NCBI GenBank assembly: GCA_017459425.1
Contig: JAFUCZ010000030.1
Coordinates: 4,096-68,095 of the forward strand
Length of the DNA: 64,000 nt
Source: Bacilli bacterium
GTDB taxonomy: Bacteria; Bacillota_I; Bacilli_A; RF39; UBA660
Reading direction: 5' to 3'
Shown here: piece by piece, positions 1-64,000 of the stretch
Position numbering within the stretch: position 1 is the stretch's first letter
Layout of the letters: each line of letters opens with the position of its first letter
The notes under the pieces: generated by a model
What the model was told of the DNA's origin: nothing
The model's database searches: none
The model's input: the letters and a program-made list of their open reading frames with translations, nothing else
Made by a program: the position numbers and the translations under genes

Positions 1-12
1 AAGAAAAAATTT

Positions 13-678
13 TTGAAAACTAAACTGTTTAATAATATAAATATATTTTTAAATAAAAATAGACTTATAAAAAGGTATTTTGATGACATAAGATTTAAAA
101 ATGTAATAAATTTAAGTATTTCAGCAATTATCAATTTTAGCTTTATATTTATTAATTTTATTAATGGAATATTAAATAAATCAATATGGTTTATTTCAGT
201 AGCCTTATACTATTTTTTGCTTACAATCATAAGAATAATTTTATTAAATAATTTAAGAAAATATAATATAAAAAAAGAATATAAAATATATAGAAATGTT
301 GGATATTTTAGTCTTGTTTTAAATGTTGCTTTAGTGATAATGATTATACAAATGGTTCATAGTAATGTTGCCATTGTTTATGATAGATACGTAATATATC
401 TAACTGCAACATATACTTTTTATCTAATTATAAGCGCAATTATAAATGTATTCGTATACAAAAAATACAATAGTCCTATATTGTCATCAGTTAAAGTAAT
501 AAATTTATTAACTTCAAGTGTTTCTATATTAATACTACAAACTACAATGATAGCAACATTTGGTGAAAATGATTTAAAATATATGCAACTAATGAATGGA
601 ATTACTGGAGCAGCCATATCACTTTTAACTATAGGTGTTTCAATATATATGATAAAAAAAAGTTATCGTAAAATATAA
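13..678 (+). CDS. Polytopic membrane protein of unknown function (frame is open to base 1, so the true start may lie upstream of the window)
   Basis: 221-aa ORF with about six hydrophobic helices (INFSFIFINFINGIL, WFISVALYYFLLTIIRIILL, GYFSLVLNVALVIMIIQMV). TTG at 13 is only a nominal start. No family recognised. Confidence 0.45.
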   Translation: MKTKLFNNINIFLNKNRLIKRYFDDIRFKNVINLSISAIINFSFIFINFINGILNKSIWFISVALYYFLLTIIRIILLNNLRKYNIKKEYKIYRNVGYFSLVLNVALVIMIIQMVHSNVAIVYDRYVIYLTATYTFYLIISAIINVFVYKKYNSPILSSVKVINLLTSSVSILILQTTMIATFGENDLKYMQLMNGITGAAISLLTIGVSIYMIKKSYRKI

Positions 679-728
679 TAGTGATAATCTATTTTATGTG
701 CTATAATATATAGAGAATAGGTGATGAC

Positions 729-1976
729 ATGAATGATAATGAAAATAATAATTGGTTAAAATATAAGGATGATACATATTCTAAATTTGCATACTCTATT
801 AGTAAATGGCCTTTTGCATCTATAGAAAAAGCTTCAAAATCTGTTAAAAAAAATATTATTTTACAAAAACAAAGATTAGATCATTATGGAATAAAATTGG
901 AAAGTATTAATGAGGCAGATGATTTTTCTGATTCTATATCATTTATACTTAGCAAAAGGTTCGCAAGTAATAATAACAGTACGTTTAATAATACTACACA
1001 TTTTGTTACTGCATATAAAACTATGAATTATTATAAAGGTAATGAATTGTTAAATAGTTTTAAATATAGTAATAAATTGTGCGCTAATGTTACTAGTGTA
1101 AATGATGAACAAAAAGTTTTAAATAAACTAGATAATTGTCCAAATTGTGGAGCAGTGTTATCAGTTCAAGAATTATTAAATGGTTGTAAATATTGCCATA
1201 CAAAATTTACGATAGATGATTTATACCCAGTAATTACAAATTATTATGTGTTACCATATGTTTCTGATAGAGATAGTCTTAAAAATGGAGCAATTAAAAT
1301 AGGTAGTTTTATATGTACTATTTTATTTTGTTTGATTTGTTTTTATATAAATTATGATGGAAATTTGATTCAAAATATTTTAATATATACTATTTGCTCA
1401 CCTTTTGTATATTTCGCTTTTGCATTCATTTTAAATATAAGTAGTTCTTTTTATTATATGATTAAATATGCAAAAGCTAGCAAATATGAAGCTCCATATT
1501 TTAAAACTCATAAAAGTAAAAAAATAATTGAAAATTTTATGGCACAGTATGATGAAAAATTTACTTATCTATTATTTGAAGGTAAAATTATATCAAAACT
1601 TAAAGATGAATTTTTCAAATCAAATAGTAAGTTTGAAAATATAATTGATTCTGAATATTGTGGAGGTATGTCTGTTAATAAATTATATGAAGAAAATGAT
1701 AATGTATTTTTAGATTTAAATGTATATTTTTACAATACAATTTATGAAAACGAAAAAATAAATAAGGTTAAACAAATATATAGAGTAGTATTAACTAGAG
1801 ATAAAACAGCAAAAACAACTTCCGATATACATATTGCTGGAATAAATTGTAAAAACTGTGGCGCCAACATTGATGTAGATAATGACATTAAATGTAAGTA
1901 TTGTGGTAGTGAATATAATTTAGAAAAATATGATTTTGTAGTTTTAAATGTAGAACTATCCAATGAAACTTTTTAA
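729..1976 (+). CDS. Double zinc-ribbon membrane protein, function unknown
   Basis: Two CxxC...CxxC ribbons (CPNCGAVLSVQELLNGCKYCHTKF; CKNCGANIDVDNDIKCKYCGSEY) flank central TM helices (IGSFICTILFCLICFYI, ILIYTICSPFVYFAFAFIL). ATG start, followed by a terminator. Confidence 0.55.
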   Translation: MNDNENNNWLKYKDDTYSKFAYSISKWPFASIEKASKSVKKNIILQKQRLDHYGIKLESINEADDFSDSISFILSKRFASNNNSTFNNTTHFVTAYKTMNYYKGNELLNSFKYSNKLCANVTSVNDEQKVLNKLDNCPNCGAVLSVQELLNGCKYCHTKFTIDDLYPVITNYYVLPYVSDRDSLKNGAIKIGSFICTILFCLICFYINYDGNLIQNILIYTICSPFVYFAFAFILNISSSFYYMIKYAKASKYEAPYFKTHKSKKIIENFMAQYDEKFTYLLFEGKIISKLKDEFFKSNSKFENIIDSEYCGGMSVNKLYEENDNVFLDLNVYFYNTIYENEKINKVKQIYRVVLTRDKTAKTTSDIHIAGINCKNCGANIDVDNDIKCKYCGSEYNLEKYDFVVLNVELSNETF

Positions 1977-1996
1977 AAGAACTTAGTTCTTTTTTC
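1976..1996 (+). terminator. Rho-independent terminator
   Basis: 7-bp stem aaagaac/gttcttt with loop tta, followed by a T-run, overlapping the stop codon at 1974-1976. Confidence 0.6.
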
Positions 1997-2023
1997 TTTT
2001 CTTATTAATATAATTTTATATAC

Positions 2024-2053
2024 TTGCAATTCCTACTAAATTGGTAGTATAAT
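2024..2053 (+). promoter_or_regulatory. Putative sigma-A promoter of the Rrf2-sufCBD operon with an embedded imperfect palindrome (candidate Rrf2 operator)
   Basis: TTGCAA (2024-2029), 18-nt spacer, TATAAT (2048-2053). The spacer contains CTACTAAATTGGTAG (2033-2047), in which 6 of 7 positions pair as an inverted repeat. Confidence 0.4.
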
Positions 2054-2072
2054 TGTTTTGGAGATGAGATGT

Positions 2073-2480
2073 ATGAAAATATCTACAAAAGGGCGATATG
2101 CACTAGCAATAATGATCAATTTAGCCTCTAATTATGATAGTGGAAGATATGTATCTTTAAAAGAAATATCATTAAAAGAAAATATTTCACTTAAATATTT
2201 AGAAAAAATAATGATTAATTTAAATAAAGAAAATATTATTGATGTCGCACGTGGTAATAATGGTGGATATAAATTAAAAAAAGATCCTTCTAAATATATT
2301 ATTGGCGATATCTTACGAATTGCTGAAGGTGATTTAATGCCTGTGTCATGCATAAATACTGATTGTGAAAAGAAAAATGAATGCAAAACATTTCCACTAT
2401 GGAAGGAATTAAACGATTTAATAAATAATTATTTAGATAGTAAAACATTAGCGGATTATATAGAAAGGAGTAGTTTATGA
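2073..2480 (+). CDS. Rrf2-family transcriptional regulator (IscR/CymR-like)
   Basis: N-terminus MKISTKGRYALAIMINLA is the Rrf2 wHTH signature. C-terminal Cys cluster (CINTDCEKKNEC). GGAGA RBS before ATG 2073. ATGA overlap with sufC. Confidence 0.85.
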   Translation: MKISTKGRYALAIMINLASNYDSGRYVSLKEISLKENISLKYLEKIMINLNKENIIDVARGNNGGYKLKKDPSKYIIGDILRIAEGDLMPVSCINTDCEKKNECKTFPLWKELNDLINNYLDSKTLADYIERSSL

Positions 2481-3217
2481 AATTACTTGAAATTAACAAT
2501 TTACATACCATTTCAAATGATAATAAAAAAGAAATATTAAAAGGACTTAGTTTGAAAATTAATTCAGGCGAGGTTCACGTAATAATGGGACCAAATGGAA
2601 GTGGAAAAACAACACTTGCAAATACTATATTTAATAATCCAAAATACAGTATTACATCAGGAAATATTATTTTTGACGGAGAAGAATTAAATAATCTTAA
2701 ACCTAATGAGATAGCGCAAAAGAAAATATTTATGTCTTTCCAAATTCCTGTTGAAGTACCTGGAGTTACTAATGCACAATTTTTAAAAACAATAAAATCT
2801 AACTTAAGCGATGAAAGACTTAATTTATTAAAATTCTCAAAAGAAGTAAGAGAAAATATGAACAAATTAAAAATTAATCCAGATTACTTGAATAGAGATT
2901 TAAATGTAGGTTTTTCAGGTGGAGAAAAAAAGAAAAATGAAATTCTTCAATTGCTTACAGTAAATCCGAAATTTGCTATACTTGATGAAACTGATTCAGG
3001 TCTTGATGTGGATGCTATAAAATTAGTATCAAAAGGTATAAGTCTTTATAAAACAAAAGAAAATGCAGTATTGATTATTACTCATTCTACTAAAATATTA
3101 AAATATTTAGATGTTGATTATGTACATATTTTATCAGATGGAAAAATAGTTAAAAGTGGAGATAGAAGCTTAGCTAATTTCATTGAAGAAAATGGATATG
3201 CTTCTTATATAAAATAA
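2477..3217 (+). CDS. sufC: Fe-S cluster assembly ATPase SufC
   Basis: Walker A GPNGSGKTT, ABC signature FSGGEKKKNEILQL, Walker B ILDETDSGLD. Followed directly by sufB and sufD. Confidence 0.95.
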   Translation: MKLLEINNLHTISNDNKKEILKGLSLKINSGEVHVIMGPNGSGKTTLANTIFNNPKYSITSGNIIFDGEELNNLKPNEIAQKKIFMSFQIPVEVPGVTNAQFLKTIKSNLSDERLNLLKFSKEVRENMNKLKINPDYLNRDLNVGFSGGEKKKNEILQLLTVNPKFAILDETDSGLDVDAIKLVSKGISLYKTKENAVLIITHSTKILKYLDVDYVHILSDGKIVKSGDRSLANFIEENGYASYIK

Positions 3218-4620
3218 TGAAAACAGATATAACTAAATACGAAGATAAAAAAATAAAAAATATTTATAATATGAAAGTAGAAGAAAAGGGGCTTCCTACA
3301 AAATTAGGATTAAATAAAAAAATAGTTGAAAGTATTAGCATGGAAAAAAATGAACCTAAATGGGTTCTTGATATAAGATTAAAAGCTTTAGATTTATATA
3401 ATAAACTAGAACTTCCTACGTGGGGACCAGATTTATCTGAACTTGATATAGATTCGATTTATACGTATGTTGGTTCAAATACTAAAATGAATGAATCATG
3501 GGAAGAAGTGCCAGATGATATAAAAAATGTTTTTGATGCACTTGGAATACCAGAGGCAGAAAAAAAATCACTTGGAGGAGTAGGAGCACAATTTGATTCA
3601 GAAATGGTATATCATAAAATATCGGATGAATTAAGTAAAAAAGGTGTAATTTATACAAATTTTGATACAGCAATAAAAGAGTATCCAGATTTGGTTAAAC
3701 AATATTTTACTAAGTGTGTTCCAATTTCAGATCATAAATTTATCGCTTTGCACTACGCTTTATTTTCAGGTGGATCATTTGTTTATGTTCCAAAAGGCGT
3801 AAAATTAGATACTCCTTTGCAATCATATTTTAGATTAAATGCTAAAGGTGCAGGACAATTTGAACATACACTTATAATAGTTGAAGATGAAGCGTCATTA
3901 CAATTTATTGAAGGATGTTCAGCGCCTGGATATAATGAGCTAAATTTACATGCTGGATGTGTTGAATTATTTGTAAAAAACAATGGATTTTTAAGATTCT
4001 CTACAATTGAGAATTGGTCTAAAAATATGATGAATTTAAATACAAAAAAAGCAATTGTTGGTAAAAATAGTAGAATTGAATGGATTATGGGATCGTTTGG
4101 TTCTAAAATATCTATGCTTTATCCATTAACTGTATTATCAGATAATTCTACTTGTGAATTTACAGGTATTTCATTTGCGGGTAAAGGGCAAAATTTAGAC
4201 ACAGGTTTAAAGGTAATTCATAATGGTAGCAACACATCTACTGTTGTTAATTCTAAATCAATCTCTAAAGATGGAGGTATTTGTACATTTAGAAGTAATG
4301 CATGGGTTAAGAAAAATGCCACTAATTCAAAACTTACAATTTCTTGTGATTCACTTATGATGGATAGTATTTCAAGAAGCGATACAATTCCAGTAAATCA
4401 TTTAGAAACAAATGATGTAATTTTTTCTCATGAAGCTAAAATAGGTAAAATATCAGATGAAGAAATATTTTATTTGATGAGTAGGGGATTAAGTGAACAA
4501 GATGCCAAAGCATTAATAGTTAGAGGATTTGCTGAACCAATAGCAGCATCTTTCCCAATAGAATATGCTGTTGAAATGAATAGATTAATTGATTTAGAAC
4601 TTGAAGGTGCAATTGGATAG
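3217..4620 (+). CDS. sufB: Fe-S cluster assembly scaffold SufB
   Basis: 467 aa with typical SufB blocks (FEHTLIIVEDEASLQFIEGCSAP, FSHEAKIGKISDEEIFYLMSRGLSEQDA). TAATG overlap with sufC. Confidence 0.95.
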   Translation: MKTDITKYEDKKIKNIYNMKVEEKGLPTKLGLNKKIVESISMEKNEPKWVLDIRLKALDLYNKLELPTWGPDLSELDIDSIYTYVGSNTKMNESWEEVPDDIKNVFDALGIPEAEKKSLGGVGAQFDSEMVYHKISDELSKKGVIYTNFDTAIKEYPDLVKQYFTKCVPISDHKFIALHYALFSGGSFVYVPKGVKLDTPLQSYFRLNAKGAGQFEHTLIIVEDEASLQFIEGCSAPGYNELNLHAGCVELFVKNNGFLRFSTIENWSKNMMNLNTKKAIVGKNSRIEWIMGSFGSKISMLYPLTVLSDNSTCEFTGISFAGKGQNLDTGLKVIHNGSNTSTVVNSKSISKDGGICTFRSNAWVKKNATNSKLTISCDSLMMDSISRSDTIPVNHLETNDVIFSHEAKIGKISDEEIFYLMSRGLSEQDAKALIVRGFAEPIAASFPIEYAVEMNRLIDLELEGAIG

Positions 4621-4630
4621 GGGGTGCAAT

Positions 4631-5656
4631 ATGGAACAACTTTTAAATAAAACTTATGTTAGAACATGTAATAATTTTAAGATAAATGAATTAAAAGTAG
4701 ACTTAGATTTTAAAGAAGATAAATTTTCTGAATTAGAAATAGAATCTCCAGAATTAGACAAATTAAATATAAATAAAAGTATTAAATCTAATTTTTTAAA
4801 TAAAGTTGGACTTTTTTCAAAAAAGTATTATTCACTTGAAGTATTAGTAAAAAATACATTAAGTAATAGTGTATTTATTAGTTACGATTTTTCTGATTCT
4901 AATTATTATTTAGCAGATGAAATTGTATTAAATTTAAAAGAAAATACTTCTTCTGATTTTATAATTATTTTTAAAGGTGAAAATAAATGCATCTCTAATT
5001 GCAAACTTGTTATAAATGCAGATAATAATAGTGATTCAAATATAAGCATAGTTAATTTAGTAAATGATAGTTCAAGTTCTTTTTTATCTGTCGAAAGTAA
5101 TTTAAAAGAGAATGCTTTGGTTACTCATAATTATATTGATTTAGGTGGGAATTTAAAAGTATCAAATTTCTATATAGAATTAAATGGTAAAAATAGTATT
5201 TCCAATTTAAATAGTATTTATATGGGATGTAATAGTGATAGAATTGATATGAATTATTATATAAAATGTAATAATTTAAACACTAAAGGTACTATATTAA
5301 GTTATGGAACATTAAATGATTTAAGTTATAAATCTTTTAAAGGGACAATAGATTTTATAAAAGGATGTTGTAAATCAGTTGGTATGGAGCAAGAAAACTG
5401 TATGCTGTTATCTAATAAATGTAAGTCAAAATCTCTTCCAATACTTTTATGTGGAGAAGAAAATGTAGTTGGTACACATGGTGTATCTTCTGGTAAAATA
5501 GATGAAAATAAAATGTTTTATTTAATGTCAAAAGGACTTAGTGAAGTTGAAGCAAAAAAAATGATAATTATGTCACTATTTAATCAAGTAATTAATAATA
5601 TAAAAGATGAGAAAATAAAAGAAATAATAATTGATGATATTAATAAGCGTTTATAG
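4631..5656 (+). CDS. sufD: Fe-S cluster assembly protein SufD (divergent)
   Basis: C-terminal SufB/D beta-helix signature (GTHGVSSGKIDENKMFYLMSKGLSEVEAKKMII). GGGGGTG RBS before ATG 4631; the track ORF starts earlier, at 4601. Confidence 0.75.
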   Translation: MEQLLNKTYVRTCNNFKINELKVDLDFKEDKFSELEIESPELDKLNINKSIKSNFLNKVGLFSKKYYSLEVLVKNTLSNSVFISYDFSDSNYYLADEIVLNLKENTSSDFIIIFKGENKCISNCKLVINADNNSDSNISIVNLVNDSSSSFLSVESNLKENALVTHNYIDLGGNLKVSNFYIELNGKNSISNLNSIYMGCNSDRIDMNYYIKCNNLNTKGTILSYGTLNDLSYKSFKGTIDFIKGCCKSVGMEQENCMLLSNKCKSKSLPILLCGEENVVGTHGVSSGKIDENKMFYLMSKGLSEVEAKKMIIMSLFNQVINNIKDEKIKEIIIDDINKRL

Positions 5657-5709
5657 TTTTACTTATAAAATTATTCATGGTATAATGTTGATAGATATAG
5701 GTGATAAAT

Positions 5710-6153
5710 ATGGAAAATGATGTATACAAGAAAGTATTAGAATTTAAAAATAAATATCCAATAACAGTTGGTTGGAGATTGAAAAGACATTGTGAAATAG
5801 CGCAAAAACATCTTAATCCTAATGAGTATATTGAATACGCTTTTGTAGCTCAAAAGAATGATAATCCATTAGATATTATTACAACTTTTGTTGTAGTACT
5901 TACTAACAAAAGAATTATATTAGCACAAAAAAGGTTATTCTTTGGTTATTTCTTTACAGCAATTACACCAGATATGTTTAATGATTTAAGTGTTAAAATG
6001 GGTATTGTTTGGGGCAAAATAGAAATAGATACAATAAAAGAAGTTGTTAAATTATCAAATATTCAAAAAGAAGCACTTCCTGAAATTGAAACAAATATAT
6101 CTGAATACATGATTCGTGAGAAGAAAAAATATAAAAAACTAAATGAGCAATAA
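5710..6153 (+). CDS. Small bacterial PH-like (YokE-like) domain protein, function unknown
   Basis: AGGTGA RBS before ATG 5710. The pattern EYIEYAFVAQKN...VVVLTNKRIILAQKR resembles bPH/YokE-like domains (from memory, weak). Confidence 0.4.
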   Translation: MENDVYKKVLEFKNKYPITVGWRLKRHCEIAQKHLNPNEYIEYAFVAQKNDNPLDIITTFVVVLTNKRIILAQKRLFFGYFFTAITPDMFNDLSVKMGIVWGKIEIDTIKEVVKLSNIQKEALPEIETNISEYMIREKKKYKKLNEQ

Positions 6154-6166
6154 TGCTCTTTTTTCT
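6145..6166 (+). terminator. Weak rho-independent terminator
   Basis: 5-bp stem gagca/tgctc with loop ataa, then T6; overlaps the stop codon. Confidence 0.45.
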
Positions 6167-6214
6167 TGAAAAAATATATAAAAATTTATATAATTTATAT
6201 AGAAGGTGGATGTA

Positions 6215-7456
6215 ATGAAAAAGTTACTTTTATTAGTTTTAGGACTTATAATTATTTATCTTGGATTACAAGCTTGTATTAAATTTTTTGGTAATGGTCA
6301 TAGCGAAATTTATATAATAAATAATGATAAAAAGGAATTAAAAATACAAGAAAAATATTATCAAAAAATCGATGAAATGAAAAATCATTATGATTTTACT
6401 ATTAGTGTTGATAAATTAAGTTTTTCATTTTCTATATATGATAATTTTAATAGGGATAATCAAATAATTAAAAATGTGTATTATTATAAAGATAAGGAAT
6501 ATACTTGTATTTTACCTATTTTTAAAGGTGAAAAATTAGAAACAGATTTAATGTGTATGAAAGAATCTATAATATATCCATATCATATAATAAAAGGTAA
6601 AGATAAAAAATTAGATACATATGTATCTAAAATAGATTTATATGATGAAAAAGTATTTTATGATGATAAAACTAAATTTAAAGGAACTGATTCGCTTAAG
6701 GTTTTTGTTAATAATTTAAATGATAATGAATTATTAGCGCTTAATAATTATAAGGGAGTTTATTTAATAAATGATACAATAAGTAATATAAAATTATTTA
6801 AAAGTGATGCTTATACACAAAAGTTAAATTATATTGTGGATAATAAATATGTGGTTGCTAATTACGAGTGTGAATATGACTTTAATAGTATATATATTGT
6901 TAATATGAAAAATGGTGATAAGACATTAATGAAAACTCCTGAAATATCTTTTGATTCATATATACAAGGCGTAATTGATAATTCAATTTATTTGATTGAT
7001 AAAAGTAATAAAAAACAATTTCAGTTAGATATAAATGATGATAAAGTATATGAAATTGGAAATGAAAATAAAGGAACAAAGTATTATGATGGTAAATCAT
7101 TAATTAATAAAACCATGATTCAAACACTTAATAATCAACTTGAATTTGCAAATGATTTCAAGAAAGAATTTGATGATTATATAGAAATTGGGAACTCAAA
7201 AACAAAATATTATATTTATTTTAAAAAAGTTGATAACTGATATGATATTTATAAATCTTATTCTTTGAATAAAAATTTGATTTATTTATTTCATGTTAGT
7301 GATTATAAACAAGTTACCTTTATAGATGATTATATTTATTTAATAGAGGGTAATAATTTGATTAGATATAATGATTATTCAGGTAAAAAGACATTATTAA
7401 TTAATTCAGAATTTGATTTTAATGATAATTTATATTATTATGTTTATCACAAATAA
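6215..7456 (+). pseudogene. Membrane-anchored repeat (beta-propeller-like) protein interrupted by one in-frame TGA (7238-7240)
   Basis: ORFs 6206-7240 and 7265-7456 are in the same frame. The 8 codons between them carry no stop. The downstream piece has no ATG or RBS (nominal TTG only) and continues the same Y/N/D-rich repeat style. Confidence 0.5.
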
Positions 7457-7489
7457 AATATAAGCATATATTATCTTAGAGGTGAAATT

Positions 7490-7927
7490 ATGTATCAGGT
7501 ATATAAGATGATGGATTATGAAACTCTAAGTGATGTTGCTAATAAAATTGGAGTAGATGAAGATTTCCTTAAAAGTTTAAATAGTAATTTTGATAGTGAA
7601 TATATTGTTATCCCAGCTAATGCGATGAATGATGGATCTAGTTTTAGAAAATACATAGTTAAAAGTGGTGATTCAATATATTCAATTTCTAAAAAAAGTG
7701 GGGTAGATAAATCAATTTTATTAATGCTTAATGGATTAAATGAAGCTGACTATATTTATCCAAATCAAGAATTATTAATACCTAATGAGTCAATAAATAT
7801 GTATATAACAGAAGAAAATGACACCCTAGATTTAATTAGCGAAAAAACTGGTGTTAATATTGAAGAATTACTAGAAAAAAATCCTAAATTATATTTAATG
7901 GAAGATCAAGTAATTATTTATAATTAA
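7490..7927 (+). CDS. LysM-domain protein (three LysM-like repeats)
   Basis: Repeated LysM pattern: YKMMDYETLSDVANKIGVDEDFLKSLN; YIVKSGDSIYSISKKSGVDKSILLMLNGL...LLIP; YITEENDTLDLISEKTGVNIEELLEKN. Confidence 0.8.
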   Translation: MYQVYKMMDYETLSDVANKIGVDEDFLKSLNSNFDSEYIVIPANAMNDGSSFRKYIVKSGDSIYSISKKSGVDKSILLMLNGLNEADYIYPNQELLIPNESINMYITEENDTLDLISEKTGVNIEELLEKNPKLYLMEDQVIIYN

Positions 7928-7931
7928 ATTT

Positions 7932-7961
7932 GTATCATTCTTTGAATGGTACTTTTTTTTT
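7932..7961 (+). terminator. Rho-independent terminator
   Basis: 9-bp stem gtatcattc/gaatggtac (one G-U pair), loop ttt, then T9. Confidence 0.7.
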
Positions 7962-8000
7962 ATTTCTTTTTGTTATATAATATTTAAGTAGGGTGATTGT

Positions 8001-8408
8001 ATGAAAAAATTTTTAATATTTTCTTTACTTATTTTACTGGCTGGTTGTTCTAAATTAACTACATATAAAGAAATTAATTATAAAAAATTAACTAGTAAAT
8101 TAGATAATTCTGAAAGCTTTATATTGTTTATCGGTAGTAGTACGTGTAGTCATTGTGATAATTTTAAAAAAACAATTAATTCTGTTATAAAAGATTATCA
8201 AGTAGAAGTATATTATATTGATATATCAAAATTAAGTGATAATGAAAAAAATTTAATTAGTAGTAAAATTCAATTTAAATATACCCCAACAACAATTTTC
8301 ATTGAAAAAGGTGTTGCTAGTAGTGATGTAACTAAAAGAATAGTTGGAGAAGCATCATATGATAAAGTGGTAAAGAAATTAAAAGCTAATGGCTATATAG
8401 AAAGGTAA
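8001..8408 (+). CDS. Thioredoxin-like lipoprotein (extracytoplasmic thiol-disulfide oxidoreductase-like)
   Basis: Lipobox LLAGC at the end of the signal peptide (MKKFLIFSLLILLAGCSK). CSHC active-site motif in a thioredoxin-fold context (FILFIGSSTCSHCDNFKK). Confidence 0.75.
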   Translation: MKKFLIFSLLILLAGCSKLTTYKEINYKKLTSKLDNSESFILFIGSSTCSHCDNFKKTINSVIKDYQVEVYYIDISKLSDNEKNLISSKIQFKYTPTTIFIEKGVASSDVTKRIVGEASYDKVVKKLKANGYIER

Positions 8409-8412
8409 TTTT

Positions 8413-9393
8413 ATGGATAATATTGAAATTTTTAATTTAGATGATAATTTTAGTGTTATTGATTCATATGGAGAAGATTTAACAAAAAAGGAATATATTA
8501 CGAATCCAGCAATAGCTCGTGATGATGAAATAAAAAGGTTAATTATTGTTTTACTTACTCCAGAAAAATCAGCATTATTAGTTGGTAAACCAGGTATAGG
8601 TAAAACAGCAATTGTAGAAGGACTTGCGTATTTAATTCAAAGAAATGAAGTACCAGAAGCTTTAAAAGGTTATAGAATTATTAAAATTAATTCTACTTCT
8701 TTAATTGGAACAGTTAGTGTGAATGGTAAAGAAGAAATGGCTATGAATATTTTAGTTTCAGAGCTAAAAAACATGAGCAAAACAATCTTGTTCATAGACG
8801 AAGTTCATACACTTATTGGTGGTAAATCTGATGGTCCAATGGATTTGGCAAATATTTTAAAACCTGGATTAGATAGAGGAGATATAAAAGCAATTGGTGC
8901 TACTACAACTATTGAGTATGATACATATATAATTCGTGATAGAGCTTTTTTAAGAAGATTTGAGCGAATTGATGTTTTAGAGCCAAGTGAAGAAGTTACA
9001 GTTTCTATTTTAATGGGAAGCTTACCTAAAATTGAAAAGCAAACAGGAATAAAATTTAAATATAATGATTATGTAACAAGAATGCTAATTGAATCAATTG
9101 TAAGTGCAACCTCAGAATATAAAAGAGTTTATGGATTATCGGCAATGTATCCTGATGTAGCGCTTTCTGTTTTAACTCAAAGTTTTTCAACAGCACTTTT
9201 TAGTAATAAGCCATGTGTAGATATAACTGATGTATATAATGCAATTAAAACAAGTAAAAGAATATATCCAGATAGTATTATTAAAGAACTTAAATTATTT
9301 AAAGAAAAATATAAAGATTTTTGTAAAGAAGAGGGTATAACATTACCTGATGTAACAATAGATGAACTTGAAAAAACTCAAGAAAGATTTTAG
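8413..9393 (+). CDS. Stand-alone AAA+ ATPase resembling the D1 module of ClpA/ClpB/ClpC
   Basis: Clp D1 signature (NPAIARDDEIKRLIIVLLTPEKSALLVGKPGIGKTAIVEGLAYLI), Walker B LFIDEVHTLIG, GATTTIEYD..RDRAFLRRFERIDV. Only 326 aa: no N-domain, D2 or ClpP loop. Confidence 0.8.
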   Translation: MDNIEIFNLDDNFSVIDSYGEDLTKKEYITNPAIARDDEIKRLIIVLLTPEKSALLVGKPGIGKTAIVEGLAYLIQRNEVPEALKGYRIIKINSTSLIGTVSVNGKEEMAMNILVSELKNMSKTILFIDEVHTLIGGKSDGPMDLANILKPGLDRGDIKAIGATTTIEYDTYIIRDRAFLRRFERIDVLEPSEEVTVSILMGSLPKIEKQTGIKFKYNDYVTRMLIESIVSATSEYKRVYGLSAMYPDVALSVLTQSFSTALFSNKPCVDITDVYNAIKTSKRIYPDSIIKELKLFKEKYKDFCKEEGITLPDVTIDELEKTQERF

Positions 9394-9401
9394 GAGGTAT
9401 T

Positions 9402-9878
9402 ATGAGACCAATAAAAAATTATATTATTGCATGTGTTATTGTTGTTATTACTGTTTTTTTAACTTTATATTTAAAAAAAATGTATGAAGTAAATAATAAA
9501 TCAGATTTAGAAAAAAATGAAATATCTTATTCAAGTTTAGAAAATTATTTATACGAAAATCCTGAAGTAATAATATATTTTAAAAACGGCAATATAAAGC
9601 AAAATTTTGACGAAGAATTTATTGATGTAATAAATGATAATTCTTTATTAAATCAAACTGTATATATTGATGTGTCAGAATTAAGTGAAAACGATAAATC
9701 AGATTTTTATAGTAAATATTGTAGTAATTTTACTAATAAGGATAGTTTATATAGTGTTCCAAATATAGTTTTAGTTAAAGATAAAAAAGTTGTTGCCGTA
9801 TTTAATCAATTTTATCCTGATTTAAATAGTCAAAATATTTCATCGTTCTTAATATCAAATGGGTGGTTAAATGATTAA
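9402..9878 (+). CDS. Membrane-anchored thioredoxin-fold-like protein lacking CxxC (paralog of 8001-8408)
   Basis: N-terminal TM (YIIACVIVVITVFLTLYL). DVSELSENDKSDF...VPNIVLVKDKKVVAVF parallels DISKLSDNEKNLI...TPTTIFIEKGVASS of the upstream lipoprotein. No CxxC. Confidence 0.45.
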   Translation: MRPIKNYIIACVIVVITVFLTLYLKKMYEVNNKSDLEKNEISYSSLENYLYENPEVIIYFKNGNIKQNFDEEFIDVINDNSLLNQTVYIDVSELSENDKSDFYSKYCSNFTNKDSLYSVPNIVLVKDKKVVAVFNQFYPDLNSQNISSFLISNGWLND

Positions 9879-10377
9879 TGTAGTTTTATATCAACCAGAA
9901 ATACCACAAAATACTGGAAATATAATGAGAACATGTGCAGGTACTGATACAAAGCTTCATTTGATAAAGCCACTTGGTTTTTCATTAGATGAAAAAAGTA
10001 TTAAAAGAAGTGGAGCAAATTATATAAGTGAATGTGATTATACTGTATATGAAGACTGGGATGATTTTTGCTCTAAAAATGATGGAACATTTTACTATTT
10101 AACTAGATATGGAAAAAAACCTCATACTTCATTTGATTATAGTAATAAAGATGAAAATATTTACTTAGTTTTTGGAAGAGAAAGTACAGGTATTCCAAAA
10201 GAATTGTTAAGTTCTGATATTGATCATTGTCTTAGAATTCCTATGAATGATAGTATAAGAGCACTTAATTTATCAAATACAGTTGCCATAATGGTATATG
10301 AAGTTTTAAGGCAACAAAATTACCGTAATCTATTATTTACAGAACCTTTTAAGGGTAAAGATTATTTGGAAAAATAA
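9871..10377 (+). CDS. trmL: tRNA (cytidine/uridine-2'-O)-methyltransferase TrmL (SpoU/TrmH family)
   Basis: MINVVLYQPEIPQNTGNIMRTCAGT N-terminus and C-terminal LNLSNTVAIMVYEVLRQ knot motif are typical of TrmL/YibK. Confidence 0.85.
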   Translation: MINVVLYQPEIPQNTGNIMRTCAGTDTKLHLIKPLGFSLDEKSIKRSGANYISECDYTVYEDWDDFCSKNDGTFYYLTRYGKKPHTSFDYSNKDENIYLVFGRESTGIPKELLSSDIDHCLRIPMNDSIRALNLSNTVAIMVYEVLRQQNYRNLLFTEPFKGKDYLEK

Positions 10378-10431
10378 CTTGTGTAATTTCACACGATGTG
10401 ATATATTATACGTAGAATAAGGGAGGCTAGT

Positions 10432-11037
10432 ATGGATTTTTTTAGTAGTTATATGTGGATTATTGGTTTATGCGTAGTAATAATACTTGCAGTTATTGGT
10501 TTTATTGCGGATAAAACAAATTTTATAGATAAGCAAAGTAAAAAAAGAAATTCTAAAAAGACAGAAGAAACTGTGAATAATACTGATTCGTCATCTGTAG
10601 GTGATTTAAATAGGGGCTTAAATGATGCTTTTGTTAATTCAATTAGCCAAAATAATGGAGCAGATAATATTGCTCAAAATACTCAAACTTCTGAAGATGT
10701 TTTTGCTGATTTAGCGCAAGATACAAAACCAGAAGATAAAAATGAAGTCCCAAGTGAGTTATTTGAACCACTAGGAGATACTAAAAAAACAGATGATGAA
10801 AATATTCCGAGTGATTTATATGAACCAATTGAAGAAAGTTCAAAAAAACCAGTTGAAGAAAGTATTCCAAGTGATTTGTATGAACCGATTGAAGAAAGTG
10901 TAAAATCAACTGAAGAAAAAAATGATGATAGTGAAGTATTAGCTGATTTATCAGAACAAAATAATAATCAAGTTAGTACTGATGAACAAGTTGTTGATTT
11001 TTCAAGTACTGATGATGATGAAGTGTGGAAATTTTAA
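10432..11037 (+). CDS. N-terminally anchored acidic repeat protein, function unknown
   Basis: TM helix (MWIIGLCVVIILAVIGFI) followed by a D/E-rich low-complexity region with (I/V)PS(D/E)L(Y/F)EP repeats. Confidence 0.5.
   Translation: MDFFSSYMWIIGLCVVIILAVIGFIADKTNFIDKQSKKRNSKKTEETVNNTDSSSVGDLNRGLNDAFVNSISQNNGADNIAQNTQTSEDVFADLAQDTKPEDKNEVPSELFEPLGDTKKTDDENIPSDLYEPIEESSKKPVEESIPSDLYEPIEESVKSTEEKNDDSEVLADLSEQNNNQVSTDEQVVDFSSTDDDEVWKF
10747..10899 (+). repeat. Three tandem coding repeats (57-60 nt period)
   Basis: attccgagtgatttatatgaaccaattgaagaaagt (10804-10839) and attccaagtgatttgtatgaaccgattgaagaaagt (10864-10899) are near identical. A diverged copy lies at 10747-10782. Confidence 0.8.
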
Positions 11038-11060
11038 AACCTTTTTAAGGTTTTTTATTT
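11036..11060 (+). terminator. Rho-independent terminator
   Basis: 8-bp stem aaaacctt/aaggtttt, loop ttt, then a T-run. Confidence 0.7.
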
Positions 11061-11096
11061 TTAAAAATTATGTTATAATTTTAAGCAGGTGGTAAT

Positions 11097-11822
11097 ATGG
11101 AACGACTTCAAAAGGTTATTGCAAATAGTGGATATTGTTCTAGAAGAAAAGCAGAAGAACTTATTTTAAATGGACATGTTTTTGTAGATGGAGTACGAGT
11201 AACTGAACTTGGTGTAAAAGTTAATGGTAATTCAGCTATACAAATAGATGGTGTTACTTTAAAAACTGAAGCAAAGGAGTATATTTTATTTTATAAACCA
11301 CGAAGTGTAATATGTTCTGTTAGTGATGAAAAAAATAGAAAAACTGTAGTTGATTTAGTTAAAAGTGATAAACGTATATACCCAGTTGGAAGGCTTGATT
11401 ATGATACTACAGGGGTACTACTTCTTACAAATGATGGCGAATTATCTAATCTGCTTATTAGTCCTAAAAGTCATGTTAGTAAAACCTATGTTGCTAAAGT
11501 TAGTGGTTGTTTTAAAAAAGACGATGCAAAAATAATGGCAACTGGTGTAGAAATAGATGGGTATACTACAAAAAAATGTAATGTAAAAATAAAAAGATAT
11601 GACAAAAAAAATAATGTTACTTTTGTGGAAGTTACATTATATGAAGGTAAAAATCATCAAGTAAAAAAAATGTTTGAGGCTTTAGGTTTTATGGTTATTA
11701 AGTTAAAAAGAGAGATGTTTGCATTTTTAACTCTTGATGGATTATCTAGTGGTCAATATAGATATTTGACTATAAAAGAAGTTCATAAATTATATAGTTT
11801 AGTACAACAAAAGAAGAGTTAA
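11097..11822 (+). CDS. rluB: Pseudouridine synthase, RsuA/RluB family
   Basis: S4 domain (MERLQKVIANSGYCSRRKAEELILNGHVFVDG) and catalytic block GRLDYDTTGVLLLTNDGEL. Confidence 0.85.
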   Translation: MERLQKVIANSGYCSRRKAEELILNGHVFVDGVRVTELGVKVNGNSAIQIDGVTLKTEAKEYILFYKPRSVICSVSDEKNRKTVVDLVKSDKRIYPVGRLDYDTTGVLLLTNDGELSNLLISPKSHVSKTYVAKVSGCFKKDDAKIMATGVEIDGYTTKKCNVKIKRYDKKNNVTFVEVTLYEGKNHQVKKMFEALGFMVIKLKREMFAFLTLDGLSSGQYRYLTIKEVHKLYSLVQQKKS

Positions 11823-12025
11823 TCCTCTTCTTTTATAGCGCCAGTAGGACATCCTTCTAATGCGTCCATTACATCGTTTTGTAAATCACTACTTGCTTCA
11901 TCGTATTTGAATTCTTTTTTTACTTGAGCTAAGCCTTCATCATTGAATTCATATGCATCAGGTGCGATTGCAGCACATGCTCCACATCCTATACATACAT
12001 CTTGATCAACATAAATTTTTTTCAT
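11819..12025 (-). CDS. fer: Small [4Fe-4S]/[3Fe-4S] ferredoxin
   Basis: MKKIYVDQDVCIGCGACAAIAPD...EGCPTGAI. AAGGAGGA RBS upstream of ATG 12025; the track ORF start at 12073 is too far upstream. Confidence 0.85.
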   Translation of the reverse strand: MKKIYVDQDVCIGCGACAAIAPDAYEFNDEGLAQVKKEFKYDEASSDLQNDVMDALEGCPTGAIKEED

Positions 12026-12133
12026 TTTTTTCCTCCTTAGTGTAATTATAGAAAAAAATGTGTAAAATGGCAAGTAAAAGGTTTTAAAAAAATATAAAAT
12101 ATGGTATTATGTAAATAATACTGGGGTGATTTT

Positions 12134-12907
12134 ATGAGTAGTAGGATGGAAAGGTATTATACTAAATCTTCTAATCCAAAATCAAGAATAAAGAATAATG
12201 AAGAATTATATAAAAAAATATATGAAATGGGCGAATATACAAATGTAGAAGGAATTGCTACTATTGAAAGTGGTAATGATATTGATATTTCTAAAGTTAA
12301 AGAACTACTTAGTAAACGTGATAAAGAGCAAACTGTATCCCATAAAAGTACTATTGAAAGAACAGAACCAATAAAGGTCCAAATAGAAGAAATAGATACT
12401 GATAGAAATTTTGATATTCGAGATGTTCTTAATAAAGCAAAAGAATCTAAACCAAAAGAAGAAGATAAAATGCGTAGTTTAAAAAATACACAGTATGATA
12501 TATTAAAAGGATTAAATCTAAAAAAATCACCTGGTGAAGATGTTGATTTAAAAGATTTAATTAATACTATAACTCATAATAGTGCACTTAATAAACTAGC
12601 AAGTGCTGATGATGGTGATTCATTATTGGATGATTTAATATCAAAAGGTAAAACAGATGCAATTGATACAAAATCAATAAATGCTATTATTAATGAAGAA
12701 AAAAAAGAATATGAAAAAAAGAAGAATGATGAACTTGATATAGATAAATCATTTTATACTTCTAGTTTTAATTTTAAATCAGATGATTTTGAAACTATGG
12801 TTGATTTAACAAATAGTTTGAAGAAAAGAAATAGACTTATAAAGATTTTGATATTTTTTGTAGTAATTGCCTTAGCAGTTATAATTACTTATTTGGTTTT
12901 AAAATAG
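12134..12907 (+). CDS. Tail-anchored K/E/D-rich protein, function unknown
   Basis: 257 aa, charged and low complexity, with a single C-terminal TM (LIKILIFFVVIALAVIITYLVL). Confidence 0.5.
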   Translation: MSSRMERYYTKSSNPKSRIKNNEELYKKIYEMGEYTNVEGIATIESGNDIDISKVKELLSKRDKEQTVSHKSTIERTEPIKVQIEEIDTDRNFDIRDVLNKAKESKPKEEDKMRSLKNTQYDILKGLNLKKSPGEDVDLKDLINTITHNSALNKLASADDGDSLLDDLISKGKTDAIDTKSINAIINEEKKEYEKKKNDELDIDKSFYTSSFNFKSDDFETMVDLTNSLKKRNRLIKILIFFVVIALAVIITYLVLK

Positions 12908-12926
12908 CATTAATTGCTATTTTTTA
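12902..12926. terminator. Bidirectional terminator between convergent genes
   Basis: 7-bp stem aatagca/tgctatt with A-run and T-run flanks. Confidence 0.5.
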
Positions 12927-13971
12927 TTATCCATAAAAAAAATATTATACATATAAAAATAAAGCTTATTACAATAAAAAGATTTGTAATTGAAAATTGT
13001 TTAAAAATATTATTGCTTAATAAGCAAATTATAAGTACTGTGCATGAAAAAAATATGTTAAATTTATTTGTGTTTTTAAATTTTGTTATTTGTAATATAC
13101 TTTTTTTTGAGTAGTAAAAGCAAATAACTATGAAACTAAATAAATTTATCATCCAATAGATTGCTAGAGCTGGTTCTAAATTATTTATAAATCCCGCAAT
13201 ATTAGCAAATTTTAATACTTCGTATTCTGGATATTGGTAAACTTCAATTAATTCAATACCTAGTATGCTGATGTTAAAAAATATTGTTAAAAAAAATACT
13301 ATGTTGCCAATTAAATATGCTATTATTGTATGTTTTTTTAGATTTTTACTGTTTTGTATTTCGTTTTTTGAAAAAATATTTAAAAAAAATAAAGGAGTTA
13401 AAATAAATGATACATGTAAAAATACGGTTTTAAAAAATTCTGAAATGTTGTTTTGAAATATTGGAAATAATTCGTGTGTATTTATTTGTCCAAATAATCC
13501 TAATGAACTTGTTATAAAAAGAATTATTTCTATAAAAATAAGTATTACTATTGATCTTGAAATTATTGATATATTTTTTGTTAATATATAAATAGTGGGT
13601 AGTGCAAAAGCAAATGAAATAAAATTGAGTGGTGTTTTATAAAGATATTCTACTGATATAAAATTAGTTAAGATAAAAAAAATATATGCTCCAATTATAA
13701 ATGCCAATATAATAAATATTGTATTTATTATATTGCCAAATATTTTTCCAAATATTTTTATATTTAAGCTGTTTATATTTAATTTGCTATTTTTTTCTTT
13801 AATTTTAGTAAATAATAGTAAAGGAATTATTCCGATAATTGTTCCTATTATTGGAATCAAATATGCATCTGTTTTAACATTTTTAGTATATATATTTAAA
13901 GAAATTAAACTAAATCCTTGCGTTAAAAAAAACAACATGCAATCATATTCAAATATTTTTATTTTTTTCAT
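12910..13971 (-). CDS. Spore germination protein, GerAB/GerKB-type permease subunit
   Basis: 353-aa protein with about 10 TM helices, overlapping the upstream GerAC-type gene; third gene of a gerA-type operon. Confidence 0.75.
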   Translation of the reverse strand: MKKIKIFEYDCMLFFLTQGFSLISLNIYTKNVKTDAYLIPIIGTIIGIIPLLLFTKIKEKNSKLNINSLNIKIFGKIFGNIINTIFIILAFIIGAYIFFILTNFISVEYLYKTPLNFISFAFALPTIYILTKNISIISRSIVILIFIEIILFITSSLGLFGQINTHELFPIFQNNISEFFKTVFLHVSFILTPLFFLNIFSKNEIQNSKNLKKHTIIAYLIGNIVFFLTIFFNISILGIELIEVYQYPEYEVLKFANIAGFINNLEPALAIYWMINLFSFIVICFYYSKKSILQITKFKNTNKFNIFFSCTVLIICLLSNNIFKQFSITNLFIVISFIFICIIFFLWIIKNSN

Positions 13972-15038
13972 GAATTATTATTCTCCTTTATTGTAGTTTG
14001 CTGTAGATTATCATCAGTTATTAAGTTTATTTTAATATTTGGGTTTATTTTTTTAAATTCAGTACCCCAGGTATCTTTAATTTTATTAAAATAAGAGGCG
14101 TTGTTTTTATATATCATGTTTCCAAATCCAAATATATCTATGTCATTATTTTTTGAAATTTCTATGCCTTCTTGTATTAATTTTTTAATTTCATTTTTAG
14201 TTTTGTTTTTAATTTCGTTTATAGTTTGTTTTTTAATCTCATAGTTTATTTCTTTTATAGTATAATTTTCTTTTATATTTATGTTTATAATTGTATTATT
14301 TTTAATTTTAGTCTTGGTATTTATATTTGAAAGTTTAATTGTAGCTATGTTTTTATTATCAGATTTTATTGGTATAATCATTTCTTTTGTTTTATTATAA
14401 ATTAAATTTATTCCTTTACTTTGATTTTCATTAGAAAATGCTACTAATTTGTAATTGTTAAATAAAGCAAGTGTGGAGCTAACATCAATGGTATTATCTT
14501 TAATTGTAATTACAGGTAAAACAGGATCAATTCCTGGTTTTATTAAAGTTTTTAAAAAATCAGAAAAGGTTATTTCGTTATTAATATCTGATAAAATATT
14601 TTTTGATAATTTTGTTTCTAAGTTTGATATTTCATTTATTGTTTCTTTTGAACTTTTATCTTTAGAAAGTGCTAGATAAAAATTTTGACTATATTCTTTT
14701 GATTTTATTAGATAATTTATTAGTTGATTTAAATTGTTTTTTGCAAGTTCCTCATTAATTATTATTATTGATAGGTGACCTGTATATATTTTTTTTGGTA
14801 GTGTTAATTGAATATTATTAATAGCTTCACTAATAGATTTACCAGCCGCAGTATAAATTATATTTGATTCAGTATTTGACTTAGTGTTTTCAATTGAAAA
14901 ACTAACTTCAAATTCATCTCCGTTTTTATCTATTGCCATTTTAGTTATTATTGCAAGATTGTTTAATTCTTTGTAATCAAAGCAACCAGTTAACATAAAA
15001 ATAATAAATAAAACTATAATTTTTTTTAATATTTTCAT
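13968..15038 (-). CDS. Spore germination lipoprotein, Ger(x)C family
   Basis: Lipobox MLTGC followed by the FDYKELNNLAII motif typical of GerAC; size is about 350 aa. Confidence 0.8.
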   Translation of the reverse strand: MKILKKIIVLFIIFMLTGCFDYKELNNLAIITKMAIDKNGDEFEVSFSIENTKSNTESNIIYTAAGKSISEAINNIQLTLPKKIYTGHLSIIIINEELAKNNLNQLINYLIKSKEYSQNFYLALSKDKSSKETINEISNLETKLSKNILSDINNEITFSDFLKTLIKPGIDPVLPVITIKDNTIDVSSTLALFNNYKLVAFSNENQSKGINLIYNKTKEMIIPIKSDNKNIATIKLSNINTKTKIKNNTIININIKENYTIKEINYEIKKQTINEIKNKTKNEIKKLIQEGIEISKNNDIDIFGFGNMIYKNNASYFNKIKDTWGTEFKKINPNIKINLITDDNLQQTTIKENNNS

Positions 15039-15041
15039 ATA

Positions 15042-16496
15042 TTAATCCTCTATTCTTTTTTTGTTTTTAGTTAGATATACAGGTCTATATTTCATTTTTT
15101 TCTTAGAAAATCTAGTAATTACATCAGTTTGTGCTTTTGGATAAAATGGACTTATTGGTGTTAAGTATGGTATACCGTTTGATTCCATACTACAAAGATT
15201 AATTGTAAAAATTATTCCTGCAATTACAAATCCTGGGATTCCAAGCACTGTAGAAAAAATCAAAAAAATTAATCTCCATAATCTTATCGCATTTACAAAG
15301 TCGATATCATTAAAAATTAAGCTTCCAATAGAAGTTATAGCAACTATTATTATTACTATTGGGGATACAATTCCTGCAGAAACAGCTGCATCTCCTAAAA
15401 CTAAAGCACCAACGATACTAATTGATGCTCCCATTGCATTTGGTAGTCTAATATCCGCTTCTCTTAGAATTTCAAATACAATCATCATTATAAAAATAGA
15501 TAGTGATGTAGGAAAGGGAACTCCGTTTCTTTGTATAGAAAGGGATATTAAAAGTTCATAAGGAATTATTGTTTGGTTAAAAGTTGTGAGCGCTACATAG
15601 AGCCCAGGCGTACATAAAGTTATAAAAAAACCAATTATTCTTAAGATTCTTGTGAAAGTAATGTTTATTGGTTTTTGGTAATAATCTTCTGATGTGTGAA
15701 AAAAATCTATAAAAAGTCCAGGCGTAATTAAAACTTGGGGTGTATTTTCTACCATTATTAGTATTTTTCCTTCTAATAGTTCTGCTGTAGCAACATCAGG
15801 TCTTTCAGTGCTTCTAAATTCGGGGAATGCTGATAATGAATTTTGGGTTAAAAATTCTCTAATATATCCACTATCTATTATTCCGTCTATGTTTATTTTT
15901 TTAAGTTTATTTTCAATGAATTTTACTTTTTTGATGTTTGCTATATTTTTTATATATACTATATTTATTTTTGTTTTAGTTCGTTTTCCTATTTTTGTTT
16001 CTTTAAACCATAAGTTAGGGTCTTTTATTCTTTTTCGTATGAGTCCAATATTTGTGGCATTGTTTTCAGTAAAGCAATCTCTTGGACCTCTAATTGTAGA
16101 TTCCATTGAAGGTTCGCTTATGCTTCTATCTAATATTGATTTTGTTTCTATTGCAATCGCGTTCTTTTCACCATTAATAAAAATTATTGTATAACCACTT
16201 GAAAGGTTATAAAAAACTTGTTCATATGTATCTATTATTGATAGGTGACTATTTAATATTGAATTTTTTAATAAGTTTATTAATGGTGTTTTGATTTCTT
16301 TTTGATTATTTACGTATTTGCTTAAATCTTTCATTAAAAAACCACTTATTTTGTCATCGCTACTGACACTTTCTAGATATATGTATAAAATTTCATTATC
16401 ATTGATTTTTATTCTTCTTGTTATAATGTCACTGCTACTGCCATATTTATTTTTGATGTATTTTTCAACTTCATTAATTTGATTATTAATTTTCAT
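15042..16496 (-). CDS. Spore germination protein, GerAA/GerKA-type subunit
   Basis: Conserved GerA core (RGPRDCFTEN, PNAMGASISIVGALVLGDAAVSAGIVSP). AGGTGA RBS before ATG 16496; the track start at 16505 lies inside the RBS. Confidence 0.85.
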   Translation of the reverse strand: MKINNQINEVEKYIKNKYGSSSDIITRRIKINDNEILYIYLESVSSDDKISGFLMKDLSKYVNNQKEIKTPLINLLKNSILNSHLSIIDTYEQVFYNLSSGYTIIFINGEKNAIAIETKSILDRSISEPSMESTIRGPRDCFTENNATNIGLIRKRIKDPNLWFKETKIGKRTKTKINIVYIKNIANIKKVKFIENKLKKINIDGIIDSGYIREFLTQNSLSAFPEFRSTERPDVATAELLEGKILIMVENTPQVLITPGLFIDFFHTSEDYYQKPINITFTRILRIIGFFITLCTPGLYVALTTFNQTIIPYELLISLSIQRNGVPFPTSLSIFIMMIVFEILREADIRLPNAMGASISIVGALVLGDAAVSAGIVSPIVIIIVAITSIGSLIFNDIDFVNAIRLWRLIFLIFSTVLGIPGFVIAGIIFTINLCSMESNGIPYLTPISPFYPKAQTDVITRFSKKKMKYRPVYLTKNKKRIED

Positions 16497-16558
16497 ATAA
16501 ATCACCTTTTTTATATTATTGTCATTTTTAATTAAATTATTTATGTTATAATTTAATT

Positions 16559-17776
16559 ATGGAAGGCGATTATATGGAAAAAATATTTATTGATAGACTT
16601 GATCATCAAGGTAGAGGAATTAGTTATAAAGGTGGTAAAATAATTTTTGTGGATGGTTCCCTTGATGACGAAGAAGTAATATGTGAAATTGATGTTGAAA
16701 AGAAAAAGTATTATGAAGGTCATGTAACTGAAATTTTAAAAATGAGTAGTTCTAGAGTAAAACCTAAATGTCCATATTATGAATTATGCGGTGGATGTAA
16801 TATAATGCACATGTCATATGAAAAACAGCTTGATTTTAAAAAGAAGAAGTTATCAAGCATTATAAATAAATATGCTTCTTCTAATGTTGCGATAAATGAT
16901 ATAGTGGGAAGTAAACAGTTTAATTATAGAAATAAAATTACTTTAAAAGTTAATAAAAAAATTGGTTTATATAAAAAACAAAGTAATGATTTGGTAAATA
17001 TTAATGAGTGTTTAATTGTAGACGCTAATATTAATAAAGTAATTAAAGTCTTAAGTGAATTTATTTTTGATGATATAAAACAAATAATCATTAGATCTAG
17101 TATTAATACAAACGAAATAATGGTTTGTTTCGATAATGAAGTAAATGATGAAATTATAAGTGAATTAAAAAAATATGTTAGTTCTATTTATGTAAAAGAT
17201 AAATTAATTTATGGAAATTCATTTTTAACTGAAGTTTTAGGTGATTATAAATTCGTAATTTCACCTTCATCATTTTTTCAAGTAAATACAGATCAAGCAT
17301 TTAATATTTATATGAAAGTGTTAGAATATTGTAAATTAGAAAAAAATGATGTTGTATTAGATCTTTATTGTGGGACTGGTACTATCGGGATTTTTTTAAG
17401 TAAACATTGTAAGTCTGTTATTGGTATTGAATTAAACCCGGATGCAATAAAAAATGCATGGATTAATGCTGAAAAAAATAAAATTTCGAATATAGAATTT
17501 TATACAGGTGATGTTGGTAAGGTAATAAATAATATTAAATGTAAGCCAAATGTAATTGTTGTAGATCCACCAAGAAGTGGGCTATCAAAAGAAACTATAA
17601 ATTTTATAATAAACTTGAATGTTAAAAAGTTAATTTATGTATCTTGTGATCCAATGACTTTAGCTCGTGATATTAAGCTTTTAAGTGATAAATATAGTTT
17701 GCAAGAAGTAACTCCTTTTGATATGTTTCCTAATACATATCATGTCGAGAGTGTTTGTATATTAGAAAGGAAATAA
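16559..17776 (+). CDS. 23S rRNA (uracil-5-)-methyltransferase, RumA/RlmCD family
   Basis: TRAM-like N-terminus, 4-Cys cluster (CPYYELCGGCNIMHMSYEKQ), SAM motif LDLYCGTGTIG, catalytic VVDPPRSGL and YVSCDP. Confidence 0.85.
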   Translation: MEGDYMEKIFIDRLDHQGRGISYKGGKIIFVDGSLDDEEVICEIDVEKKKYYEGHVTEILKMSSSRVKPKCPYYELCGGCNIMHMSYEKQLDFKKKKLSSIINKYASSNVAINDIVGSKQFNYRNKITLKVNKKIGLYKKQSNDLVNINECLIVDANINKVIKVLSEFIFDDIKQIIIRSSINTNEIMVCFDNEVNDEIISELKKYVSSIYVKDKLIYGNSFLTEVLGDYKFVISPSSFFQVNTDQAFNIYMKVLEYCKLEKNDVVLDLYCGTGTIGIFLSKHCKSVIGIELNPDAIKNAWINAEKNKISNIEFYTGDVGKVINNIKCKPNVIVVDPPRSGLSKETINFIINLNVKKLIYVSCDPMTLARDIKLLSDKYSLQEVTPFDMFPNTYHVESVCILERK

Positions 17777-17778
17777 AA

Positions 17779-18426
17779 ATGAAAAAGGCGAATAAAAGTG
17801 TAGTAATATTTTTAATAGTAATTGCTATATTATCATTAACAAATTTATTAAATATTAAAATCGATGGTGAAGTGTTAAAACTTTCTGGTATTTCAGTTAT
17901 TGTTGGAGTAGTTGCTTTCTTTGTTACTAGAAAAACAAATCAAACAAAAGATGAAGGATTAAATATTAAAACTATATTTAAAGATTTTAAAGAACATCCT
18001 AAGTCAATTATATATGCATTAATACCATTTATGTCAGTTATACTATGTACTATAATTGCAAATGAATTTATTCCAGAATTTACTGATCATTTAAAAGATA
18101 GAATTGATTTTACTACATCAACTGATTTAATGGAAACTATTTTAACAATGGCAGTTCTTACTTTGGGAGAAGAAATAGCATGGAGAGGATTTTTTCAAAA
18201 GCAAACTTCTAAAAAAACACATTATATACTATCAATAATTGTAACTTCTTTATTATTTGCATTAGGACATTATAGTGTAGGAAGTTTTAAAATAGTAGCG
18301 TATGATTTATTATTTGTATTTATCGATTCATCATTATTTGGTTTAGTATTTAAAGAAACAGATAATGCATGGTGTAGTTGGATATCACATTTCTTAGCAG
18401 ATGTTTTAGCATTATTCTTAATCTAA
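17779..18426 (+). CDS. CPBP-family intramembrane metalloprotease (Abi/CAAX-like)
   Basis: Motif 1 EEIAWRGFF, motif 2 FALGHY, C-terminal SHFLADV, multiple TMs. ATG 17779 follows the RBS agaaagga. Confidence 0.8.
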   Translation: MKKANKSVVIFLIVIAILSLTNLLNIKIDGEVLKLSGISVIVGVVAFFVTRKTNQTKDEGLNIKTIFKDFKEHPKSIIYALIPFMSVILCTIIANEFIPEFTDHLKDRIDFTTSTDLMETILTMAVLTLGEEIAWRGFFQKQTSKKTHYILSIIVTSLLFALGHYSVGSFKIVAYDLLFVFIDSSLFGLVFKETDNAWCSWISHFLADVLALFLI

Positions 18427-18482
18427 AATTATCGGAATATTAAGATATTAATAGTTAAATTAATAAAAATAACTATGTTCGA

Positions 18483-18511
18483 TTGATTTATAAAAACAAT
18501 TATGATATATT
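18483..18511 (+). promoter_or_regulatory. Putative extended -10 sigma-A promoter inside repeat copy 1
   Basis: TTGATT (18483-18488), 17-nt spacer, TGaTATATT (TG 18503-18504; -10 at 18506-18511). The same element lies at 21028-21056 in copy 2. Confidence 0.4.
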
Positions 18512-18604
18512 GTAAATGTATTAATTATTTTGCCATGAGTTAATATGACAATTTGGACGCTAAGGTTCTAATTCTTAAGACAAGGAAGAATTATTGCATG
18601 CTGC

Positions 18605-18646
18605 GGGATATCCCTTTTAATAGGATGAAGGGGATATCTTTTTTTT
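18605..18646 (+). terminator. Leader terminator/attenuator hairpin upstream of the ORF6N gene
   Basis: gatatccc (18607-18614) pairs with gggatatc (18631-18638), followed by T8. It lies about 20 nt upstream of the AAGGAGG RBS, so it sits inside the 5' leader rather than after a gene. Confidence 0.55.
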
Positions 18647-18669
18647 ATTCTAAAGAAGGAGGTTAAAAC

Positions 18670-19554
18670 ATGAATGAAATAGCAAAAAAAGATATTATAA
18701 ACATCAAAGAAATGATTTATGAAATTGATGGAAAGGAGGTAATGTTAGATACTGATTTAGCTAAACTATATAATGTTGAAACAAAAAGAGTTAATGAGGC
18801 AGTATATAGAAATAAAGAAAAATTTCCAAATAGAATATCATGGATAATAAGTGATAATGAAGTTGATTTTTTGTGGTCGCAAAATGCGACCGCAAATATC
18901 AGTTCAAAATCTAGAAGTAATCCTAGAGTATTCACAGAACAAGGTGTTTATATGCTCGCAACAATCCTAAAATCAAAAATAGCTACTGAAGTTAGTATTA
19001 GAATTATGGATACTTTTGTAAAAATGAGACATTATATTAATTATAATAAAAATGTATTACCACGAAGATTTTTATTGTTAGAAGATAAAGTAGATGACAA
19101 TACAAAAAGAATTGACGAACTATTTGATAAGTTTAATCCCAAAGTAATAACTAAAAATTCAATCTTTTTTAAAGGTGATATTTATGATGCTTATTCCGTT
19201 TTATTAGAAATATTTAGTTTAGCAAAAGAAGAAATAATAATTCTAGATAATTATCTAGGAAAGAAATTACTGGATGAACTTAGAATTATTAATAGAAAGA
19301 TAATTATAGTTTCAGCTAATATAAATGAAACTTTAAAAAGCAAATATTCTAAACAATATAGTAATGTAACTTTCATAAATAAAGATTCTTATCATGATAG
19401 ATTTATAATTATAGATAGAAAAAGAGTATTTCATTGTGGAGCATCATTTAAAGATTTAGGTAAAAAGTGTTTCGGAATAAATGAAATAGAAAACAAAATC
19501 GAGATAGAAAAATTAATAAATGAAGTTATTAATAATTGCAGTATAGGTAATTAA
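18670..19554 (+). CDS. ORF6N-domain DNA-binding protein with C-terminal PLD(HKD)-like domain
   Basis: The N-terminus VMLDTDLAKLYNVETKRVNEAVYRNKEKFP matches the ORF6N/KilA-N-related domain. The C-terminal HDRFIIIDRKRVFHCGAS resembles HxK(x)4D(x)6GS with K replaced by R. Confidence 0.75.
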   Translation: MNEIAKKDIINIKEMIYEIDGKEVMLDTDLAKLYNVETKRVNEAVYRNKEKFPNRISWIISDNEVDFLWSQNATANISSKSRSNPRVFTEQGVYMLATILKSKIATEVSIRIMDTFVKMRHYINYNKNVLPRRFLLLEDKVDDNTKRIDELFDKFNPKVITKNSIFFKGDIYDAYSVLLEIFSLAKEEIIILDNYLGKKLLDELRIINRKIIIVSANINETLKSKYSKQYSNVTFINKDSYHDRFIIIDRKRVFHCGASFKDLGKKCFGINEIENKIEIEKLINEVINNCSIGN

Positions 19555-19905
19555 TACTATTTATGATAAGATCTATATGTAAAACACTTTAGTAATTAAT
19601 ATTTAGATATATCAATAAATATAACATGTTCTTCGTCCCAGTACAGGGCATATCGAGAATGTATCGGTACTTGAGAAAAAATGTTGATAGATAAGGATTT
19701 TGTAACAAATGATAATTACAAAAAATGAATATATTTAGTAAAAGTTATAAAATGTTTAATTAACTATGTTCTAGGAAAATACGTTTTCCAGTCCCAGGTA
19801 AAGTTACTAAATAAGAACATAAAGTAGTAATATTGCGAACTCTTTTGATTTGCATTTATAAGTGCTTTTGTGTATAATAATTGACTGATTGGAGGTATAT
19901 AACTA

Positions 19906-20940
19906 ATGAAAGAAAGATTAGATGATACTTTTAATGCTAAAGTAGATATTGTTACATCTCCAGATAATATAAAATATTATTCTCAAGGAAGAAATGATTA
20001 TACGGAATTAGCTTTGACAGCCATTAAGCAAAAAGCAAATGTAATTAAATATATTTCACCATCATACAAAGATTATTTTATATTATGTGATGAAGCTATT
20101 AAACAAGATTATGAAACTTTTTTATTAATAAAAGATAGTGTAAGCAATTACAAACAATTAGGCATAAAAGTGATTATTAAATATCCTTTTTTAATAGCCG
20201 ACCTTGCCAAAGAAATAAAATATTATTATTTCTTTTGGGAATTAGCTGTTTCTATATGTTATAGAGTTTTATGGTGCATAAAAGAAGACAAAAAGGAATT
20301 ATTTCCGTTAATTGAAAAAGCTATTCAGCAAGAACCATTGGCAATCGTTCATGTAGATAGTAGAATTTCTATCTATAGTAAGTTATGTAACATAGCATAT
20401 AGCAAAAATAAAGAATCAATAAAATATATGGATATAAACTGTGTTGAAAAATATTTAGTTTTTGAAATTATTAATAATGAACCAGAAAAAGTCAAACATT
20501 TAGATACAAGTAAGGATTATTATAAAGAAGCTTGGAAACTTGCTTTAAGTATAAATGGACAACTGATTAAAAATATTGATTATTCATCTACAGAAGATGA
20601 TCTTGATTATTTATTTGAATTAATTAATATAGCTGAAAAGAGTGTTCCAGAGATAGTAGATTATCCAATAGTACTCAATGCTTTGTGTCTAGAAAACAGA
20701 AAAAGGGAAGAAAGATTAATAAGTACTCCTAATATAATAGGAAATAATATACATAAGTTATTGAAAGAAATAGATGATGAATATGAATTATTATTAAAAG
20801 AATATAAAGAAGCAATAATTGCAGAAATGAAAGAAAAACCATCTATAAATTTTAATTCTATTCCTGATTGTCCAGTTAAAGTGAAAACAGCTAAACAAAA
20901 AATTTGTAATTATAAATTGTCGTTCAAAAGAATTAAGTAA
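19906..20940 (+). CDS. Helical-repeat protein (DUF4116-like), function unknown
   Basis: Repeated A(I/L)KQ...IKYIS-type units (ELALTAIKQKANVIKYISPSYKDYFILCDEAIKQDYETFLLIKD), reminiscent of DUF4116 repeats (from memory). Confidence 0.45.
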   Translation: MKERLDDTFNAKVDIVTSPDNIKYYSQGRNDYTELALTAIKQKANVIKYISPSYKDYFILCDEAIKQDYETFLLIKDSVSNYKQLGIKVIIKYPFLIADLAKEIKYYYFFWELAVSICYRVLWCIKEDKKELFPLIEKAIQQEPLAIVHVDSRISIYSKLCNIAYSKNKESIKYMDINCVEKYLVFEIINNEPEKVKHLDTSKDYYKEAWKLALSINGQLIKNIDYSSTEDDLDYLFELINIAEKSVPEIVDYPIVLNALCLENRKREERLISTPNIIGNNIHKLLKEIDDEYELLLKEYKEAIIAEMKEKPSINFNSIPDCPVKVKTAKQKICNYKLSFKRIK

Positions 20941-20948
20941 AATCAGAT

Positions 20949-20975
20949 AAGACAAGAGCAATTCTGTCTTTTTTG
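20949..20975 (+). terminator. Rho-independent terminator
   Basis: Stem aagaca(a)g/ctgtctt with a 7-nt loop, then T-run tttttt. Confidence 0.55.
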
Positions 20976-20976
20976 C

Positions 20977-21231
20977 TCGGAATATTAAGATATTAATAGT
21001 TAAATTAATAAAAATAACTATGTTCGATTGATTTATAAAAACAATTATGATATATTGCAAATGTATTAATTATCTTGCCATGAGTTAATATGACAATTTG
21101 GACGCTAAGGTTCTAATTCTTAAGACAAGGAAGAATTATTGCATGCTGCGGGATATCCTTTTTAATATGATGAAGGGGATATCTTTTTTTTTTAAATTCT
21201 AAAGAAGGAGGTTAAAATATGAATGAAATAG
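20977..21231 (+). repeat. Copy 2 of the 251/255-bp promoter-leader repeat (now followed only by a 19-codon stub ORF)
   Basis: Aligns end-to-end with 18432-18682, including promoter, hairpins, T-run, AAGGAGG and ATGAATGAAATAG. The downstream sequence then diverges. Confidence 0.9.
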
Positions 21232-21608
21232 AAAACTCATATGAAATAAAAAAGTTATTAGAAAATATTAATAATTTGGTATAATAGTAATTGTGAAAAT
21301 TTATTAAATGAAAAATAGTAATTTATAAAGAAGAATTAGAGGGATATACAGGTGGAGAAAAATATATTGACTTAAATATTTTAAATAAAGATAAACAATT
21401 AGAAGACTTAATTGTTAAATAAAAAAATATAAATTATAATTTATAAAGATGAGGAAATGTTAAGATATTTTCTTGATTTAGAAAAGTGAAATATAGGACT
21501 TGTTAAAAAAGAATAATCTGTTGCTAAATACAATATGATTAATGTGAAAATACAATTAAATATTTACTTTTTTAAATATTTGGAGTATAGTTTGTGTAGG
21601 TGATTAAA

Positions 21609-22661
21609 ATGAAATCTAATTCGTACGTGGAAAAAAATGTTAGTGAAACAGCTGTAGATTTAAAAAAATTTCTAAGTGAATCATCAACTGATGTTATGAA
21701 TCATTTAGAAAAATTTTTAAGTAATGATAAAAATTTTGAATTGTTTGTACCAGAAGTTAAAAAGAATCCTAATTTGTTGAATATGTTTCATGAAGCATAT
21801 TTAAAAATAAAAAATAGACATATTATAGTTAATGAAGGTTTGATACGTAAAATTAAAATAATGGATAGTTTATACTATGATTTATTAAAGGAACAAACAA
21901 ATACTTCTTTGAATTATAATGAAGTTCAAAAAAGAATACATGATAGACTTTTTGAAATGAAAAATAGAAGTGTTGAAGGGTATAAGTATCGCGAAGAAGC
22001 TTATGAATTAATGTCTGAAGATAAAATGTTTTCATTAAATGAAATGTATAAATATAGAGAAGAATTAGGAAAACAAAATATTGGAATGGGTGGTGTTACA
22101 TATATTACACCACTTCAGACAATATCTAGATTTAATGATGCTAAAGATGGTATTATTGGCGCTGGGTTACATGGAACTAAAATTAATAAAATTATTAAGG
22201 TTGTCTATGGAGAAGAATTTAATTCAATAGATGCGTTAAGTCAAGTTACAGGCCAAGATATAAGAATTTTCCATTCTAATTTTAATGATGATCCATCTGA
22301 GAATACTATAATGGTTGTTATTTATCTTCCAGCGCATATTAATTCTTTTCAAAAAAGATCATTAGAACTATTTAATAAGGAAATAAAAAAATATGAAGAA
22401 AAAAATTCTACATTGATTACGATTTCCTGGGGTGCTTTTGATTATGATAAAAATCTAGATTTAAGGACTATGTCTGGCGAAGGTTATAATTTAGATGAAC
22501 TTTTAGAAAGAATTCCGGTTGATGATAGTATTTTAGCTAAATATCATGATCAATATTTAGTAGGACATGAAAATTATATAAATCATTATAATGACAGTGA
22601 TTTTAAAATAAATATTCCAGTACTATCATCAGGGAAAACACCTGGTAAAACTGGAAAATAA
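21609..22661 (+). CDS. Hypothetical cytoplasmic protein
   Basis: 350-aa ORF with AGGTGA RBS before ATG 21609. No TM or signal peptide, and no recognisable motif. Confidence 0.5.
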   Translation: MKSNSYVEKNVSETAVDLKKFLSESSTDVMNHLEKFLSNDKNFELFVPEVKKNPNLLNMFHEAYLKIKNRHIIVNEGLIRKIKIMDSLYYDLLKEQTNTSLNYNEVQKRIHDRLFEMKNRSVEGYKYREEAYELMSEDKMFSLNEMYKYREELGKQNIGMGGVTYITPLQTISRFNDAKDGIIGAGLHGTKINKIIKVVYGEEFNSIDALSQVTGQDIRIFHSNFNDDPSENTIMVVIYLPAHINSFQKRSLELFNKEIKKYEEKNSTLITISWGAFDYDKNLDLRTMSGEGYNLDELLERIPVDDSILAKYHDQYLVGHENYINHYNDSDFKINIPVLSSGKTPGKTGK

Positions 22662-22684
22662 GAACATTTTATGATGTTCTTATT
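22657..22684. terminator. Bidirectional terminator between convergent genes
   Basis: Perfect 11-bp stem aataagaacat/atgttcttatt with a 6-nt loop, overlapping both stop codons. Confidence 0.7.
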
Positions 22685-23060
22685 TTAGGTTTCTGAAAAA
22701 TGTTTTATAATACATTGTGTGGAAAATTTGTTTGTTTAATACTTTGTTTTTTGATTGCAAATTAAAAATGGTAGAATTATCATCATAAATCAGTTTTCTT
22801 AGTTTTTTTAAATAACGTTTATTTATGATTTTAGGGTACTTTAAAAATTTTAATAACTCATCAATTTTTACTTGTTCTTCTACGTATGGTATATTTTTTT
22901 GGGTTTCAAAAGTTGGATATTTTGTTTTATCAAATAAATCTATTGCGTTAAAAGAATCTGCAGTGTAAATGATTTTTTTAATATTTGAGTTATTAATTTT
23001 AACTATTCCTAAATAAATGTTATTTCGCTGTAATTTTGATTTGGATTTAAACTTTATCAT
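22680..23060 (-). CDS. Hypothetical basic protein
   Basis: 126-aa K-rich ORF with an AGGAGG RBS (cctcctagg on the + strand at about 23070). No motif recognised. Confidence 0.45.
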   Translation of the reverse strand: MIKFKSKSKLQRNNIYLGIVKINNSNIKKIIYTADSFNAIDLFDKTKYPTFETQKNIPYVEEQVKIDELLKFLKYPKIINKRYLKKLRKLIYDDNSTIFNLQSKNKVLNKQIFHTMYYKTFFRNLK

Positions 23061-23121
23061 AATTATTCCTCCTAGGTTATAGTATTATATACGTTTTTAA
23101 ATATATATATTGGGTGATTGT

Positions 23122-23949
23122 ATGAAATATGAATTAAAAAGTTTAACAGTAGATGAAAAATGTGAATTATTAGAATACTTGTTAAAAAAATATAATTTAT
23201 CAAAAAAATTATTAAAAAATTTTTTATCTAGTAAACGTGTTCTTGTTAATGGCCATGTTCAAACTAAGTTTGATTATAAATTAAATATTGGTGATGAATT
23301 GGTGGTATTAGAACGTGTTATTATGTGTAAAAAAATAATTCCGATAATTTACGAAGATGATTATTTAATAGTCATAAATAAACCTAGTGGGTTATTATCT
23401 ATATCTAATAATAGCAGCGAATTAAATGCATATAATTTGGTATCTAATTATGTAAAAACAAAAAACAAAAGGAATAAAATATTTGTGATTCATAGATTAG
23501 ATAAAGAAACTTCAGGATTATTGATGTTTTCAAAAAATCAAGATTTAAAAAACACTTTCCAAAATAACTGGAATAAGTATGCATTAAAACGTGGGTATAT
23601 TGCACTTTTAGAGGGTAATTTATCTAAAAAAAGTGGTACAATTAAAAGTTATTTGAAAGAAACTAAAACTCATTATGTTTATTCTAGTAGTAGTGGTAAA
23701 GAAGCAATAACAAATTATTCTTTGATAAAAAATATAGGTGATAAGTGCTTGGTACAAATATTTATTGATACTGGAAGAAAAAATCAAATTAGAGTACATA
23801 TGAAAGATATTAATCATCCGATTGTTGGGGATAAAAAGTATGGAAATGGTAAAAATGAATTATGCTTATGTGCTAATATATTAGAATTTTATCATCCAAT
23901 AAAAAAAGAAATTATAAAATTAACAATTAGTATTCCTTTTAAAATATAG
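23122..23949 (+). CDS. RluA-family pseudouridine synthase
   Basis: S4-like N-terminus and catalytic VIHRLDKETSGLLMFSKN; GRKNQIRVHM motif. GGGTGA RBS before ATG 23122. Confidence 0.85.
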   Translation: MKYELKSLTVDEKCELLEYLLKKYNLSKKLLKNFLSSKRVLVNGHVQTKFDYKLNIGDELVVLERVIMCKKIIPIIYEDDYLIVINKPSGLLSISNNSSELNAYNLVSNYVKTKNKRNKIFVIHRLDKETSGLLMFSKNQDLKNTFQNNWNKYALKRGYIALLEGNLSKKSGTIKSYLKETKTHYVYSSSSGKEAITNYSLIKNIGDKCLVQIFIDTGRKNQIRVHMKDINHPIVGDKKYGNGKNELCLCANILEFYHPIKKEIIKLTISIPFKI

Positions 23950-24024
23950 TGTAAATTTTACATAATTCGTCTTTTTTTTAATAAATAATTTTGGTATAAT
24001 TATTGGTATACTCGGAGGTGTAAT

Positions 24025-24693
24025 ATGGATCAAAATAATAATGATTCTGTTGAAATAATAGATTTTGAAAAAAAACAACCATCAAGTAATGATATCCCAC
24101 AACAACCTACATTAGTACAACAAGTCATTCCTCAACAAGGTGTTCCTAGTTCACAACAAAATCAAGTAAGTACACAAACACCACAGCCTATTAATAATCA
24201 GAATGTAATTTTAGATAATTCTGTAGTTAATCCAGAGGTCTTTCAAGGCTTGAGTGAAAGTAATGTTGAAAATGGAATTGAAACATTTAATCAAGCTGAA
24301 AATATTTTAAATGAATCGATAAAAAGTAATTTTGGAACTGATGAACAGATTCAAAAGTTTAATAGTGTCACTTCAATTTTGGAGGAAGATAAAAAAAATC
24401 TTGAACAAAATGCCATAGAAACGGCAAATTGGGTCAAACAGTCTATGGAACGAAACGAAAATGCAACAAATTTTAATGCTGCAATCAATCCAACAATAAA
24501 TAATATTTCAAGTTCAGTTAATTTTGAAAAACCTATCGAAATTAATCCTTCAGCACAAGAAAATGAACGCGAAGTGGATGTAGTTGATAATACAAGCAAA
24601 AATAAAAAAGGAATTGCTTTTATAGTTATATTATTTATTTTGTTATTTGCGTTTGTATTTGCACTACCTTATATAACAAATATTTCAAAATAA
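24025..24693 (+). CDS. Q/N-rich tail-anchored protein, function unknown
   Basis: Low-complexity Q/N/P-rich N-terminal half and a single C-terminal TM (IAFIVILFILLFAFVFALPYI). Confidence 0.5.
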   Translation: MDQNNNDSVEIIDFEKKQPSSNDIPQQPTLVQQVIPQQGVPSSQQNQVSTQTPQPINNQNVILDNSVVNPEVFQGLSESNVENGIETFNQAENILNESIKSNFGTDEQIQKFNSVTSILEEDKKNLEQNAIETANWVKQSMERNENATNFNAAINPTINNISSSVNFEKPIEINPSAQENEREVDVVDNTSKNKKGIAFIVILFILLFAFVFALPYITNISK

Positions 24694-24717
24694 AACACAA
24701 TTAAATTATTGTGTTTT
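24692..24717. terminator. Bidirectional terminator between convergent genes
   Basis: 10-bp stem aaaacacaat/attgtgtttt with a 6-nt loop. Confidence 0.65.
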
Positions 24718-25009
24718 TTGATAGTTCAATTATTGCATCAAAATTGTCGTCATCGCATGCTATGTTTTTATGTATTTGGTTACATTTTTGACATTTATAT
24801 ACTATTTTATATGTGTTTTTAAATTTTTCGATTAAAACTGGTTTCATTAAACCAAGGCATGTGTTTTTTCTGTCACCTGGGTTTATATCTACATGTTTTG
24901 AGTAGAGACAAAAATTACAATGATCTCTTGCAGTATGTTCTGCTTTTTTTACTTCTTTTTTACAATTTTCACAAATGAACGATTCGTTAATCATATTAAA
25001 ATTTTTCAT
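24701..25009 (-). CDS. RNHCP-domain zinc-ribbon protein
   Basis: CENCKKEV...ARDHCNFCLYSKHVD...CQKCNQIH pattern matches the RNHCP domain family (from memory). Confidence 0.6.
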   Translation of the reverse strand: MKNFNMINESFICENCKKEVKKAEHTARDHCNFCLYSKHVDINPGDRKNTCLGLMKPVLIEKFKNTYKIVYKCQKCNQIHKNIACDDDNFDAIIELSKNTII

Positions 25010-25109
25010 AAATCACCATACTTATGTTATCATATTTTAAAAATATAAACAATTAAATGTTTTACAGATTTTAAATTAGATGTTATAATTGTTATGTTTG
25101 GGTGAGAGT

Positions 25110-25832
25110 ATGGATATTAAAATAACAATAGATAAATTTGAAGGACCTCTTGATTTATTGCTTCATTTAATTAAACAATCTGATATTGATATTTATGATA
25201 TTGAAATTAATGAAATTACAAAACAGTATATGGATTATATAAATTCGATGGAAAAAATGAATTTAAATGTTGCAAGTGAATACTTAATAATGGCTGCGGA
25301 GCTTATGGAAATAAAATCTAGTAGTTTACTTCCTAAACCTGATGTTTTGGAAGATGATTATGAAATTGATAAAAGAGAACAATTAATACAACGTTTAATT
25401 GAATATCAAAAATATAAAGAAATGACTCCTAAATTTCACGAATTAGAAGAATCTAGAAAAATGATTTTTACTCGCGACCCTAGTAATTTAAATGAATATA
25501 GGAAAAATGATTACAATAATGATTCGTTTGATGTGGATATTTTAGTTAATGCATTTTACGAATTTTTGAAAAGAAAAGAAGAAGAAAAGCCACTTAATAC
25601 TAAGATTACTAAGAAAGAATATTCGATAAGTGAAAGAAGTATTCAAATTAGATCTGTTTTAAAAAATAAAAGAAAAGTAAAATTTTTAGAACTGTTTGAT
25701 ATATATAATAAACCATATATTGTGGTTACTTTTTTAGCGGTTTTAAGTATGGCACGTAAAAATGAGATAAATATAAAACAAGATAATAATTTTGAAGATA
25801 TTGTTATAGAGAGTGTGAAGTGTGATGAATAA
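25110..25832 (+). CDS. scpA: Segregation and condensation protein A
   Basis: IDKFEGPLDLLLHLIKQSDIDIYDIEINEITKQY is the ScpA signature. Overlaps scpB. Confidence 0.9.
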   Translation: MDIKITIDKFEGPLDLLLHLIKQSDIDIYDIEINEITKQYMDYINSMEKMNLNVASEYLIMAAELMEIKSSSLLPKPDVLEDDYEIDKREQLIQRLIEYQKYKEMTPKFHELEESRKMIFTRDPSNLNEYRKNDYNNDSFDVDILVNAFYEFLKRKEEEKPLNTKITKKEYSISERSIQIRSVLKNKRKVKFLELFDIYNKPYIVVTFLAVLSMARKNEINIKQDNNFEDIVIESVKCDE

Positions 25833-26382
25833 AAAAGCGATTTTAGAAGGGTTACTTTTTGTATCGGGTGATGAAGGTATCAGCTTTAAAAATTTAAAAG
25901 AAATATTATCTATTGATGAAACAGAATTAAAGAAATTAATTGAAGATTTATCTATGGAGTATGATAAAGAAGATAGGGGAATAAAATTAGAAAATTTTGG
26001 TAATAATTTAAAGTTAACTACAAAAAAGGAACATAAGGAGTTTTATGAACGTTTTTTAGATGAAGAAGATTCTAAATTTTTAACTCAGGCTGCTTTAGAA
26101 ACTTTAGCTATAGTTGCATATAATGGACCAATAACACGAGTTGAATTAGATGAAATTCGTGGTATATCTTGTAGCCATATGATAAGAAGATTAATAAGTA
26201 AAAATTTAATTAAAGAATGTGGTAAATCTGATTTACCTGGACGACCAACTTTGTATGAAGTGACAGAACAATTTTTAGATTATTTTGGATTGTCTACTAT
26301 AGAAGATTTACCTAAAATAGAAGAATTAAAGTCAGATGATTCTGAAAAGGATTTGTTTGAATCCAAATATAAAGAGCAATAA
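25822..26382 (+). CDS. scpB: Segregation and condensation protein B
   Basis: ILEGLLFVSGDEGIS N-terminus and ETLAIVAYNGPITRVELDEIRG wHTH are typical of ScpB. Confidence 0.9.
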   Translation: MMNKKAILEGLLFVSGDEGISFKNLKEILSIDETELKKLIEDLSMEYDKEDRGIKLENFGNNLKLTTKKEHKEFYERFLDEEDSKFLTQAALETLAIVAYNGPITRVELDEIRGISCSHMIRRLISKNLIKECGKSDLPGRPTLYEVTEQFLDYFGLSTIEDLPKIEELKSDDSEKDLFESKYKEQ

Positions 26383-26426
26383 TAAATACTTTTCTTTTTA
26401 GTTAAAGTGTGGTATTATTGTTGTAT

Positions 26427-26512
26427 GCTTCTGTGGCGGAACTGGTAGACGCGCACGACTCAAAATCGTGTGGCCTTTGGTCATAAGGGTTCGATTCCCT
26501 TCAGAAGCACCA
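26427..26512 (+). tRNA. tRNA-Leu (anticodon CAA), type II with long variable arm, encoded CCA
   Basis: Acceptor gcttctg/cagaagc; anticodon stem cacga/tcgtg with loop ctCAAaa; T-arm aaggg-ttcgatt-ccctt; 3' ACCA. Confidence 0.9.
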
Positions 26513-26524
26513 TATGTGTTTATG

Positions 26525-26547
26525 AGAACTTATATAAGTTCTTTTTA
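26525..26547 (+). terminator. Terminator after tRNA-Leu
   Basis: Stem agaactt/aagttct followed by TTTTT. Confidence 0.55.
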
Positions 26548-26633
26548 TTATGTACTTTTTAATTTATGTTGACATAGTATAAAAATAGATGTAAAATTAC
26601 CTTTGTCAGTTAACTAACAAAAGGAGTGGTTAA

Positions 26634-27065
26634 ATGGATGAAAGAAATATTATATCGCATATAAAAGAATTAGATCTTTTGATTATAAAGAAAATGATGA
26701 AGGGTAAAGATATAAAAAAACACCCTAGTCCAACACAAATAAAAATTATTAATTATATGTTTGAACATCGAAGTGAAAAAATATATCAAAAGGATATTGA
26801 AAACTATTTAAAATTAAGTAGGGCTACAATATCTGATGTATTAAAAACTATGGAAAAGAATGGGTATATAAAAAAAATAACTTGTGCAGAGGATGCTAGA
26901 ACTAATAAGATTGTATTAAATGATGTAACTTTAGAAATGTACAAGAAAGTGATGAATGAAATAAAACAAATAAATGATGTTCTTAAGTACAATATTTCGG
27001 AAGAAGATATGAATACTTTTGTTAATGTTGTTGAGCAAATGAAGGAAAACATAAAAAACAATTAA
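26634..27065 (+). CDS. MarR-family transcriptional regulator
   Basis: wHTH block YQKDIENYLKLSRATISDVLKTMEKNGYIKK...DARTNKIVL. Directly precedes the ABC exporter genes. Confidence 0.85.
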   Translation: MDERNIISHIKELDLLIIKKMMKGKDIKKHPSPTQIKIINYMFEHRSEKIYQKDIENYLKLSRATISDVLKTMEKNGYIKKITCAEDARTNKIVLNDVTLEMYKKVMNEIKQINDVLKYNISEEDMNTFVNVVEQMKENIKNN

Positions 27066-28853
27066 TTGAGAAATGAAAGGATGTTAAATAGTATGTTAAA
27101 ATTATTTAAAAATTTTAAAAAGAAAGATATTATATCAATATTAGTTATTATTGCTTTGATAGTTTTACAAGTCTGGCTTGATTTGAAAATGCCTGATTAT
27201 ATGTCAGCTATAACACGTCTTGTTCAAACTGAAGGAAGCAAAATGGCAGAGATTTTAAAAAATGGTGGATTTATGCTTTTATGTGCATTAGGTAGTTTAG
27301 TATCTGCAATAATTGTAGGGTATATTACTTCTGATGTTTCTGCTAGTTTTTCAAAAAATATTAGAAAAAAAATATTTAGTAAAGTAGAGTCATTAAGTCT
27401 TCATGAAATTAAACAATTTTCTGTAAGTAGTTTAATTACTAGAACTACAAATGATATTACACAAATCGAAATGCTTATTGCAATGGGACTTCAACTTTTG
27501 ATAAAGGCTCCTATTACTGCTGTGTGGGCAGTTACAAAAATACTAAATAAGAGTTGGGAATGGAGTGCACTTACGGGAATAGCTGTAGTAATACTTTTAG
27601 GAATGATTACTTTTGTTATGGTATTGGTTTTACCAAAGTTTAAAAAGGTTCAAAAACTTACTGATAAATTAAATGGAGTTACAAGAGAAGAAATTACAGG
27701 TATACGTGTAGTACGTGCTTTTAATGCTGAAAAATATAGTGAGGAAAGATTTGATGAAGTAAATAATACTTTAACTAAAACTCAACTTTTTACTCAAAGA
27801 TCTTTTGCAATTATGCAACCGGTTATGTTTATTGTTTTGTATTTTTTAACTCTTGGAATTTATTTTGTAGGTGCTTATTTAATAGATGGTGCTTTAATGT
27901 CAGAGAAATTAACGTTGTTTGGAGATATGGTGGTTTTTTCAAGTTATGCTATGCAAGTAATAATGTCATTTTTGATGTTGGCAATGATTTTTATGATGTT
28001 ACCAAGAGCAGGTGTATCTGCATCACGTATTAATGAAGTATTAGATACAGATATTACTATTAAAGAAGGTAATTTTGATGGTAATACTAAAGAAAAAGGA
28101 ACTGTAGAATTTAAAAATGTATCATTTAAATATCCGGATGCGGAGGATTATTTATTAAGAGATATTTCTTTTAAAGCAAATAAAGGAGAAACAGTTGCGT
28201 TTATTGGTTCGACTGGAAGTGGTAAATCTACTCTTATTAATTTGGTACCTAGATTTTATGATGCTACTGAAGGTGAAGTATTAATTGATGGGGTAAATGT
28301 AAAAGAATACAAAGAGTATGCTTTAAATAATAAAATTGGATATGTTTCACAAAAAGCATTTATGTTTGATGGTACAATATCATCTAATGTATCTTATGGT
28401 GATAATGGCAAAGACGATGTGACACCAGAACAAATAAAAAAAGCAATTAGTGTTGCTCAAGCGACTGAATTTGTTGAAACAATGGAAGATTCTTATGATT
28501 CACATATAGCGCAAGGTGGTACTAATGTATCTGGTGGTCAGAAACAAAGAATATCAATTGCTCGTGCTATAGCAAGAAATCCTGAAATATATATATTTGA
28601 TGATTCTTTTAGTGCTCTTGATTATAAAACAGATTTAAGTTTAAGAAAGGAATTGAAAAAATATACGAAGGATGCAACTTGTTTAATTGTTGCTCAAAGG
28701 ATTGGTACGATTATGAATGCAGATAAAATTGTCGTTTTGGATAATGGAAAATGTGTTGGAATTGGTACCCATAAAGAATTGTTAAAAAAATGTGATGTTT
28801 ATAAAGAAATAGCGTTATCACAACTTTCAAAGGAGGAATTAGAAAATGGCTAA
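27066..28853 (+). CDS. ABC exporter, fused permease/ATPase subunit (heterodimeric multidrug-type); start uncertain (27066/27081/27093)
   Basis: Six-TM domain followed by an NBD with GSTGSGKST, signature VSGGQKQRISIARA and Walker B IYIFDDSFSALD. Confidence 0.9.
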   Translation: MRNERMLNSMLKLFKNFKKKDIISILVIIALIVLQVWLDLKMPDYMSAITRLVQTEGSKMAEILKNGGFMLLCALGSLVSAIIVGYITSDVSASFSKNIRKKIFSKVESLSLHEIKQFSVSSLITRTTNDITQIEMLIAMGLQLLIKAPITAVWAVTKILNKSWEWSALTGIAVVILLGMITFVMVLVLPKFKKVQKLTDKLNGVTREEITGIRVVRAFNAEKYSEERFDEVNNTLTKTQLFTQRSFAIMQPVMFIVLYFLTLGIYFVGAYLIDGALMSEKLTLFGDMVVFSSYAMQVIMSFLMLAMIFMMLPRAGVSASRINEVLDTDITIKEGNFDGNTKEKGTVEFKNVSFKYPDAEDYLLRDISFKANKGETVAFIGSTGSGKSTLINLVPRFYDATEGEVLIDGVNVKEYKEYALNNKIGYVSQKAFMFDGTISSNVSYGDNGKDDVTPEQIKKAISVAQATEFVETMEDSYDSHIAQGGTNVSGGQKQRISIARAIARNPEIYIFDDSFSALDYKTDLSLRKELKKYTKDATCLIVAQRIGTIMNADKIVVLDNGKCVGIGTHKELLKKCDVYKEIALSQLSKEELENG

Positions 28854-30996
28854 ACCTATGGGACCAGGTAGAGGTATACCTGAAAAATCAAAAAATTTTA
28901 GTGGTTCTGTAAAAAGACTATTTAGCGAATTATCAAATTTTAAAATAGTTATCGGTATTGCACTTATATTAGCTGTTGCAGGTTCTATTCTTTCTATTAT
29001 AGCTCCTGATAAGTTATCTAAATTGACGGATGAAATTTCAAAAGGACTTGTTGTAAATAAAGATAATATGGCAACTGTTACTGAAAATATTACGAATAAT
29101 TTTAAGAATATTGATGTTTCTAAAGTTATGACGAGTCCGTCTTTAACTAGTGAAGAAAAACAAGAATTTGTTCAGATGATGAGTAATGCAGATAAAGATG
29201 ATGAAAAGTCATTAATAAAATCATTTTCTGATTTAAATGAAAATATCCAAAATGTATTATTGCCTGAAATTGAGGTGGATGGTAATTATATAAATGGTGT
29301 AGATCAGACTAAATATTTATGCTTATTAAGTGAAATGAGTAAGGAAGTTACTCCGAATGAATTATATAAGAAAATAGACAAGATGCCTAAATCAATTCAA
29401 AAATCTATAAAACCATTTATGGATATGGATAAAATAAAAAGTATAGTTATGCTTATAGCTATTATATATGTTTGTTCATCGTTATTTACTTATATTCAAT
29501 CGTTTATAATGGCAACAGTTTCGAATAAATTTGCAAGGAATTTAAGATCAAGAATTTCTAAAAAAATAAATAAATTACCTCTTAAATATTTTGATAAGAA
29601 TCAAACTGGAGATACTTTATCGAGGGTAACAAATGATGTAGATACTATTGCTCAAAGTATGAATCAATCATTAGCGTCTTTTATTAGTTCGATAACTTTA
29701 TTTTTAGGTACTATTATAATGATGTTTCATACAAATTATATTTTAGCGTTTACTGCAATAATTGCTAGTTTGTTTGGATTTGCATTTATGTTTAAAATAC
29801 TTGGTAAATCGCAGAAATATTTTACTAAACGTCAAGAAGAATTGGGTAAAATTAATTCACATATTGAAGAAACATACACTGGGTTGCTTGTTGTAAAAGC
29901 ATATAATGGAAAAAAAGTGTCAGATAAGAAATTTGATGAATGTAATGAAAAGGTTTTTGAAGCAAATAAAAAAAGTCAGTTTTTATCTGGACTTATGATG
30001 CCTATGATGGCTTTTGTAGGTAATTTTGGTTATGTTGCGGTATGTATTGTTGGAGCATTACTAACTCAAAAAGGAACAATATCTTTTGGTGTTATAGTTG
30101 CTTTTATAACTTATGTTAGATTGTTTACTCAGCCACTTTCTTCTATCGCACAAGCATTTACTTCTCTTCAATCTACTGCAGCTGCAGGTGAAAGGGTATT
30201 TGAGTTTTTGGATGAGGAAGAAATGGATAAGGAAGATGATATTAAGACAACTTTAGATAAAGATAAGGCTAAAGGAAATATTGAATTTAGTAATGTTACA
30301 TTTGGTTATGATGAAGATAAATTGATAATTAAAAACTTTACAGCTAAGGCACGTGATGGTCAGAAAATAGCAATTGTTGGTCCAACAGGTGCTGGTAAGA
30401 CTACGATGGTTAATTTGTTAATGAAATTTTATGAAATTAATAGTGGAGATATAAAAATAGATGGGATATCCACTAAAGAACTATCAAGGGATAATATTCA
30501 TTCTTTATTTACGATGGTATTGCAAGATACATGGTTATTTGACGGTACTTTGAGAGATAATATTGTTTATAACAGAGAAAATGTATCGGATAAAAAAATT
30601 ATGGAAATATGTGATACTGTAGGACTTACACATTTTGTTAAAACATTACCAAATGGATTAGATACACAAATGAATGAAAATGACTCGGTATCAGCTGGGC
30701 AAAAACAATTGATTACTATTGCTCGTGGAATGGTAGAAGATGCACCTTTCTTGATTTTAGATGAAGCTACAAGTAATGTTGATACAAGAACTGAAGAATT
30801 AGTTCAAAAAGCTATGGATAAATTAACAGCTGGTAGAACATCGTTTATAATAGCGCATCGTCTTTCTACTATCAAAAATGCCGATTTAATATTAGTTATG
30901 AAGGATGGAAATATTATAGAGCAGGGTAATCATGATGATTTAATGAAACAAAATGGTTTTTACTCTGATTTATATAATTCTCAATTTGAACTATAA
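28846..30996 (+). CDS. ABC exporter, fused permease/ATPase subunit with a roughly 150-aa extracytoplasmic insert after TM1
   Basis: NBD with GPTGAGKTT, VSAGQKQLITIARG and LILDEATSNVD. Overlaps the upstream partner by 8 nt. Confidence 0.9.
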   Translation: MAKPMGPGRGIPEKSKNFSGSVKRLFSELSNFKIVIGIALILAVAGSILSIIAPDKLSKLTDEISKGLVVNKDNMATVTENITNNFKNIDVSKVMTSPSLTSEEKQEFVQMMSNADKDDEKSLIKSFSDLNENIQNVLLPEIEVDGNYINGVDQTKYLCLLSEMSKEVTPNELYKKIDKMPKSIQKSIKPFMDMDKIKSIVMLIAIIYVCSSLFTYIQSFIMATVSNKFARNLRSRISKKINKLPLKYFDKNQTGDTLSRVTNDVDTIAQSMNQSLASFISSITLFLGTIIMMFHTNYILAFTAIIASLFGFAFMFKILGKSQKYFTKRQEELGKINSHIEETYTGLLVVKAYNGKKVSDKKFDECNEKVFEANKKSQFLSGLMMPMMAFVGNFGYVAVCIVGALLTQKGTISFGVIVAFITYVRLFTQPLSSIAQAFTSLQSTAAAGERVFEFLDEEEMDKEDDIKTTLDKDKAKGNIEFSNVTFGYDEDKLIIKNFTAKARDGQKIAIVGPTGAGKTTMVNLLMKFYEINSGDIKIDGISTKELSRDNIHSLFTMVLQDTWLFDGTLRDNIVYNRENVSDKKIMEICDTVGLTHFVKTLPNGLDTQMNENDSVSAGQKQLITIARGMVEDAPFLILDEATSNVDTRTEELVQKAMDKLTAGRTSFIIAHRLSTIKNADLILVMKDGNIIEQGNHDDLMKQNGFYSDLYNSQFEL

Positions 30997-31014
30997 AATA
31001 TTTAAAAATATAGA

Positions 31015-31047
31015 AATATAACATTTTTAGATGTTATATTTTTTTGT
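31015..31047 (+). terminator. Rho-independent terminator ending the ABC operon
   Basis: Perfect 10-bp stem aatataacat/atgttatatt, loop ttttag, then T6. Confidence 0.75.
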
Positions 31048-31133
31048 TTAAAAAATAGTTTTAATTATTATATTGTCTTTTCTTTTTGCCAAAAATGAGT
31101 TATAATGGTAAAGGTAGGATAGGAGGCAAATAT

Positions 31134-32669
31134 ATGATTCTAAGAAAACCATATGCATTTCTTATAAAACAGTTTAGAATTATTCATCTTCTTTTGTCTT
31201 TTGTCGTTGCCTATTTAATATATAATACAACAGACATTTTAAAAATATATAATTCTTATATTTCATCGAAACAATTAGGCGATATATCAGTTTTATCTAG
31301 ACCTCTAATGTTTTTAGCGCTTTTTGTTTTTATAGTTTCTATTTTGATTGTTGCGATAGTCTTAAAAATAAAGAAAAAGCCTATCATGCTTTATGTAATA
31401 AATACAGTTATTACTATCACTGTAATTGGAGTTTATGCATATGCTTATTCTACATTGAAAACTCTTCAAATAGGAGCAGTAGATATTAGAATTGTAAGAG
31501 CTATAAGAGATATTTTGATTATTCTTGTTTTTTTACAAGGCATTCAATTTATAACACTTTTTGTAAGAGCTACAGGATTTGATATTAAAAAATTTGATTT
31601 TGGTGCGGATTTAATTGGACTTCAAATAACTGATGAAGATAGAGAAGAAGTAGAGGTAAGTTTAGAAGTTGATTCTGATGCATCAAAAAGAAAAATTGTT
31701 GGATTTTTAAGAAATTTCAAATATACATATATTGAAAATAAATTGCTATTTAATATATTATTTTCAAGTATATTTTTAGCTATATTAGTGTTTGTTGGAT
31801 ACAAAATAATTTTTAAAAGTAAAATATATGAAATAGGTGAAAAATTTACTATTGATAATGTTGTCATTAGTGTTAATAATTCATATATGACAGATAAAAA
31901 TTATAATGGTGAGGTTATAACTAGTGAATATGAATATGTGATTTTAGATTTATCAGTTAAATCTATTCTAGATAATCAAAGATTAAATTTGGGAAATATG
32001 TATTTATCGATAAATGGAAAAAAATATTTTGCTATAACTACAAATACAAATAATTTTATTGATTTAGGTAAGGTATACTCTAATCAGGTGTTAAGCAAGG
32101 AAGATTTTGATAAATATTTGATTGTGTTCAAAGTTTTAAAAAGTGATGTAGAAACGCAAATAAAATTGGTAGTTAATAGTTCTATAAATAGTGGCAAATA
32201 CGAGCAAGTTAATATTGGTAAGTTAGTTAATGATAGTGTTGGTGATACAAAAATTTATGGTTTTGATGATGAATTAACTTTTGACACTGAATATTTAAAA
32301 GGATATTTAAATATTTCCGGTATTGAACTTTCACATGAATTTCATGAGAATTACTCATATTGCTATAAGGAAAATTGTGATATTTATGATTATTATGTAG
32401 TTGCTTCATCTTTGAAAAATTATAATACAACTTTAATAAAGTTAGATGCTTCGTTTGAATCCGAAAATACTGATTTTACGCAATTTATTAAAAATTATGG
32501 CATTATTAGATATGGTAATGATGAATCTCAAAAGTATAGTCAGATTGAGATGGTTGAATCTAAAACAGACAATTATTATTTAGAAGTTAATAGTGATATT
32601 AATAATGCTTCCAATATATATTTAGATTTAAATTTAAGAAACAACAAATATACTATTAAATTGAAATAA
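31134..32669 (+). CDS. Polytopic membrane protein with large extracytoplasmic C-terminal domain; first gene of the pilus operon; function unknown
   Basis: AGGAGG RBS 7 nt before ATG 31134 (the track ORF uses an upstream TTG). Four N-terminal TMs, an acidic loop (DEDREEVEVSLEVDSD), a fifth TM, then a roughly 280-aa beta-rich domain. 10-nt gap to the next gene. Confidence 0.55.
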   Translation: MILRKPYAFLIKQFRIIHLLLSFVVAYLIYNTTDILKIYNSYISSKQLGDISVLSRPLMFLALFVFIVSILIVAIVLKIKKKPIMLYVINTVITITVIGVYAYAYSTLKTLQIGAVDIRIVRAIRDILIILVFLQGIQFITLFVRATGFDIKKFDFGADLIGLQITDEDREEVEVSLEVDSDASKRKIVGFLRNFKYTYIENKLLFNILFSSIFLAILVFVGYKIIFKSKIYEIGEKFTIDNVVISVNNSYMTDKNYNGEVITSEYEYVILDLSVKSILDNQRLNLGNMYLSINGKKYFAITTNTNNFIDLGKVYSNQVLSKEDFDKYLIVFKVLKSDVETQIKLVVNSSINSGKYEQVNIGKLVNDSVGDTKIYGFDDELTFDTEYLKGYLNISGIELSHEFHENYSYCYKENCDIYDYYVVASSLKNYNTTLIKLDASFESENTDFTQFIKNYGIIRYGNDESQKYSQIEMVESKTDNYYLEVNSDINNASNIYLDLNLRNNKYTIKLK

Positions 32670-32679
32670 GAGGTGAATT

Positions 32680-33327
32680 ATGAAAAAAACAAAATTGATA
32701 ATTGTAATGATATTTGCTTTTATTATTTCATTTAATGTAAGTGCTGAGTGTTCTATTGATGAATTGTCAAGATTGAAAAATACTGCAACAAATATTCAAT
32801 TTGTATATTATCCATATGAAGATAATGGTAATACTAAGTTCAATTTGATTATATCAAATTCAAAGGACTTCACATTTTATAATAATTTTATACAAGTAGA
32901 TTCTAATATGTATGGAGAAAATGGTGAAATTAGAATAAATGGTTTAAATCCGGGAGAAAATTATACATTCTATTTTTACTCTACTTCCGATAATTGCTTT
33001 GGCAATGAAGTGTATCGTAAAACAATATCTTTACCTAAAATAAATCCATATTATAATGATCCTGTGTGTAGTGGCAAGGAAGAATTTGATTTATGTAGCA
33101 AGTGGAAAGAAATAGCTATGTCATATGATGAGTTTGTTGAAAAAGTTAATTCATATCAGAAACAAGAAAAAACTGAGGAAAAAATTGAAGTTATACAAGA
33201 AGAAACATTATTAGACATGTTAATAGAAATTTATTTAAAATATTATTGGCTAATACTTGGTTCTATTGTAGTAATTGGAGTAACAATAATAATTGTTTTG
33301 AGAAGAAAAGATGATTTATTTAAGTAA
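32680..33327 (+). CDS. Secreted, C-terminally anchored protein (beta-sandwich-like ectodomain), function unknown
   Basis: Signal peptide MKKTKLIIVMIFAFIISFNVSA, four ectodomain Cys, and a C-terminal TM (YWLILGSIVVIGVTIIIVL). Confidence 0.55.
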   Translation: MKKTKLIIVMIFAFIISFNVSAECSIDELSRLKNTATNIQFVYYPYEDNGNTKFNLIISNSKDFTFYNNFIQVDSNMYGENGEIRINGLNPGENYTFYFYSTSDNCFGNEVYRKTISLPKINPYYNDPVCSGKEEFDLCSKWKEIAMSYDEFVEKVNSYQKQEKTEEKIEVIQEETLLDMLIEIYLKYYWLILGSIVVIGVTIIIVLRRKDDLFK

Positions 33328-33339
33328 GGAGGTGTATCT

Positions 33340-36168
33340 GTGAAAAAAAAGATTATAATCTTTGTTTTCTTATTTGCTTGTTGTTTTAGTGCAGGTATAG
33401 GTAAGACATTAGCTTTATTTTTTACACCAAAAATATTTTATTTTAATACTATAACTGCAATCAGTAATTACAACAAATATAAGCCAGTAGAATTTAATTC
33501 GATTAAAAATATTTCTAGTACTTTATCTTATTATACTGATGAAAAATCCGTAAAAGGCCAAGGGGTAATGTATTGGAATGATGGTACAAATACGACTTAT
33601 ACTTTTAATAATAAAAGAGTAATTTTTAAAATAACTAAAGAAAATGATTGTAGCAATAAAATTACTTTAAAGTTTAATATTACTTATGGTGACGGTAAAA
33701 CTGGTACTGCTACAGTTAAAACATCTTCTTGCAAAATAAACACTGATACGGCAACTTATGGTAAAGACAATAAAAAGTATTATGCTACTAAAACAAATGA
33801 TGATGGTAGTATATCATATGCTACATCCCCATCTATATCATTTTATATAAACGGTAATAAAGAATTAGAGATATTTACAAATGGATTAAAGCAGACTGAT
33901 TTTGAAATCACATATAATGAGAATAATCCTGTTTCTTCATCTCTTTTAGACATTGATAATTATCAAAGTTTTAAAATAGGTGGTACAAGCATAACAGCTG
34001 TTGTTAAACCCTCTAGTAATAAAGGTAACACGTACTATGATTTAAAACAACAGAGTTCTAATAATTTTACCATAGATGCACTTTGCCCTCCTAAAGTTAA
34101 TGTTTATTCGGGTTATAGTGAATGTGATCGACCTAATGATTTTGAATATGGTAAGTCTATGATATTATATAAGAAAAAATTAAGTATAAGCTTTATATTG
34201 GGCAAAAGATCTAACAATATTCAAATGAATTCTGGTGGATTTACTTTGAGTCGTGAAAACATATACAAAGACGTAACATGTGGTGATTTAAAAAACAATT
34301 GTCCATATGGGTATTCTTATAATAATAATGATAATGTAAAAATAGGTGATCATAATTTTAAAGATGTTTGCTGTCATACAACCCCTAACACATGTAGTAG
34401 TTTTTCTTGTCCTGCAGGTACGTTTAAAAATGCAAGTGCAAAAAACACAAATACAAATGGGATGACAGCTGATCAAAAAAAGAATGTGTGCTGTGTTAAT
34501 CAATGTGAGTATAAACCATCAAGCTTTGATACTGATGAGTCTAAAAAAGTATGTTGCGATTTCTTTAAAAATGATAATTATAAAAATTTACCAAGTGGTA
34601 AAACAATAGATAATTTTAAAGATGATTTTCCAGAATGTTTTGAGGGTTCAAAAGTGGAATTTGACCATAACGATGAAATATGCGAAACTGGAAAAACTAA
34701 AACAATAAAGTATAGTTCATATATGAATATAAATGGTAATAAAGAATATTCTTGGTTTAATAATTTAGATGGTTGGATTTATTTACTTAATAAGGAAAAT
34801 ATAATTGATAAAACTAATATTTCACAATTAAAAGAAAATAATTACATAACGGGTAATATTATTTCTGATGATTATTCTACATCATCTAGTTGTTCACTTG
34901 TTTGTGTAGATGAGATTAATCTAAATTTGCCTGGTGGACCTAATGCTTATGCACAGGCTGGACAACATATAGTATGGCCAAATAATAGTAACACAAAATT
35001 TCCTATAGCACCTTTAAGTGTTAATCAAGGATTGGTTTGTAGAGCAATTACAAGTAATGTTATAAATGCTGATATAAAAACAGCTTGTGATAAGTGGGGA
35101 TTGGATACTGTTAAAAGTGTTAATGCAAGTACTACTTCAAATTTCAGTTTGCAGTATTCAGGTGGTAGTTTTGATGTCAATGTTGATTTAAAAAGTGAAA
35201 ATCAATCTGAGAAGAATGTTACTTCTAGTTCTGTTGCACTCCCAACAAGAAGTTCAAATTTGTATAGAGTGAACCAAACATCAAATTATGAATTAAATCA
35301 AACAACTTTTACATATTCATACAAAAATAAAAATATTTTACCTGCTTCAGATAATTCTATTTTAGGTAGTAATATAAATATTGGTTATGGCGTATTGCCA
35401 ATAGATTGGAATAGTAAAGTAGATGATGAATATACTTTAAATTTAAAATATAATTTAGATTCAACATCCGAGGACATTTCAGGGGATTATACATGTAAAT
35501 TTAATATAGATCCGCCTGGTGGAAGTAGTGATTCTTGTCCTTTATATACATATTATCCTAATGGTAAAAGTGAAGAATTTACTAAATGCTTAAATGAAGG
35601 TGGGACTAAGAAACAATGTATAAATGATGTGTGTTATCCGGATATGAAAAAGTATTGTCCTAAAGATTGCGTAAATGGTAAATGTACTTTAACATCCCAG
35701 TCAAGTCGATATAGATTGTGTCTATATACTACTGGACAAGGGGTTGAGCATTGTCTTAAAACATATTGCGATCAAAATAATGACACTGTTGTGTATAGGA
35801 CAATTTCACTTTCTGATCCATTTCCAGGTATAAGTGGAGAAGGAAGAGCGCATGGTTCAAATTGGTCAGATGAAGATGTTACTAAAGTTATAACGAATAA
35901 ACAAGATGTCTACGAAAAAGAACCTATGTATGAAATAACTTTGGGACCATCAAGCATTAAAGCAATAAGAGAGTACAATGATAATGCTGATAAAATGTAT
36001 GGATATTTAGATTTTTCATTAGAATGTAATAAAGATGGCAAGGAATGTAGAATGAACGATTTTCTGTTTGATCAAAATATATCAAATATATTTAATACAA
36101 ATACTTGCGGTTGGCAAATACATAGTGATAAAACACAAAATTGGAACGGATGTGATTCGAGGTGGTAA
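33340..36168 (+). CDS. Large (942 aa) secreted Cys-rich protein, candidate pilus-associated adhesin or substrate; no family recognised
   Basis: GTG start after AGGAGG. Signal peptide MKKKIIIFVFLFACCFSAGIG. Dense Cys clusters (VCCHTTPNTCSSFSCPAG, NVCCVNQCEY, KVCCDFF, CPKDCVNGKCTL). No LPXTG and no C-terminal TM. Confidence 0.55.
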   Translation: MKKKIIIFVFLFACCFSAGIGKTLALFFTPKIFYFNTITAISNYNKYKPVEFNSIKNISSTLSYYTDEKSVKGQGVMYWNDGTNTTYTFNNKRVIFKITKENDCSNKITLKFNITYGDGKTGTATVKTSSCKINTDTATYGKDNKKYYATKTNDDGSISYATSPSISFYINGNKELEIFTNGLKQTDFEITYNENNPVSSSLLDIDNYQSFKIGGTSITAVVKPSSNKGNTYYDLKQQSSNNFTIDALCPPKVNVYSGYSECDRPNDFEYGKSMILYKKKLSISFILGKRSNNIQMNSGGFTLSRENIYKDVTCGDLKNNCPYGYSYNNNDNVKIGDHNFKDVCCHTTPNTCSSFSCPAGTFKNASAKNTNTNGMTADQKKNVCCVNQCEYKPSSFDTDESKKVCCDFFKNDNYKNLPSGKTIDNFKDDFPECFEGSKVEFDHNDEICETGKTKTIKYSSYMNINGNKEYSWFNNLDGWIYLLNKENIIDKTNISQLKENNYITGNIISDDYSTSSSCSLVCVDEINLNLPGGPNAYAQAGQHIVWPNNSNTKFPIAPLSVNQGLVCRAITSNVINADIKTACDKWGLDTVKSVNASTTSNFSLQYSGGSFDVNVDLKSENQSEKNVTSSSVALPTRSSNLYRVNQTSNYELNQTTFTYSYKNKNILPASDNSILGSNINIGYGVLPIDWNSKVDDEYTLNLKYNLDSTSEDISGDYTCKFNIDPPGGSSDSCPLYTYYPNGKSEEFTKCLNEGGTKKQCINDVCYPDMKKYCPKDCVNGKCTLTSQSSRYRLCLYTTGQGVEHCLKTYCDQNNDTVVYRTISLSDPFPGISGEGRAHGSNWSDEDVTKVITNKQDVYEKEPMYEITLGPSSIKAIREYNDNADKMYGYLDFSLECNKDGKECRMNDFLFDQNISNIFNTNTCGWQIHSDKTQNWNGCDSRW

Positions 36169-36171
36169 TTT

Positions 36172-36573
36172 ATGAATGAGTCTTTTTGGGGAATTGGTAT
36201 AATTTCTTTTGGAATTATTGGAGTATTCTTTATACTATTTTTCCAAGATGTTACTAATACTGATGAGCACAATTATAATTTACTTAAGGAAACTACAGAA
36301 TCAGCCATGTATGATGCATTTGATTATACTTCGTATTATGAAAATGGTACGGTTCGAATTGATAGAGAAAAATTTGTTGAAAATTTTGTTAGAAGGTTTG
36401 CTGAAAACGCAACTTTAGCAAACACTTATAAGATAAAAATATATGATATTAACGAGACACCTCCTAAGGTAAGTTTAAGTGTATCAAGTAGTAAGACTGC
36501 CGGATTCACTGGTGAGGTTGTTGAGTTTAATATACCAAATAGGCTTGATGCTATTTTAGAAACGCCATATTAA
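36172..36573 (+). CDS. Small N-terminally anchored protein, possible minor pilin/pseudopilin
   Basis: The N-terminus MNESFWGIGIISFGIIGVFFILFF resembles the leaders of the three pilin-like ORFs at 40436-41589. Starts 3 nt after the previous stop codon. Confidence 0.4.
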   Translation: MNESFWGIGIISFGIIGVFFILFFQDVTNTDEHNYNLLKETTESAMYDAFDYTSYYENGTVRIDREKFVENFVRRFAENATLANTYKIKIYDINETPPKVSLSVSSSKTAGFTGEVVEFNIPNRLDAILETPY

Positions 36574-36594
36574 GAGTAAAGAGGAGGAGATTTT

Positions 36595-37446
36595 ATGAAT
36601 AATTTTACAAATTCAATTAAGCGTTTTTTCAAAAACAAAAATACTGTAACCGTATTAGGCGTAGTATTAGTAGTCGCTATATTATACTTTGGTTACAAAT
36701 ATGAAATAAAGAAAGCTGTTGATCCAGTTACTGGAATACCTGTTGCTGCACAAGATATACAACCTAGAACAAAAATAACATCTGACATGGTTACTTCAAT
36801 TGATGTAGCGCCAATTATGCTTAAGGAAAATGTTATTAGGAGTACAGGATTAGTTATCGGTAAATATAGTAATTATAATACTATGATTCCAAAGGGGAGC
36901 ATGTTTTATACTGGTGTAGTTGTAGAAGAAAGTCAACTACCTAATGCTGCTTTAGTTAATGCTAAAGAAGATGAAATTGTTTTCCCATTTCCAGTTAATA
37001 TGGATTTAACTTATGGTAATTCAATGATGCCAAATACTCTTGTTGATATTTACATGAAGGCAACTGATGAATCAGGTAAAATAATGGTTGGTAAATTACT
37101 TGGTGATGTAGAAATACTTGCAGTAAAAGATTCTAGTGGTAAAAATGTATTTGAAAATACTGCGGAAGCTAGAACACCAGCATATTTATATTTTGGATTT
37201 GAACAAAGTGTATTTATTTTAATGAAAAAAGCATCATATTTAAATGATGTAACATTATTCCCAGTACCTAGAGGACAAGTTGTTAATGAAGAAAATGCTA
37301 CGACAGTTAAAACTCAGTATTTAAAGGATTATATTGATGCAAGAACTATAACAATAAGCGAAGATGAAATAATTAACGAAACAAAAACAAATAATACAAA
37401 TACTAGTGATAACAGTAATACTACTAATAATGGGAATACAAATTAA
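36595..37446 (+). CDS. cpaB: CpaB/RcpC-like Flp pilus assembly protein (SAF domain)
   Basis: N-terminal TM followed by the SAF-type block IPVAAQDIQPRTKITSDMVTSIDVAPIMLKENVIRSTGLVIGKYSNYNTMIPKGSMF. Confidence 0.7.
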   Translation: MNNFTNSIKRFFKNKNTVTVLGVVLVVAILYFGYKYEIKKAVDPVTGIPVAAQDIQPRTKITSDMVTSIDVAPIMLKENVIRSTGLVIGKYSNYNTMIPKGSMFYTGVVVEESQLPNAALVNAKEDEIVFPFPVNMDLTYGNSMMPNTLVDIYMKATDESGKIMVGKLLGDVEILAVKDSSGKNVFENTAEARTPAYLYFGFEQSVFILMKKASYLNDVTLFPVPRGQVVNEENATTVKTQYLKDYIDARTITISEDEIINETKTNNTNTSDNSNTTNNGNTN

Positions 37447-38642
37447 TGGATAATATGTTTGCCCAAATTGATTTTGGGCCAGTTAAAGAGTATTTAGAAA
37501 ATGATGATGTAACTGATATTTCTTATAGTAATAATGGTCAGTTATGGTTAAAAACGTTATCACGTGGTATTTTTAGAATTGAAAATGAGCAGGTAAATAA
37601 TGCTTTCATGGAAAAACTAGCCTTTCAATGTTCTAATGCAATGGGTAAGTCATTTAATATGGCCCATCCATTCTTAGATGCTGAAAGTGCAGAATTACGT
37701 CTTAATTTTGTGCATGATTCTATTGCGAAAAATGGGATTGCGGTGGTTATGAGAAAGACACCTGCAAAAATAAGACTTCAAAAAGAAAAAATAATTGAGG
37801 ATAGATATATTGAACTTGATATACATGATTTTTTAATTCAATGTGTATTAGGACATTGCAATATAATTGTATGTGGTGAAACTGGTAGTGGTAAAACAGA
37901 GTTTGTTAAGTATTTAGCAGCTCATACTGTAGAAAATGAAAAAATAATTACAATTGAGGATACTTTGGAATTGCACTTAGATAGAATTTTCCCACATAGA
38001 GATATTGTTGCAATGAAAACAAACAATATTGCAGCTTATAGTGATGTATTAGTAACGTGTATGAGACAAAATCCTAAATGGATATTACTATCAGAAGTCC
38101 GTAGTGCTGAAGCTGTAATGGCTGTTCGTAACTCTATTTCTTCAGGACATTATATTTTATCTACAATACACGCAGATAAAGCATCTTCTATTCCTAATCG
38201 TATGTATAGTTTACTTGAAACTAATCAAGATATTGAACAATTTTTAAAATCTATTTATAGGTATATTCAAATTGGTGTATATATAAGAGGTTATCAAGAT
38301 AAAACTACAAAACAGTTTAGAAGAGAAATTGCTGAAGTAACGGAATTTTATGTTACTGAAGATAATAAAGCTGAATATAATACAATTTATAAAAAGACTC
38401 CAGATGGTAAGATAACACGAAGAAATGTAAGTAAATATTTACTTGATTATTTAGAGGCTCAAGGAGTAACTTTACCTAAGGATGTTGTAAAAGGTGATGA
38501 AGAAGTTAAAGCAGCTGTGACAGAATCGTATCAGTCACCTACAACTGGTGTATTAAATGCTCAGACTGCCAATGTTAAACAAAATGATGCTGATGTATTA
38601 ACTTCTGAACCAGTTAAAAGTGAAATTGAAAGTTTATTTTAA
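37446..38642 (+). CDS. tadA: TadA/CpaF-type secretion ATPase (T2SSE superfamily)
   Basis: Walker A GETGSGKTE, Asp box ITIEDTLEL, Walker B WILLSEVR, His box LSTIHA. TAATG overlap with cpaB. Followed by two TadB/C-like genes. Confidence 0.85.
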   Translation: MDNMFAQIDFGPVKEYLENDDVTDISYSNNGQLWLKTLSRGIFRIENEQVNNAFMEKLAFQCSNAMGKSFNMAHPFLDAESAELRLNFVHDSIAKNGIAVVMRKTPAKIRLQKEKIIEDRYIELDIHDFLIQCVLGHCNIIVCGETGSGKTEFVKYLAAHTVENEKIITIEDTLELHLDRIFPHRDIVAMKTNNIAAYSDVLVTCMRQNPKWILLSEVRSAEAVMAVRNSISSGHYILSTIHADKASSIPNRMYSLLETNQDIEQFLKSIYRYIQIGVYIRGYQDKTTKQFRREIAEVTEFYVTEDNKAEYNTIYKKTPDGKITRRNVSKYLLDYLEAQGVTLPKDVVKGDEEVKAAVTESYQSPTTGVLNAQTANVKQNDADVLTSEPVKSEIESLF

Positions 38643-38654
38643 GGAGGTATTTTT

Positions 38655-39557
38655 ATGCAAGGGTTAGTATTTGTTTTATTACTATTTATAGTAGTATTTG
38701 TCGTTGTGTATAGAAAACACAGTGGCGAAAATGTATATAAATACATTGTTAAAGAAGTTGGCGTTGTATATGATAAATATGCTCCTTATTCATTTAAACA
38801 AGTACGTGAAAAAGTAAAGGAATTAGGCCAAGAATATACTCCACGTCAATACACAATTCAAGTTGTTGCATTTGCTGGTGGAGCTGCAGTGGTATCATTT
38901 TTATATTTTTATAATTTGATTGTATGCTTATTTTATATAGCAGGCGCTATTGCTATTATTCCTTATTTGACATATTTAAGATGTAAAAGATTATATAGTG
39001 AATTTGTTTTTGAACAAATTCAGGTATATACATCTAATGTTATTATGGAATTTGCTACTACACAATCATTTGTTAAATCTTTAGAGGGTGTTTATGAATC
39101 GGGAGTTTTAGAAGATCCTGTAAAAACAGATGTAAAAACTATGATTGACATGTCATATGAAAATGGTACTATTGATCAATCACTTGAATTTATGAATAAC
39201 AAGTATGATTATTATATTGTTAAAAATATGCATCAATTGTTTTTACAAATTACTAATGAAGGATCAAAGGATGCTGGACAATCACTTGACAATATGTCAC
39301 TTGACATAGATATGCTTGTTGAAAATGTATATAGAGATCGTATGGATAGAGCAGCATTTCATAAGAAATTTTTAAGATTTGGTATTGTTCTTTATTTAAT
39401 GGCTATGTTAGTTCAATTCTTGCTTGGAGTTGATACATATATTCAAATGCTTGATTTATGGTATATACAAGTTTTACTACATTTGATACTTTTAATTAAT
39501 ACATACTTTTTACTTAGTGGTGAAAAATATTATAATGAGAATGTGGGGGCTGAATAA
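38655..39557 (+). CDS. tadB: TadB-like pilus platform membrane protein (T2SSF-like)
   Basis: Topology typical of TadB/C: an N-terminal TM, a TM pair at about residues 70-105, a roughly 120-aa cytoplasmic helical domain, and C-terminal TMs. Position is right after the ATPase. Confidence 0.65.
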   Translation: MQGLVFVLLLFIVVFVVVYRKHSGENVYKYIVKEVGVVYDKYAPYSFKQVREKVKELGQEYTPRQYTIQVVAFAGGAAVVSFLYFYNLIVCLFYIAGAIAIIPYLTYLRCKRLYSEFVFEQIQVYTSNVIMEFATTQSFVKSLEGVYESGVLEDPVKTDVKTMIDMSYENGTIDQSLEFMNNKYDYYIVKNMHQLFLQITNEGSKDAGQSLDNMSLDIDMLVENVYRDRMDRAAFHKKFLRFGIVLYLMAMLVQFLLGVDTYIQMLDLWYIQVLLHLILLINTYFLLSGEKYYNENVGAE

Positions 39558-40342
39558 TGATTATATTTTTAGTAATTGCAGTAATTATATTAGTAGTTTT
39601 AGAAGCTAATAAAAAAATTAATTCAAAACAATTTATTAATGATTTAAACCCATATTTTAAATTCTTGATGGAAGATGATTATGTATTTTTAGCTGGTGTC
39701 AAATATGGTAATGACATTGATATTGAAAAGTTATTTAATATTAGAATACGTAATGGAGTTATAACTATTGCTGCGGTATTAATTCTTAGTCTATCAAGAC
39801 TTAACTTTGTTTTTGTACTTGCAGCAGTTGTACTTGGATTTGTTGTATTTAAAATGCCATATTTTCAATTGACAAGTTATTATAAGAAAAATTTGTATAC
39901 AATAAATTTAATGTTACCATACTATTTAAAGAGCTTAGAAATTTTAATTCAACATTATACTGTACCAGTTGCAATGGCACGAAGTATTGATACAGCACCT
40001 GAAATTTTTAAACCAGGATTACAAAGATTGGTTGAAAAAATTGAAGCGGGTAATTCTACAGTAGATCCTTATATGGATTTTGCAAAAGAATACCCAGTAA
40101 GAGATTCAATGCGTATGATGAGGCTTTTATATCGTTTGAGTTTAGGTTCTCAAGAAAATAAGCAAGCTCAACTTGAACAATTTTCAAAAACGGTTTCAAC
40201 TTTACAAAATAAATCTCGTGAGCAAAAATATAAAGATAGACTTGATACCATGGAAAAGAAAACTATGATAATGCTTGTTGCAACAGGTGGGGGAGTATTA
40301 TTACTACTATTTATGTCCCTTACAATGATGATTAATTTCTAA
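39557..40342 (+). CDS. tadC: TadC-like pilus platform membrane protein (T2SSF-like)
   Basis: Same topology as the upstream gene. TAATG translational coupling. C-terminal TM MIMLVATGGGVLLLLFMSLTMMI. Confidence 0.6.
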   Translation: MIIFLVIAVIILVVLEANKKINSKQFINDLNPYFKFLMEDDYVFLAGVKYGNDIDIEKLFNIRIRNGVITIAAVLILSLSRLNFVFVLAAVVLGFVVFKMPYFQLTSYYKKNLYTINLMLPYYLKSLEILIQHYTVPVAMARSIDTAPEIFKPGLQRLVEKIEAGNSTVDPYMDFAKEYPVRDSMRMMRLLYRLSLGSQENKQAQLEQFSKTVSTLQNKSREQKYKDRLDTMEKKTMIMLVATGGGVLLLLFMSLTMMINF

Positions 40343-40375
40343 TGTAAAGTAGTTGCAAAGTGTATTTAATTTAAA

Positions 40376-40404
40376 TTGATAAAAAAATTTAATCGTGTTA
40401 TACT
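40376..40404 (+). promoter_or_regulatory. Near-consensus extended -10 promoter in front of the pilin gene
   Basis: TTGATA (40376-40381), 17-nt spacer, TGtTATACT (TG 40396-40397; -10 at 40399-40404). AAGGTGGTGAGG RBS before ATG 40436. Confidence 0.55.
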
Positions 40405-40435
40405 AAAAATGTATAAGAGTAAGGTGGTGAGGTAA

Positions 40436-40639
40436 ATGAAAGAAGCAACAGGAGAAGCAAACATGACAGTAATTACAATCGTTATTATTGCATTAGTACT
40501 TGCAATAGGTACACCAATTGTTACGAATGTATTAAATAATTCAAAAAAAAGTTCATGCTGTGCATCAAATGGTGGAGTTTGGCAAGGTGGACAATGTAAA
40601 ACTGCTGATGGAACAGGAACGGTATCAACTGACTGTTAG
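40436..40639 (+). CDS. Small Flp-like pilin candidate (67 aa) with Cys-rich C-terminus
   Basis: Short charged leader MKEATG, then a hydrophobic helix EANMTVITIVIIALVLAIGTPIV, and a C-terminus with 4 Cys (SSCCASNGGVWQGGQCKTADGTGTVSTDC). Lies directly after tadC and before the TadE-like genes. Confidence 0.6.
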   Translation: MKEATGEANMTVITIVIIALVLAIGTPIVTNVLNNSKKSSCCASNGGVWQGGQCKTADGTGTVSTDC

Positions 40640-40659
40640 TTAAAAGAGAGGTGTAACTT

Positions 40660-41100
40660 ATGAAACAAAGTATTGGACAATCAGTATCAATTAATATAAT
40701 TGTTATATTCCTTGTTATTATGTTTGCGTTCATTGCTGGTATTTTAAGTTACACAAAAGCTTTTAAGGTAAATAGTAATATTAGTAAAGCTATTGAAACT
40801 AGTGAAGGATATAATAAAGTTTCAAAAAAAGAAATTGATAGGTTATTAACGGGACTGGGATATGTAAAAATGCCAGTTTCTTGTTCTGAAAAGGAAGATT
40901 CTGTTTTAGTAAATGATGGAAGCGAAGGTATATGTGTATATAAAATAAAAAATGACGTTAATGATTTGCATTATAGTTATAGAATAACTACATATATTAC
41001 TTTTGAAATTCCATTAATTGGACAAACTTTGCGTGTTCCTATTAATAGTAAAACAGATGATATTTATCGCTTTCAATATGTAGAAGAAGAGGGTGAGTAA
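40660..41100 (+). CDS. TadE-like pseudopilin
   Basis: Leader MKQSIG followed by helix QSVSINIIVIFLVIMFAFIAGIL and a roughly 110-aa globular domain. Paralog of the next ORF. Confidence 0.55.
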   Translation: MKQSIGQSVSINIIVIFLVIMFAFIAGILSYTKAFKVNSNISKAIETSEGYNKVSKKEIDRLLTGLGYVKMPVSCSEKEDSVLVNDGSEGICVYKIKNDVNDLHYSYRITTYITFEIPLIGQTLRVPINSKTDDIYRFQYVEEEGE

Positions 41101-41589
41101 ATGAAAGAATCAATTGGCAATACGTTAATACTTAACATTGTTATTGTTTTTGTAATAGTATTTATAGGCCTATTTGTTACTTCAATTACTTATTCAAAAG
41201 GATATAAAGTCAAAAATAGAATGATTGAAATAATTGAAAAGAAGTATCCAACTTGTGGTTCTGATATTGATGATTGTAATAAGTCTATAATGAATCAAAT
41301 TGAGTTGGAATTAAATAAAATTGGTTATAGAGGTGCGTATGGTAATTACAGTAAACAAACATGTGAAAATCATTTGAAAATTCCTGAAAATGTTGATTAT
41401 TCAGTAAAGTTTAGTGATAAATATCAGGTTTGCTTTGCACTTATTAATACTAAAGGCAGAGATAATAACCCATATGTTTATTATGCTGTAAATGCTTATA
41501 TGTATTTAGATTTACCTGTTATTGGTGATAGGTTACAAATACCTGTTCGAGGTGAGTCTAAAACTTTTATACCAGGATTAACTAGTTAA
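41101..41589 (+). CDS. TadE/TadF-like pseudopilin (paralog)
   Basis: Leader MKESIG followed by helix NTLILNIVIVFVIVFIGLFV. Shared C-terminal pattern (LPVIGDRLQIPVRGESK versus IPLIGQTLRVPINSKTD). Confidence 0.55.
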   Translation: MKESIGNTLILNIVIVFVIVFIGLFVTSITYSKGYKVKNRMIEIIEKKYPTCGSDIDDCNKSIMNQIELELNKIGYRGAYGNYSKQTCENHLKIPENVDYSVKFSDKYQVCFALINTKGRDNNPYVYYAVNAYMYLDLPVIGDRLQIPVRGESKTFIPGLTS

Positions 41590-41601
41590 TGGAGGGATAT
41601 C

Positions 41602-42597
41602 ATGAATGTTATTGTTGCTAATAAGTATCAAACTATGCTTCAAGGTTTAGATATTGATATTATTAAAACTATGTATGGTGAGTATGATGCTGATGAAATT
41701 GTATCTACATTTCAAAATTTTTATTTTCAACGAATGATTCTTGATATTACAGCTATTAAAAATTATAAAGATATTACTAATTTACAAAAATTATCCATTT
41801 CGCTTGATATGGATAAAGTGATTTTATTACTAGACGATTCGCCTGAGAGTACATCACCAGCATATCTATCTCAATTAATATCTATGGGTATATATAATTT
41901 TACTAAGGATATTGAGGGTATTATGTATTTATATAATAATCCTAATAGTTATAGGGATGTTGCGCATATTCATCAGTTAAATAGTATTCAGCCTACATAT
42001 AATGATGATTCTAATACTGCTGTTGAAAGTTTTGATGAAACAAAATCTCAAAGGATAATTGGTATTACTAATTTGTCAAAACAATCTGGGGCTACAACGC
42101 TTACATATATGATGAAAAATCAATTAAAACAAAAATACAGTGTAGTAGCACTTGAAGTCGATAAAAGAGAATTTATGTATTTTAATGATAAAGAACTTTT
42201 AAGTACTGTTAGTACAGCCGTTTCTGGTATTGTAGCTAAAAACAGTGATAAAGAAGTAATATTAATTGATACAAATGGCAGTAAAGAAGCAGAAAAATTA
42301 TGTACTGATATTATATATTTATTAGAACCTTCTACCATAAAGTTAAATAGGCTTTTATATACAGATAGAAACTTTATGACTAAAAATAAAAATAATAAGG
42401 TTGTATTAAATCAAAGTTTGTTAAATTCAAACGATGTTTCTGATTTTGAATATGAATCTAATTTGAAAATATTTTGTAATGTTCCCCCTCTTAATGAAAG
42501 AGATAAAGATATTACACCTTTAAATAAATTGTTGACAAAATTAGGGTTTACAAGATTTGCGGATGATGAACAAAAGAAGAAAAAAGGGTTTTTTTAA
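41602..42597 (+). CDS. tadZ: TadZ/CpaE-like pilus localisation protein with degenerate ParA/MinD-type P-loop
   Basis: Receiver-like N-terminal domain followed by IIGITNLSKQSGATTLTYMM, where KGGxGK(T/S) would be expected. The position in a Tad cluster supports the call. Confidence 0.5.
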   Translation: MNVIVANKYQTMLQGLDIDIIKTMYGEYDADEIVSTFQNFYFQRMILDITAIKNYKDITNLQKLSISLDMDKVILLLDDSPESTSPAYLSQLISMGIYNFTKDIEGIMYLYNNPNSYRDVAHIHQLNSIQPTYNDDSNTAVESFDETKSQRIIGITNLSKQSGATTLTYMMKNQLKQKYSVVALEVDKREFMYFNDKELLSTVSTAVSGIVAKNSDKEVILIDTNGSKEAEKLCTDIIYLLEPSTIKLNRLLYTDRNFMTKNKNNKVVLNQSLLNSNDVSDFEYESNLKIFCNVPPLNERDKDITPLNKLLTKLGFTRFADDEQKKKKGFF

Positions 42598-42620
42598 AAG
42601 CTAAAAATTTAGCTTTTTTG
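42597..42620 (+). terminator. Rho-independent terminator ending the pilin sub-operon
   Basis: Stem aaagcta/tagcttt, then TTTTTGTTTTTT. Confidence 0.65.
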
Positions 42621-42727
42621 TTTTTTGTAAAAATATATAGTTAATATTACAATATAGATTGTGACAATGCATATTTTTATTGATAAAAAACAATTGTTTT
42701 GCTATAATATGTTTAGCGGAGGTAATT

Positions 42728-43819
42728 ATGAAAGCTATTAAAGAATTTATAAGATTAAATAAAAAAATGTTTTATGTTTTTTGTGCTGTTATAGGTACAT
42801 TTATATTATTGTTAATTATTTTAGTGGTTGTAAAATTGGTTAAAGGTACTAAAATTAGTTATGATAAATTACAAGATAGAATGGTTACTGCAGCAGAAAA
42901 TTATTATGACGATAATCCTAAAACATTACCCAAAAATGAAGGTGAAGAAATAAGTGTTTCAATTGATACATTAGTCGATGAAGGATATTTAAGTTCATTA
43001 GAAAGATTAGTTGATGCAACATGTCGTGGTAATGTAATGGTTAAGAAAAACGGTGATCAATACATGTATTATCCATCTTTAGATTGTGGTAGTGAATATA
43101 AAACTAGAAGTTTAGGATCTATCATAACTGATCAAAGTAATGTTGTTGAATCTGGTGACGGATTATATAAATATAATGATGGCTATGTGTTTAGAGGTGA
43201 ATACGTAAATAATTATGTATCATTTGCTGATAGTGTATGGAGAATTATTAGTATAGATAATGCTGGAAATATTAGAATGATAAATGAAAAAGAAGAAAAT
43301 ACATATAATACTTGGGATGATAGATATAATATACATGAAAATAGATCTGTTGGAATAAACAATTATGATTTAAGTAGAATCAAAAAAAGCTTAGAAGAAA
43401 TATATGATGAATATGATAAAGAGGAAAAAAGACATATTATTAAACAAAATGTATGTGTACAAGGAAAGAGTGAATCTGATTCTTCAATTAACACTCACTT
43501 TTCATGTTCAAGTGTAGTAAGCAATCAATATGTAGGTGTTATAAGTATTAGTGATTTTGCACTTGCTAGTATTGATTCAAATTGTACAAGTATTTATAGT
43601 GATTCATGTTCAAATTACAATTATTTATATCCATTTATAAGTAATATGTGGACTAGTACTCCATATAGTGGCAATTCTTATCAAGCATATTATGTTGATT
43701 CATATGTGGATGTATCGAATGCTGAAAATATGAAGAGAATTTATCAAGTAATATCAATATCTGGCAAAGAGATTTATAAATCTGGTGCTGGTACATTAGA
43801 TAATCCATATAAATTATAA
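42728..43819 (+). CDS. N-terminally anchored extracytoplasmic protein, function unknown (links the pilus and T4SS modules)
   Basis: GGAGG RBS before ATG 42728. TM FYVFCAVIGTFILLLIILVVV. Ectodomain with several Cys and the GLYKYNDGYVFRGEYVNNYVSFADSVWRIISID block. Confidence 0.5.
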   Translation: MKAIKEFIRLNKKMFYVFCAVIGTFILLLIILVVVKLVKGTKISYDKLQDRMVTAAENYYDDNPKTLPKNEGEEISVSIDTLVDEGYLSSLERLVDATCRGNVMVKKNGDQYMYYPSLDCGSEYKTRSLGSIITDQSNVVESGDGLYKYNDGYVFRGEYVNNYVSFADSVWRIISIDNAGNIRMINEKEENTYNTWDDRYNIHENRSVGINNYDLSRIKKSLEEIYDEYDKEEKRHIIKQNVCVQGKSESDSSINTHFSCSSVVSNQYVGVISISDFALASIDSNCTSIYSDSCSNYNYLYPFISNMWTSTPYSGNSYQAYYVDSYVDVSNAENMKRIYQVISISGKEIYKSGAGTLDNPYKL

Positions 43820-43854
43820 TTTGTATTGCACTTTACATATTAAAATATAAAATA

Positions 43855-43883
43855 TTGACAATTTTTGATAAATGATATATTAT
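43855..43883 (+). promoter_or_regulatory. Putative sigma-A promoter of the VirB2-like gene
   Basis: Consensus TTGACA (43855-43860), 17-nt spacer, TATTAT (43878-43883). GGGAGGA RBS before ATG 43908. Confidence 0.45.
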
Positions 43884-43907
43884 ATATTCAAGAGGGAGGA
43901 TTTTATT

Positions 43908-44249
43908 ATGACAAATTTATTTAATGTGTTAGCTAGCTGTGGTAGTTTAACTTTTGATGCAAAATTACCTCAAACTACTTCTTTACTTGTAACAATTGTT
44001 CAAGTTGCAGTTCCAATTTTACTTATTTTCTTTGGAATGTTAGATTTAGGTAAAGCAGTAATTGCTCAAAAAGAAGATGAAATTAAAAAAGGACAACAAA
44101 CTTTTATAAAAAGAATAATCGCTGCTGTTATAGTATTCTTTGTAGTAGTTGTAGTTAAATTAGTAATTGGTTTAGTGGCTGATGACTCTGCAAAATCAGG
44201 TATAACAGGATGTATTGATTGTTTTATTAGTAATAAATGTGGTAAATAA
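43908..44249 (+). CDS. VirB2/TrbC-like (pilin-like) conjugal-transfer membrane protein, paralog A
   Basis: Two-TM hairpin core (LVTIVQVAVPILLIFFGMLDLGKAVIAQKEDEIKKGQQTFIKRIIAAVIVFFVVVVVKLVIGLV) shared with 54625 and 55897. Sits directly before the PrgI-like and VirB4 genes. Confidence 0.55.
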   Translation: MTNLFNVLASCGSLTFDAKLPQTTSLLVTIVQVAVPILLIFFGMLDLGKAVIAQKEDEIKKGQQTFIKRIIAAVIVFFVVVVVKLVIGLVADDSAKSGITGCIDCFISNKCGK

Positions 44250-44331
44250 AAAAACAATGATAAAAAAACTTTATTATTGTTTTTTTTTATGTTATAATAT
44301 TAAATGTAATAATATAGAATAGGGGTGGCAT

Positions 44332-44571
44332 ATGTTTTTAATTCCTGCAAACAGTAAAAAATCAATGCTTATATTTGGGCTTTTTAATACATTTGATTTA
44401 ATACTTGTATCTACTGGCATTGCAATAACTTTAGTATTATTGTTAGTTTTACCAATTGATCAAATGTTGTTTGCAATACTTGCAATTTTACCAGGTGTTA
44501 TTTGTGCATTTTTGGTTCTTCCGGTGCCAAATTACCACAATATTTTAACGGTTATTAAGTCTACTTTTTAA
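44332..44571 (+). CDS. PrgI/VirB3-like small membrane protein
   Basis: 79 aa with two TMs (MLIFGLFNTFDLILVSTGIAITLVLLLVL; FAILAILPGVICAFLVLPV). Sits immediately upstream of VirB4, as in Gram-positive T4SSs. Confidence 0.6.
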   Translation: MFLIPANSKKSMLIFGLFNTFDLILVSTGIAITLVLLLVLPIDQMLFAILAILPGVICAFLVLPVPNYHNILTVIKSTF

Positions 44572-44620
44572 TTTTTTACAAATAGGCAAAAATTCGTATG
44601 GAAAGGTTGGTGTTTTAACG

Positions 44621-45166
44621 ATGGCAAAGATGATACAGAGCAAGTACACGAATGATAATATTCCTGTACAAAGTATTACAAATGGGATGATTTATTTAGA
44701 TAATAAGCAAAAAGTTACAGGTATTAAAATACAACCACGTAATATTTTTATCCTTGATTATGAATCTCAAAATGCTATAGTCAATAATTTAAAAGATGTG
44801 TACAATATTATTGATTATGAATTTTGGATAATTGCTGCCGATAGACCAGTCGATATAAATGTGTATTTATCTCAACTTCAATTACTTTTTAATTCTACGA
44901 ATAGCCAAATAAGAAGAAAGATGATATTAGAAGATATAAATAAGGCAAATATGTTTATGAATAATAACATTGTTGATACTGAATATTATTTATTATTTAA
45001 AGAAAAAAGTGATGATGTTATTCAAAAACGTATACGTAATTTAATTAATGCTTTTGCATCAGCTGGACTTAATACTAAACAAGTTACTAATGATGATTTA
45101 AGAATAATTTTGGATAATTTCTTAAATGGTGGTACTACTACTACTTTTGGGACGGTGATTAGTTAA
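44621..45166 (+). CDS. virB4: VirB4-family ATPase, N-terminal domain encoded as a separate ORF
   Basis: IPVQSITNGMIYLDNKQKVTGIKIQPRNIFILDYESQNAIVNNL... matches the N-terminal domain of Gram-positive VirB4 proteins (Tn916 Orf16/PrgJ type, from memory). The stop overlaps the next ATG (TAATG). Confidence 0.7.
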   Translation: MAKMIQSKYTNDNIPVQSITNGMIYLDNKQKVTGIKIQPRNIFILDYESQNAIVNNLKDVYNIIDYEFWIIAADRPVDINVYLSQLQLLFNSTNSQIRRKMILEDINKANMFMNNNIVDTEYYLLFKEKSDDVIQKRIRNLINAFASAGLNTKQVTNDDLRIILDNFLNGGTTTTFGTVIS

Positions 45167-46950
45167 TGGATATAAAGACTCAGATTGCTCCAAAGGGGCT
45201 TGAATTTAAAGCTAATGAATTTATTATTAGTGATAAGTATGCTACTATTTTAACAGTTGTATCATATCCTAGATATATTCAACCTGGCTATTTAGCGCAA
45301 CTAACTAGTATGTCAGGAATTAAGGTAGTAATTAAACATATACCTTTACCATTTAGTTCTATTCGTAAAATGTTAAATAAAGAAATAGCTGATTTAAAAG
45401 CTAGATATCAACAAGAAAGCGATAAAACTATTCAAGAAAGAATTCGTCAAGATTATGAATCACTAGAGCAATTTATTCAAATGCTTGCAGCTAGTCAATC
45501 TAAAATTTACGATTTTCAAATGCATATAATGATTACTGCTGATTCTCAAGATGAATTAACAAGTAAAAAATTACAAGTAAGAAGTTATTTAGAAGCAATG
45601 GAAATGAGAGCGTTCCCTTTAAGATTTGAACAAGAAAAGGTTCTAAAATCGATTATTCCAATATATTCAAAACAAGATATTGAAGATAGAATTGGTACAC
45701 CAATACCTTCTCCAACGCTTGCTGCAATGTATCCATTTATATTTGATAGCATTAAAGATCCAGGCCTTTCTACATTACTTGGCGTAGATTTTTCTGGAGG
45801 TGTAATTTTATTTAATCAATTCTTATATCAAATTAGAAAAGAACATAATAGAAATAATGCCAATTTAATTATACTTGGTACATCAGGAAGTGGTAAATCT
45901 ACTGCTGCTAAATTAATGTTAAGAACTCACATTAGAAATGGATGTCAGGTTGTCGTAATTGACCCAGAGGGTGAATTAGAAGAAATGGCTAAACTTTATG
46001 ATGGAAGTTTTATAGATCTTGGTAAAGGTGGAGAGTATGGAATGGTAAATCCACTTGAAGTTGTAATTGATGCAGATGAAGATGAGATGCAACAAGGTCT
46101 TGGGTATACAGTACTTACTCGTACTTTACAAACTATAAAAGCATTCTTTAAGTATTATGATCCAAGTGCTACTGAAGATGTTATTACTATGTTTAGTGAA
46201 ATAGTTCAAGAAACATATAGAAGATTTGGAATGGATTTTAATACTGATTATTCTAAATTTACTTCAAGTGACTATCCTACATTTAAAGATGTTTATGCTA
46301 CAGTGCGCGGAAGATTATCTTCGATGGTTGAAAAAACTCACGAAAAAGATATATTAGAGAGACTTGAACTAAAAATTAGACCGATTATAACTGAACTTAG
46401 ATATTATTTTGATGGTCATACCACTATAAAACCCGATAGTGATTTTATAGTATTTAATATAAAAGAATTAATGAATGCGGATATTAATATCAGAAATGCA
46501 TTATTCTTTAACATTTTAAAATATGCTTGGGGACTTACACTTAATAAAAATGTAAATACTATTTTAGAGGTTGATGAAGCACACGTATTATTATCGGGTA
46601 ATAATACTTTAGGAGCTGATTTCTTAGCTCAAATTCAAAGACGTGCACGTAAATATAATACTGGTACAATTATAATTACACAACAACCAAGTGATTTCTG
46701 TGATCCATCAGTTATCACACAAGGAAAAGCTATATTTGATAATGCATCTTATTATTTAATAATGGGTCTTAAAAAACAAGCTGTAGAAGATTTAGGAATG
46801 CTTGTTGATTTAAATGATAATGAAAGAGATAGCATTAAGAAATATAATCAAGGTGAAGCATTATTTGTATGCGGAAGCAGACGTATGCGTATAAATGTAG
46901 TTGTAAGTGAACAAGAGTTAGATTCATTTGGATCTGGCGGTGGATTATAA
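45166..46950 (+). CDS. virB4: VirB4-family conjugative ATPase, C-terminal (motor) part
   Basis: IAPKGLEFKANEFIISDKYATILTVVSYPRYIQPGYL, Walker A GTSGSGKST, Walker B ILEVDEAHVLL. Confidence 0.85.
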   Translation: MDIKTQIAPKGLEFKANEFIISDKYATILTVVSYPRYIQPGYLAQLTSMSGIKVVIKHIPLPFSSIRKMLNKEIADLKARYQQESDKTIQERIRQDYESLEQFIQMLAASQSKIYDFQMHIMITADSQDELTSKKLQVRSYLEAMEMRAFPLRFEQEKVLKSIIPIYSKQDIEDRIGTPIPSPTLAAMYPFIFDSIKDPGLSTLLGVDFSGGVILFNQFLYQIRKEHNRNNANLIILGTSGSGKSTAAKLMLRTHIRNGCQVVVIDPEGELEEMAKLYDGSFIDLGKGGEYGMVNPLEVVIDADEDEMQQGLGYTVLTRTLQTIKAFFKYYDPSATEDVITMFSEIVQETYRRFGMDFNTDYSKFTSSDYPTFKDVYATVRGRLSSMVEKTHEKDILERLELKIRPIITELRYYFDGHTTIKPDSDFIVFNIKELMNADINIRNALFFNILKYAWGLTLNKNVNTILEVDEAHVLLSGNNTLGADFLAQIQRRARKYNTGTIIITQQPSDFCDPSVITQGKAIFDNASYYLIMGLKKQAVEDLGMLVDLNDNERDSIKKYNQGEALFVCGSRRMRINVVVSEQELDSFGSGGGL

Positions 46951-46964
46951 TTTTGTAAAATAAT

Positions 46965-46998
46965 AAGCAATCATATATTGTTAATGATTGCTTTTTTT
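46965..46998 (+). terminator. Rho-independent terminator
   Basis: 10-bp stem aagcaatcat/atgattgctt, 9-nt loop, then a T-run. Confidence 0.7.
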
Positions 46999-47050
46999 GA
47001 TATAATAAGATGGGGAAAAAGATTTAAAAATGAATTAGGAGGAACAATAT

Positions 47051-49072
47051 ATGTTAGATTCTTTTGGAACAGATACTATAAGAGGTATTTTCGCACTTTT
47101 AGATAGCTTAGTTTATAATTTAATAGGTGTTGTTTATGAATTTATAAAAAGGCTTGCTGATATACAATTATTTGGAACAAGTGAAATATCACAATTTTCC
47201 ACTAAAATATATGGCATTATGGGGTTATTCATGCTTTTTAAAGTGTCTTTTTCACTTCTTAATTATATAGTAGATCCTGATTCTTTTTCTGATAAAAGTA
47301 AAGGGGCAACTACCATCGCCAAAAATATAATTATAGTTTTGGTTTTAATAATTTTAGCTCCTTTTGCATTTGATTTGATGACTGATGCTCAAAATATTAT
47401 TTTAGATGAAAAGATTCTTGAACGATTTATATTTAGTTCTGATGGCGGTGAAGATGGAAATTTTGTTGATGAGCTTAGTTTTCAAATGAACGAATTAGTA
47501 TGTGATGATCATGTTGCTAAGGCTGCAAGTGATGGAGATTTTATCGCACTTCAAATATTTAAAGGTTTTTATCAACCAGAACCATATTATTTAAATCACT
47601 ATAGTTTAGATGATATACAAGAAGAATTATACGATGGTGATGCGGGTGTTTATTGTTCTGAAGGAAAGATGACAGTTGATGATTATTTGGTGTCAGATGT
47701 ATATAATGATGCACAGCCAGGAACCGGTGATGAAGATTATTATACTGTTGATTATGTATTTTTATGGTCGACGATAGTTGGAGTTGTGGTGCTATTACTA
47801 TTTATAAATGTATGTATTGAGATTGCAAAACGTGCGGTGAAATTAGGATTTTTACAACTTATTGCACCAATTCCAATTATTTCATATGTTGATCCAAAGT
47901 CGGGTAAAGATGGAATGTTTAAAAAATGGTTGAAGCAGCTAGGAAGTACTTGGGCTAGCTTATTTATTAGACTGGGTGCAATATATTTTGCTGTATATAT
48001 AATTGAAATTGTATGTAATAAATTGAGCGATGAAAATATTTTTATCGAAGTATTTATAATTATTGGATGTTTATTATTTTCAAAGGAGCTTCCAAAACTA
48101 ATTGAAGATTTAATCCCTGGATTAAAAATGGGAGGAAATTTTACTTTAAATCCAATGAAAAACTTACGTGAAAATATTGCAGGATATAATACAATAAAAG
48201 CTGGTGCTGCCGGTGTTGGCGGATTCGTTGCTGGTGGATTAGGTGGTGCTGCCGCAAATATCTGGGGAGCAAGAGTGCAAAATAGAAATGTAAAAAAGCA
48301 ATTAGCTGATGAAAATCTTACTGCTGGAACAAAAGAATACAAAAAAAGATTTAAAGAACTTCATGGTAATACTGGCTTTGGATACGCTTCTAGTATAATT
48401 GCAGGGGCAACTAGTTCTAGTTTTAGATCATTTTGGGCTGGTGTTAAAGGTGAAGGTAAAAAAGGAATTAGAAAATCGGCAGCTGAGGGTGTTACAGGTG
48501 CATCGCTTGCTCGTAATCAAAGAGATGCAGGTTATAATTTAAGATCAAAAATATATGATTCAGCTACAGATGTTGCAAAGATTAAAGATAGTTATGGAAC
48601 AACAGACGTATTAAAAGGGCAACTTAGAGATTATCAAAGACAACGTGATAATGCACAAAGAGATGAAAATACTTTTGCACAATTCTTTAGAGATCGAATC
48701 AATGCCGTTGAAAACCAAAAGGCTGGTGTAGCAGAAGGATTAATGAAAGTATTTGATAATGCATTTGATTCGACTACAAATAAATATGTAGAAAAAACTT
48801 ATACGGATTATAGAGATTTAGCTGGTAAAGAGGCGTGGATGTCATATATGCATCAAAATGAAGACGATTGGAATGCATTAAGTGATATAGATAAAAATCG
48901 CGATATGGATATGCTTTCACATTTGAATTTAGTTGCTAATGAGTCAGAATTTAATTCAATTAATAATGCTTATAGACAATATAATGAAAGTGACTTACAA
49001 ATCAAAGGTCTTGATAGAAAAATTAAATCTACGGAAGAAAATCTTAGAAAAAAATCAACTAAGGGTCAATAA
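47051..49072 (+). CDS. VirB6/TrbL-like polytopic T4SS channel protein with C-terminal coiled-coil extension
   Basis: About seven TMs (IYGIMGLFMLFKVSFSLL, IIIVLVLIILAPFAF, IVGVVVLLLFINVCIEIA, FLQLIAPIPIISYV...), a Gly-rich segment GAAGVGGFVAGGLGGAAANIWG, then a charged tail. Confidence 0.6.
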   Translation: MLDSFGTDTIRGIFALLDSLVYNLIGVVYEFIKRLADIQLFGTSEISQFSTKIYGIMGLFMLFKVSFSLLNYIVDPDSFSDKSKGATTIAKNIIIVLVLIILAPFAFDLMTDAQNIILDEKILERFIFSSDGGEDGNFVDELSFQMNELVCDDHVAKAASDGDFIALQIFKGFYQPEPYYLNHYSLDDIQEELYDGDAGVYCSEGKMTVDDYLVSDVYNDAQPGTGDEDYYTVDYVFLWSTIVGVVVLLLFINVCIEIAKRAVKLGFLQLIAPIPIISYVDPKSGKDGMFKKWLKQLGSTWASLFIRLGAIYFAVYIIEIVCNKLSDENIFIEVFIIIGCLLFSKELPKLIEDLIPGLKMGGNFTLNPMKNLRENIAGYNTIKAGAAGVGGFVAGGLGGAAANIWGARVQNRNVKKQLADENLTAGTKEYKKRFKELHGNTGFGYASSIIAGATSSSFRSFWAGVKGEGKKGIRKSAAEGVTGASLARNQRDAGYNLRSKIYDSATDVAKIKDSYGTTDVLKGQLRDYQRQRDNAQRDENTFAQFFRDRINAVENQKAGVAEGLMKVFDNAFDSTTNKYVEKTYTDYRDLAGKEAWMSYMHQNEDDWNALSDIDKNRDMDMLSHLNLVANESEFNSINNAYRQYNESDLQIKGLDRKIKSTEENLRKKSTKGQ

Positions 49073-49092
49073 TGTAATAGGTGGTGATTTGA

Positions 49093-51324
49093 TTGGCTGA
49101 AAATAATAATAGTAATAAAGAAATTGTTAACTCCAATAATGGGGTTAACAATTTAACTTCATCAGGCAATGAAGTCACAAGAAAAGATGCTGATCAAAAA
49201 TTAGATAGGGCAGGTAGTGATGCTTTACAAAAAATGGGTGTTCCTAAATCTGCCGCAGATAAAGCTATAAAGAATAATGGAGGAATGTTTTCACCTGCTA
49301 ATTTACCGGGCAATAAATTGGTTAAAAATAAAAGTAGGGATGCATTATCTAATGTACTTAATAAAAATAAAAATAGATTTCAAAACAATAATTCAAATTC
49401 AAATTTAAATATGAACAACGATGAAGAAAATAGCAATGAAAAACCTTCAGGAGATTTAAATGAAAATAAAATTCAGGAATCAAATGGCTTTAAAAAAGTT
49501 TTATCAAATGGTTTAACAAACAAAATAGGTGGTAATTTAACTGGCAGTATTTTTGGCAAAGTTAAAACTAAAATATATTTATATTTAATTGCTGCGAGTA
49601 TACCTGTTATATTTTTATTTCTTATTATCATTTTAATTGCAGGTGGTGGCGAAGAAGAAAAGAGTAAAGCTGATGATTATTTTAGTGGTGAAATGTCTGA
49701 AGAAGAGCTAGAAAGCTATTTAAAATCTGCTGGATATTGTGATGGTAACGATTGTAGTAATGCTCTTAAATATTATAAAACAATTGAAAGTAGTTTAGTT
49801 ACTGTTTCAAGGAACGAAAGAACTTATTATGCCAATTTGGTAATGGCAATTACAGGGTATGGTAGAAAAAGTAATGAGTTATTTATAATTAATTCTGACG
49901 AGATAGATGAAGTTGCAAAAAAACTAGTACAATTGAATTATTCTTCTTCAACTGATTTATCAAAATTTAATGAATTAAAAGATTATATTGTTGGAGAAAA
50001 TGGATATATTGATACTTTTAGACCTGATTTGAAAGATAAAAAAGAAAAGGCTTATAACGCTATGATTGGCAATGCATCTAAAGAAAATAAGAATACTAAA
50101 CTTGCAACTAAAAAGAAACAACGTTCAAACAGCAATGGGTCAAGATGTATTTATAATGTAAATGGTGAATCTCAAGATATAAAGGTACAATTAACAGAGT
50201 GTACTAATAGTGCATCACCTAGTACTCCTACTGTTGGAAGTCCAATGGATTTAGAGGATTATGTAAGAGGAGTATTATATGCTGAATCTTGTGTAAATAT
50301 AAATTCGAGTTATTGTAGTAGTAATGGATGGTCAATAGAGGTAGTAAAAACTCATGCAGTTGCAATTAGAAGTTTTGTACTTGCTGTTAATAGAAATGTA
50401 GGAGATGCTACTGGCGAGGGGCTTGGAACTGTTACTAAAGGTATAGCTCGTATTCAAAGTTGTACAAATAGACAAGTATACTGTAGTGTAGATTATGGAT
50501 GTTCAGAAAATTCAAACAGAACAATGGTTCCAGGTACTGCCGGTAATATTTTAAGTGGGCATTTTGGACCTATGACAGATTCATTACAGCGTGAAATATT
50601 GGAACAAGTTATAACTGAAACTCAAGGTAAAGTGTTGTATGATGGATCTGATATTGTACCTGGTAGTTATGATGCTTGGAATGGTGTTCCGACATGGAAA
50701 AAACTTGCAAATGAAGGTAATAACTATAATGAAATATTAGTTAAGTATTACTCTGCTTATAGACATGTGCCTATTACTGTAGCGACTATTGGTAAGTGTA
50801 CTTCCTCAAATATTTCTGATTATGATTGGAAGCAAACAGATCCTAGATGGGGTAGTGTATTACTTGGAACAGGTACTGCAAATATTCATAATATTGGTTG
50901 TTTGTTAACATCAACTGCTATTCAAATCGCACGTTCTGGAACAGAGGTTACTACTCCAGACTTTGATCCAGGTGTACTTGGTAATTGTATGAGACAAGCG
51001 GGTGCATTTGGTTCAAATGGTGCGTTACTTGCATGGGCTGCTAATAAACAACACTGCGCAGCACCTAATTTTGATTTTGATTATATGACTTCTGCAACTG
51101 GTTCAAAGAGTGCTATATCTAGCAAACTAGCTAGTATACTTTCGGACTCTAATAGTTATGTGATTATAAGTGTAAATAGTGGTGGTCACTGGGTTGCAGT
51201 AATAGATGTAAATGGTAGTGAAGTAACTATAATTGATCCTTGGCCAACAGGATATACTAGTTTATGGGATTTTAATATAGGTGGTACTGGTGGACAAGTT
51301 GCTGTATTTAAAAAGAAAGATTAG
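49093..51324 (+). CDS. T4SS-associated cell-wall hydrolase: SpoIID-like lytic domain plus C39-like/papain-fold peptidase domain
   Basis: TTG start after AGGTGGTGA. N-rich cytoplasmic head, TM (IYLYLIAASIPVIFLFLIIILIA), SpoIID-like block (DLEDYVRGVLYAESC...VVKTHAVAIRSFVLA...CTNRQVY), and a C-terminal DPRWG...NIGCLLTSTAIQ...GGHWVAVIDV...IIDPW. Confidence 0.65.
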   Translation: MAENNNSNKEIVNSNNGVNNLTSSGNEVTRKDADQKLDRAGSDALQKMGVPKSAADKAIKNNGGMFSPANLPGNKLVKNKSRDALSNVLNKNKNRFQNNNSNSNLNMNNDEENSNEKPSGDLNENKIQESNGFKKVLSNGLTNKIGGNLTGSIFGKVKTKIYLYLIAASIPVIFLFLIIILIAGGGEEEKSKADDYFSGEMSEEELESYLKSAGYCDGNDCSNALKYYKTIESSLVTVSRNERTYYANLVMAITGYGRKSNELFIINSDEIDEVAKKLVQLNYSSSTDLSKFNELKDYIVGENGYIDTFRPDLKDKKEKAYNAMIGNASKENKNTKLATKKKQRSNSNGSRCIYNVNGESQDIKVQLTECTNSASPSTPTVGSPMDLEDYVRGVLYAESCVNINSSYCSSNGWSIEVVKTHAVAIRSFVLAVNRNVGDATGEGLGTVTKGIARIQSCTNRQVYCSVDYGCSENSNRTMVPGTAGNILSGHFGPMTDSLQREILEQVITETQGKVLYDGSDIVPGSYDAWNGVPTWKKLANEGNNYNEILVKYYSAYRHVPITVATIGKCTSSNISDYDWKQTDPRWGSVLLGTGTANIHNIGCLLTSTAIQIARSGTEVTTPDFDPGVLGNCMRQAGAFGSNGALLAWAANKQHCAAPNFDFDYMTSATGSKSAISSKLASILSDSNSYVIISVNSGGHWVAVIDVNGSEVTIIDPWPTGYTSLWDFNIGGTGGQVAVFKKKD

Positions 51325-51332
51325 GTGAACTC

Positions 51333-52118
51333 ATGGAAAATAAAAAAAAGTACTTTATTTTTGGAATAATCATTGTAGTTTATTTAGTTTTAACAGTGAC
51401 ATTTTTGATAATAAAAAATAGTAATGATAAGAATAATGAAAAATATCTGATTATTGATCAATATGGATTATTTATGAAAAAAAATAATAAATGGTCAACA
51501 TTTACTAAAAAAAATAGCGACTATTATATGTTTAAAAATTACGATATTTTTGATGGTCAAACATATTTAGGAAATTATACTCTTCAATATAATGATAGAT
51601 GGTATTTATGGGATGATAATAATAATTCAATACAGTATGATGATAAAATACTTGCATATCGAGGAAATGAACAAATGAAATTAAAAGTACTAGAAAATGT
51701 TGAATTAAATTCAGGCGATAATGAAATTATAAATTCTGCATTGAAAAAGATAAGTGTTAACGGTTATAGTAATTTATCTAAATCAAAAAAATATCAACTA
51801 GATTTAGATGGGGATAATAATTATGAATATGTTTATGAAATATCAAATTTAGATAGTTTTAATGAACCTGATAAATATTTTTCAATTGTATTTATTTATA
51901 ATGGAAAAGATATAGATATTATAAAAAATAGTGTTGGGAAAGAAGAAGAGTCTTTACAACTAGCAAGATTTAGTTTAGAATATAATATTAGTTTTGGAAG
52001 TGATAATTATAATCATATAATTATACAAACAATTTATTTTTCAAAACCTGATAAAACAAAATATTCAATTTATAAATATAATAAAAATAAGTTAGATTTA
52101 GTTATAGAAAATAAATAG
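51333..52118 (+). CDS. Bitopic protein in the VirB8/TcpC/PrgL position (assignment by position and topology only)
   Basis: Single N-terminal TM (YFIFGIIIVVYLVLTVTFLII) and a roughly 230-aa ectodomain, located between the hydrolase and the coupling protein. Confidence 0.35.
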   Translation: MENKKKYFIFGIIIVVYLVLTVTFLIIKNSNDKNNEKYLIIDQYGLFMKKNNKWSTFTKKNSDYYMFKNYDIFDGQTYLGNYTLQYNDRWYLWDDNNNSIQYDDKILAYRGNEQMKLKVLENVELNSGDNEIINSALKKISVNGYSNLSKSKKYQLDLDGDNNYEYVYEISNLDSFNEPDKYFSIVFIYNGKDIDIIKNSVGKEEESLQLARFSLEYNISFGSDNYNHIIIQTIYFSKPDKTKYSIYKYNKNKLDLVIENK

Positions 52119-52127
52119 GTGATTCTT

Positions 52128-54554
52128 ATGAAATTAAAATTTAGAGCTGAAAAAAAGGATGTAATAATATTTGTTATTTTTTGCATATTGCTTTTATATT
52201 TAGTTGCAATCGGAGTAGTAAATATAGCTACTTTTGCAAGTGAATCAAAATTTTCTGGATTAAATCCACTACCTGCTTTTAGTAGCGAATATTTCGCACC
52301 TACTATGGTATTTTTCTTAATAGCGCTTATTGCTATAATAAGTAGTGTATCTTCAAAGTTTTTTGAAAGAGAAAAAGGAATTGGAGTTGTAACTGCTCCA
52401 AAAGAATCTAAAGGATATGCTAGATGGGCAACTGCTAAAGAAATGAAGAAAAAATTAAAAATGGTTGACCCTAAAGCAATTGATAGTGAAGTTGCGGGTA
52501 TTCCTTTAATTAATAATGGTAAAGAAATATGGGTAGATGATAGTGAGTGGCACAATTTAATTATTGGTTCTACTGCATCAGGTAAAACTGAAAGTATTGT
52601 TCAACCTATGGTTAAGTCATTGATGAAAAAAGGTGAATCAATGATTATAACTGACCCTAAAGGTGAAATATACGAAAGAAATGGTGAAGAGTTAAAGGAA
52701 CGCGGTTATAATGTAGTTTTACTTAATTTTCGTGATCCACAAAGAGGTAATTGTTGGAATCCGATAACTTTGCCATATAGTTTATATAAAGAAGGAAAAA
52801 AAGATAAAGCAACAGAGTTGCTAGACGATTTAGCTAAAAACATTCTATATGATGAAGCTAATAAGAATGGGGACCCATTTTGGGAAAATACATCAGCTGA
52901 TTATTTTGCTGGATTATGTTTAGCTTTATTTGATGATGCTCGTGAAGAACAAATTAATTTAAATACAATTAATTTAATGACTACTGTTGGTGAAAATAAA
53001 TTAGGTGGAACTACTTATATGAAAGAGTACTTTAGTGATAAAGATCAAGGTTCTCCTGCATATATAAATGTTGCAAGTACTTTGATGGCACCAAGTGAAA
53101 CAAAGGGGAGTATTCTATCAGTATTTAAACAAAAAATTAAATTATTTTCATCTAAAGAAAATTTATCTGAAATGTTAAGTCATACTGATTTTGATATGAA
53201 AGATATAGGAAGAAAAAAAACAGCGGTATTTATTATAATTCATGATGAGAAAAAAACATACCATCCACTTGCTACAATTTTTGTAAAACAATGTTATGAG
53301 ACTTTAATAGATGTAGCATTTGAAAACGGTGGTAAATTACCTCAAAAAACTAACTTTATTCTTGATGAGTTTGCTAATATGCCTCCTTTAAAAGATGCGG
53401 ATGCAATGGTAACAGCAGCGCGTTCTCGTTTAATAAGATTTACATATATTATTCAAAACTTTGCTCAATTAACTGAGGTATATGGAAAAGAAAAAGGAGA
53501 CACTATTAAAGGTAACTGTGGTAACTGGATTTATTTAATTAGTACAGAACTTGCAGCACTTGAAGAAATAAGTAAAATGTGCGGAGATGTTAAGTCTAAA
53601 AAAGATGATAAAACAGATAGTAGGCCTCTTGTTACTGTTTCTGACTTACAAAGACTGCCAATGTATACAATGATTATATTGCGTGCACGTAGTATGCCTT
53701 TTAAAACTAAAATGACACCAGCTTGGAAAATGGATCAAGAAAATATGTGGGGCGTAAGTTATCCAAAAGCAACTTATCCAAATCGTGAAAAACAAAAAGT
53801 AGAGATATTTGATATTAAAGCTTATGTTGACGAAAAAAAAGATAAAAAAATAAGAGAAATGTTAAATAAAGGCTCTAATGACATGCCTAAAAATCCATTT
53901 ATGGATCAAATGCCAGGTATGGGTATGTTCCCACCAATGTTTGGTACAAATAATCATCAAAGAAATGAAAATAATAATTTTAATGTGGATGATTTATTAA
54001 AAAGAATAGACGCAAAAATTGCAGAACTTGAAGAAGAAGAAAAAAATGAAGCACAAGATAAGATTAAAGAACAAATTAATGATATTGATTTGGTGCCTGA
54101 TAAATTTAATGATGAAATAAAGGCACTAGATAAAATAGAAGATGATAAAATAATTCAAAATGATATTAATAATACTGATTTGAAATTAAATTTGCCAGAT
54201 TCAAGTATTAAAACTAATTCAAATACTCAAACTCAAAATAGTATTGAATTTGATAAATCAAATTCAAGTGTTAAACCAGATATTAATTCAAAAATAGAAA
54301 CTCAAATTAATAATCTTGATTTAATACCTGACAAGTTAAATGATGAAATAAAGGTATTAGACAAAATAGAAGATGATAAAGTTAATTTGAATGAATTTAA
54401 GATTAATACGTCTAATATTAAATTTCCAGAACAATTAAACAACAACAAAAATGTTGTAATTCCAAGTGAAGAAATAATAGAAGAAACAAATGATGGTAAT
54501 AATGTTGTTACTGATGATCAATTTTTTGATGATTTCTTTAGTGATGATGAATAA
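52128..54554 (+). CDS. virD4: VirD4/TraG-type type IV coupling protein with long repeat-containing acidic C-terminal tail
   Basis: Two N-terminal TMs, Walker A GSTASGKTE, Walker B NFILDEFANMP, ARSRLIRFTYIIQNFAQL. AGGTGA RBS before ATG 52128. Confidence 0.85.
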   Translation: MKLKFRAEKKDVIIFVIFCILLLYLVAIGVVNIATFASESKFSGLNPLPAFSSEYFAPTMVFFLIALIAIISSVSSKFFEREKGIGVVTAPKESKGYARWATAKEMKKKLKMVDPKAIDSEVAGIPLINNGKEIWVDDSEWHNLIIGSTASGKTESIVQPMVKSLMKKGESMIITDPKGEIYERNGEELKERGYNVVLLNFRDPQRGNCWNPITLPYSLYKEGKKDKATELLDDLAKNILYDEANKNGDPFWENTSADYFAGLCLALFDDAREEQINLNTINLMTTVGENKLGGTTYMKEYFSDKDQGSPAYINVASTLMAPSETKGSILSVFKQKIKLFSSKENLSEMLSHTDFDMKDIGRKKTAVFIIIHDEKKTYHPLATIFVKQCYETLIDVAFENGGKLPQKTNFILDEFANMPPLKDADAMVTAARSRLIRFTYIIQNFAQLTEVYGKEKGDTIKGNCGNWIYLISTELAALEEISKMCGDVKSKKDDKTDSRPLVTVSDLQRLPMYTMIILRARSMPFKTKMTPAWKMDQENMWGVSYPKATYPNREKQKVEIFDIKAYVDEKKDKKIREMLNKGSNDMPKNPFMDQMPGMGMFPPMFGTNNHQRNENNNFNVDDLLKRIDAKIAELEEEEKNEAQDKIKEQINDIDLVPDKFNDEIKALDKIEDDKIIQNDINNTDLKLNLPDSSIKTNSNTQTQNSIEFDKSNSSVKPDINSKIETQINNLDLIPDKLNDEIKVLDKIEDDKVNLNEFKINTSNIKFPEQLNNNKNVVIPSEEIIEETNDGNNVVTDDQFFDDFFSDDE
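54075..54380 (+). repeat. Two 75-nt coding repeats, 231 nt apart, in the T4CP tail
   Basis: 54075-54149 (INDIDLVPDKFNDEIKALDKIEDDK) and 54306-54380 (INNLDLIPDKLNDEIKVLDKIEDDK); most nucleotide positions are identical when aligned by eye. Confidence 0.8.
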
Positions 54555-54560
54555 TTTGAA

Positions 54561-54596
54561 AACTCTATAAAAACTATAGAGTTTTTATTTTTTTTA
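54561..54596 (+). terminator. Rho-independent terminator after the T4CP gene
   Basis: 9-bp stem aactctata/tatagagtt, loop aaaac, then a T-rich run. Confidence 0.7.
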
Positions 54597-54624
54597 ATGT
54601 ATAATTATATTATGGAGTGGTTAT

Positions 54625-55467
54625 ATGAAATATAAAAATTATTTATTAGGGTTATTATTTATATTTATGTGTTTCATTTGTGTTAATGGAGTTAGCGCAG
54701 ATGATAATAAAATTACACAAAAAATATGTGTGTATAAAATTGATGGTGGTGCTGTATCATTTGAAATAAAATCTAATCCAGATGGTTCAGATAAGTATAA
54801 ATATATTAGTGTTTTAAAAAGTAATGCTGGGAGCTTATTTGCAACTGATATTGCTAACTGGGATAAGGAAGATGATATAAATAGTTTTTCTGGTAGAGAG
54901 TATTTGACATCAAAAAATTTGTGCCCTAAACGTTTTGTAACATGTAAAAATAATTTTAATGTTAAAACTTCATGGTTTGCCTTTTCTAAATCAGACGCTC
55001 AAAAAATAAAAAATTCAAATGTTTGTGGGACATCGAATGATATTTCAATGTATACTCGTGATGATAAGGCTATATCAGCAATGGATAAAATAATAAAATC
55101 TGTGGAAGTAGCTTCCGATATTACTGATGCTGCGATTGAAGAATTTGATAAGTCATCTAATGAAGATAAAGACGATATTGAAGCTGTATGTGGAATTTTA
55201 ACTCCAAATGCACAGGAATTTATATATAGAATATTAGATTGGATAAAATATTTAGCTTTAGTACTTACTGTAGCTTTAAGTATATTAGATTTCTTTAAAG
55301 CTATGTCTAGTGAAGAAGATGATTCATTTAAAAAAGCAGCTTCAAAACTTACAAAACGAATAATAGTTGTAGTAGTGTTATTTTTACTACCTGTGTTACT
55401 TGAATTTGTACTTAAATTAGTTCATATTCAAGGAATAAATAGCAGTGATCCAATGTGTATGAAGTAA
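54625..55467 (+). CDS. Secreted protein with C-terminal VirB2/TrbC-like two-TM domain, paralog B
   Basis: Signal peptide ...FICVNGVSA/DD, a roughly 170-aa ectodomain with Cys, and a C-terminal core CGILTPNAQEFIYRILDWIKYLALVLTVALSILDFFKAMSSEEDDSFKKAASKLTKRIIVVVVLFLLPVLLEFVLKLV. Confidence 0.55.
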   Translation: MKYKNYLLGLLFIFMCFICVNGVSADDNKITQKICVYKIDGGAVSFEIKSNPDGSDKYKYISVLKSNAGSLFATDIANWDKEDDINSFSGREYLTSKNLCPKRFVTCKNNFNVKTSWFAFSKSDAQKIKNSNVCGTSNDISMYTRDDKAISAMDKIIKSVEVASDITDAAIEEFDKSSNEDKDDIEAVCGILTPNAQEFIYRILDWIKYLALVLTVALSILDFFKAMSSEEDDSFKKAASKLTKRIIVVVVLFLLPVLLEFVLKLVHIQGINSSDPMCMK

Positions 55468-55489
55468 GATAGATTTTTCTATCTTTTTT
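55466..55489 (+). terminator. Rho-independent terminator (paralogous to 56513-56536)
   Basis: Stem aagataga/tctatctt, loop tttt, then T6. Confidence 0.65.
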
Positions 55490-55546
55490 AGTTTAATATA
55501 TTTATTAATTGAGATATTAATTCATATATTGTATTAGGGTGGTTAT

Positions 55547-55834
55547 GTGAATGAAATTTCTATTGATAAAATTATTAAAAATATTAATAGTATAAATTTA
55601 ATTGATATTAGAAGTATAGAAAGTTTTAACAATAATCATATACCTGGAGCTAAGAATATTCCAATGGAGTCATTATTAATTAGTCCAAATATGTATTTAA
55701 AAAAAGATGAAAGATATTATATCTATTGTCAAAAAGGAATAAGTAGTAAAAAGATTTGTAATATATTAAAAAATTTAGGATATGATGTATATAGTATCAT
55801 AGGTGGTTATGAATCGTGGATATTAGAAAAATAA
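55547..55834 (+). CDS. Single-domain rhodanese (sulfurtransferase-like)
   Basis: LIDIRSIESFNNNHIPGAKNIP and active-site loop YCQKGISS. GTG start after AGGGTGG. Confidence 0.8.
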   Translation: MNEISIDKIIKNINSINLIDIRSIESFNNNHIPGAKNIPMESLLISPNMYLKKDERYYIYCQKGISSKKICNILKNLGYDVYSIIGGYESWILEK

Positions 55835-55896
55835 AACTCAAAATTATAGAGTTTTTTTTCTATTTATAGTATAATTATTCTAGATAGGATGGTTAT

Positions 55897-56511
55897 ATGA
55901 AAAAAAGGAATTTAATTTTACTATTAATAATAAGTGTTTTTTTAAGTATTTCAAATGTAAGTGCGGATGAAGCATGTAGTAGTATTACTGATGCAAGTAA
56001 AAAAAGTACATGTTTAGAATGTGTTAAAAAGTGTCCGAGTGATAAAAATTCAACAGCATATAATGAATGTTATAAAAAATGTCAAAACAATGCTGGGCAA
56101 TCTCAAGCGGCAGATCCAGATGCTGCTCAAGAAAGATGGGCAGAAAATTACATGGGGAATTATGTAAAATGTGGGAATAGTGGACCTATTCCAACTGCTT
56201 TTCCAATGTTAACTCGTGCTTTAATTAGACTTGTCCAAATACTTGCTCCGATTGTTTTAATAATTCTTGGGTCAATTGATTTTGCTAAAGCCGTTGCAAG
56301 TAGTGATGCAGACTTTTTAGATAAAGCAAAGAAAAAATTTGTAAGAAGGGTTATATCAGCTGTAGCAATATTTCTTGTATTTACAATTGTTAAGTTCATT
56401 ATAGCTAATATTTCAAGTGATAATGATGCCGTTAATTGTCTAGAATGCTTTATAAATAAAGCATCTAAATGTGATCCAGCAGCATATAGTAGTCATTATT
56501 CGTCAGAATAA
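55897..56511 (+). CDS. Secreted Cys-rich protein with C-terminal VirB2/TrbC-like two-TM domain, paralog C
   Basis: Signal peptide ...LSISNVSA/DE, a Cys-rich head (CSSITDASKKSTCLECVKKCPSDKNSTAYNECYKKC), core CGNSGPIPTAFPMLTRALIRLVQILAPIVLIILGSIDFAKAVASSDADFLDKAKKKFVRRVISAVAIFLVFTIVKFII, and a tail NCLECFINK. Confidence 0.55.
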   Translation: MKKRNLILLLIISVFLSISNVSADEACSSITDASKKSTCLECVKKCPSDKNSTAYNECYKKCQNNAGQSQAADPDAAQERWAENYMGNYVKCGNSGPIPTAFPMLTRALIRLVQILAPIVLIILGSIDFAKAVASSDADFLDKAKKKFVRRVISAVAIFLVFTIVKFIIANISSDNDAVNCLECFINKASKCDPAAYSSHYSSE

Positions 56512-56512
56512 T

Positions 56513-56536
56513 AAGATAGATTTTATCTATCTTTTT
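56513..56536 (+). terminator. Rho-independent terminator (paralogous to 55466-55489)
   Basis: 9-bp stem aagatagat/atctatctt, loop ttt, then a T-run. Confidence 0.65.
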
Positions 56537-56552
56537 CTAAAGGAGGTTTAAT

Positions 56553-57623
56553 ATGGAATATGTAATAATAGGTTTAATTATAGTAGTAATTGTTCTTTTA
56601 ACTATATCTTTATTTAAAGGCGTAAATGAAGCTAATATAACTGAACGTATTGGAAAAATTGAAACAACTACAGTTAAAGAATTAGGTGAATTTAAAAGTA
56701 ATATTAGAGATAATTTAGATAATGATTTTAATAATTTAAATAATAAGATAGAAGATAAATTAAATAAAATTGAAAATAAAGTTAATTCTAGACTTGATGA
56801 AAATTTTGAAAAAACAAATAAAACATTTACTTCTGTTTTAGAAAGATTATCTAAAATTGATGAAGCTCAAAAAAAGATAGATTCACTATCTACTGATATT
56901 GTTTCTCTTCAAAGTGTTTTAACTGATAAAAAGACACGTGGTATTTTTGGTGAAGTAAATTTAAAAAATATTATGGCTAATATTTTTGGAGAAAAGAATG
57001 ATAAAATATATAAGATGCAACATAGTTTGCCAAATGGTACTATTGTAGACTGTGCTCTTTTTGCACCATCCCCATTAGGTTTAATTGGTATAGATTCTAA
57101 ATTTCCTCTTGAAAATTATAGGAATATGGTAGATAGAAGCATCAGTGAAAAAGAAAGAGGAAACTACTGTAAATTATTTAAAATTGACATGAAAAAACAT
57201 ATTGATGCTATATCTAGCAAATATATAATTCCAGGTATTACTTCAGATCAGGCAATATTGTTTTTACCGGCTGAAGCTATATTTGCAGAGCTTAATGCAT
57301 ATCACACAGATATTATTGAATATGCTTATAAGAAACGTGTTTGGATTACTTCGCCAACAACTTTAATAAGTACATTAACAACAATTCAAGTAATAATTAA
57401 AAATTTAGAAAGAGACAAGTATGCTTCAGTTATTCATAATGAGTTGAAGCTTTTGGATGAAGAATTTAAGAGATATAAAGACCGTTGGGATAAATTATCA
57501 CGTAGTATTGAAACTGTAAGTCGTGATGTTAAAGATATACATGTTACAACTGATAAAATAACAAAGAGATTTGATTCAATAAATCAAGTAGATATGGAGA
57601 AAATTGAATATGAAAAAAATTAA
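56553..57623 (+). CDS. rmuC: DNA recombination protein RmuC
   Basis: N-terminal TM, long coiled coil, then the RmuC nuclease-like core (LPNGTIVDCALFAPSPLGLIGIDSKFPLENY, LFLPAEAIFAEL). Confidence 0.85.
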   Translation: MEYVIIGLIIVVIVLLTISLFKGVNEANITERIGKIETTTVKELGEFKSNIRDNLDNDFNNLNNKIEDKLNKIENKVNSRLDENFEKTNKTFTSVLERLSKIDEAQKKIDSLSTDIVSLQSVLTDKKTRGIFGEVNLKNIMANIFGEKNDKIYKMQHSLPNGTIVDCALFAPSPLGLIGIDSKFPLENYRNMVDRSISEKERGNYCKLFKIDMKKHIDAISSKYIIPGITSDQAILFLPAEAIFAELNAYHTDIIEYAYKKRVWITSPTTLISTLTTIQVIIKNLERDKYASVIHNELKLLDEEFKRYKDRWDKLSRSIETVSRDVKDIHVTTDKITKRFDSINQVDMEKIEYEKN

Positions 57624-58203
57624 TTTATTGATTGTTTTGGTTTCGGTTTTAATAAGTCTATATTATTGTTATTCATATATTGAAATAAAAAAGTACGCAA
57701 ATGCATTATCTTCTTTGATAATAATACCTTTAATGGTAGCGCCTTTAATAATAACAAAAATTACAAAAAAATCTAATAATTGGATAGAATCAATTTATAT
57801 TGTATTTATTTTTCTAGCACAAGTACTTGGCAGTGTTGTAGGATTATATCATTCGTTTAGTGGGTATGATAAAATAGTACATATGATATCAGGAATTGTT
57901 ACTTCTTTTTTAGGAGTATATATATTATATAAATTTAAAAAAGGTGACAACAAATTTTTTAATATAATATTTATTGTAATTATTACTTTAGCTATAGCAG
58001 CTATCTGGGAATTAATTGAGTATAATATTGATAATATTTTTAAAACTGATGTGCAATGGGTAAGTAAAACTGGTATAAATGATACAATGACAGATATTAT
58101 TAGTGCTTTAATAGGGACATGTTTATTTAATATATGTTATTTGTTTGAAATATGTAATGATAAAAAAATGATTGTTACTAAGTTTATAAATAGTTTAAAT
58201 TAA
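57610..58203 (+). CDS. YjdF/DUF2238-like membrane protein
   Basis: Multi-TM protein with YDKIVHMISGIVTSFLG and IWELIEYNIDNIF...DTMTDIISALIG motifs (family recalled from memory). Confidence 0.55.
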   Translation: MKKINLLIVLVSVLISLYYCYSYIEIKKYANALSSLIIIPLMVAPLIITKITKKSNNWIESIYIVFIFLAQVLGSVVGLYHSFSGYDKIVHMISGIVTSFLGVYILYKFKKGDNKFFNIIFIVIITLAIAAIWELIEYNIDNIFKTDVQWVSKTGINDTMTDIISALIGTCLFNICYLFEICNDKKMIVTKFINSLN

Positions 58204-58241
58204 AAAATACAGATTTTATTTTTCTGTATTTTTTTTGTTAC
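58204..58241 (+). repeat. 38-bp terminator-containing direct repeat, copy 1
   Basis: aaaatacagattttatttttctgtattttttttgttac is identical to 58775-58812. It contains the hairpin aatacaga/tctgtatt followed by a T-run, which terminates the upstream gene. Confidence 0.9.
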
Positions 58242-58242
58242 T

Positions 58243-58653
58243 GATTGGTTAAGGAATAGAAATACTATTGAATTTTTAGGTATATGGGAAGAATTGCATA
58301 ATCCAAATTTTAATTATGGCGAATTCGCCATAATTAAAAGTCAAGCTGGTTTAAATAGCCATAAATTAAGTGTTAAAGAATGGGTGGAGAAAACGAATGC
58401 TATTTGAATTACTGCTAAACGATGGAGAGAAGAACATTCTAATTTAGAAGGAAATATTAGAGATTATGCATCTATAAATGAATTAATATGTTTAGCAAAT
58501 CTAGAAAACTTGAATTCTGCATTTATTAATGATGAACTTAATCAATCAATACGATTAGAAAGATTAAATAAAATTGCTATATCACAAATGAAAATATTAA
58601 ATGAAAGTGATAAAGATAATATAGAAAATGTTAAAACTTTAATAACTAATTAA
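58243..58653 (+). pseudogene. Remnant of a KilA-N/antirepressor-type gene (5'-truncated, internal deletion, in-frame stop)
   Basis: Translates as DWLRNRNTIEFLGIWEELHNPNFNYGEFAIIKSQAGLNSHKLSVKEWVEKTNAI*ITAKRWREEHSNLEGNIRDYASINELICLANLENLNSAF.... There is no start codon, and it is missing roughly 120 aa relative to intact family members as I recall them. Confidence 0.6.
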
Positions 58654-58709
58654 TAATGTCATTTGGTAGTTATAAGTGAAGATTTTCCAACCCCAGAAAA
58701 AGTTTAAAA
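58654..58709 (+). repeat. Copy 1 of a 56/57-bp repeat: element right end plus frameshifted dinD-type 3' coding remnant
   Basis: taatgtcatttggtagttataagtgaagattttccaaccccagaaaaagtttaaaa versus 60828-60884: 4 substitutions and one 1-nt indel. Encodes SEDFPTPEK before the frameshift. Confidence 0.85.
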
Positions 58710-58774
58710 CAACTTTTAAAAGAAAGTAACAATAAAATAGTTGATTAATTTATTAAAAAAAATAATTTTTTTAT

Positions 58775-58812
58775 AAAATACAGATTTTATTTTTCTGTAT
58801 TTTTTTTGTTAC
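58775..58812 (+). repeat. 38-bp terminator-containing direct repeat, copy 2
   Basis: Identical to 58204-58241. Confidence 0.9.
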
Positions 58813-58935
58813 AAATATTTAATATTTGTTAAGACAGATTTTATATAAACTGTAATTATTATTTAACAGAACTTCAAAATCAGTGATTTGACTAATAAAA
58901 CACTTGGTACTATAGTGCTTTTAGGAGATGATAAA

Positions 58936-59706
58936 ATGCATGATTTAGAAATTAATAATAGTATATTCGAAAAGATTAAACATATTGATGAGTATGGAAA
59001 TGAATATTGGAGCGCTAGAGATTTACAAAATGTATTAGGATATAAGAAATGGGATAAGTTTCTTAATGTTATTTTAAATGCAGAAAAAGCATGTATTAAT
59101 AGTAATTGTGATTCAAATTATCATTTTCTCCAAATGGAGAAAATGATAGATACCGGTAAAGGAGCTAAGAGAAAAATTTTAGATTATAAGTTATCTAGAT
59201 ATGCTTGTTATCTTATAGTACAAAATGCTGATCCTTCTAAAGAAGTAGTTGCATTAGGACAAACTTATTTTACAATTCAAACAAGAAAGCAAGAATTAAG
59301 AGAATTGGATTATTCTAAATTAACTGAAGATGAAAAGAGATTGTATCAAAGAAGTTTAACTAAAAAAGGTAACTACTCTTTAAATCAAACTGCAAAAGCA
59401 GCAGGTGTTAAAAACTTTGATAAATTTCATAATGCAGGATATATGGGACTATATAATGGTGAAACTGCAGATGATATTGCTAAAAGAAAAGGATTAAGAT
59501 ATAGAGAAGATATTTTAGATAATATGGGAAGTGTAGAACTAGCTGCTAATCTGTTTAGAATAACTCAAACAGATGAAAAATTAAAAAATGATAATATTAA
59601 AGGCGAAAAAAATGCGAATGTTACTCATTATAATATGGGTAAAGATATCCGAAATTTTATAAAAGAACAGGGAGGAACTATGCCGGAAGTTATATGTACA
59701 AAATGA
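58936..59706 (+). CDS. dinD: DNA-damage-inducible protein D (DinD), C-terminus replaced by an insertion
   Basis: Collinear with E. coli DinD as recalled (FEKIKHIDEYGNEYWSARDLQ...LSRYACYLIVQNADP...GQTYFTIQTRKQEL...MGSVELAANLFRITQTDEKLK...GGTMPE). After GGTMPE it reads VICTK* instead of the expected (E/D)LPTP... tail. AGGAG RBS before ATG 58936. Confidence 0.8.
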   Translation: MHDLEINNSIFEKIKHIDEYGNEYWSARDLQNVLGYKKWDKFLNVILNAEKACINSNCDSNYHFLQMEKMIDTGKGAKRKILDYKLSRYACYLIVQNADPSKEVVALGQTYFTIQTRKQELRELDYSKLTEDEKRLYQRSLTKKGNYSLNQTAKAAGVKNFDKFHNAGYMGLYNGETADDIAKRKGLRYREDILDNMGSVELAANLFRITQTDEKLKNDNIKGEKNANVTHYNMGKDIRNFIKEQGGTMPEVICTK

Positions 59707-59774
59707 CATGATCACATTTATGACAGGATAATAACACACTATGATATTGGTAAACCAATATCAATGCTTATAAA

Positions 59775-59796
59775 TTTTGCAGACACGTCTGCAAAA
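59775..59796. promoter_or_regulatory. 10-2-10 inverted repeat just upstream of the yhcG-like RBS (candidate operator)
   Basis: ttttgcagac-ac-gtctgcaaaa, with perfect 10-bp arms, ends 6 nt before GAAAGGAG. Confidence 0.35.
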
Positions 59797-59813
59797 TTAG
59801 AAAGGAGTTAAAA

Positions 59814-60830
59814 ATGATAGAAACGGTTCAAAAAGAATTTAAAACTACAGTTGTTGATGTTGTTGATAAAATTCAACAAGTGCAATTAGAAATGTTTGTA
59901 AATGCAAATAAAAGTGTATTAGAATTGTATTTTTATATAGGTGAGACTATAGAAAATAATATTCAATGGGGAAATAAATTTGTTGATGAATTATCTGTTG
60001 AATTAAAAATAAGATTTCCAAAAGCAAAGGGGTATTCTCCAAGAAACCTTCGAAATATGAGAAAATATTATTTGGCAGTTAAAGAAAATGAAGAGTTAAA
60101 AGAACTTTCTTATAAAATACCTTGGTCACATAATACAATAATAATGGATAGGGTAAAAAATGATAATGAGAAAATATGGTATATAAAAGAAACCTATAAT
60201 AATGGTTGGAGTTATGATTATTTAGAAATTCAAGTAAAAAGAGATGCTTATTCTAGACAAATTCTTGGGGATAAACCAAATAATTTTGGATTAACATTAC
60301 TACAACCTCAAAGTTCTTTGGCAAAAGAAATTATGAAAGATCCATATATATTCGATGTTGGTGAATTAAGAGAAAATTATGTAGAAAAGGATGTTGAAAA
60401 TGCATTAATAGAAAAAATAAAAATGACTTTGTTGGAATTAGGAAATGGTTTTAGTTTTATAGCAAATCAATACAGAGTTACAGTAAATAAAGAAGAAAAT
60501 TACATTGATTTACTATTCTACCATACTAAATTACATTGTTATATCGCTATAGAATTAAAAAACAAAAAATTTATACCTGAATATGCTGGTAAAATGAATT
60601 ATTACTTATCTGCTTTAGATGATATGCTAAAAACTGAATATGACAATCCATCTATTGGAATTATTTTAGTTAGAAATAAGGATAAACTAAATGTAGAATA
60701 TGCACTTAGAAACATTAATAAGCCTATTGGAGTAAGTTCTTATGAACTATCAGAATACTTACCAAAAGATGCATTAGAATCATTGCCAACTGAGGAAGAA
60801 TTAAACTTACATATAGATATAAAAGAGTAA
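59814..60830 (+). CDS. YhcG-family (DUF1016) PD-(D/E)XK nuclease-domain protein
   Basis: C-terminal core LGNGFSFIANQYRVTVNKEENYIDLLFYHTKLHCYIAIELKNKKFIPEYAGKMNYYLSALDD (D...E-L-K nuclease motif), with the N-terminal helical YhcG-type domain. Confidence 0.8.
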   Translation: MIETVQKEFKTTVVDVVDKIQQVQLEMFVNANKSVLELYFYIGETIENNIQWGNKFVDELSVELKIRFPKAKGYSPRNLRNMRKYYLAVKENEELKELSYKIPWSHNTIIMDRVKNDNEKIWYIKETYNNGWSYDYLEIQVKRDAYSRQILGDKPNNFGLTLLQPQSSLAKEIMKDPYIFDVGELRENYVEKDVENALIEKIKMTLLELGNGFSFIANQYRVTVNKEENYIDLLFYHTKLHCYIAIELKNKKFIPEYAGKMNYYLSALDDMLKTEYDNPSIGIILVRNKDKLNVEYALRNINKPIGVSSYELSEYLPKDALESLPTEEELNLHIDIKE

Positions 60831-60851
60831 TGTCATTTGGTAGTGGTAACT

Positions 60852-60914
60852 GAAGATTTGCCAACCCCAGAAAAAAGTTTAAAAGAATTGGAGCGAGAAA
60901 AAAATTTTAATTGA
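60852..60914 (+). pseudogene. dinD: Displaced 3' end of dinD (last 20 codons plus stop)
   Basis: Reads EDLPTPEKSLKELEREKNFN*, the conserved DinD tail (E. coli: ...GGTMPEELPTPQVSIKQLE...). It has no start codon of its own. Confidence 0.7.
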
Positions 60915-60993
60915 TAATAATAATTATATAAATAGATTTAAATAACAATGTATATTAGTTGAATTTTTATTAATAATAAAAATGGGTGATAAA

Positions 60994-61926
60994 ATGACAC
61001 TTATATATATAGAAGATACTAATTATTTAAAAAAAATTATTTACTTATTTAAAAAAAGTGAAATATCTTTTACAACTAATTTAAATGATAATTTTGATAG
61101 TATATTAATATCAGAATTAAATAATAGGACTTTAAATTTAGTAAAAAAATATTATTTAAATAAAAGAATAATTTTTTGGTTTCATTTAGAAGAAATAAGA
61201 TTTTGTTATAATTATACTAAACAAAATAAAAGTAGTTTAATTTATAAAAATAAATTGTTTGAAATTTTAAATTTATGTACCGATATAGTAGTAAGTCTTC
61301 CTTTTTTCAAAAATCTTTTTGAGAAAAAATTAAGAAAAAGTATTTATGTTATTCCTAGAATAAACAATAAAATATTTAGTATAAAAACAAGAGGATTATG
61401 TAAAAAGTATAATTTAGCTAAAAATATGAAAAAAATATTAGTAATTGATTATAACTACCAATATTTAGAGTGGATATATTCTTTGGCATCTAATTATAAA
61501 AAAATTGAATTCATTTATATAGATTATACGCCGGAATTTAGATTAACAAATAGAAAACAACAATTACTCAAAAATAAACCAAGTAATATTAAAATTGAAA
61601 CAATTTTTTTTGAAGATATATTTTTAGAGTTATTATCTTTATCAGACATGGTAATATATTTATCTGATTTATATGACTATAATTATTTATCTAGTGCATT
61701 ACTAATGAAAAAAATAGTATTTGTAAAGAATTTTTATGCATTCGAATCTTTTTTGGTTAATAGTAAAAACTGTTATATATTTGATTCAAGTAATGAATTA
61801 AATAAAAAAGTTGGCAAGATACTTAATAATAGAATATCAAATCTAAGTGAAAATGGGTACGAACTTGTAAAGAATAACAATATTAGTCAAATTGTTTACA
61901 TGTTAAATCAATATTTTAAAAAATAA
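60994..61926 (+). CDS. Hypothetical protein, weakly glycosyltransferase (GT1/GT4)-like
   Basis: GGGTGA RBS before ATG 60994. The C-terminal pattern SDMVIYLSDLYDYNYLSSALLMKKIVFVKNFYAFESFLVNSKNCYIF loosely follows the GT-B C-terminal fold motif but lacks the usual acidic residues. Confidence 0.35.
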   Translation: MTLIYIEDTNYLKKIIYLFKKSEISFTTNLNDNFDSILISELNNRTLNLVKKYYLNKRIIFWFHLEEIRFCYNYTKQNKSSLIYKNKLFEILNLCTDIVVSLPFFKNLFEKKLRKSIYVIPRINNKIFSIKTRGLCKKYNLAKNMKKILVIDYNYQYLEWIYSLASNYKKIEFIYIDYTPEFRLTNRKQQLLKNKPSNIKIETIFFEDIFLELLSLSDMVIYLSDLYDYNYLSSALLMKKIVFVKNFYAFESFLVNSKNCYIFDSSNELNKKVGKILNNRISNLSENGYELVKNNNISQIVYMLNQYFKK

Positions 61927-61973
61927 CTATATTTTTATTGTTTTTTCCCTTATAATAAATATAAGGTGGTATT

Positions 61974-64000
61974 ATGGAAGATAATATATTAGAAATATTG
62001 AAAAATAGTGATAAAGCATTATCTGTTTATGAATTAGAAGATAAATTAGATATTAATGATGCTGATGGGTTAAAAGAATTATTAAAAGTATTAAATAATT
62101 TAGAAGATGAATTAAAAGTATATAGAACAAATAAAAATAATTATATGCTATTTAATAATAGTCATTTGAAAATAGGTACATTTTTGGGTAATAAAAAATC
62201 ATTTGGATTTGTTGATATCGAAGGGGATGAAGATGTATTTATTCCACCTAATAATATTAATGGGGCACTTCATAAGGATAAAGTAATAGTTGAAATTACA
62301 TCTAAGAATGGTCTTAGACTTGAAGGTAGAATTTTAAAAATAATTGATAGAAGCTTTAATTTATTAGTTGGAGAATTCTATTATAAGAATGGCAAAGGTT
62401 ATATTAATTTAGATGATGAAAAAGTTAAATTAAATATAATAATAGATGAAAAAAATTCTATGGGTGCGATGAATGGGCACAAAGTATTGGTAAAAGTTAC
62501 TAATCACATAAAGGGTTATGATTATAAAGGTGAAGTAGTAAAAATAATCGGCCATAAAAATGATCCTGGCGTTGATATTTTATCAATAGTAAACTCATTA
62601 AATATTCCAGATGAATTTAGTGAAGAAGTTATGAATGAAGTAGAAAAAATACCAAGTAGAGTGGAAGAGCAAGAATTAATTGGTAGACGTGACTTAAGGG
62701 AAAAAGTAATTTTTACAATTGATGGCGATGATACAAAAGATATTGATGATGCTATATCAATAGAAAAGTTGGAAAATAATAATTATTTACTCGGTGTTCA
62801 TATAGCAGATGTAAGTTATTATGTTAAAAGTGGGTCTAAAATTGATGAAGAAGCATATAATAGAGGCACTAGTGTTTATTTAGCAGATCGTGTTATACCA
62901 ATGCTTCCACATAAACTATCTAATGGTATTTGTTCATTAAATCCAGGTGTAGATAGGTTAAGTATATCTTGTCAAATGGAGATAAATGAAAAAGGCGAAG
63001 TAGTTGATTATGAAATATTCCCAAGTGTAATTAAATCTAGAATTCAAATGACCTATAATTGTGTTAACAGTATTTTAGAAAAAAATGAAATACCAAATGG
63101 GTATGAAGAATTTGTTGATGATTTAAAATTAATGAGTGAACTTGCAACTATTTTAAGAAAATATAAAATTGAAAGAGGATATATTGATTTTGAAATAGAT
63201 GAATCTAAAATTATAGTTGACGATAAGGGTAAAGCTATAGACGTTAAATTAAGAGAACGTGGTACTGGCGAAAAGTTAATAGAAGATTTTATGATTGCTG
63301 CTAATGAAACAGTAGCAACATGCATATATTTTATGGAACTTCCTTTTGTTTATCGTGTTCATGGTGAACCAAGTGAAGAAAAAATACAAGAGTTTTTAAA
63401 ATTTATTTCAATATTAGGTTATAAAATAGATGGTAAAATAAAGGATGTTAGTCCAAAAACTATGCAAGATATATTAAAACAACTTAAAGATAAAAAAGAA
63501 TTTCATATGTTATCAAGTCTGCTTTTAAGAAGTATGCAAAAGGCAGTTTATGATGATGTTAATATTGGACATTATGGACTTGCAAGTAAATGTTATACAC
63601 ATTTTACGTCTCCTATTAGAAGATATCCAGATACTACTGTTCATAGATTAGTTAGAGAGTATTTGTTTGATAAGAAAATTGATAGTAATACAATTGATTT
63701 TTGGGAACATAAATTACCTATTTTAACTAGTGATTGTTCTGACTGCGAAAGAAGAGCAATAGAGTGTGAACGAGAAGTTGATGATATGAAAAAGGCTGAA
63801 TATATGATGGATCATATAGGTGAAGAATTCACAGGAATGATAAGTAGTGTTATGAGTTTTGGTTTGTTTGTAGAACTTCCAAATTTAATTGAAGGATTAA
63901 TTAAAATAGATGATTTAGAAGGCGATCATTATATGTTTGATGAAACTACTTTCTCAATTAGAGGTAACAAAGATAAAAGAGGGTATAGATTAGGAGATAC
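61974..64000 (+). CDS. rnr: Ribonuclease R (3'-truncated by the window end; not in the ORF track because no stop is reached)
   Basis: AAGGTGG RBS before ATG 61974. Open frame to base 64000 containing RNB catalytic motifs (FTIDGDDTKDIDDAISIE, YLADRVIPMLP, HYGLASKCYTHFTSPIRRYPD) and the start of the S1 domain (GMISSVMSFGLFVEL). Confidence 0.9.
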   Translation, partial: MEDNILEILKNSDKALSVYELEDKLDINDADGLKELLKVLNNLEDELKVYRTNKNNYMLFNNSHLKIGTFLGNKKSFGFVDIEGDEDVFIPPNNINGALHKDKVIVEITSKNGLRLEGRILKIIDRSFNLLVGEFYYKNGKGYINLDDEKVKLNIIIDEKNSMGAMNGHKVLVKVTNHIKGYDYKGEVVKIIGHKNDPGVDILSIVNSLNIPDEFSEEVMNEVEKIPSRVEEQELIGRRDLREKVIFTIDGDDTKDIDDAISIEKLENNNYLLGVHIADVSYYVKSGSKIDEEAYNRGTSVYLADRVIPMLPHKLSNGICSLNPGVDRLSISCQMEINEKGEVVDYEIFPSVIKSRIQMTYNCVNSILEKNEIPNGYEEFVDDLKLMSELATILRKYKIERGYIDFEIDESKIIVDDKGKAIDVKLRERGTGEKLIEDFMIAANETVATCIYFMELPFVYRVHGEPSEEKIQEFLKFISILGYKIDGKIKDVSPKTMQDILKQLKDKKEFHMLSSLLLRSMQKAVYDDVNIGHYGLASKCYTHFTSPIRRYPDTTVHRLVREYLFDKKIDSNTIDFWEHKLPILTSDCSDCERRAIECEREVDDMKKAEYMMDHIGEEFTGMISSVMSFGLFVELPNLIEGLIKIDDLEGDHYMFDETTFSIRGNKDKRGYRLGD

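Follow-up and report, generated by a model that had tools for sequence, protein, structure and literature searches.

On the chromosome of the RF39 bacterium studied here, a 25-kb block joins a Tad-like type IV filament module to a Gram-positive-type type IV secretion system (T4SS). Its gene set was shown to be homologous to the tra regions of conjugative plasmids of the pAW63/pXO2/pBMB67 and pLS20 types, with which it is partly syntenic. We give a probability of about one half to the reading that it encodes a mating-pair formation (MPF) apparatus of this plasmid type that has no relaxase, is passed on vertically, and has become fixed in the chromosome as a host function of RF39. Since it is chromosomal, carries no nicking or integration gene, and is found in hundreds of species, the RF39 lineage appears to have kept the mating machine of a plasmid to serve its own needs. 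The host itself is an uncultured gut bacterium of a lineage that apparently has no cultured member.

Within the window—i.e., the whole stretch of 64,000 nucleotides that was analyzed—the block (positions 31134-56511) comprises 24 open reading frames (ORFs), all on the + strand and separated by short gaps or overlapping, as an earlier note on this DNA had described; the sequence motifs quoted in that note were all located in the translations. The flanks are housekeeping genes on both sides, again in agreement with the note, with SufBD, a GerA operon, ScpA/B, tRNA-Leu, MarR, and ABC transporters upstream and RmuC, DUF2238, RNase R, and SmpB downstream. The GerA germination operon is consistent with the suggestion that the organism forms spores. 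No relaxase, integrase, or transposase domain was detected in the ORFs scanned in the block and around it, and no att-like repeat of the 3' end of the adjacent tRNA-Leu was found. The locus looks domesticated rather than mobile, in line with the first of the two readings offered in the earlier note.

The filament module opens with a protein (31134..32669) that has four to five N-terminal transmembrane (TM) helices, an invariant GFD(I/V)KKF motif, and a large extracellular domain. It has no Pfam match, and its orthologs (532-539 aa) precede the DUF5411 gene in loci L095, L098, L099, and L100. Beside them are kept the orthologs (214-224 aa) of the next gene product, an exported protein (32680..33327) whose translation begins with a signal peptide and ends in a C-terminal TM anchor. 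The Cys-rich surface protein that follows (33340..36168; 942 aa, 38 Cys) is a candidate adhesin and is variable or absent in relatives; its gene lies where pAW63 encodes large cell-surface proteins, ahead of the ATPase gene (PMC1196294), and where pLS20 encodes Tie (PMC8557374). A DUF5411 protein with an N-terminal TM helix (36172..36573; Pfam DUF5411, E 2e-52) is a candidate minor pilin, and its profile matches (E 0.01 at Z=1e5) the pBMB67 gene that directly precedes the SAF gene. The product of 36595..37446 had been proposed to be SAF/CpaB-like, and this was upheld by matches to TIGR03177 (E 1.9e-5) and SAF (E 0.004), by PF16976 RcpC matches among its orthologs, and by 35% identity to the pBMB67 SAF protein (E 3.5e-23). 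The ATPase at 37446..38642, previously assigned to TadA/CpaF, is indeed a secretion ATPase (Pfam T2SSE, E 2.8e-26), but solved CpaF, VirB11, and FlaI score nearly equally against it (62-64 bits). It belongs to the CpaF/VirB11/FlaI group and shares 31% identity with the pLS20-type "VirB11" (E 6e-46).

Two polytopic proteins (38655..39557 and 39557..40342) had been called TadB/C-like platform proteins, an assignment that found support in profile-profile comparison (hhalign) but not in any Pfam T2SSF match. The second paralogue matches canonical TadB/C from five genera at 91% (E 1.2e-6), whereas the first, which has no Pfam match at all, matches the family of the second at 93% but canonical TadB/C at a probability of only 17%. 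Their profiles also match pBMB67 ORFs 33793-34743 (first paralogue, E 1e-9) and 34757-35650 (second paralogue, E 3e-10). Both are divergent members of a tiny and distinct family, with 283 representatives among 1.84 billion proteins. The pilin-like protein of 67 aa (40436..40639) has the leader MKEA(A/T)G, a hydrophobic helix, and four conserved Cys, and its N-terminus is conserved across 44 orthologs; it lacks the Flp motif G/XXXXEY and has no Pfam (Flp_Fap) match. A conserved leader is common to this protein and two pseudopilin-like proteins, of which one (40660..41100) begins with MKxSIG followed by a hydrophobic helix and the other (41101..41589) aligns with it as a paralogue. The TadE identity suggested for this pair was not borne out, there being no TadE match; instead, a weak link to DUF4320 emerged, which was matched by 3 of 36 members (best E 7.5e-10) in an alignment of the first pseudopilin-like family, its paralogue, and two plasmid counterparts. 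The cytoplasmic, two-domain protein at 41602..42597, described earlier as TadZ-like, gives no match by sequence methods, but its AlphaFold model (pLDDT 75.6) shows a TadZ/CpaE-like architecture, with an N-terminal alpha/beta domain and a MinD/ParA-fold domain with degenerate Walker A, and Foldseek matched it to MinD, ParA, FlhG, and HypB with a probability of about 1.0.

Between the modules lies a bitopic protein, exported according to its translation (42680..43819), whose position varies in relatives. The T4SS module then begins with a VirB2-like T4SS pilin (43908..44249; Pfam T4SS_pilin, E 0.001, under the cut-off), which cross-matches the products of 54625..55467 and 55897..56511. The adjacent PrgI/VirB3-like gene (44332..44571) was recognized by a profile match to the pBMB67 PrgI gene (E 0.017) and by a PrgI_like domain in one ortholog; a single-base stop at 44569-44571, absent from near-identical contigs, leaves a product of 79 aa. 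VirB4, presented in the earlier note as one protein, is well recognized in its ATPase domain (45166..46950; P-loop_TraG/AAA_10; NCBIfam VirB4_plasma, 362 bits) but is split over two ORFs, the N-terminal domain being a separate ORF of 181 aa (44621..45166; VirB4_plasma positions 101-276, E 1.9e-15) homologous to pBMB67 ORF 19245-19928 (E 3e-20). The polytopic product of 47051..49072 can be confirmed as VirB6-like from Pfam TrbL_4 (29.8 bits vs. a cut-off of 27), with weak NCBIfam matches to pLS20_p028 and Mbov_0396; in most relatives, this gene lies upstream of the VirB3-like gene. The cell-wall hydrolase (49093..51324) combines a SpoIID domain with a Cys/His-containing C-terminal domain, which was not recognized as the Peptidase_C39_2 domain anticipated for it, and its orthologs have SpoIID+CHAP or Peptidase_M23 instead. 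The bitopic protein at 51333..52118 occupies the VirB8 position, from which its proposed identity derives; it has no match to Pfam or to PDB profiles. VirD4 (52119..54554), in contrast, proved a secure call (T4SS-DNA_transf, E 1e-53; NCBIfam CD1115 family, 303.6 bits, cut-off 250) and ends in a repetitive, acidic C-terminal tail. The block closes with an exported Cys-rich protein bearing a C-terminal T4SS-pilin-like double-TM module (54625..55467; T4SS_pilin, E 0.005; Mbov_0395 family, E 0.007), a rhodanese-domain protein (55547..55834; Pfam, E 7.7e-17) whose gene is present inside the block in 50 of 80 loci, and a second exported Cys-rich protein, whose C-terminal half resembles T4SS pilins (55897..56511; DUF7772, E 0.001).

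The earlier note knew of no Firmicute system in which the two modules had been described together, but the same pairing occurs in the tra regions of pAW63/pXO2/pBMB67- and pLS20-type Bacillus plasmids, alongside MobP relaxases; homology is detectable, and part of the gene order is shared. Publications have shown the association since 2005, with the ATPase named VirB11 and its neighbors left as "unknown" or hypothetical (PMC1196294, PMC8557374). We used the B. thuringiensis plasmid pBMB67 as a proxy for the layout tabulated for pAW63. One pBMB67 block holds a MobP3 relaxase, VirD4 (CD1115), TrbL, PrgI, and a split VirB4, and the other SAF/CpaB, an AAA ATPase, a T2SS/T4P ATPase, two membrane proteins, a small protein, and DUF4320; like the locus, the second block of pBMB67/pAW63-type plasmids also has a large surface protein and a DUF5411-like small protein. 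The locus thus shares with pBMB67 a CD1115 VirD4, a TrbL-type VirB6, PrgI/VirB3, and a VirB4 in two ORFs, and homology was demonstrated for the CpaB-like protein, the ATPase, both platform proteins, both VirB4 parts, and VirD4, although identities are only 21-35%. The two differ in the AAA (TadZ-like) gene, which precedes the ATPase in pBMB67 and follows the pseudopilins at the locus, and plasmids of the pAW63/pXO2/pBT9727 type are self-transmissible, with a MobP3 relaxase beside VirD4 that the locus lacks. In pLS20, the operon runs from the adhesin Tie (gene 34) through gene 36 (126 aa, N-terminal TM), gene 37 ("VirB11"), genes 38/39 (polytopic), and gene 40 (120 aa) to gene 41 (47-aa pilin-like), an order that agrees with the Tad-like half of the locus, and VirD4 (CD1115), a pLS20_p028-type VirB6, and VirB4 follow. 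Platform proteins match their pLS20 counterparts weakly (E 0.07-0.17 at Z=1e5), and, unlike the locus, the pLS20 family has no evident CpaB-like or TadZ-like gene, is under quorum-sensing control in pLS20 (PMC8557374), and carries a relaxase, annotated as MobP2 (mobL) in pLS20-type pBamB1895. Since plasmids with homologous paired modules are known, the architecture is inherited from a known plasmid type, and it is the chromosomal fixation without a relaxase that seems to be undescribed.

VirB4 is encoded by at least 534 species-level genomes, and the named relatives belong to the GTDB order RF39. In the 80 species-level loci examined, the core genes are intact and highly conserved, and synteny is conserved among relatives, a picture contrary to decay or strain-variable carriage that makes it very improbable that the locus belongs to an ordinary integrated conjugative element, intact or decaying, whose relaxase and integrase lie outside the window. 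The tRNA-Leu 4.6 kb upstream might be read as a sign of such an element, as might the absence in L099 of the MarR-ABC genes between tRNA and locus and the upstream neighbors that vary between some species; however, the tRNA 3' end is not repeated, the next 10 kb downstream, past the window end, hold housekeeping genes, and the junction with RmuC is kept in 46 of the 80 loci. Pairwise distances of VirB4 and RmuC correlate across 43 taxa (Pearson 0.71), with VirB4 the slower of the two (mean 0.19 vs. 0.28). Across species, VirB4 is 77-86% identical, compared to 54% for ScpB in one genome pair; in a comparison with one relative, identities are 84% for VirB4, 83% for the ATPase, and 54% for ScpB, and the exposed parts diverge fast (pilin 43%, VirB6 28%). 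That the two halves are independent neighbors, an adhesive Tad-like pilus next to a separate T4SS, is doubtful, even though the region between them is rearranged among species and the locus of one species (L095, L096) breaks off behind the pilin gene, with unrelated genes beyond it. Of 61 informative loci anchored on VirB4, 60 have the modules side by side, as do 4 of 5 species anchored on the platform protein, and no locus of sufficient length lacks either of them, in keeping with the earlier view of the modules as joined. Moreover, unrelated families of Bacillus plasmids also have both halves together in their tra regions, and the distances of the two ATPases correlate (Pearson 0.76).

It is possible, though rather unlikely, that the domesticated apparatus delivers proteins instead of DNA—i.e., effectors, toxins, or nutrient-scavenging factors passed into neighboring bacteria or host cells. 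The rvh system of Rickettsiales, the T4SS with which Xanthomonas kills, and the T4SS-like genes of Saccharibacteria are comparable cases. Such delivery would support the dependent lifestyle of small-genome RF39 bacteria, whose genomes are reduced and whose peptidoglycan precursor synthesis is incomplete (PMC7301438, PMC10868615). It would also suit the fast divergence of surface components, the absence of MobP2/MobP3 homologs, or any relaxase, across 1.6 Mb of related loci, and an order-wide retention under strong purifying selection that resembles a physiological necessity more than an occasional sex apparatus. Conversely, no effector candidate, immunity gene, or toxin domain was found in or beside the locus, its VirD4 falls in the conjugative coupling-protein family CD1115, and its nearest relatives are all conjugation systems. 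We consider it improbable that the locus is a DNA-uptake (competence) machine, with the Tad-like filament capturing DNA and the T4SS channel importing it. The homologous plasmid systems export DNA, and VirD4, which ComB lacks, is present in every informative locus here. Relaxase-less T4SSs such as ComB and Ced are nonetheless able to import DNA, and transformation in Micrococcus luteus reportedly requires Tad-like pili; weak NCBIfam matches link VirB4 to CedD (48.7 bits) and VirD4 to CedB (18.8 bits), but these scores are far under the cut-offs.

If the locus is, as we favor, an MPF apparatus retained by the host, the CpaF/VirB11-type ATPase, two platform proteins, CpaB/RcpC-like protein, and TadZ-like localization factor would build a short filament in which the 67-aa pilin is joined by three or four minor pilins that have an MKExxG leader in common. 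Filament and Cys-rich surface proteins would cross the wall and contact a partner cell, the wall hydrolase would open the peptidoglycan, and the split VirB4, VirB3-like, VirB6-like, and VirB2-like proteins would form a membrane channel into which VirD4 passes a cytoplasmic substrate. Filament assembly is a prediction, as no prepilin peptidase (TadV) was found in the window, the pilin lacks the G/XXXXEY motif, and the first platform paralogue matches TadB/C weakly (17%). Gram-positive conjugation systems are stated to be apparently without a pilus (PMC11730352), and none of the studies consulted asks whether the homologous plasmid module builds one. The presence of VirD4 in 57 of 57 informative loci suggests that the substrate is recruited from the cytoplasm. 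It would most likely be DNA, with chromosomal DNA swapped between related cells in a conjugation-like manner and the nicking enzyme encoded elsewhere or dispensed with; Mycoplasma chromosomal transfer and the Sulfolobus Ups pilus with its Ced system could serve as models. Since VirD4 also serves protein-translocating T4SSs, the identity of the substrate is something that we purely infer. Both the broken locus in L095/L096 and the premature stop in the VirB3-like gene of the window speak against a retained apparatus.

Among other known systems, the Mycoplasma integrative conjugative elements (MICEs) come from the same broad Bacilli/Mollicutes radiation as the RF39 host. The locus VirB4 scores best against the NCBIfam Mbov_0397 model (362 bits, under the equivalog cut-off of 590), the Mbov_0396 and Mbov_0395 families are weakly matched, and, as in MICEs, there is no canonical relaxase. 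The Mycoplasma system supports exchange of chromosomal DNA. MICEs are mobile, encode a DDE transposase, and are not known to have a Tad-like module; at the locus, mobility and transposase were not seen, and a Tad-like module is present. With the Tad/Flp systems (Caulobacter Cpa, Aggregatibacter Tad), the locus shares a CpaB/RcpC-like protein, a CpaF-group ATPase, two platform paralogues, a very small pilin, pseudopilin-like proteins, and a TadZ-like MinD-fold protein in a single locus, but not the G/XXXXEY motif, a TadV in the window, or Pfam T2SSF, TadE, and Flp_Fap matches. In the R64 thin pilus and PAPI-1, a type IV filament is likewise encoded with a conjugative T4SS and aids mating-pair formation, although the filament is of another class, the envelope diderm, and the element mobile with a relaxase. 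In Sulfolobus, a type IV pilus (Ups) acts with a VirB4-type DNA transporter. Helicobacter pylori ComB, Rickettsiales rvh, and archaeal Ced resemble the locus as chromosomal, lineage-conserved T4SSs without a relaxase of their own; they and Ups belong to diderm bacteria or archaea and have no detailed homology with it, whereas the locus, unlike ComB, rvh, and Ced, combines a monoderm host with a linked filament module and an intact VirD4.

The gene block at 31134-56511, which an earlier note had read as a Tad/Flp-type pilus operon joined to a Gram-positive-type type IV secretion system (T4SS), was confirmed as 24 ORFs with short gaps or overlaps between them, and every motif quoted in that note was found in the translations. 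Pfam and NCBIfam profiles also backed the assignments of the ATPase, the CpaB-like protein, VirB4, VirB6, the wall hydrolase and VirD4. The window has a G+C content of ~25%, and its plus strand holds almost all genes between 26.6 and 62 kb. Promoter and terminator scans of this 25% GC DNA were uninformative, since their counts were those of shuffled sequence.

The second half of the block contains the components expected of a Gram-positive conjugative T4SS, i.e., VirB4, VirD4, a VirB6-like protein, a VirB3/PrgI-like protein and a wall hydrolase. VirB4 (45166-46950) matched P-loop_TraG (E 2.8e-14) and AAA_10 in Pfam, as well as the VirB4_plasma (362 bits) and CD1110 (172 bits) families of NCBIfam. 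Its gene is split, since the 181-aa ORF at 44621-45166 represents the VirB4 N-terminal domain (VirB4_plasma, 55.7 bits; NCBIfam). VirD4 (52119-54554) was recognized by T4SS-DNA_transf (Pfam, E 1e-53) and by the NCBIfam CD1115 family (303.6 bits, cut-off 250), while VirB6 (47051-49072) exceeded the TrbL_4 cut-off of 27 with 29.8 bits. The PrgI/VirB3-like ORF (44332-44655) gave a profile match to PrgI of plasmid pBMB67 (E 0.017), with PrgI_like found in one ortholog. The hydrolase (49093-51324) has a SpoIID domain (E 1.2e-5); CHAP or M23 domains occur in its orthologs. A bitopic ORF (51333-52118) occupies the position expected of VirB8, with no match in Pfam or among PDB profiles. Three exported proteins (43908-44249, 54625-55467 and 55897-56511) gave weak matches to T4SS_pilin or Mbov_0395 and cross-matched one another.

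Several features of this half were recorded alongside. A single-base stop at 44569-44571 (GAA to TAA, one T) leaves the PrgI/VirB3-like ORF with 79 of 107 aa; two near-identical metagenome contigs have G at this site and encode the 107-aa product, as do ~80 orthologs. The window differs from the near-identical contig L001 at only 3 of 21,785 positions, and the stop reflects a nonsense mutation specific to this strain or else an error of sequencing. Within the C-terminal tail of VirD4 (54072-54430), a 128-nt direct repeat with 75% identity and a spacing of 231 nt encodes two copies of the acidic motif IN(D/N)(I/L)DL(V/I)PDK(F/L)NDEIK(A/V)LDKIEDDK, which may be a substrate- or partner-docking element. 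The catalytic domains of the wall hydrolase are exchanged from species to species: the window has SpoIID and an unassigned Cys/His-containing domain, locus L098 has SpoIID and CHAP, L011 has a C-terminal CHAP, and L097, L099 and L100 have Peptidase_M23. Exported proteins of the locus (33340-36168, 40436-40639, 43908-44249 and 54625-56511) are rich in cysteine, which accounts for 6.0% of the pilin, 4.9% of a 204-aa protein and 4.0% (38 Cys) of a 942-aa protein, compared with ~0.7% of cytoplasmic components. A small rhodanese gene (55547-55834) sits within the block, and at least 50 of 80 relatives keep it there; together with the Cys-rich exports, it raises a possible link to disulfide or sulfur chemistry.

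We then assessed how far the first half conforms to a Tad pilus. The ATPase (37446-38642) has a clear T2SSE domain (Pfam, E 2.8e-26). Its NCBIfam scores were 110 bits for VirB11, 94 for the TadA type and 88 for TrbB, each under its cut-off, and its PDB profile scores were 64.3 bits for CpaF, 62.8 for VirB11 and 61.8 for FlaI, which places it, by profile similarity, equidistant from CpaF, VirB11 and FlaI. The CpaB-like protein (36595-37446) matched TIGR03177 (E 1.9e-5), and its orthologs match PF16976 RcpC. The two platform ORF families (300 aa, 38655-39557; 261 aa, 39557-40342) are paralogous (hhalign 93%). When aligned with canonical TadB/C from five genera, the 261-aa family scored 91% (hhalign, E 1.2e-6) and the 300-aa family 17%; homologs of the platform proteins on Bacillus plasmids scored 94% against canonical TadB/C. 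No platform protein matched Pfam T2SSF (best, 1 of 22 family members at E 0.15) or any PDB profile, and the AlphaFold model of the 300-aa protein was too poor to use (pLDDT 48). Among 1.84 billion representatives, this protein had 283 relatives, mostly fragments, none of which matched Pfam T2SSF, so the family takes up very little of sequence space.

The putative filament subunits depart further from the canonical pattern. The 67-aa pilin-like protein (40436-40639) carries the conserved leader MKEA(A/T)G, after which come EANMTV and a hydrophobic helix; the EY of the Flp G/XXXXEY motif is missing, and Pfam Flp_Fap gave no match. It shares an MKExxG leader and subsequent hydrophobic helix with two pseudopilin-like proteins of 146 and 162 aa (40660-41100 and 41101-41589); this leader resembles a class III signal, yet lacks the Flp EY motif. 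No prepilin peptidase (TadV/CpaA) was seen, with no Peptidase_A24 match in any locus ORF and none in the window. The first ORF of the block (31134-32669) was considered as a GxGD prepilin peptidase and rejected, as it had no HMM support and its predicted topology places two Asp on opposite sides; its orthologs share an invariant GFD(I/V)KKF following TM helix 4 and, in the preceding loop, a D-x-R, which is faintly GxGD-peptidase-like. More generally, Pfam, NCBIfam or PDB profiles gave no direct detection of T2SSF, TadE, Flp, Peptidase_A24, VirB8 or Peptidase_C39_2.

For the ORF at 41602-42597, hhalign at the sequence level was negative, and a usable AlphaFold model (pLDDT 75.6) was obtained. 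It predicts an N-terminal alpha/beta domain separate from a C-terminal domain that resembles MinD, ParA, FlhG and HypB (Foldseek probability ~1.0), with a degenerate Walker A motif, and the predicted architecture is that of TadZ/CpaE. Both accessory proteins of Tad/Flp systems, CpaB/RcpC and TadZ/CpaE, were accordingly present, the latter by predicted structure. The first half is thus Tad-like in part: its composition is (CpaB-like, TadZ-like and, by hhalign, TadB/C-like), while the canonical Flp motif and, in the window, the peptidase were not found. We conclude that it probably represents a divergent type IV filament module belonging to a plasmid-associated Firmicute lineage and is not a canonical Tad/Flp pilus.

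That lineage emerged from a tblastn search of PLSDB. The best matches to VirB4 were 68-kb conjugative plasmids of Bacillus thuringiensis (pBMB67 and relatives, 29% identity), and those to the ATPase were pLS20-type Bacillus plasmids (31%); pXO2-size B. anthracis records were also among the matches. One block of pBMB67 runs MobP3 relaxase, VirD4 (CD1115), a further gene, TrbL, PrgI, a further gene and VirB4. A second block, ~9 kb away, runs small TM protein, SAF protein, AAA ATPase and T2SS/T4P ATPase, followed by two hypothetical membrane proteins, a small protein and DUF4320. On the pLS20-type plasmid, a CpaF/VirB11 ATPase, two membrane proteins and small proteins precede VirD4 (CD1115), pLS20_p028, VirB4 and a MobP2 relaxase. 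The CpaB-like protein aligned with the SAF protein of pBMB67 (blastp, 35% identity, E 3.5e-23; profile, E 3.7e-33), and both platform proteins with the two ORFs after its ATPase (E ~1e-9). The VirB4 N-terminal ORF also has a homolog on pBMB67 (E 3e-20), so the VirB4 split is ancestral. Weaker matches were PrgI, a DUF5411-like gene and DUF4320. The earlier view that no described Firmicute system combines the two modules, its strongest claim to novelty, is therefore abandoned: the pBMB67/pAW63 and pLS20 plasmids carry the same pairing, and the combined architecture is inherited from these known families. Published gene tables of pAW63 and pLS20 list a surface protein, a small TM protein, 'VirB11', two membrane proteins and small proteins in a run, and the authors call the 'VirB11' neighbours unknown (PMC1196294, PMC8557374). 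Gram-positive conjugation systems are stated to lack a pilus (PMC1196294, PMC8557374, PMC11730352), and lactococcal conjugation papers deal with other systems, without the ATPase module (PMC10221548, PMC8194271). Going by homology, the plasmid 'VirB11' of pLS20 and pXO2/pAW63 appears to belong, together with CpaB, platform, pilin and TadZ-like proteins, to one complete filament module of Tad-like type.

We also analyzed how widely the locus occurs. VirB4 had >7,000 cluster-level relatives; the best 120 were all 84-87% identical and came from gut metagenome-assembled genomes labelled Bacilli, Tenericutes or Mollicutes, on contigs up to 1.17 Mb. The named relatives, Ca. Fimihabitans and Ca. Faecisoma, belong to GTDB order RF39, family CAG-822 (PMC8035907). 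In a scan of one genome per GTDB species, a VirB4 relative was encoded in at least 534 genomes, the best 80 being 77-86% identical. When all window proteins were compared by tblastn with these best 80 VirB4 loci, the filament order was kept (CpaB-like, ATPase, two platform proteins, pilin, two pseudopilin-like proteins, TadZ-like), followed by a variable stretch of VirB2-like genes, exported proteins and usually VirB6, and then by VirB3-like, split VirB4, hydrolase, VirD4, rhodanese, RmuC and DUF2238. The VirB6-like gene lies 3' of VirB4 in the window and upstream of VirB3-like in most other species (L005-L084); the rearrangement-prone part of the locus is the stretch between its two halves.

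Co-occurrence of the two modules was near complete. Where a locus extended for at least 7.5 kb upstream of VirB4, Tad-like genes were present in 60 of 61 cases, and where it extended for at least 8 kb downstream, VirD4 was present in all 57. An apparent absence of VirD4 from L011 and L033 was a BLAST artefact: with default composition-based statistics, blastp and tblastn returned no alignment between the window VirD4 and its orthologs (L011:14091-16514 and L033:14386-16689), which phmmer (950-970 bits) and Pfam (E 6e-56) recovered, and this tool artefact can create false absences. In a second sample of five species, anchored on the platform protein, four had the two halves joined. In one of these four, the locus follows ScpA/ScpB directly, a placement like that in the window except that MarR-ABC is missing. 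In the fifth, a Ca. Faecisoma species, two assemblies with an identical platform protein (L095 and L096) end the locus after the pilin gene and continue differently, one into RelA/SpoT and neighbours and the other into IS (rve) fragments, an N_methyl pilin-like gene and PolC. Rearrangement may have broken the locus in this species, or else the assemblies are chimeric.

Pairwise distances of VirB4 tracked those of the adjacent housekeeping protein RmuC (Pearson 0.71, 43 taxa), with VirB4 the slower (mean distance 0.19 vs 0.28). Between the window and L099, identity was 84% for VirB4, 83% for the ATPase and 80% for the 300-aa platform protein, 54% for ScpB and 48% for ScpA, and 43% for the pilin, 34% for the first gene of the module and 28% for VirB6. 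Because very slow cytoplasmic and fast exposed parts form such a mosaic, the pattern fits vertical inheritance under strong constraint, not recent spread of the whole block.

The flanks are largely housekeeping. Genes upstream of the block include those for SufBD, a GerA/GerAC/spore-permease operon, a tRNA methyltransferase, ScpA/ScpB, tRNA-Leu(CAA), MarR and two ABC transporters. The downstream side includes RmuC, DUF2238, a small Bro-N/YhcG cassette, RNase R, a PGA_cap protein and SmpB, with more housekeeping genes past the window. The germination-receptor operon (12910-16505) is on the minus strand in otherwise co-directional surroundings, and its presence makes sporulation probable in this RF39 member. 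A 42-nt terminator-like repeat (58200-58241 and 58771-58812, 98%) and a 56-nt repeat (58654-58709 and 60828-60883, 88%) bracket the Bro-N gene (58888-59706) and the YhcG/DUF1016 PD-(D/E)XK nuclease gene (59814-60830), and 58200-60883 looks like a small cassette inserted between DUF2238 and the RNase R side.

An integrative and conjugative element (ICE) with nearby boundaries is not supported. In agreement with the earlier note, the ORFs scanned in the locus and its flanks contain no domain of a relaxase, Rep, integrase or transposase, and direct repeats of the tRNA-Leu 3' end and recombinases were sought there and not found. MobP3 (pBMB67) and MobP2 (pLS20-type) relaxase queries returned only noise by tblastn across the window and 86 related loci (1.6 Mb). 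Nor did a relaxase emerge among the unknown ORFs: with one exception, these encode exported or membrane proteins, and the exception, the cytoplasmic protein of 41602-42597, has a MinD/ParA-type predicted fold instead. No variable presence was seen either, since each species-level locus of sufficient length contained the core genes. With DNA-processing genes absent locally and the locus vertically conserved, we consider an ordinary ICE very improbable.

What the analysis shows is which genes are present, that they are homologous to the mating-pair-formation genes of plasmids, that DNA-processing genes are locally absent and that the locus is conserved vertically. Our preferred reading is a domesticated DNA-transfer machine, to which, taken whole, we give a probability of about 0.5. 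The filament module and Cys-rich surface proteins would make contact across the wall, the hydrolase would open the peptidoglycan, VirB4, VirB3, VirB6 and VirB2-like proteins would form a channel, and VirD4 would deliver a cytoplasmic substrate. By analogy, we favour DNA as that substrate, i.e., conjugation-like chromosomal exchange, since all relatives are conjugation systems and VirD4 was found in every informative locus. Delivery of protein through the same channel would suit a locus with no local DNA-processing genes; set against those conjugative relatives, it seems rather unlikely. DNA uptake, which would likewise give the machine a host-level role, faces the same relatives and is improbable. 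That the halves are two independent systems could be argued from the variable stretch between them, and their linkage in 60 of 61 loci makes this scarcely probable. Extending the domesticated-machine reading, we tentatively suggest, as a possible if doubtful scenario, that RF39 turned a plasmid mating apparatus (T4SS plus type IV filament) into a core organelle, with the filament as the missing 'pilus' of Gram-positive conjugation, used for element- and relaxase-independent chromosomal DNA exchange or for feeding on or manipulating neighbours. If so, conjugation machinery would be a lineage-defining trait of RF39, not a mobile-element property.

RF39 is an abundant order of small-genome gut bacteria, apparently uncultured. 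To our knowledge, monoderm conjugative T4SSs are known almost only from mobile elements, and their mating-pair formation is poorly understood. Here, a whole gut order keeps a T4SS machine in its chromosome under constraint stronger than that on neighbouring housekeeping genes, which implies a host-level function in DNA exchange, uptake or cell-cell delivery that could shape recombination and ecology in RF39. Our literature search for RF39 together with T4SS, pilus or competence found nothing relevant. The order-wide, chromosomal, relaxase-less version, and the recognition of the plasmid 'VirB11' as part of a full filament module, look undescribed in the literature searched; the latter is directly testable in genetically tractable Bacillus. 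The locus differs from the Mycoplasma ICE T4SS, whose equivalog cut-offs it did not reach (VirB4_plasma, 362 vs 590 bits; Mbov_0396, 25.6 vs 70; Mbov_0395, 16 vs 40). As a natural example of a domesticated Gram-positive conjugation system, it joins the T4SS domestication precedents ComB, rvh and Ced, which are comparable cases in other envelopes.

Follow-up and report, generated by a model that had tools for sequence, protein, structure and literature searches.

The pilins VirB2 (Agrobacterium), TrbC (RP4) and TraA (F) are small hairpins in which a basic loop connects two hydrophobic helices and both ends lie outside; their genes are found right before virB3-virB4. A signal peptide is typical of VirB2 and TraA, and large head fusions are not, to our knowledge, a feature of any of the three; in Gram-negative systems, variable binding at the tip is the job of VirB5. 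The archaeal DNA-import pili Ced and Ted (CedA1/TedC), reportedly described by Beltran et al. in 2023, pair a VirB2-like hairpin subunit with a VirB6-like protein and an ATPase of the VirB4/HerA type in cells bounded by one membrane, and do not serve plasmid export. Type IV secretion systems (T4SSs) of Gram-positive bacteria are described in current reviews as having no VirB2 (PMC12857230, PMC12102498), which agrees with the statement made in an earlier sequence-only reading of the locus analysed here. In Patescibacteria, 2-11 divergent VirB2-like genes are arrayed beside relaxase-less, MPF_FATA-like T4SSs (PMC12102498, PMC12857230), and Bartonella Trw has multi-copy, variable VirB2 and VirB5 genes (PMC12857230).

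The 64,000-nucleotide stretch of DNA analysed (the window) comes from an uncultured gut bacterium of a spore-forming low-GC Bacillota lineage, with GerA/B/C in the window. It contains a T4SS gene cluster with three genes of interest, termed A, B and C (Table 1), flanked by housekeeping genes (Suf, GerA/B/C, ScpA, RmuC and RNase R). The order previously claimed for 43908-46950, a pilin-like protein, a small transmembrane protein and VirB4, is real, but VirB4 is encoded by two ORFs rather than one. The ATPases of the window also gave weak matches to the CedD/CedB NCBIfam models. The 261-aa protein is, at a guess, in the VirB8 position, and the ortholog of the cell-wall hydrolase candidate in the related locus L082 additionally bears CHAP. 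The Tad-like set comprises DUF5411, a T2SSE ATPase, a TadB/C-like protein, a 67-aa Flp-like pilin, two TadE-like proteins and a 331-aa protein. No relaxase or integrase domain was found in the cluster genes or in the scanned window ORFs outside the cluster, a scan that covered nearly every such ORF of 200 aa or more.

Table 1. Features of the T4SS cluster and its paralogous genes, in window coordinates
Feature	Position	Strand	Remarks
Tad-like pilus genes	36172..42597	+	linked to T4SS in nearly all related loci
379-aa N-terminally anchored, Cys-containing protein	42680..43819	+	between paralog array and A-type gene in related loci
Promoter of A	43855..43883	+	near-consensus sigma-70-type, TTGACA-17-TATTAT, 11/12 match; AGGGAGG RBS next
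Paralog A	43908..44249	+	113 aa, leaderless two-helix hairpin; Cys 11, 102, 105, 111
AT-rich hairpin and T-run after A	44255..44288	+	terminator-like, judged by eye
Small membrane protein, VirB3/PrgI position	44332..44571	+	79 aa; kept in 61/77 loci; no family match
VirB4 N-terminal part, separate ORF	44621..45166	+	NF045975 positions 101-276
VirB4 P-loop ATPase part	45166..46950	+	NF045975 positions 295-891, E 3.6e-108
VirB6/TrbL-like polytopic membrane protein	47051..49072	+	PF19597 TrbL_4; weak NF045889, NF045890 matches
Cell-wall hydrolase candidate	49093..51324	+	SpoIID-like domain
261-aa N-terminally anchored protein	51333..52118	+	no family match
VirD4-type coupling protein	52119..54554	+	PF02534 E 1e-53; NF045973, CD1115 family
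End of virD4 and cassette B -10-like box	54563..54608	+	hairpin and T-run, then GTATAATTAT
Paralog B	54625..55467	+	280 aa: leader 1-25, ectodomain 26-188, Cys189, hairpin 194-266, Cys278
Terminator-like hairpin after B	55466..55491	+	AAGATAGA-TTTT-TCTATCTT and T-run
Rhodanese, single-domain	55547..55834	+	between B and C; start context TGGTTATGTGAA as in B, C
Cassette C -10-like box	55869..55878	+	GTATAATTAT
Paralog C	55897..56511	+	204 aa: leader 1-23, ectodomain 24-91, Cys92, hairpin, tail
Terminator-like hairpin after C	56513..56538	+	AAGATAGA-TTTTA-TCTATCTT and T-run

All three ORFs were present as described, and BLASTP upheld the claim that they are paralogs (A vs C, 3e-20, 36% identity across 94 aa; B vs C, 2e-9; A vs B, 2e-6). 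An A-family HMM searched against the paralogs scored C at 82 bits and B at 31 bits. A-type relatives were found in 353 species-level genomes, mostly MAGs of uncultured gut Bacilli/"Tenericutes". The 77 related loci, representing about 76 species, yielded 234 paralogs (86 leaderless, 90 leader-only and 58 with heads of 45-400 aa), in arrays of up to six. They sit in a conserved chromosomal Tad-like and T4SS supercluster, either in the interval from the Tad-like to the VirB3-like/VirB4/VirB6-like genes or directly 3' of VirD4. This synteny bears out the proposed association of the core with T4SSs; the median identity of VirB4 among the related loci was 81%. A, immediately 5' of the VirB3-position gene and VirB4, is the most conserved member of the family.

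The common C-terminal core (Cys-TM1-charged loop-TM2-Cys) was recovered by multiple alignment, with an almost invariant Cys preceding TM1 (C189 in B) and, in B numbering, invariant D222, K225, A226, R245, F253 and, after TM2, C278. Two long hydrophobic helices, linked by a strongly conserved charged loop, are present in A, B and C alike, and the AF2 models of A (helices 19-52 and 56-90, pLDDT about 80-89) and B (helices 194-228 and 232-266) are both helical hairpins. Net charge is positive in the loop and negative on the outer flanks (means over 233 full-length paralogs: loop +1.1, N-flank -1.1, tail -2.2); therefore, the predicted topology is loop-in with both ends out, which is the membrane topology of VirB2 pilins. 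Every paralog has a Cys directly before TM1 and one or three directly after TM2; both flanks carry Cys in 233/233 full-length paralogs, and the Cys total is even in 211. The Cys-rich endings reported for A (CIDCFISNKC) and C (CLECFINKASKC, with C181, C184 and C192) were found as described.

B and C begin with classical Sec-type leaders, read from the sequence as VSA|DD and VSA|DE, in line with the cleavable signal peptides assigned to them, and these leaders are predicted to put the N-terminal ectodomain outside the cell. The ectodomain length given earlier, 100-170 aa, holds for B (about 163 aa) but not for C (about 68 aa). The B ectodomain is an orphan mixed alpha/beta domain with four Cys, and that of C is Cys-rich (six Cys); searches of Pfam, PDB and sequence databases returned no relatives of the heads. 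Alignment of orthologs agreed with the expectation of hypervariable, exchangeable heads on conserved cores: in 18 inter-species pairs, median identity was 74% in cores and 21% in heads. The core of B was 97% identical to that of its relative P0126 and the head 44%, with indels; the core of C was 94% identical to that of P0001 and the head 56%, with large insertions. Divergence and swapping are thus far quicker in the heads than in the cores.

Motif counts in the window also supported the duplicated promoter/RBS and terminator motifs noticed around B and C. TGGTTATRTGAA was matched three times (0.05 expected), where B, the rhodanese gene and C start and nowhere else. The hairpin AAGATAGATTTT(N)TCTATCTT occurs only 3' of B and of C (2 vs 0 expected), and GTATAATTAT lies upstream of both, with a hairpin and T-run before it. 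Beyond these two cassettes, A has one of its own, with the strongest promoter match of the three, so that A, B and C each lie in a separate promoter-gene-terminator cassette. The hairpin after A was missed by the terminator scanner because it has fewer than three G-C pairs. The elements of this cassette favour 43908 over 43872 as the start of A.

Homology of the core to VirB2/TrbC pilins, as first proposed, was weakly supported: matches to PF18895 (T4SS_pilin) recurred but were sub-threshold, and no TrbC/VirB2, PDB or Foldseek pilin was matched. PF18895, the only recurrent and most consistent pilin match, covers A, B and C end-to-end (19.4, 17.3 and 15.1 bits vs a cut-off of 26.6) and ranks first in Pfam with A or B as query and second with C. 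It matched 24/42 A-family members (best E 1.2e-5), 24/147 mixed paralogs (best E 1.4e-6) and 4/4 sub-family consensus sequences (20.9-24.1 bits, all below the gathering score), and is a precomputed annotation on two relatives. Weak matches came from NF045849 (Mbov_0395 pilin-like; B and 7/147 paralogs) and, among the mixed paralogs, from PF16943 (CagC), another curated VirB2-type model. PF04956 (TrbC/VirB2) matched in no profile search, sequence, profile and consensus searches found no conjugative pilin in PDB, and Foldseek returned just generic transmembrane hairpins such as HtrII (E > 1). As unrelated membrane families equalled or outscored PF18895 (DUF621, 24.5 bits; 7tm_1, 20 bits; MamI, 43/147 paralogs, up to 6.6e-5) and MscL gave comparable E-values, the pilin sequence signal is close to two-TM compositional noise.

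Compared with VirB2, TrbC and TraA, the paralogs share the hairpin and the gene position and may share tied ends, by cyclisation there and by the Cys set here; they differ in having no detectable sequence or Foldseek similarity, in the missing signal peptide of A, and in a loop of about 25 residues that is longer and much more conserved. With the Mycoplasma ICE proteins Mbov_0395/Mbov_0396/Mbov_0397 the related loci share the order pilin-like, VirB6-like transmembrane protein, VirB4, and VirB4 is closest to the Mbov_0397 model; however, scores lie far under the curated cut-offs (16 vs 40 bits for the pilin-like model and 362 vs 590 for VirB4), and the present system is chromosomal and non-ICE, with arrayed, head-bearing paralogs. 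Like Ced/Ted, it sets a hairpin beside a VirB6-like protein and a VirB4-type ATPase in a cell bounded by one membrane, probably for a use other than plasmid export, but it includes a VirD4-type coupling protein, and neither PDB sequence searches nor Foldseek returned the solved CedA1/TedC chains. If of the VirB2 class, the expansion of A, B and C would parallel the pilin arrays of Patescibacteria (PF18895/PF04956 matches; Ca. Southlakia epibionticum, TM7x), which likewise combine a monoderm host, a chromosomal MPF_FATA-like T4SS with no relaxase nearby, several divergent small two-helix paralogs near virB4 and a separate type IV/Tad-type pilus system (PMC12102498, PMC12857230). In contrast to these, the present host belongs to Bacillota rather than CPR, roughly one paralog in four has an N-terminal ectodomain, one type of paralog has no leader, Cys residues flank the hairpin throughout, the T4SS and the Tad-like cluster form one physical unit, and PF18895 similarity is mostly sub-threshold.

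Taken together, we consider the chances about even that A, B and C are VirB2-class T4SS subunits, with A as shaft or core and B and C as head-displaying variants. It is less probable, though the strongest of the alternatives, that the same family serves the same machine without any fibre, as a non-polymerising inner-membrane subunit or anchor whose conserved cytoplasmic loop docks on VirB6, VirB3 or VirB4. On this view B, C and the array members would carry adhesin modules, wall-spanning or at the surface, that are specific to T4SSs and replace LPXTG-anchored adhesins of the PrgB kind, and A would be the headless structural copy. The loop is extremely conserved, its D, K, D, K, G, K and R positions being invariant; this fits a fixed interface between proteins and could equally mark such a cytoplasmic docking site; the sub-threshold pilin similarity and missing structural match point the same way, as do reviews in which Gram-positive T4SSs work without VirB2 pili and use surface adhesins (PMC12857230, PMC12102498), and the synteny fits an anchor as well as a pilin. 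However, an anchor leaves unexplained why a headless, conserved and separately promoted A is kept before VirB3/VirB4 in every locus and why 90/234 paralogs are leader-only, and the Cys set on both extracellular flanks exceeds what a plain anchor needs.

That the paralogs instead work with the adjacent Tad-like pilus, for example as accessory subunits or part of a membrane platform, and lie near VirB4 only because the two clusters fused, is improbable. Most related loci do place the head- or leader-bearing array right after the tadE-like and 331-aa genes and before the 379-aa gene, but the paralogs have neither a class III (prepilin peptidase) leader nor a pilin helix at the N-terminus, and their hydrophobic hairpin is C-terminal; moreover, the A-type gene always adjoins VirB6-like, VirB3-position or VirB4 genes, B-type genes lie directly 3' of VirD4 in the window and in L082, and the family matches are only to T4SS pilin-like models. 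Least probable of all are generic small membrane proteins with no part in T4SS mechanics (holin-like or bacteriocin/immunity-type) or T4SS cargo, with artefactual pilin matches. In their favour, MamI, DUF621, MscL and 7tm_1 reach comparable E-values and 72,556 plasmids gave no family match; the homolog P0004, which also counts against the VirB2 reading, has RecX and a PrsA-like rotamase as neighbours in a housekeeping region, where 8-10 kb around it contain no T4SS gene. Against them, T4SS synteny is kept in 77 loci with the VirB4 conservation given above, arrays with large ectodomains are unlike holins, and the two predicted membrane helices retained by each protein speak against soluble cargo and against the secreted-substrate reading offered earlier.

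As VirB2-class subunits, A, B and C would represent a lineage-specific expansion of two-helix membrane hairpins (Pfam T4SS_pilin-like) serving a chromosomal type IV secretion machine that uncultured gut Bacilli inherit vertically. The flanking cysteines may join the two extracellular ends through a disulfide or a Cys4 metal site, a tie that could do the work done in T-pilin and TrbC by head-to-tail cyclisation. VirB4 and the VirB6-like protein would pull the hairpins from the membrane and stack them into a short stalk or pilus, with A as its shaft, that crosses the wall where the SpoIID-type hydrolase has opened it. Paralogs with heads, B and C among them, would be minor or tip subunits showing variable binding domains, much as VirB5 does on its filament and with the paralog amplification and sequence variation seen together in Bartonella Trw (PMC12857230), whereas here a VirB5 homolog is absent and the pilin-like hairpin itself carries the variable domain, which is not a separate protein. 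A, B and C, weak as the likeness is in sequence, resemble pilus subunits of the kind described as missing from Gram-positive secretion systems. With no relaxase found in the window and strong vertical conservation, their machine would more likely be used for contact between cells, for uptake or for delivery than for transferring plasmids or ICEs.

The three ORFs that the sequence-only reading had proposed as paralogous two-helix membrane proteins, here termed A, B and C, were all present in the window, where G+C content is about 25% and the + strand carries almost all genes. Their paralogy was borne out by BLASTP (A-C, 3e-20; B-C, 2e-9; A-B, 2e-6), and an HMM built from the relatives of A scored 82 bits with C and 31 bits with B. 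In the joint alignment, the Cys before the first transmembrane helix (TM1) was nearly invariant, while the D, K and A of the D(L/F)xKA motif, the R before TM2, the F in TM2 and the Cys after TM2 were invariant; judged from these sequences, the signal common to A, B and C is more than hydrophobicity. The AF2 model of A is a helical hairpin (helices 19-52 and 56-90, block pLDDT about 80-89), and that of B places the two helices at 194-228 and 232-266, after a mixed alpha/beta region (33-177) and a disordered linker. The shared Cys-TM1-charged loop-TM2-Cys hairpin is termed the core, and the N-terminal ectodomain of B, C and similar paralogs the head. As had been read from the sequence, B and C carry classical Sec-type leaders ending VSA|D and A carries none; the claimed ectodomain of at least 100 aa does not hold for C, whose head is about 68 aa. 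The LASC of A was considered as a lipoprotein signal and rejected, as it lacks a preceding basic/hydrophobic leader and, in relatives, the Cys follows residues that do not fit a lipobox.

The duplicated flanks described for B and C were recovered by motif counts over the window. The start context TGGTTATRTGAA occurs three times in the 64 kb (0.05 expected by chance), each time coinciding with a gene start (B, C and the rhodanese gene between them), and the hairpin AAGATAGATTTT(N)TCTATCTT occurs twice (0 expected), directly 3′ of B and of C. A hairpin with a T-run and GTATAATTAT lie upstream of both genes. A is likewise a cassette of its own, with the promoter TTGACA-17-TATTAT (11/12), the RBS AGGGAGG and, at its end, a hairpin that is AT-rich and has a T-run; on account of this cassette its start was placed at 43908. 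Of 77 related loci, 4 also encode a rhodanese homolog no more than 10 kb from the A-type gene, and in at least one (L008) this homolog lies directly 3′ of VirD4.

Coordinates of the features discussed, in the window unless a related locus (L-number) is named
Feature	Position	Strand	Description
Paralog A	43908-44249	+	113 aa, no leader
Paralog B	54625-55467	+	280 aa, Sec-type leader
Paralog C	55897-56511	+	204 aa, Sec-type leader
Single-domain rhodanese	55547-55834		Between cassettes B and C; unusual start context common with B and C, TGGTTATGTGAA
Split VirB4	44621-46950		N-domain ORF of 181 aa and P-loop ORF of 594 aa; base 45166 common to both
Tad-like set	36172-42597		Upstream of A; DUF5411, T2SSE ATPase, TadB/C-like, Flp-like pilin, two TadE-like
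Tad-like set with conserved unknown proteins	31086-43819		Joined to the T4SS genes; same order in almost all related loci
GerA/GerB/GerC operon	12910-16505	-	Spore germination
ORF6N-domain and Bro-N-domain genes	18670-19554 and 58888-59706		Antirepressor-like
YhcG/DUF1016 gene	59814-60830		Nuclease-like
Orphan paralog P0004	L083, 8275-8712; L084, 8189-8626		Between RecX and a PrsA-like rotamase; housekeeping surroundings
Head-bearing array, L025	6031-8826		Two copies of 309 aa with identical HMM scores and a third of 297 aa
Head-bearing copies, L047	14978-17586		401 and 412 aa; core scores identical

The genes 3′ of A encode, in order, a 79-aa two-TM protein at the VirB3 position, a split VirB4, a VirB6/TrbL-like protein, a SpoIID-like hydrolase, a 261-aa protein and the coupling protein VirD4 (PF02534, 1e-53), and B lies directly 3′ of VirD4. 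The order of pilin-like gene, small TM protein and VirB4 that had been claimed at A was thus confirmed, and the position is kept in related loci; VirB4 itself is present as two ORFs rather than one. Its best model was NF045975 (Mbov_0397; 3.6e-108), and matches were to the Mollicutes/Firmicutes-type models NF045975 and NF045971. As about 60 of 77 related loci, and further samples of this species, show the same split, a frameshift or pseudogene was ruled out and the arrangement was regarded as a conserved two-gene VirB4.

The Flp-like pilin of the Tad-like set is Cys-rich and 67 aa long, and the combined Tad-like/T4SS supercluster spans about 25 kb. The conserved unknown proteins of 527, 215, 942, 283, 331 and 379 aa had no Pfam match, and PDB sequence searches with the 527-, 942- and 379-aa neighbours found nothing. 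Housekeeping genes (SufBD, GerA/B/C, ScpA, pseudouridine synthases and RmuC) occupy the window on both sides of the cluster, with RNase R and SmpB further along the same contig. No relaxase or integrase Pfam domain was detected in the cluster genes or in the scanned window ORFs outside it (nearly all those of at least 200 aa). The ORF6N, Bro-N and YhcG/DUF1016 genes, which lie near the cluster, are possible mobile-element remnants; an integrase was not seen in the scanned ORFs. The GerA/GerB/GerC operon indicates that the host is a spore-former with a cell wall, and despite this many relatives carry "Tenericutes" or "Mycoplasmatota" labels in databases.

An NCBI "Bacilli bacterium" MAG encodes a protein identical to B, and close relatives were scarce among 5.8 billion proteins (four matches for C, three for B). 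A had more than 1,800 relatives of 110-145 aa from gut MAGs labelled "Bacilli", "Tenericutes" or "Firmicutes", and scanning GTDB at one genome per species placed A-type relatives in at least 353 species-level genomes. Seventy-six loci were kept from this 353-genome scan, and 77 related loci were analysed in addition to the window. An all-ORF search of these 77 loci and the window with the A-family HMM yielded 234 paralogs, usually two to six per locus, a range that holds for most of the 77 loci (three in the window). Sec-type leaders, a rule-based prediction from charge, hydrophobicity and the AXA rule, were called in B, C and 148 of the 234 paralogs; 86 were leaderless (A-type), 90 carried the leader only and 58 had N-terminal extensions of 45-400 aa.

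The conserved gene order begins with unknown genes of approximately 527, 215 and 942 aa, followed by DUF5411, a 283-aa gene, TadA, TadB, TadC and flp, then two tadE-like genes, a 331-aa gene, an array of leader- or head-bearing paralogs, a 379-aa gene and the A-type gene. In related loci the A-type gene is often followed by a B-like paralog of 370-500 aa, and the order continues with a VirB6-like gene, the VirB3-position gene, two VirB4 ORFs, the hydrolase, an approximately 230-aa protein and VirD4. The window is rearranged in that the array is missing before the 379-aa gene and B and C lie after VirD4; on an independent contig the B-like paralog P0127 is likewise located 3′ of VirD4. Median identity to the window proteins across related loci was 81% for VirB4 and 79% for the Tad ATPase, which argues for vertical inheritance under strong constraint rather than a mobile element, and a tblastn search of 72,556 plasmids with A gave zero matches. 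The arrays appear to be actively expanding, with recent tandem duplications in L025 and L047. One paralog, P0004 (leader and core, 145 aa, core identity to C 48%), had no T4SS gene within 8-10 kb. Six loci (L007, L008, L014, L020, L025 and L079) bear Muribaculaceae or Bacteroidaceae MAG labels yet contain the same low-GC Bacilli-type supercluster; these contigs are probably mis-binned or mis-labelled.

The expectation that heads are hypervariable and cores conserved agreed with both ortholog and inter-species comparisons. Between B and its ortholog P0126 the core was identical at 89 of 92 positions without gaps, while the head was identical at 58 of 131 with 37 gap columns; between C and P0001 the values were 93/99 for the core and 38/68 for the head, with large insertions in P0001. 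Over 18 inter-species pairs, limited to those with core identity of at least 70%, median identity was 74% for the core and 21% for the head, and the head was less conserved than the core in 17. Head sequences fell into one loose cluster and many singletons, and a Pfam scan of the 58 head-bearing paralogs assigned no domain family to any head; C gave a weak match to DUF7772 (19.9 bits versus 25). Foldseek with the B model retrieved nothing from the PDB at E < 0.2, the head having no recognisable fold (pLDDT about 70-80). A phmmer search with the B head against 1.84 billion representatives found P0126 as the only true homolog. Two further candidates were spurious, P0129 being an FN3-repeat protein in which a short motif was summed over 12 repeats and P0128 matching over a 29-residue stretch. 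P0127 joins a C-like Cys-rich module to a B-type core, and modules have therefore been shuffled between paralogs.

Mean net charge was +1.1 in the loop, -1.1 in the N-flank and -2.2 in the tail, which by the positive-inside rule predicts a cytoplasmic loop with both ends outside, and B and C would then expose their heads at the cell surface. Each of the 233 full-length paralogs has a Cys immediately N-terminal to TM1 and one or more immediately C-terminal to TM2; the pattern was 1+3 in 179 and 1+1 in 24, and the total was even in 211. The heads of B and C contain a further four and six Cys, respectively. We infer that the extracellular ends are joined by a disulfide or a Cys4 metal site.

The sequence-only interpretation held in part: the evidence on T4SS context and head variability was strong, that on homology of the hairpin to VirB2/TrbC pilins was weak, and structural comparison was uninformative. 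PF18895 (T4SS_pilin), the family matched most consistently, scored 19.4, 17.3 and 15.1 bits with A, B and C, all below the gathering score of 26.6, and the alignments ran end-to-end over both helices and the loop (positions 4-71, 5-70 and 10-71 of the 71-position model, respectively). Two scans ranked it first by number of members matched, 24 of 42 A relatives (best E 1.2e-5) and 24 of 147 mixed paralogs (best E 1.4e-6); scores roughly at threshold were reached in a minority of relatives, and P0026 and P0048 carry a precomputed PF18895 label. It also ranked first or second for all four sub-family consensus sequences, at 20.9-24.1 bits, so that scanning consensus sequences failed to raise it above noise (21-24 bits only). 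Unrelated membrane families scored alike (DUF621 up to 24.5 bits, 7tm_1 about 20, MamI in 43 of the 147 members). NF045849 (Mbov_0395, the Mycoplasma ICE pilin-like family) scored 16 bits with B (E 0.007), below its 40-bit cut-off, and matched 7 of 147 paralogs at E <= 0.01 (best 3.1e-4), fewer than the unrelated MamI. CagC matched one paralog, and PF04956 (TrbC/VirB2) gave no match to A, B or C at E <= 1. Against the PDB, a profile of 42 A-family sequences had no match at E <= 10, two consensus sequences hit unrelated proteins only, with no pilin among them, and Foldseek with the A model retrieved no pilin, its matches being generic TM hairpins at E > 1; a two-helix fold is barely discriminating. 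Because the scores are weak, noise families equal them, PF04956 is not matched and neither PDB nor Foldseek searches yielded a pilin, A, B and C are not counted as formal PF18895 or VirB2 members. A VirB2-like mode of working rests mainly on architecture, predicted topology, position before VirB3/VirB4, cassette-style expression, paralog arrays and a T4SS association that is exclusive in nearly all loci examined.

The best explanation, which may equally well prove right or wrong, is a T4SS filament in which A would be the abundant shaft or core subunit. Hairpins would be drawn out of the membrane by VirB4 together with the VirB6-like protein and assembled into a stalk or pilus that crosses the wall. 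The paralogs of the arrays, like B and C, would join it as minor or tip subunits displaying variable binding heads, a role like that of VirB5, the tip adhesin of Gram-negative T4SSs, and the machine would serve contact-dependent uptake or delivery, not element transfer. The same proteins might instead be non-polymerising membrane docks for surface adhesin modules, which we consider rather unlikely. That the paralogs are accessory parts of a Tad-like pilus, whose genes share the supercluster, is improbable; the A-type gene keeps its place beside the VirB genes. That they are unrelated small membrane proteins or cargo is more improbable still. The chromosomal location, the strong vertical conservation and the finding of no relaxase in the window are suggestive of a core role in lifestyle rather than of gene transfer. 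We propose tentatively, and with more doubt than for the filament explanation itself, that this spore-forming, uncultured gut Bacillota lineage as a whole has a vertically inherited, relaxase-less T4SS, joined to a Tad-like pilus cluster, that makes a true VirB2-type filament, with a Cys-stapled leaderless shaft and rapidly swapped adhesin heads, for cell-cell attachment, uptake or delivery.

The general view that Gram-positive T4SSs lack a VirB2 pilin, stated in the sequence-only reading, agrees with two recent accounts. A December 2025 review describes VirB2 and VirB5 as absent from Gram-positive T4SSs except those of Patescibacteria, in which six divergent VirB2-like genes form an essential array and which it terms unique among monoderms in conjugative-pilus potential (PMC12857230). 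A 2025 survey reports arrays of 2-11 VirB2-like genes beside relaxase-less, chromosomal MPF_FATA-like T4SSs in Patescibacteria, and Firmicutes MPF_FATA systems without VirB2 (PMC12102498). The present system resembles those of Patescibacteria in clustering at least two divergent pilin-like paralogs with an MPF_FATA-type VirB4 and in being chromosomal, with no relaxase or integrase found in the cluster or scanned window ORFs. Unlike them, it belongs to a spore-forming Bacillota lineage, and it adds to their design variable ectodomains fused to the hairpin, a conserved paralog without a leader, a set of Cys on the flanks and a Tad-like cluster physically joined to the T4SS genes. For this lineage, literature searches on T4SS or pili returned nothing relevant, and no paper describing this locus design was found.

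The generalised observation is real, and more striking than was known when the three ORFs were noticed. If these are true VirB2-class subunits, the Gram-positive exception would reach a widespread gut Bacillota lineage, and whether a T4SS can raise a pilus across a thick wall could be tested in another, independent clade. In that case the head-fused paralogs would offer T4SS filaments a new route to target specificity, combining VirB2 and VirB5 roles in one polypeptide, with heads that turn over quickly, as do antigenic or host-range determinants. A filament of the kind tentatively proposed above would be the first T4SS pilus in a classical Gram-positive phylum, with a "pilin-adhesin fusion" design undescribed for any T4SS, and would parallel the essential T4SS of epibiotic Patescibacteria. 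A core lifestyle role could inform how these uncultured gut bacteria meet other cells.

Follow-up and report, generated by a model that had tools for sequence, protein, structure and literature searches.

The dinD gene within a 64-kb stretch of bacterial DNA (64,000 nucleotides, all of it called the window here) breaks off before its normal end, and its last codons lie more than 1 kb further on. This raises the question of whether the segment in between is a mobile element and, if so, what moves it. The segment, at 59689-60851, belongs to a family of compact insertion cassettes (~1.15 kb) found in uncultured gut Bacilli. The plan of these cassettes is simple: imperfect inverted ends of ~21 nt, two sites of dyad symmetry in a leader of ~105 nt, and a single gene of the YhcG/DUF1016 family. 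A family with shared ends at three target gene types in uncultured gut Bacilli is new here. No paper describing such an element was found in the literature searched, in line with the undescribed mobility mode proposed in the initial annotation.

DUF1016/YhcG is a large, widely distributed family to which no function has been assigned, and its members are mostly mentioned just as hitch-hikers of restriction-modification and defence islands, near DinD, RhuM and KilA-N-type genes. Stand-alone YhcG/DUF1016 genes are enriched in restriction-modification loci (PMC9881135).

The Interrupted dinD Gene

58936..59688, forward strand: 5' part of dinD, a Bro-N domain protein (Pfam) up to GGTMPE; NCBIfam DinD equivalog; intact relatives go on with DLPTP
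60852..60914, forward strand: displaced dinD tail EDLPTPEKSLKELEREKNFN with its stop; opens with GAA, the right copy of the duplicated triplet

The gene matches the NCBIfam equivalog NF008573 with 326 bits (cut-off 242), and the conserved GGTMPE-x-LPTP tail of DinD proteins is present but shifted 1163 nt downstream. The truncated product reads ...EQGGTMPE, continues with VICTK, and terminates at a TGA at 59704-59706; the tail resumes at 60852 in the same frame as the yhcG stop codon. Genetic code 4, in which TGA would be read as Trp and dinD extended into the element, was rejected; long normal ORFs are found under code 11.

The triplet GAA flanks both junctions, at 59686-59688 (the last codon of the dinD 5' part) and at 60852-60854. 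It is taken as duplicated because intact dinD relatives read GGTMPE-DLPTP. For example, an intact dinD that is 78% identical reads ATGCCAGAA/AACCTACC (here and below a slash marks the insertion point) and has one GAA only. The GGTMPE-x-LPTP stretch is uninterrupted in all 119 other DinD relatives listed, and the intact target site is written GGAACTATGCCNGAA/GATTTRCCAAC. A split dinD with its tail 1163 nt downstream, and GAA on each side as a possible 3-bp target duplication, had been proposed in the initial annotation, and both proposals are borne out. Empty-site dinD alleles, suggested there as a check, were found, and the relatives do not end naturally at VICTK but run through to LPTP.

Ends and Leader of the Inserted Element

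59689..60851, forward strand: inserted element, 1163 bp, ~97% identical to loci L013 and L015 over this span only (flanks 40-88%)
59689..59709, forward strand: left inverted repeat GTTATATGTACAAAATGACAT; homologous left ends occur in ORF6N and Bro-N copies
59698-59709, forward strand: core of the left repeat, ACAAAATGACAT
59703..59732, forward strand: promoter-like site, ATGACA, 18 nt, GATAAT (consensus scan only, 10/12)
59743..59762, forward strand: hairpin or dyad 1, GATATTGGTAAACCAATATC, that is GATATTGG-TAAA-CCAATATC; the stems are kept and the loop varies (TAAA, TTTG, CAAG) across copies
59773..59798, forward strand: perfect 12-2-12 palindrome AATTTTGCAGAC-AC-GTCTGCAAAATT, operator-like, just 5' of the ribosome-binding site
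60830..60851, forward strand: right inverted repeat ATGTCATTTGGTAGTGGTAAC(T), with the conserved core ATGTCATTTGGT

The left end (59689-59709) and the reverse complement of the right end (60830-60850) are identical at 16/21 positions, as first reported, with a binomial p of 3.6e-5 for the local base composition. Within the window such a match is reached by only one of the 20,900 21-mer pairs at equal spacing. These imperfect repeats surround a 12-nt core, ACMAAATGNCAT, which holds the small palindrome ATGNCAT and is conserved across the three target types. The outer 8 nt of the right repeat differ among otherwise near-identical copies. Symmetry of the ends to both junctions had also been claimed, and this is not exact: the repeats are 1 nt out of register with the duplicated triplet, an extra T (60851) lying between the right repeat and GAA. 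The VICTK codons and the TGA stop of the truncated dinD come from the left repeat.

In the leader, which folds with z = -4.1, the -35 element of the promoter-like site overlaps the repeat core, and its sequence is conserved in L013 and L015; promoter-like sites showed no enrichment over shuffles in the consensus scan. The palindrome, once given as 10-2-10, is in fact 12-2-12. It stands upstream of all close yhcG copies examined (~77-97% protein identity), that of locus L014 included although this gene has no repeat ends, and it shows mirrored double changes among copies (TTTGG..CCAAA, GAT..ATC). This 26-bp palindrome is probably an operator that holds the nuclease under control. The second hairpin, at 59743-59762, was absent from the earlier description.

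The YhcG Nuclease Gene

59803-59807, forward strand: ribosome-binding site AGGAG, upstream of the yhcG start
59814..60830, forward strand: yhcG-family gene, 338 aa, with DUF1016_N and a YhcG_C PD-(D/E)XK nuclease domain (Pfam); PADLOC call PDC-S02

As the initial annotation had it, the sole gene of the element encodes a YhcG-family PD-(D/E)XK nuclease. No second ORF was found within the element, and no transposase, recombinase, intron or intein features. In Pfam, DUF1016_N (PF17761) is matched with 116 bits (cut-off 32.8, E 1.7e-33) and YhcG_C (PF06250) with 200 bits (cut-off 32.5, E 2.2e-59); the sole match besides these is a sub-threshold HSDR_N_2. The catalytic D...E-x-K motif is present as IDLLF...IELK, with D232, E247 and K249 invariant in 31 homologues (58-96% identity), and the ORF measures 337-340 aa in the 23 copies translated. 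The nuclease is probably active, because the Pfam scores are far above threshold, the three residues are invariant and the ORF is intact in the translated copies. To our knowledge, cleavage or transposition activity is known for no YhcG protein. A search of the PDB by sequence gave no relative. The AlphaFold model is good in the helical N-domain (pLDDT ~90) and poor in the nuclease domain (pLDDT < 55), and its Foldseek matches were set aside as meaningless. The TAA stop of yhcG overlaps the right repeat; 6 nt past it is a TTG at which gene callers start the downstream ORF.

Related Copies and Their Target Genes

Copies with the same ends interrupt three families of Bro-N/ORF6N-type DNA-binding genes, each at a fixed codon: dinD in its tail, ORF6N genes at the N-terminus (VMLDxD/LA) and Bro-N genes (SKNAE/PFKLWLAK). 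All are oriented like the host gene and inserted in codon phase 0, and the codon just before them, GAW or AAA, is seen again at the right flank. The 3-bp duplication is perfect in five of the nine complete copies (the window, L013, L015 and L034 with GAA, L021 with GAT) and holds at 2/3 positions in L022, L023, L003 and L187; alternatively, the triplet may be part of the element and not a target duplication. Empty alleles are found for the Bro-N site (AE/P(M/F)KLWLAK) and the ORF6N site (VMLD-x-D/LA) as well, so occupied and empty alleles of one site exist in homologous genes, the empty ones coming from other species and different loci. No empty site at the same chromosomal locus was seen, because every contig that shares the strain's neighbouring genes (an identical DUF2238 or glycosyltransferase gene) carries the element.

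The element is ~97% identical between the window and L013/L015 (92-100% per 60-nt window). Their host dinD genes are only 39-88% identical and the neighbourhoods differ, with rmuC-DUF2238 at the window locus and nusB-xseAB in L013. The element has therefore moved independently of its host gene. The proposal of a small mobile cassette that targets a conserved coding sequence thus holds, given these copies in divergent dinD genes and the empty alleles. A guess that KilA-N or RhuM-type genes would also be hit was right in spirit, since relatives split ORF6N and Bro-N genes. The initial annotation would have read a lack of any other copy or empty site as a one-off rearrangement; both exist.

More distant copies have been observed too. 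In L032 and L038 the YhcG protein is only ~60% identical, and the same right end is kept at the same dinD and ORF6N sites; by sequence, the ends and the yhcG gene appear to have a long-standing association. L024 and L034 are two copies within one genome bin. After insertion the host gene often decays and yhcG remains intact. The YhcG proteins of L187 and L185 are 92-94% identical to that of the window, but their ends are of the ORF6N type, like those of L003. Outer end sequences thus track the target gene family and not the YhcG tree, so the protein is not the obvious seat of specificity. Recombination between resident copies could account for much of what looks like recent movement.

A Second Right End in the Window

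58200..58241, forward strand: terminator-like 42-nt direct repeat, second copy at 58771-58812 (98%)
58240..58653, forward strand: KilA-N pseudogene, 5' end missing, interrupted by an in-frame TGA and shortened by an internal deletion; directly adjoins the second right end
58654..58709, forward strand: decayed second copy of the right repeat and dinD tail (TAATGTCATTTGGTAGTTATAAGT GAAGATTTTCCAACCCCAGAA...), 88% over 56 nt to 60828-60883

The decayed right-end copy at 58654-58709 was missed in the earlier description. The pair of direct repeats encloses a remnant segment of 571 bp. Intact KilA-N relatives of 239-240 aa exist; KilA-N was considered as an alternative cargo and rejected, since those relatives (L175-L180) have no repeat 3' of the gene. 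The KilA-N/right-end junction of the window is therefore a one-off fusion.

Searches Beyond the Known Copies

No solo ends and no alternative cargo were found in ~400 kb of related loci, and no element with the same ends elsewhere in the 64-kb window. Additional core motifs in the related loci (e.g., L024:1361) were chance matches inside unrelated genes. The exact right-end 15-mer gave 120 matches in viral contigs, all of them chance or unrelated coding sequence, and 50,697 phage records held 15 distant YhcG matches only. Scans of JGI metagenomes for the solo scar (ATATGTAYAAAATGNCATTTGRTAG) and for a junction of right end and dinD tail gave 0 matches each; that collection is evidently without the element, so the absence of scars there says nothing.

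A survey of YhcG genes elsewhere for similar ends, as had been suggested, succeeded in part: relatives with such ends lie in ORF6N and Bro-N genes, and none were found in E. coli or at the more distant Bacilli YhcG genes. L014 has yhcG with the same upstream palindrome and no repeat ends. Between gltD and nanQ of E. coli, yhcG is simply present or absent as an intergenic segment, without inverted ends and without a duplication. The palindrome beside it is the local gltD/nanQ terminator, found in the empty allele too, and its likeness to the Bacilli palindrome (TGCAGAC arms) is probably chance.

What Moves the Cassette

The best explanation is the family as described together with mobilisation by its own nuclease, a reading to which about even confidence is given. 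The YhcG enzyme would mobilise its own cassette as a homing-type or cut-and-paste enzyme. It would make a staggered 3-nt cut at the target and might also cut the element at the ATGNCAT cores of its two ends, and the insertion would be finished by repair or ligation in the host. Once a gene family holds a copy, homologous recombination between copies would spread the interior and homogenise it. Counting for this reading are the empty sites with the repeated triplet, the movement independent of the host gene, the lasting association of ends and yhcG, the two copies in one genome bin, a nuclease that is probably active, and the lack of any second ORF in the element. Counting against it are outer ends that follow the target family, the failure to find an empty allele at the window's own locus, the 1-nt offset of the repeats, yhcG genes that have no such ends (L014, E. 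coli), the poor model of the nuclease domain, and a protein family with no known cleavage or transposition activity.

The same inverted ends and 3-bp duplication, with no transposase, would also be left by a non-autonomous 'mobile insertion cassette' (MIC) moved in trans by an insertion sequence or recombinase encoded elsewhere. The yhcG gene would then only ride along, perhaps in a defence or addiction role. This is an unlikely alternative, though several observations suit it: the end types are independent of the YhcG tree, a right end also adjoins the KilA-N pseudogene in the window, and YhcG is a candidate defence gene (PADLOC PDC-S02) enriched in restriction-modification loci (PMC9881135). 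Against it, the passenger is always yhcG, down to 60% identity, the searches of ~400 kb of related DNA and of the rest of the window turned up no such ends with other cargo or without any, and the KilA-N case is a one-off. Cassettes moved by insertion-sequence transposases do not typically insert with codon precision and in a single orientation, as is seen here in three gene families. Rather unlikely, too, is that the insertions in dinD, ORF6N and Bro-N are old and immobile, passed on with the host genes, with the interior homogenised by gene conversion or recombination and YhcG kept for its benefit to the cell. The mosaic copies L187 and L185 (interior window-like, ends L003-like) fit such a history, as do the intact yhcG where ends and host gene have decayed, the fixation of the element in the window's strain, and an outer right end that varies around a near-identical interior. 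However, in three hosts high identity sets in exactly at the left junction and lasts to the right core, with dinD genes that differ by 12-60% and neighbourhoods that differ, and the outer 9 nt on the left are identical, a pattern that conversion tracts with random end points would hardly produce. Moreover, the triplet is repeated in each of the three separate target families, and there were therefore at least three insertion events.

A self-splicing intron or intein that leaves dinD functional is effectively refuted. Points in its favour are the in-frame insertion, a yhcG stop codon that shares the frame of the host part beyond it, and the occurrence of PD-(D/E)XK homing endonucleases in introns. 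Yet no Rfam match was obtained at E <= 1 save a chance CRISPR-repeat match outside the element, so there is no group I or II intron; only ~125 + 22 nt of the element are non-coding, and its last base is T or A in place of the terminal G of group I introns. An intein would need a continuous polyprotein, and there is none: yhcG carries a ribosome-binding site of its own and starts in another frame, and stops lie at 59704 and 60828. The host genes, moreover, decay after insertion. A one-off rearrangement or assembly artefact is refuted by recurrence. All the sequence data are metagenome assemblies, but the same junctions recur in independent ENA, Logan and NCBI genome-bin assemblies and there are more than 20 related loci.

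If mobilisation by the cassette's own nuclease is correct, a nuclease-only architecture would join the known bacterial mobile elements, and with it a compact protein, able perhaps to recognise defined sites of 20-40 bp. A wider and more tentative proposal, somewhat doubtful at present, is that YhcG/DUF1016 proteins are the enzymes of an unrecognised class of mobile element: single-gene PD-(D/E)XK cassettes that insert in fixed orientation and in frame at specific Bro-N/ORF6N/DinD codons, by a 3-nt staggered cut and with ends that co-determine the target. A widespread family of unknown function would then gain one, and the reason why it is so often linked with DinD, RhuM and KilA-N genes in defence loci would become clear. 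Were YhcG a passenger, the cassette would still mark an unknown site-specific insertion system aimed at Bro-N/ORF6N genes. A YhcG clade with defined ends, target duplication, empty sites and three exact targets makes the hypothesis of a site-specific mobility nuclease testable.

Comparison with Known Systems

The cassette resembles insertion sequences and their transposase-less derivatives (MICs, MITEs) in being small, in its imperfect terminal inverted repeats of ~21 nt and in the short duplication at its target; two copies lie in one genome bin. It differs in that it has no DDE, HUH, serine or tyrosine enzyme, an invariant cargo and codon-exact, co-oriented insertion, and no cognate insertion sequence was seen in the 64-kb window or in ~400 kb of related loci.

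The stand-alone YhcG genes of restriction-modification and defence islands (PADLOC PDC-S02; PMC9881135) belong to the same family, with the same domain architecture and DinD/RhuM/KilA-N-type neighbours. In contrast to the cassette, those genes figure as neighbours or passengers; the literature found reports for them neither defined ends nor a target duplication nor insertion within a gene, and E. coli yhcG has none of these.

Gene splitting by a nuclease gene has a parallel in viruses. Free-standing homing endonuclease genes split genes of T4-like phages, e.g., mobE in nrdA of phage Aeh1. There as here, a nuclease gene within a coding sequence gives 'genes in pieces', and the downstream piece starts right after the nuclease gene. 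The hosts here differ in being bacterial chromosomes, and many of the host pieces decay, so continued function of the host gene is not evident.

Homing endonuclease genes stand free or lie within introns or inteins, and those of the PD-(D/E)XK type include I-Ssp6803I. YhcG/DUF1016 belongs to no homing endonuclease family recognised in Pfam and matches no intron model. The cassette departs from homing endonuclease genes in several respects: no intron or intein surrounds it, the host reading frame is broken by it, its ends are inverted repeats with a 3-bp duplication at the junctions, and a single YhcG clade is found at three unrelated target sequences. Like them, it consists of a single nuclease gene that some alleles of a conserved gene have at one exact position and others lack, and it occupies the same site in divergent alleles, with fixed orientation and host-independent spread.

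The split dinD gene and its uninterrupted relatives

Re-reading of the window sequence upholds the initial annotation of a dinD gene split by an insert with a single gene. DinD reads ...KEQGGTMPE, then VICTK and a stop codon, and its tail is displaced 1163 nt downstream.

Features of the split dinD locus (window coordinates)
58936: start of dinD; NCBIfam DinD equivalog at 326 bits (cut-off 242 bits) and Pfam Bro-N domain
59689-60851: element, 1163-bp insert
59704-59706: TGA stop of the dinD 5' part
59743-59762: hairpin 1, a second hairpin that the initial annotation did not mention
59773-59798: palindrome, 26 bp
59814-60830: yhcG, 338 aa, sole long ORF of the element; DUF1016_N and YhcG_C, both far above threshold
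60843-60851: variable outer right end
60852-60914: dinD tail, EDLPTPEKSLKELEREKNFN and stop

A search with the reconstructed DinD listed 120 relatives, one of them the window's own truncated protein. The other 119 listed, mostly 270-277 aa long and 70-78% identical, read uninterrupted through ...GGTMPE-(D/N/K/C/E)-LPTPKKSLKELEKE; VICTK is therefore not the natural end of dinD. At the DNA level, an intact dinD of 78% identity joins GGAACTATGCCAGAA directly to AACCTACC with one GAA only. GAA stands on both sides of the insert in the window, and a 3-bp repeat thus accompanies insertion. Among contigs sharing the neighbouring genes, no empty allele at the strain's own locus was found.

A family of elements in three target genes

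The initial annotation proposed a survey for further copies, also in other host genes, and such a family exists. YhcG proteins 77-99% identical to that of the window are common in metagenomes, and scanning species-representative genomes yielded 28 loci. All 28 belong to uncultured Bacilli from the guts of deer, rabbit, goat and reindeer. Three host contexts have been found (L-numbers denote related loci from other assemblies).

Target genes and insertion points
(a) dinD tail, identical codon: window, L013, L015/L016, L032
(b) ORF6N, split after ...(K/R)QVMLD-x-D, resuming LAxLY: L003-L012/L020, L021-L023, L038, L039, L185, L187-L196
(c) Bro-N of another type, split after ...IESIPSKNAE, resuming PFKLWLAK: L017, L018, L027, L034, L036, L037, L042

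Intact relatives on viral contigs read AEP(M/F)KLWLAK (Bro-N) and VMLD(F/R)DLA(E/G)LY (ORF6N), which fixes the insertion points in these two genes. L187-L196 have two tandem ORF6N genes with the element only in the second, an arrangement recurring in 10 contigs from different samples. All element copies have a TTG or ATG 6 nt past the yhcG stop, and it is there that gene callers begin the long intact downstream ORF6N ORFs of L185 and L187-L196.

The element ends are inverted repeats with 16 of 21 positions matching (p = 3.6e-5 in a binomial test with local composition), a match equalled by only 1 of 20,900 equally spaced 21-mer pairs in the window. They had been described as symmetric about the junctions; the inverted repeats hold, but an extra T (60851) offsets them by one base relative to GAA. 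Common to all copies are a left core, ACMAAATGNCAT, some 105 nt upstream of the yhcG start codon, and a right end, TAATGTCATTTGGTA, overlapping the yhcG stop codon. Every copy has the orientation of its host gene, joins it at codon phase 0 after GAA, GAT, GAG or AAA, and has a yhcG stop that shares the reading frame of the host fragment downstream of it. yhcG and that fragment may be translationally coupled.

The junction triplet reappears at the right flank as a perfect GAA in the window, L013, L015 and L034, as a perfect GAT in L021, and with two of three bases matching in L022, L023, L003 and L187. Between ATGTCATTTGGTAG and the repeated triplet lie 6-9 nt that differ among near-identical copies (window 60843-60851, L013 5030-5038 and L015 4030-4038, in elements otherwise 96-98% identical). 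Variants of this outer right end are GTGGTAACT, GCAGCAACT and GCAACAACT. The left outer 9 nt, unlike the right end, are identical between the same copies. Such variability fits imprecise joining at one end with each insertion; it also fits older resident ends whose interior was replaced via recombination between copies.

The yhcG gene and its leader

The product belongs to the YhcG/DUF1016 family, with both domains and the D...ExK motif. It is 337-340 aa long in 23 translated copies; frameshifts occur in others (L034, L037, L041 and L042). In PADLOC, YhcG is PDC-S02 and DinD is PDC-S13; both are listed there as candidates for phage defence.

The palindrome before yhcG was correctly noticed, but it is 12-2-12 rather than 10-2-10. 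It lies directly before the ribosome-binding site, and every close yhcG copy examined retains it upstream, including L014, a locus without the repeat ends. Its mirrored double changes, TTTGG...CCAAA and GAT...ATC, are the pattern expected of a dimer-bound operator, and the dimer binding this putative operator is possibly YhcG itself. In L024-L031 and L037, mirrored compensatory changes in both arms convert TTTTGCAGAC/GTCTGCAAAA to TTTGGCAGAT/ATCTGCCAAA; the L027 palindrome is an intermediate changed in one arm. Hairpin 1 keeps its stems between copies while the loop varies, and none of 200 shuffled sequences folds as well as the leader (z = -4.1). A promoter-like site overlapping the left core is a consensus match only, of a kind not enriched in the region. 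In the ORF6N-inserted L185 (2480-3000) the leader is longer by about 250 nt, which lie between the left end and hairpin 1 together with a further perfect palindrome, ACTTATCTGGATATCCAGATAAGT.

The upstream remnant

Upstream, positions 58654-58709 hold a second, decayed right end with a dinD tail (88% over 56 nt); the outer right end there reads GTTATAAGT. The surrounding 571-bp segment (58240-58812) lies between 42-nt terminator-like direct repeats (58200-58241 and 58771-58812, 98%). Inside it is a KilA-N pseudogene that has lost its 5' end, contains a TGA in frame and has an internal deletion; this pseudogene runs directly into the second right end and decayed tail. The segment is probably what is left of an earlier dinD copy carrying the element. 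The repeat after KilA-N is absent from KilA-N relatives elsewhere, and the junction in the window is a one-off. Within conserved KilA-N coding sequence (NPNFNYGEFAIIKS) lies a 14-4-14 palindrome, TTTTAATTATGGCGAATTCGCCATAATTAAAA (58308-58339). Just upstream of rmuC-DUF2238-dinD is a TraG/VirD4-type type IV secretion coupling protein (811 aa, 52119-54554), and a conjugative element, at about 40-56 kb in the window, may border the dinD locus.

Movement and its possible mechanism

The element is a compact cassette of inverted ends and one nuclease gene that has undergone at least three insertions, all with a 3-bp repeat, and has spread to divergent alleles of its host genes. Compared with L015 or L013, the window's element keeps 92-100% identity across all 60-nt intervals; the flanking dinD is 39-64% identical in its 5' half and 61-88% in its 3' half, and the jump at 59683 is sharp. 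The neighbourhoods are also unlike, rmuC-DUF2238 ... glycosyltransferase in the window versus nusB-xseA-xseB in L013. L032 and L038 encode YhcG proteins about 60% identical, yet occupy the same dinD and ORF6N sites, so ends, gene and target have long been associated. One genome bin holds two copies (L024, L034). Host genes are commonly decayed after insertion, and yhcG stays at intact length in the 23 copies translated.

The initial proposal of a mobile cassette targeting conserved coding sequence is borne out for mobility and site specificity; mobilisation by its own nuclease is a hypothesis. There is perhaps an even chance that YhcG is the mobility enzyme. It would cut the target with a 3-nt stagger, and perhaps also the palindromic cores, ATGNCAT; the insertion would be completed through repair or ligation by the host, and recombination between copies would then homogenise the interior. 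Copies are mosaic: L187 and L185 have yhcG interiors 90-94% window-like within outer ends of the ORF6N type, as in L003 (YhcG 80% identical), so the outer ends track the target family and not the protein tree. This disagreement would suit an unseen transposase or recombinase acting in trans on a passenger yhcG, which is rather unlikely given that the cargo is invariant and insertion is codon-exact and in a single orientation. About 400 kb of related DNA showed neither solo ends nor any cargo besides yhcG. Homogenisation of old, immobile insertions through gene conversion is an unlikely source of the pattern. An intron or intein is very improbable, with no Rfam match, too short a non-coding RNA, stops at both sides and decaying host genes. 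The chance of an artefact is negligible, as the junctions recur in independent assemblies.

Comparison with known systems

DUF1016 and RhuM genes are over-represented next to phase-variable restriction-modification genes (PMC9881135), and DUF1016 genes have been recorded as passengers of conjugative elements (PMC4316617). In literature mentioning DUF1016 or YhcG, no report of defined ends, target duplication or in-gene insertion was found. In E. coli, yhcG (L201 7828-8955; L202 2940-3010; L203 2445-3810) occupies an intergenic segment of about 1.3 kb between gltD and nanQ that is present in some alleles and absent from others. Element-type ends are absent there and at the more distant Bacilli copies L033, L035 and L040, so these ends are not general to the YhcG family. 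The E. coli yhcADEF fimbrial genes are likewise variable, and the gltD/nanQ terminator palindrome reads CTGCAGAC... in yhcG-plus versus GCCAGAC... in yhcG-minus alleles.

The element is rated a selfish nuclease cassette; that it belongs to a new class of mobile elements driven by a nuclease is a tentative and somewhat doubtful proposal. It has no transposase, unlike an insertion sequence, which it resembles in its inverted ends and target duplication. Like homing endonuclease genes it is site-specific, with occupied and empty alleles, but it is carried by neither an intron nor an intein, and the recognised homing endonuclease families do not include YhcG.
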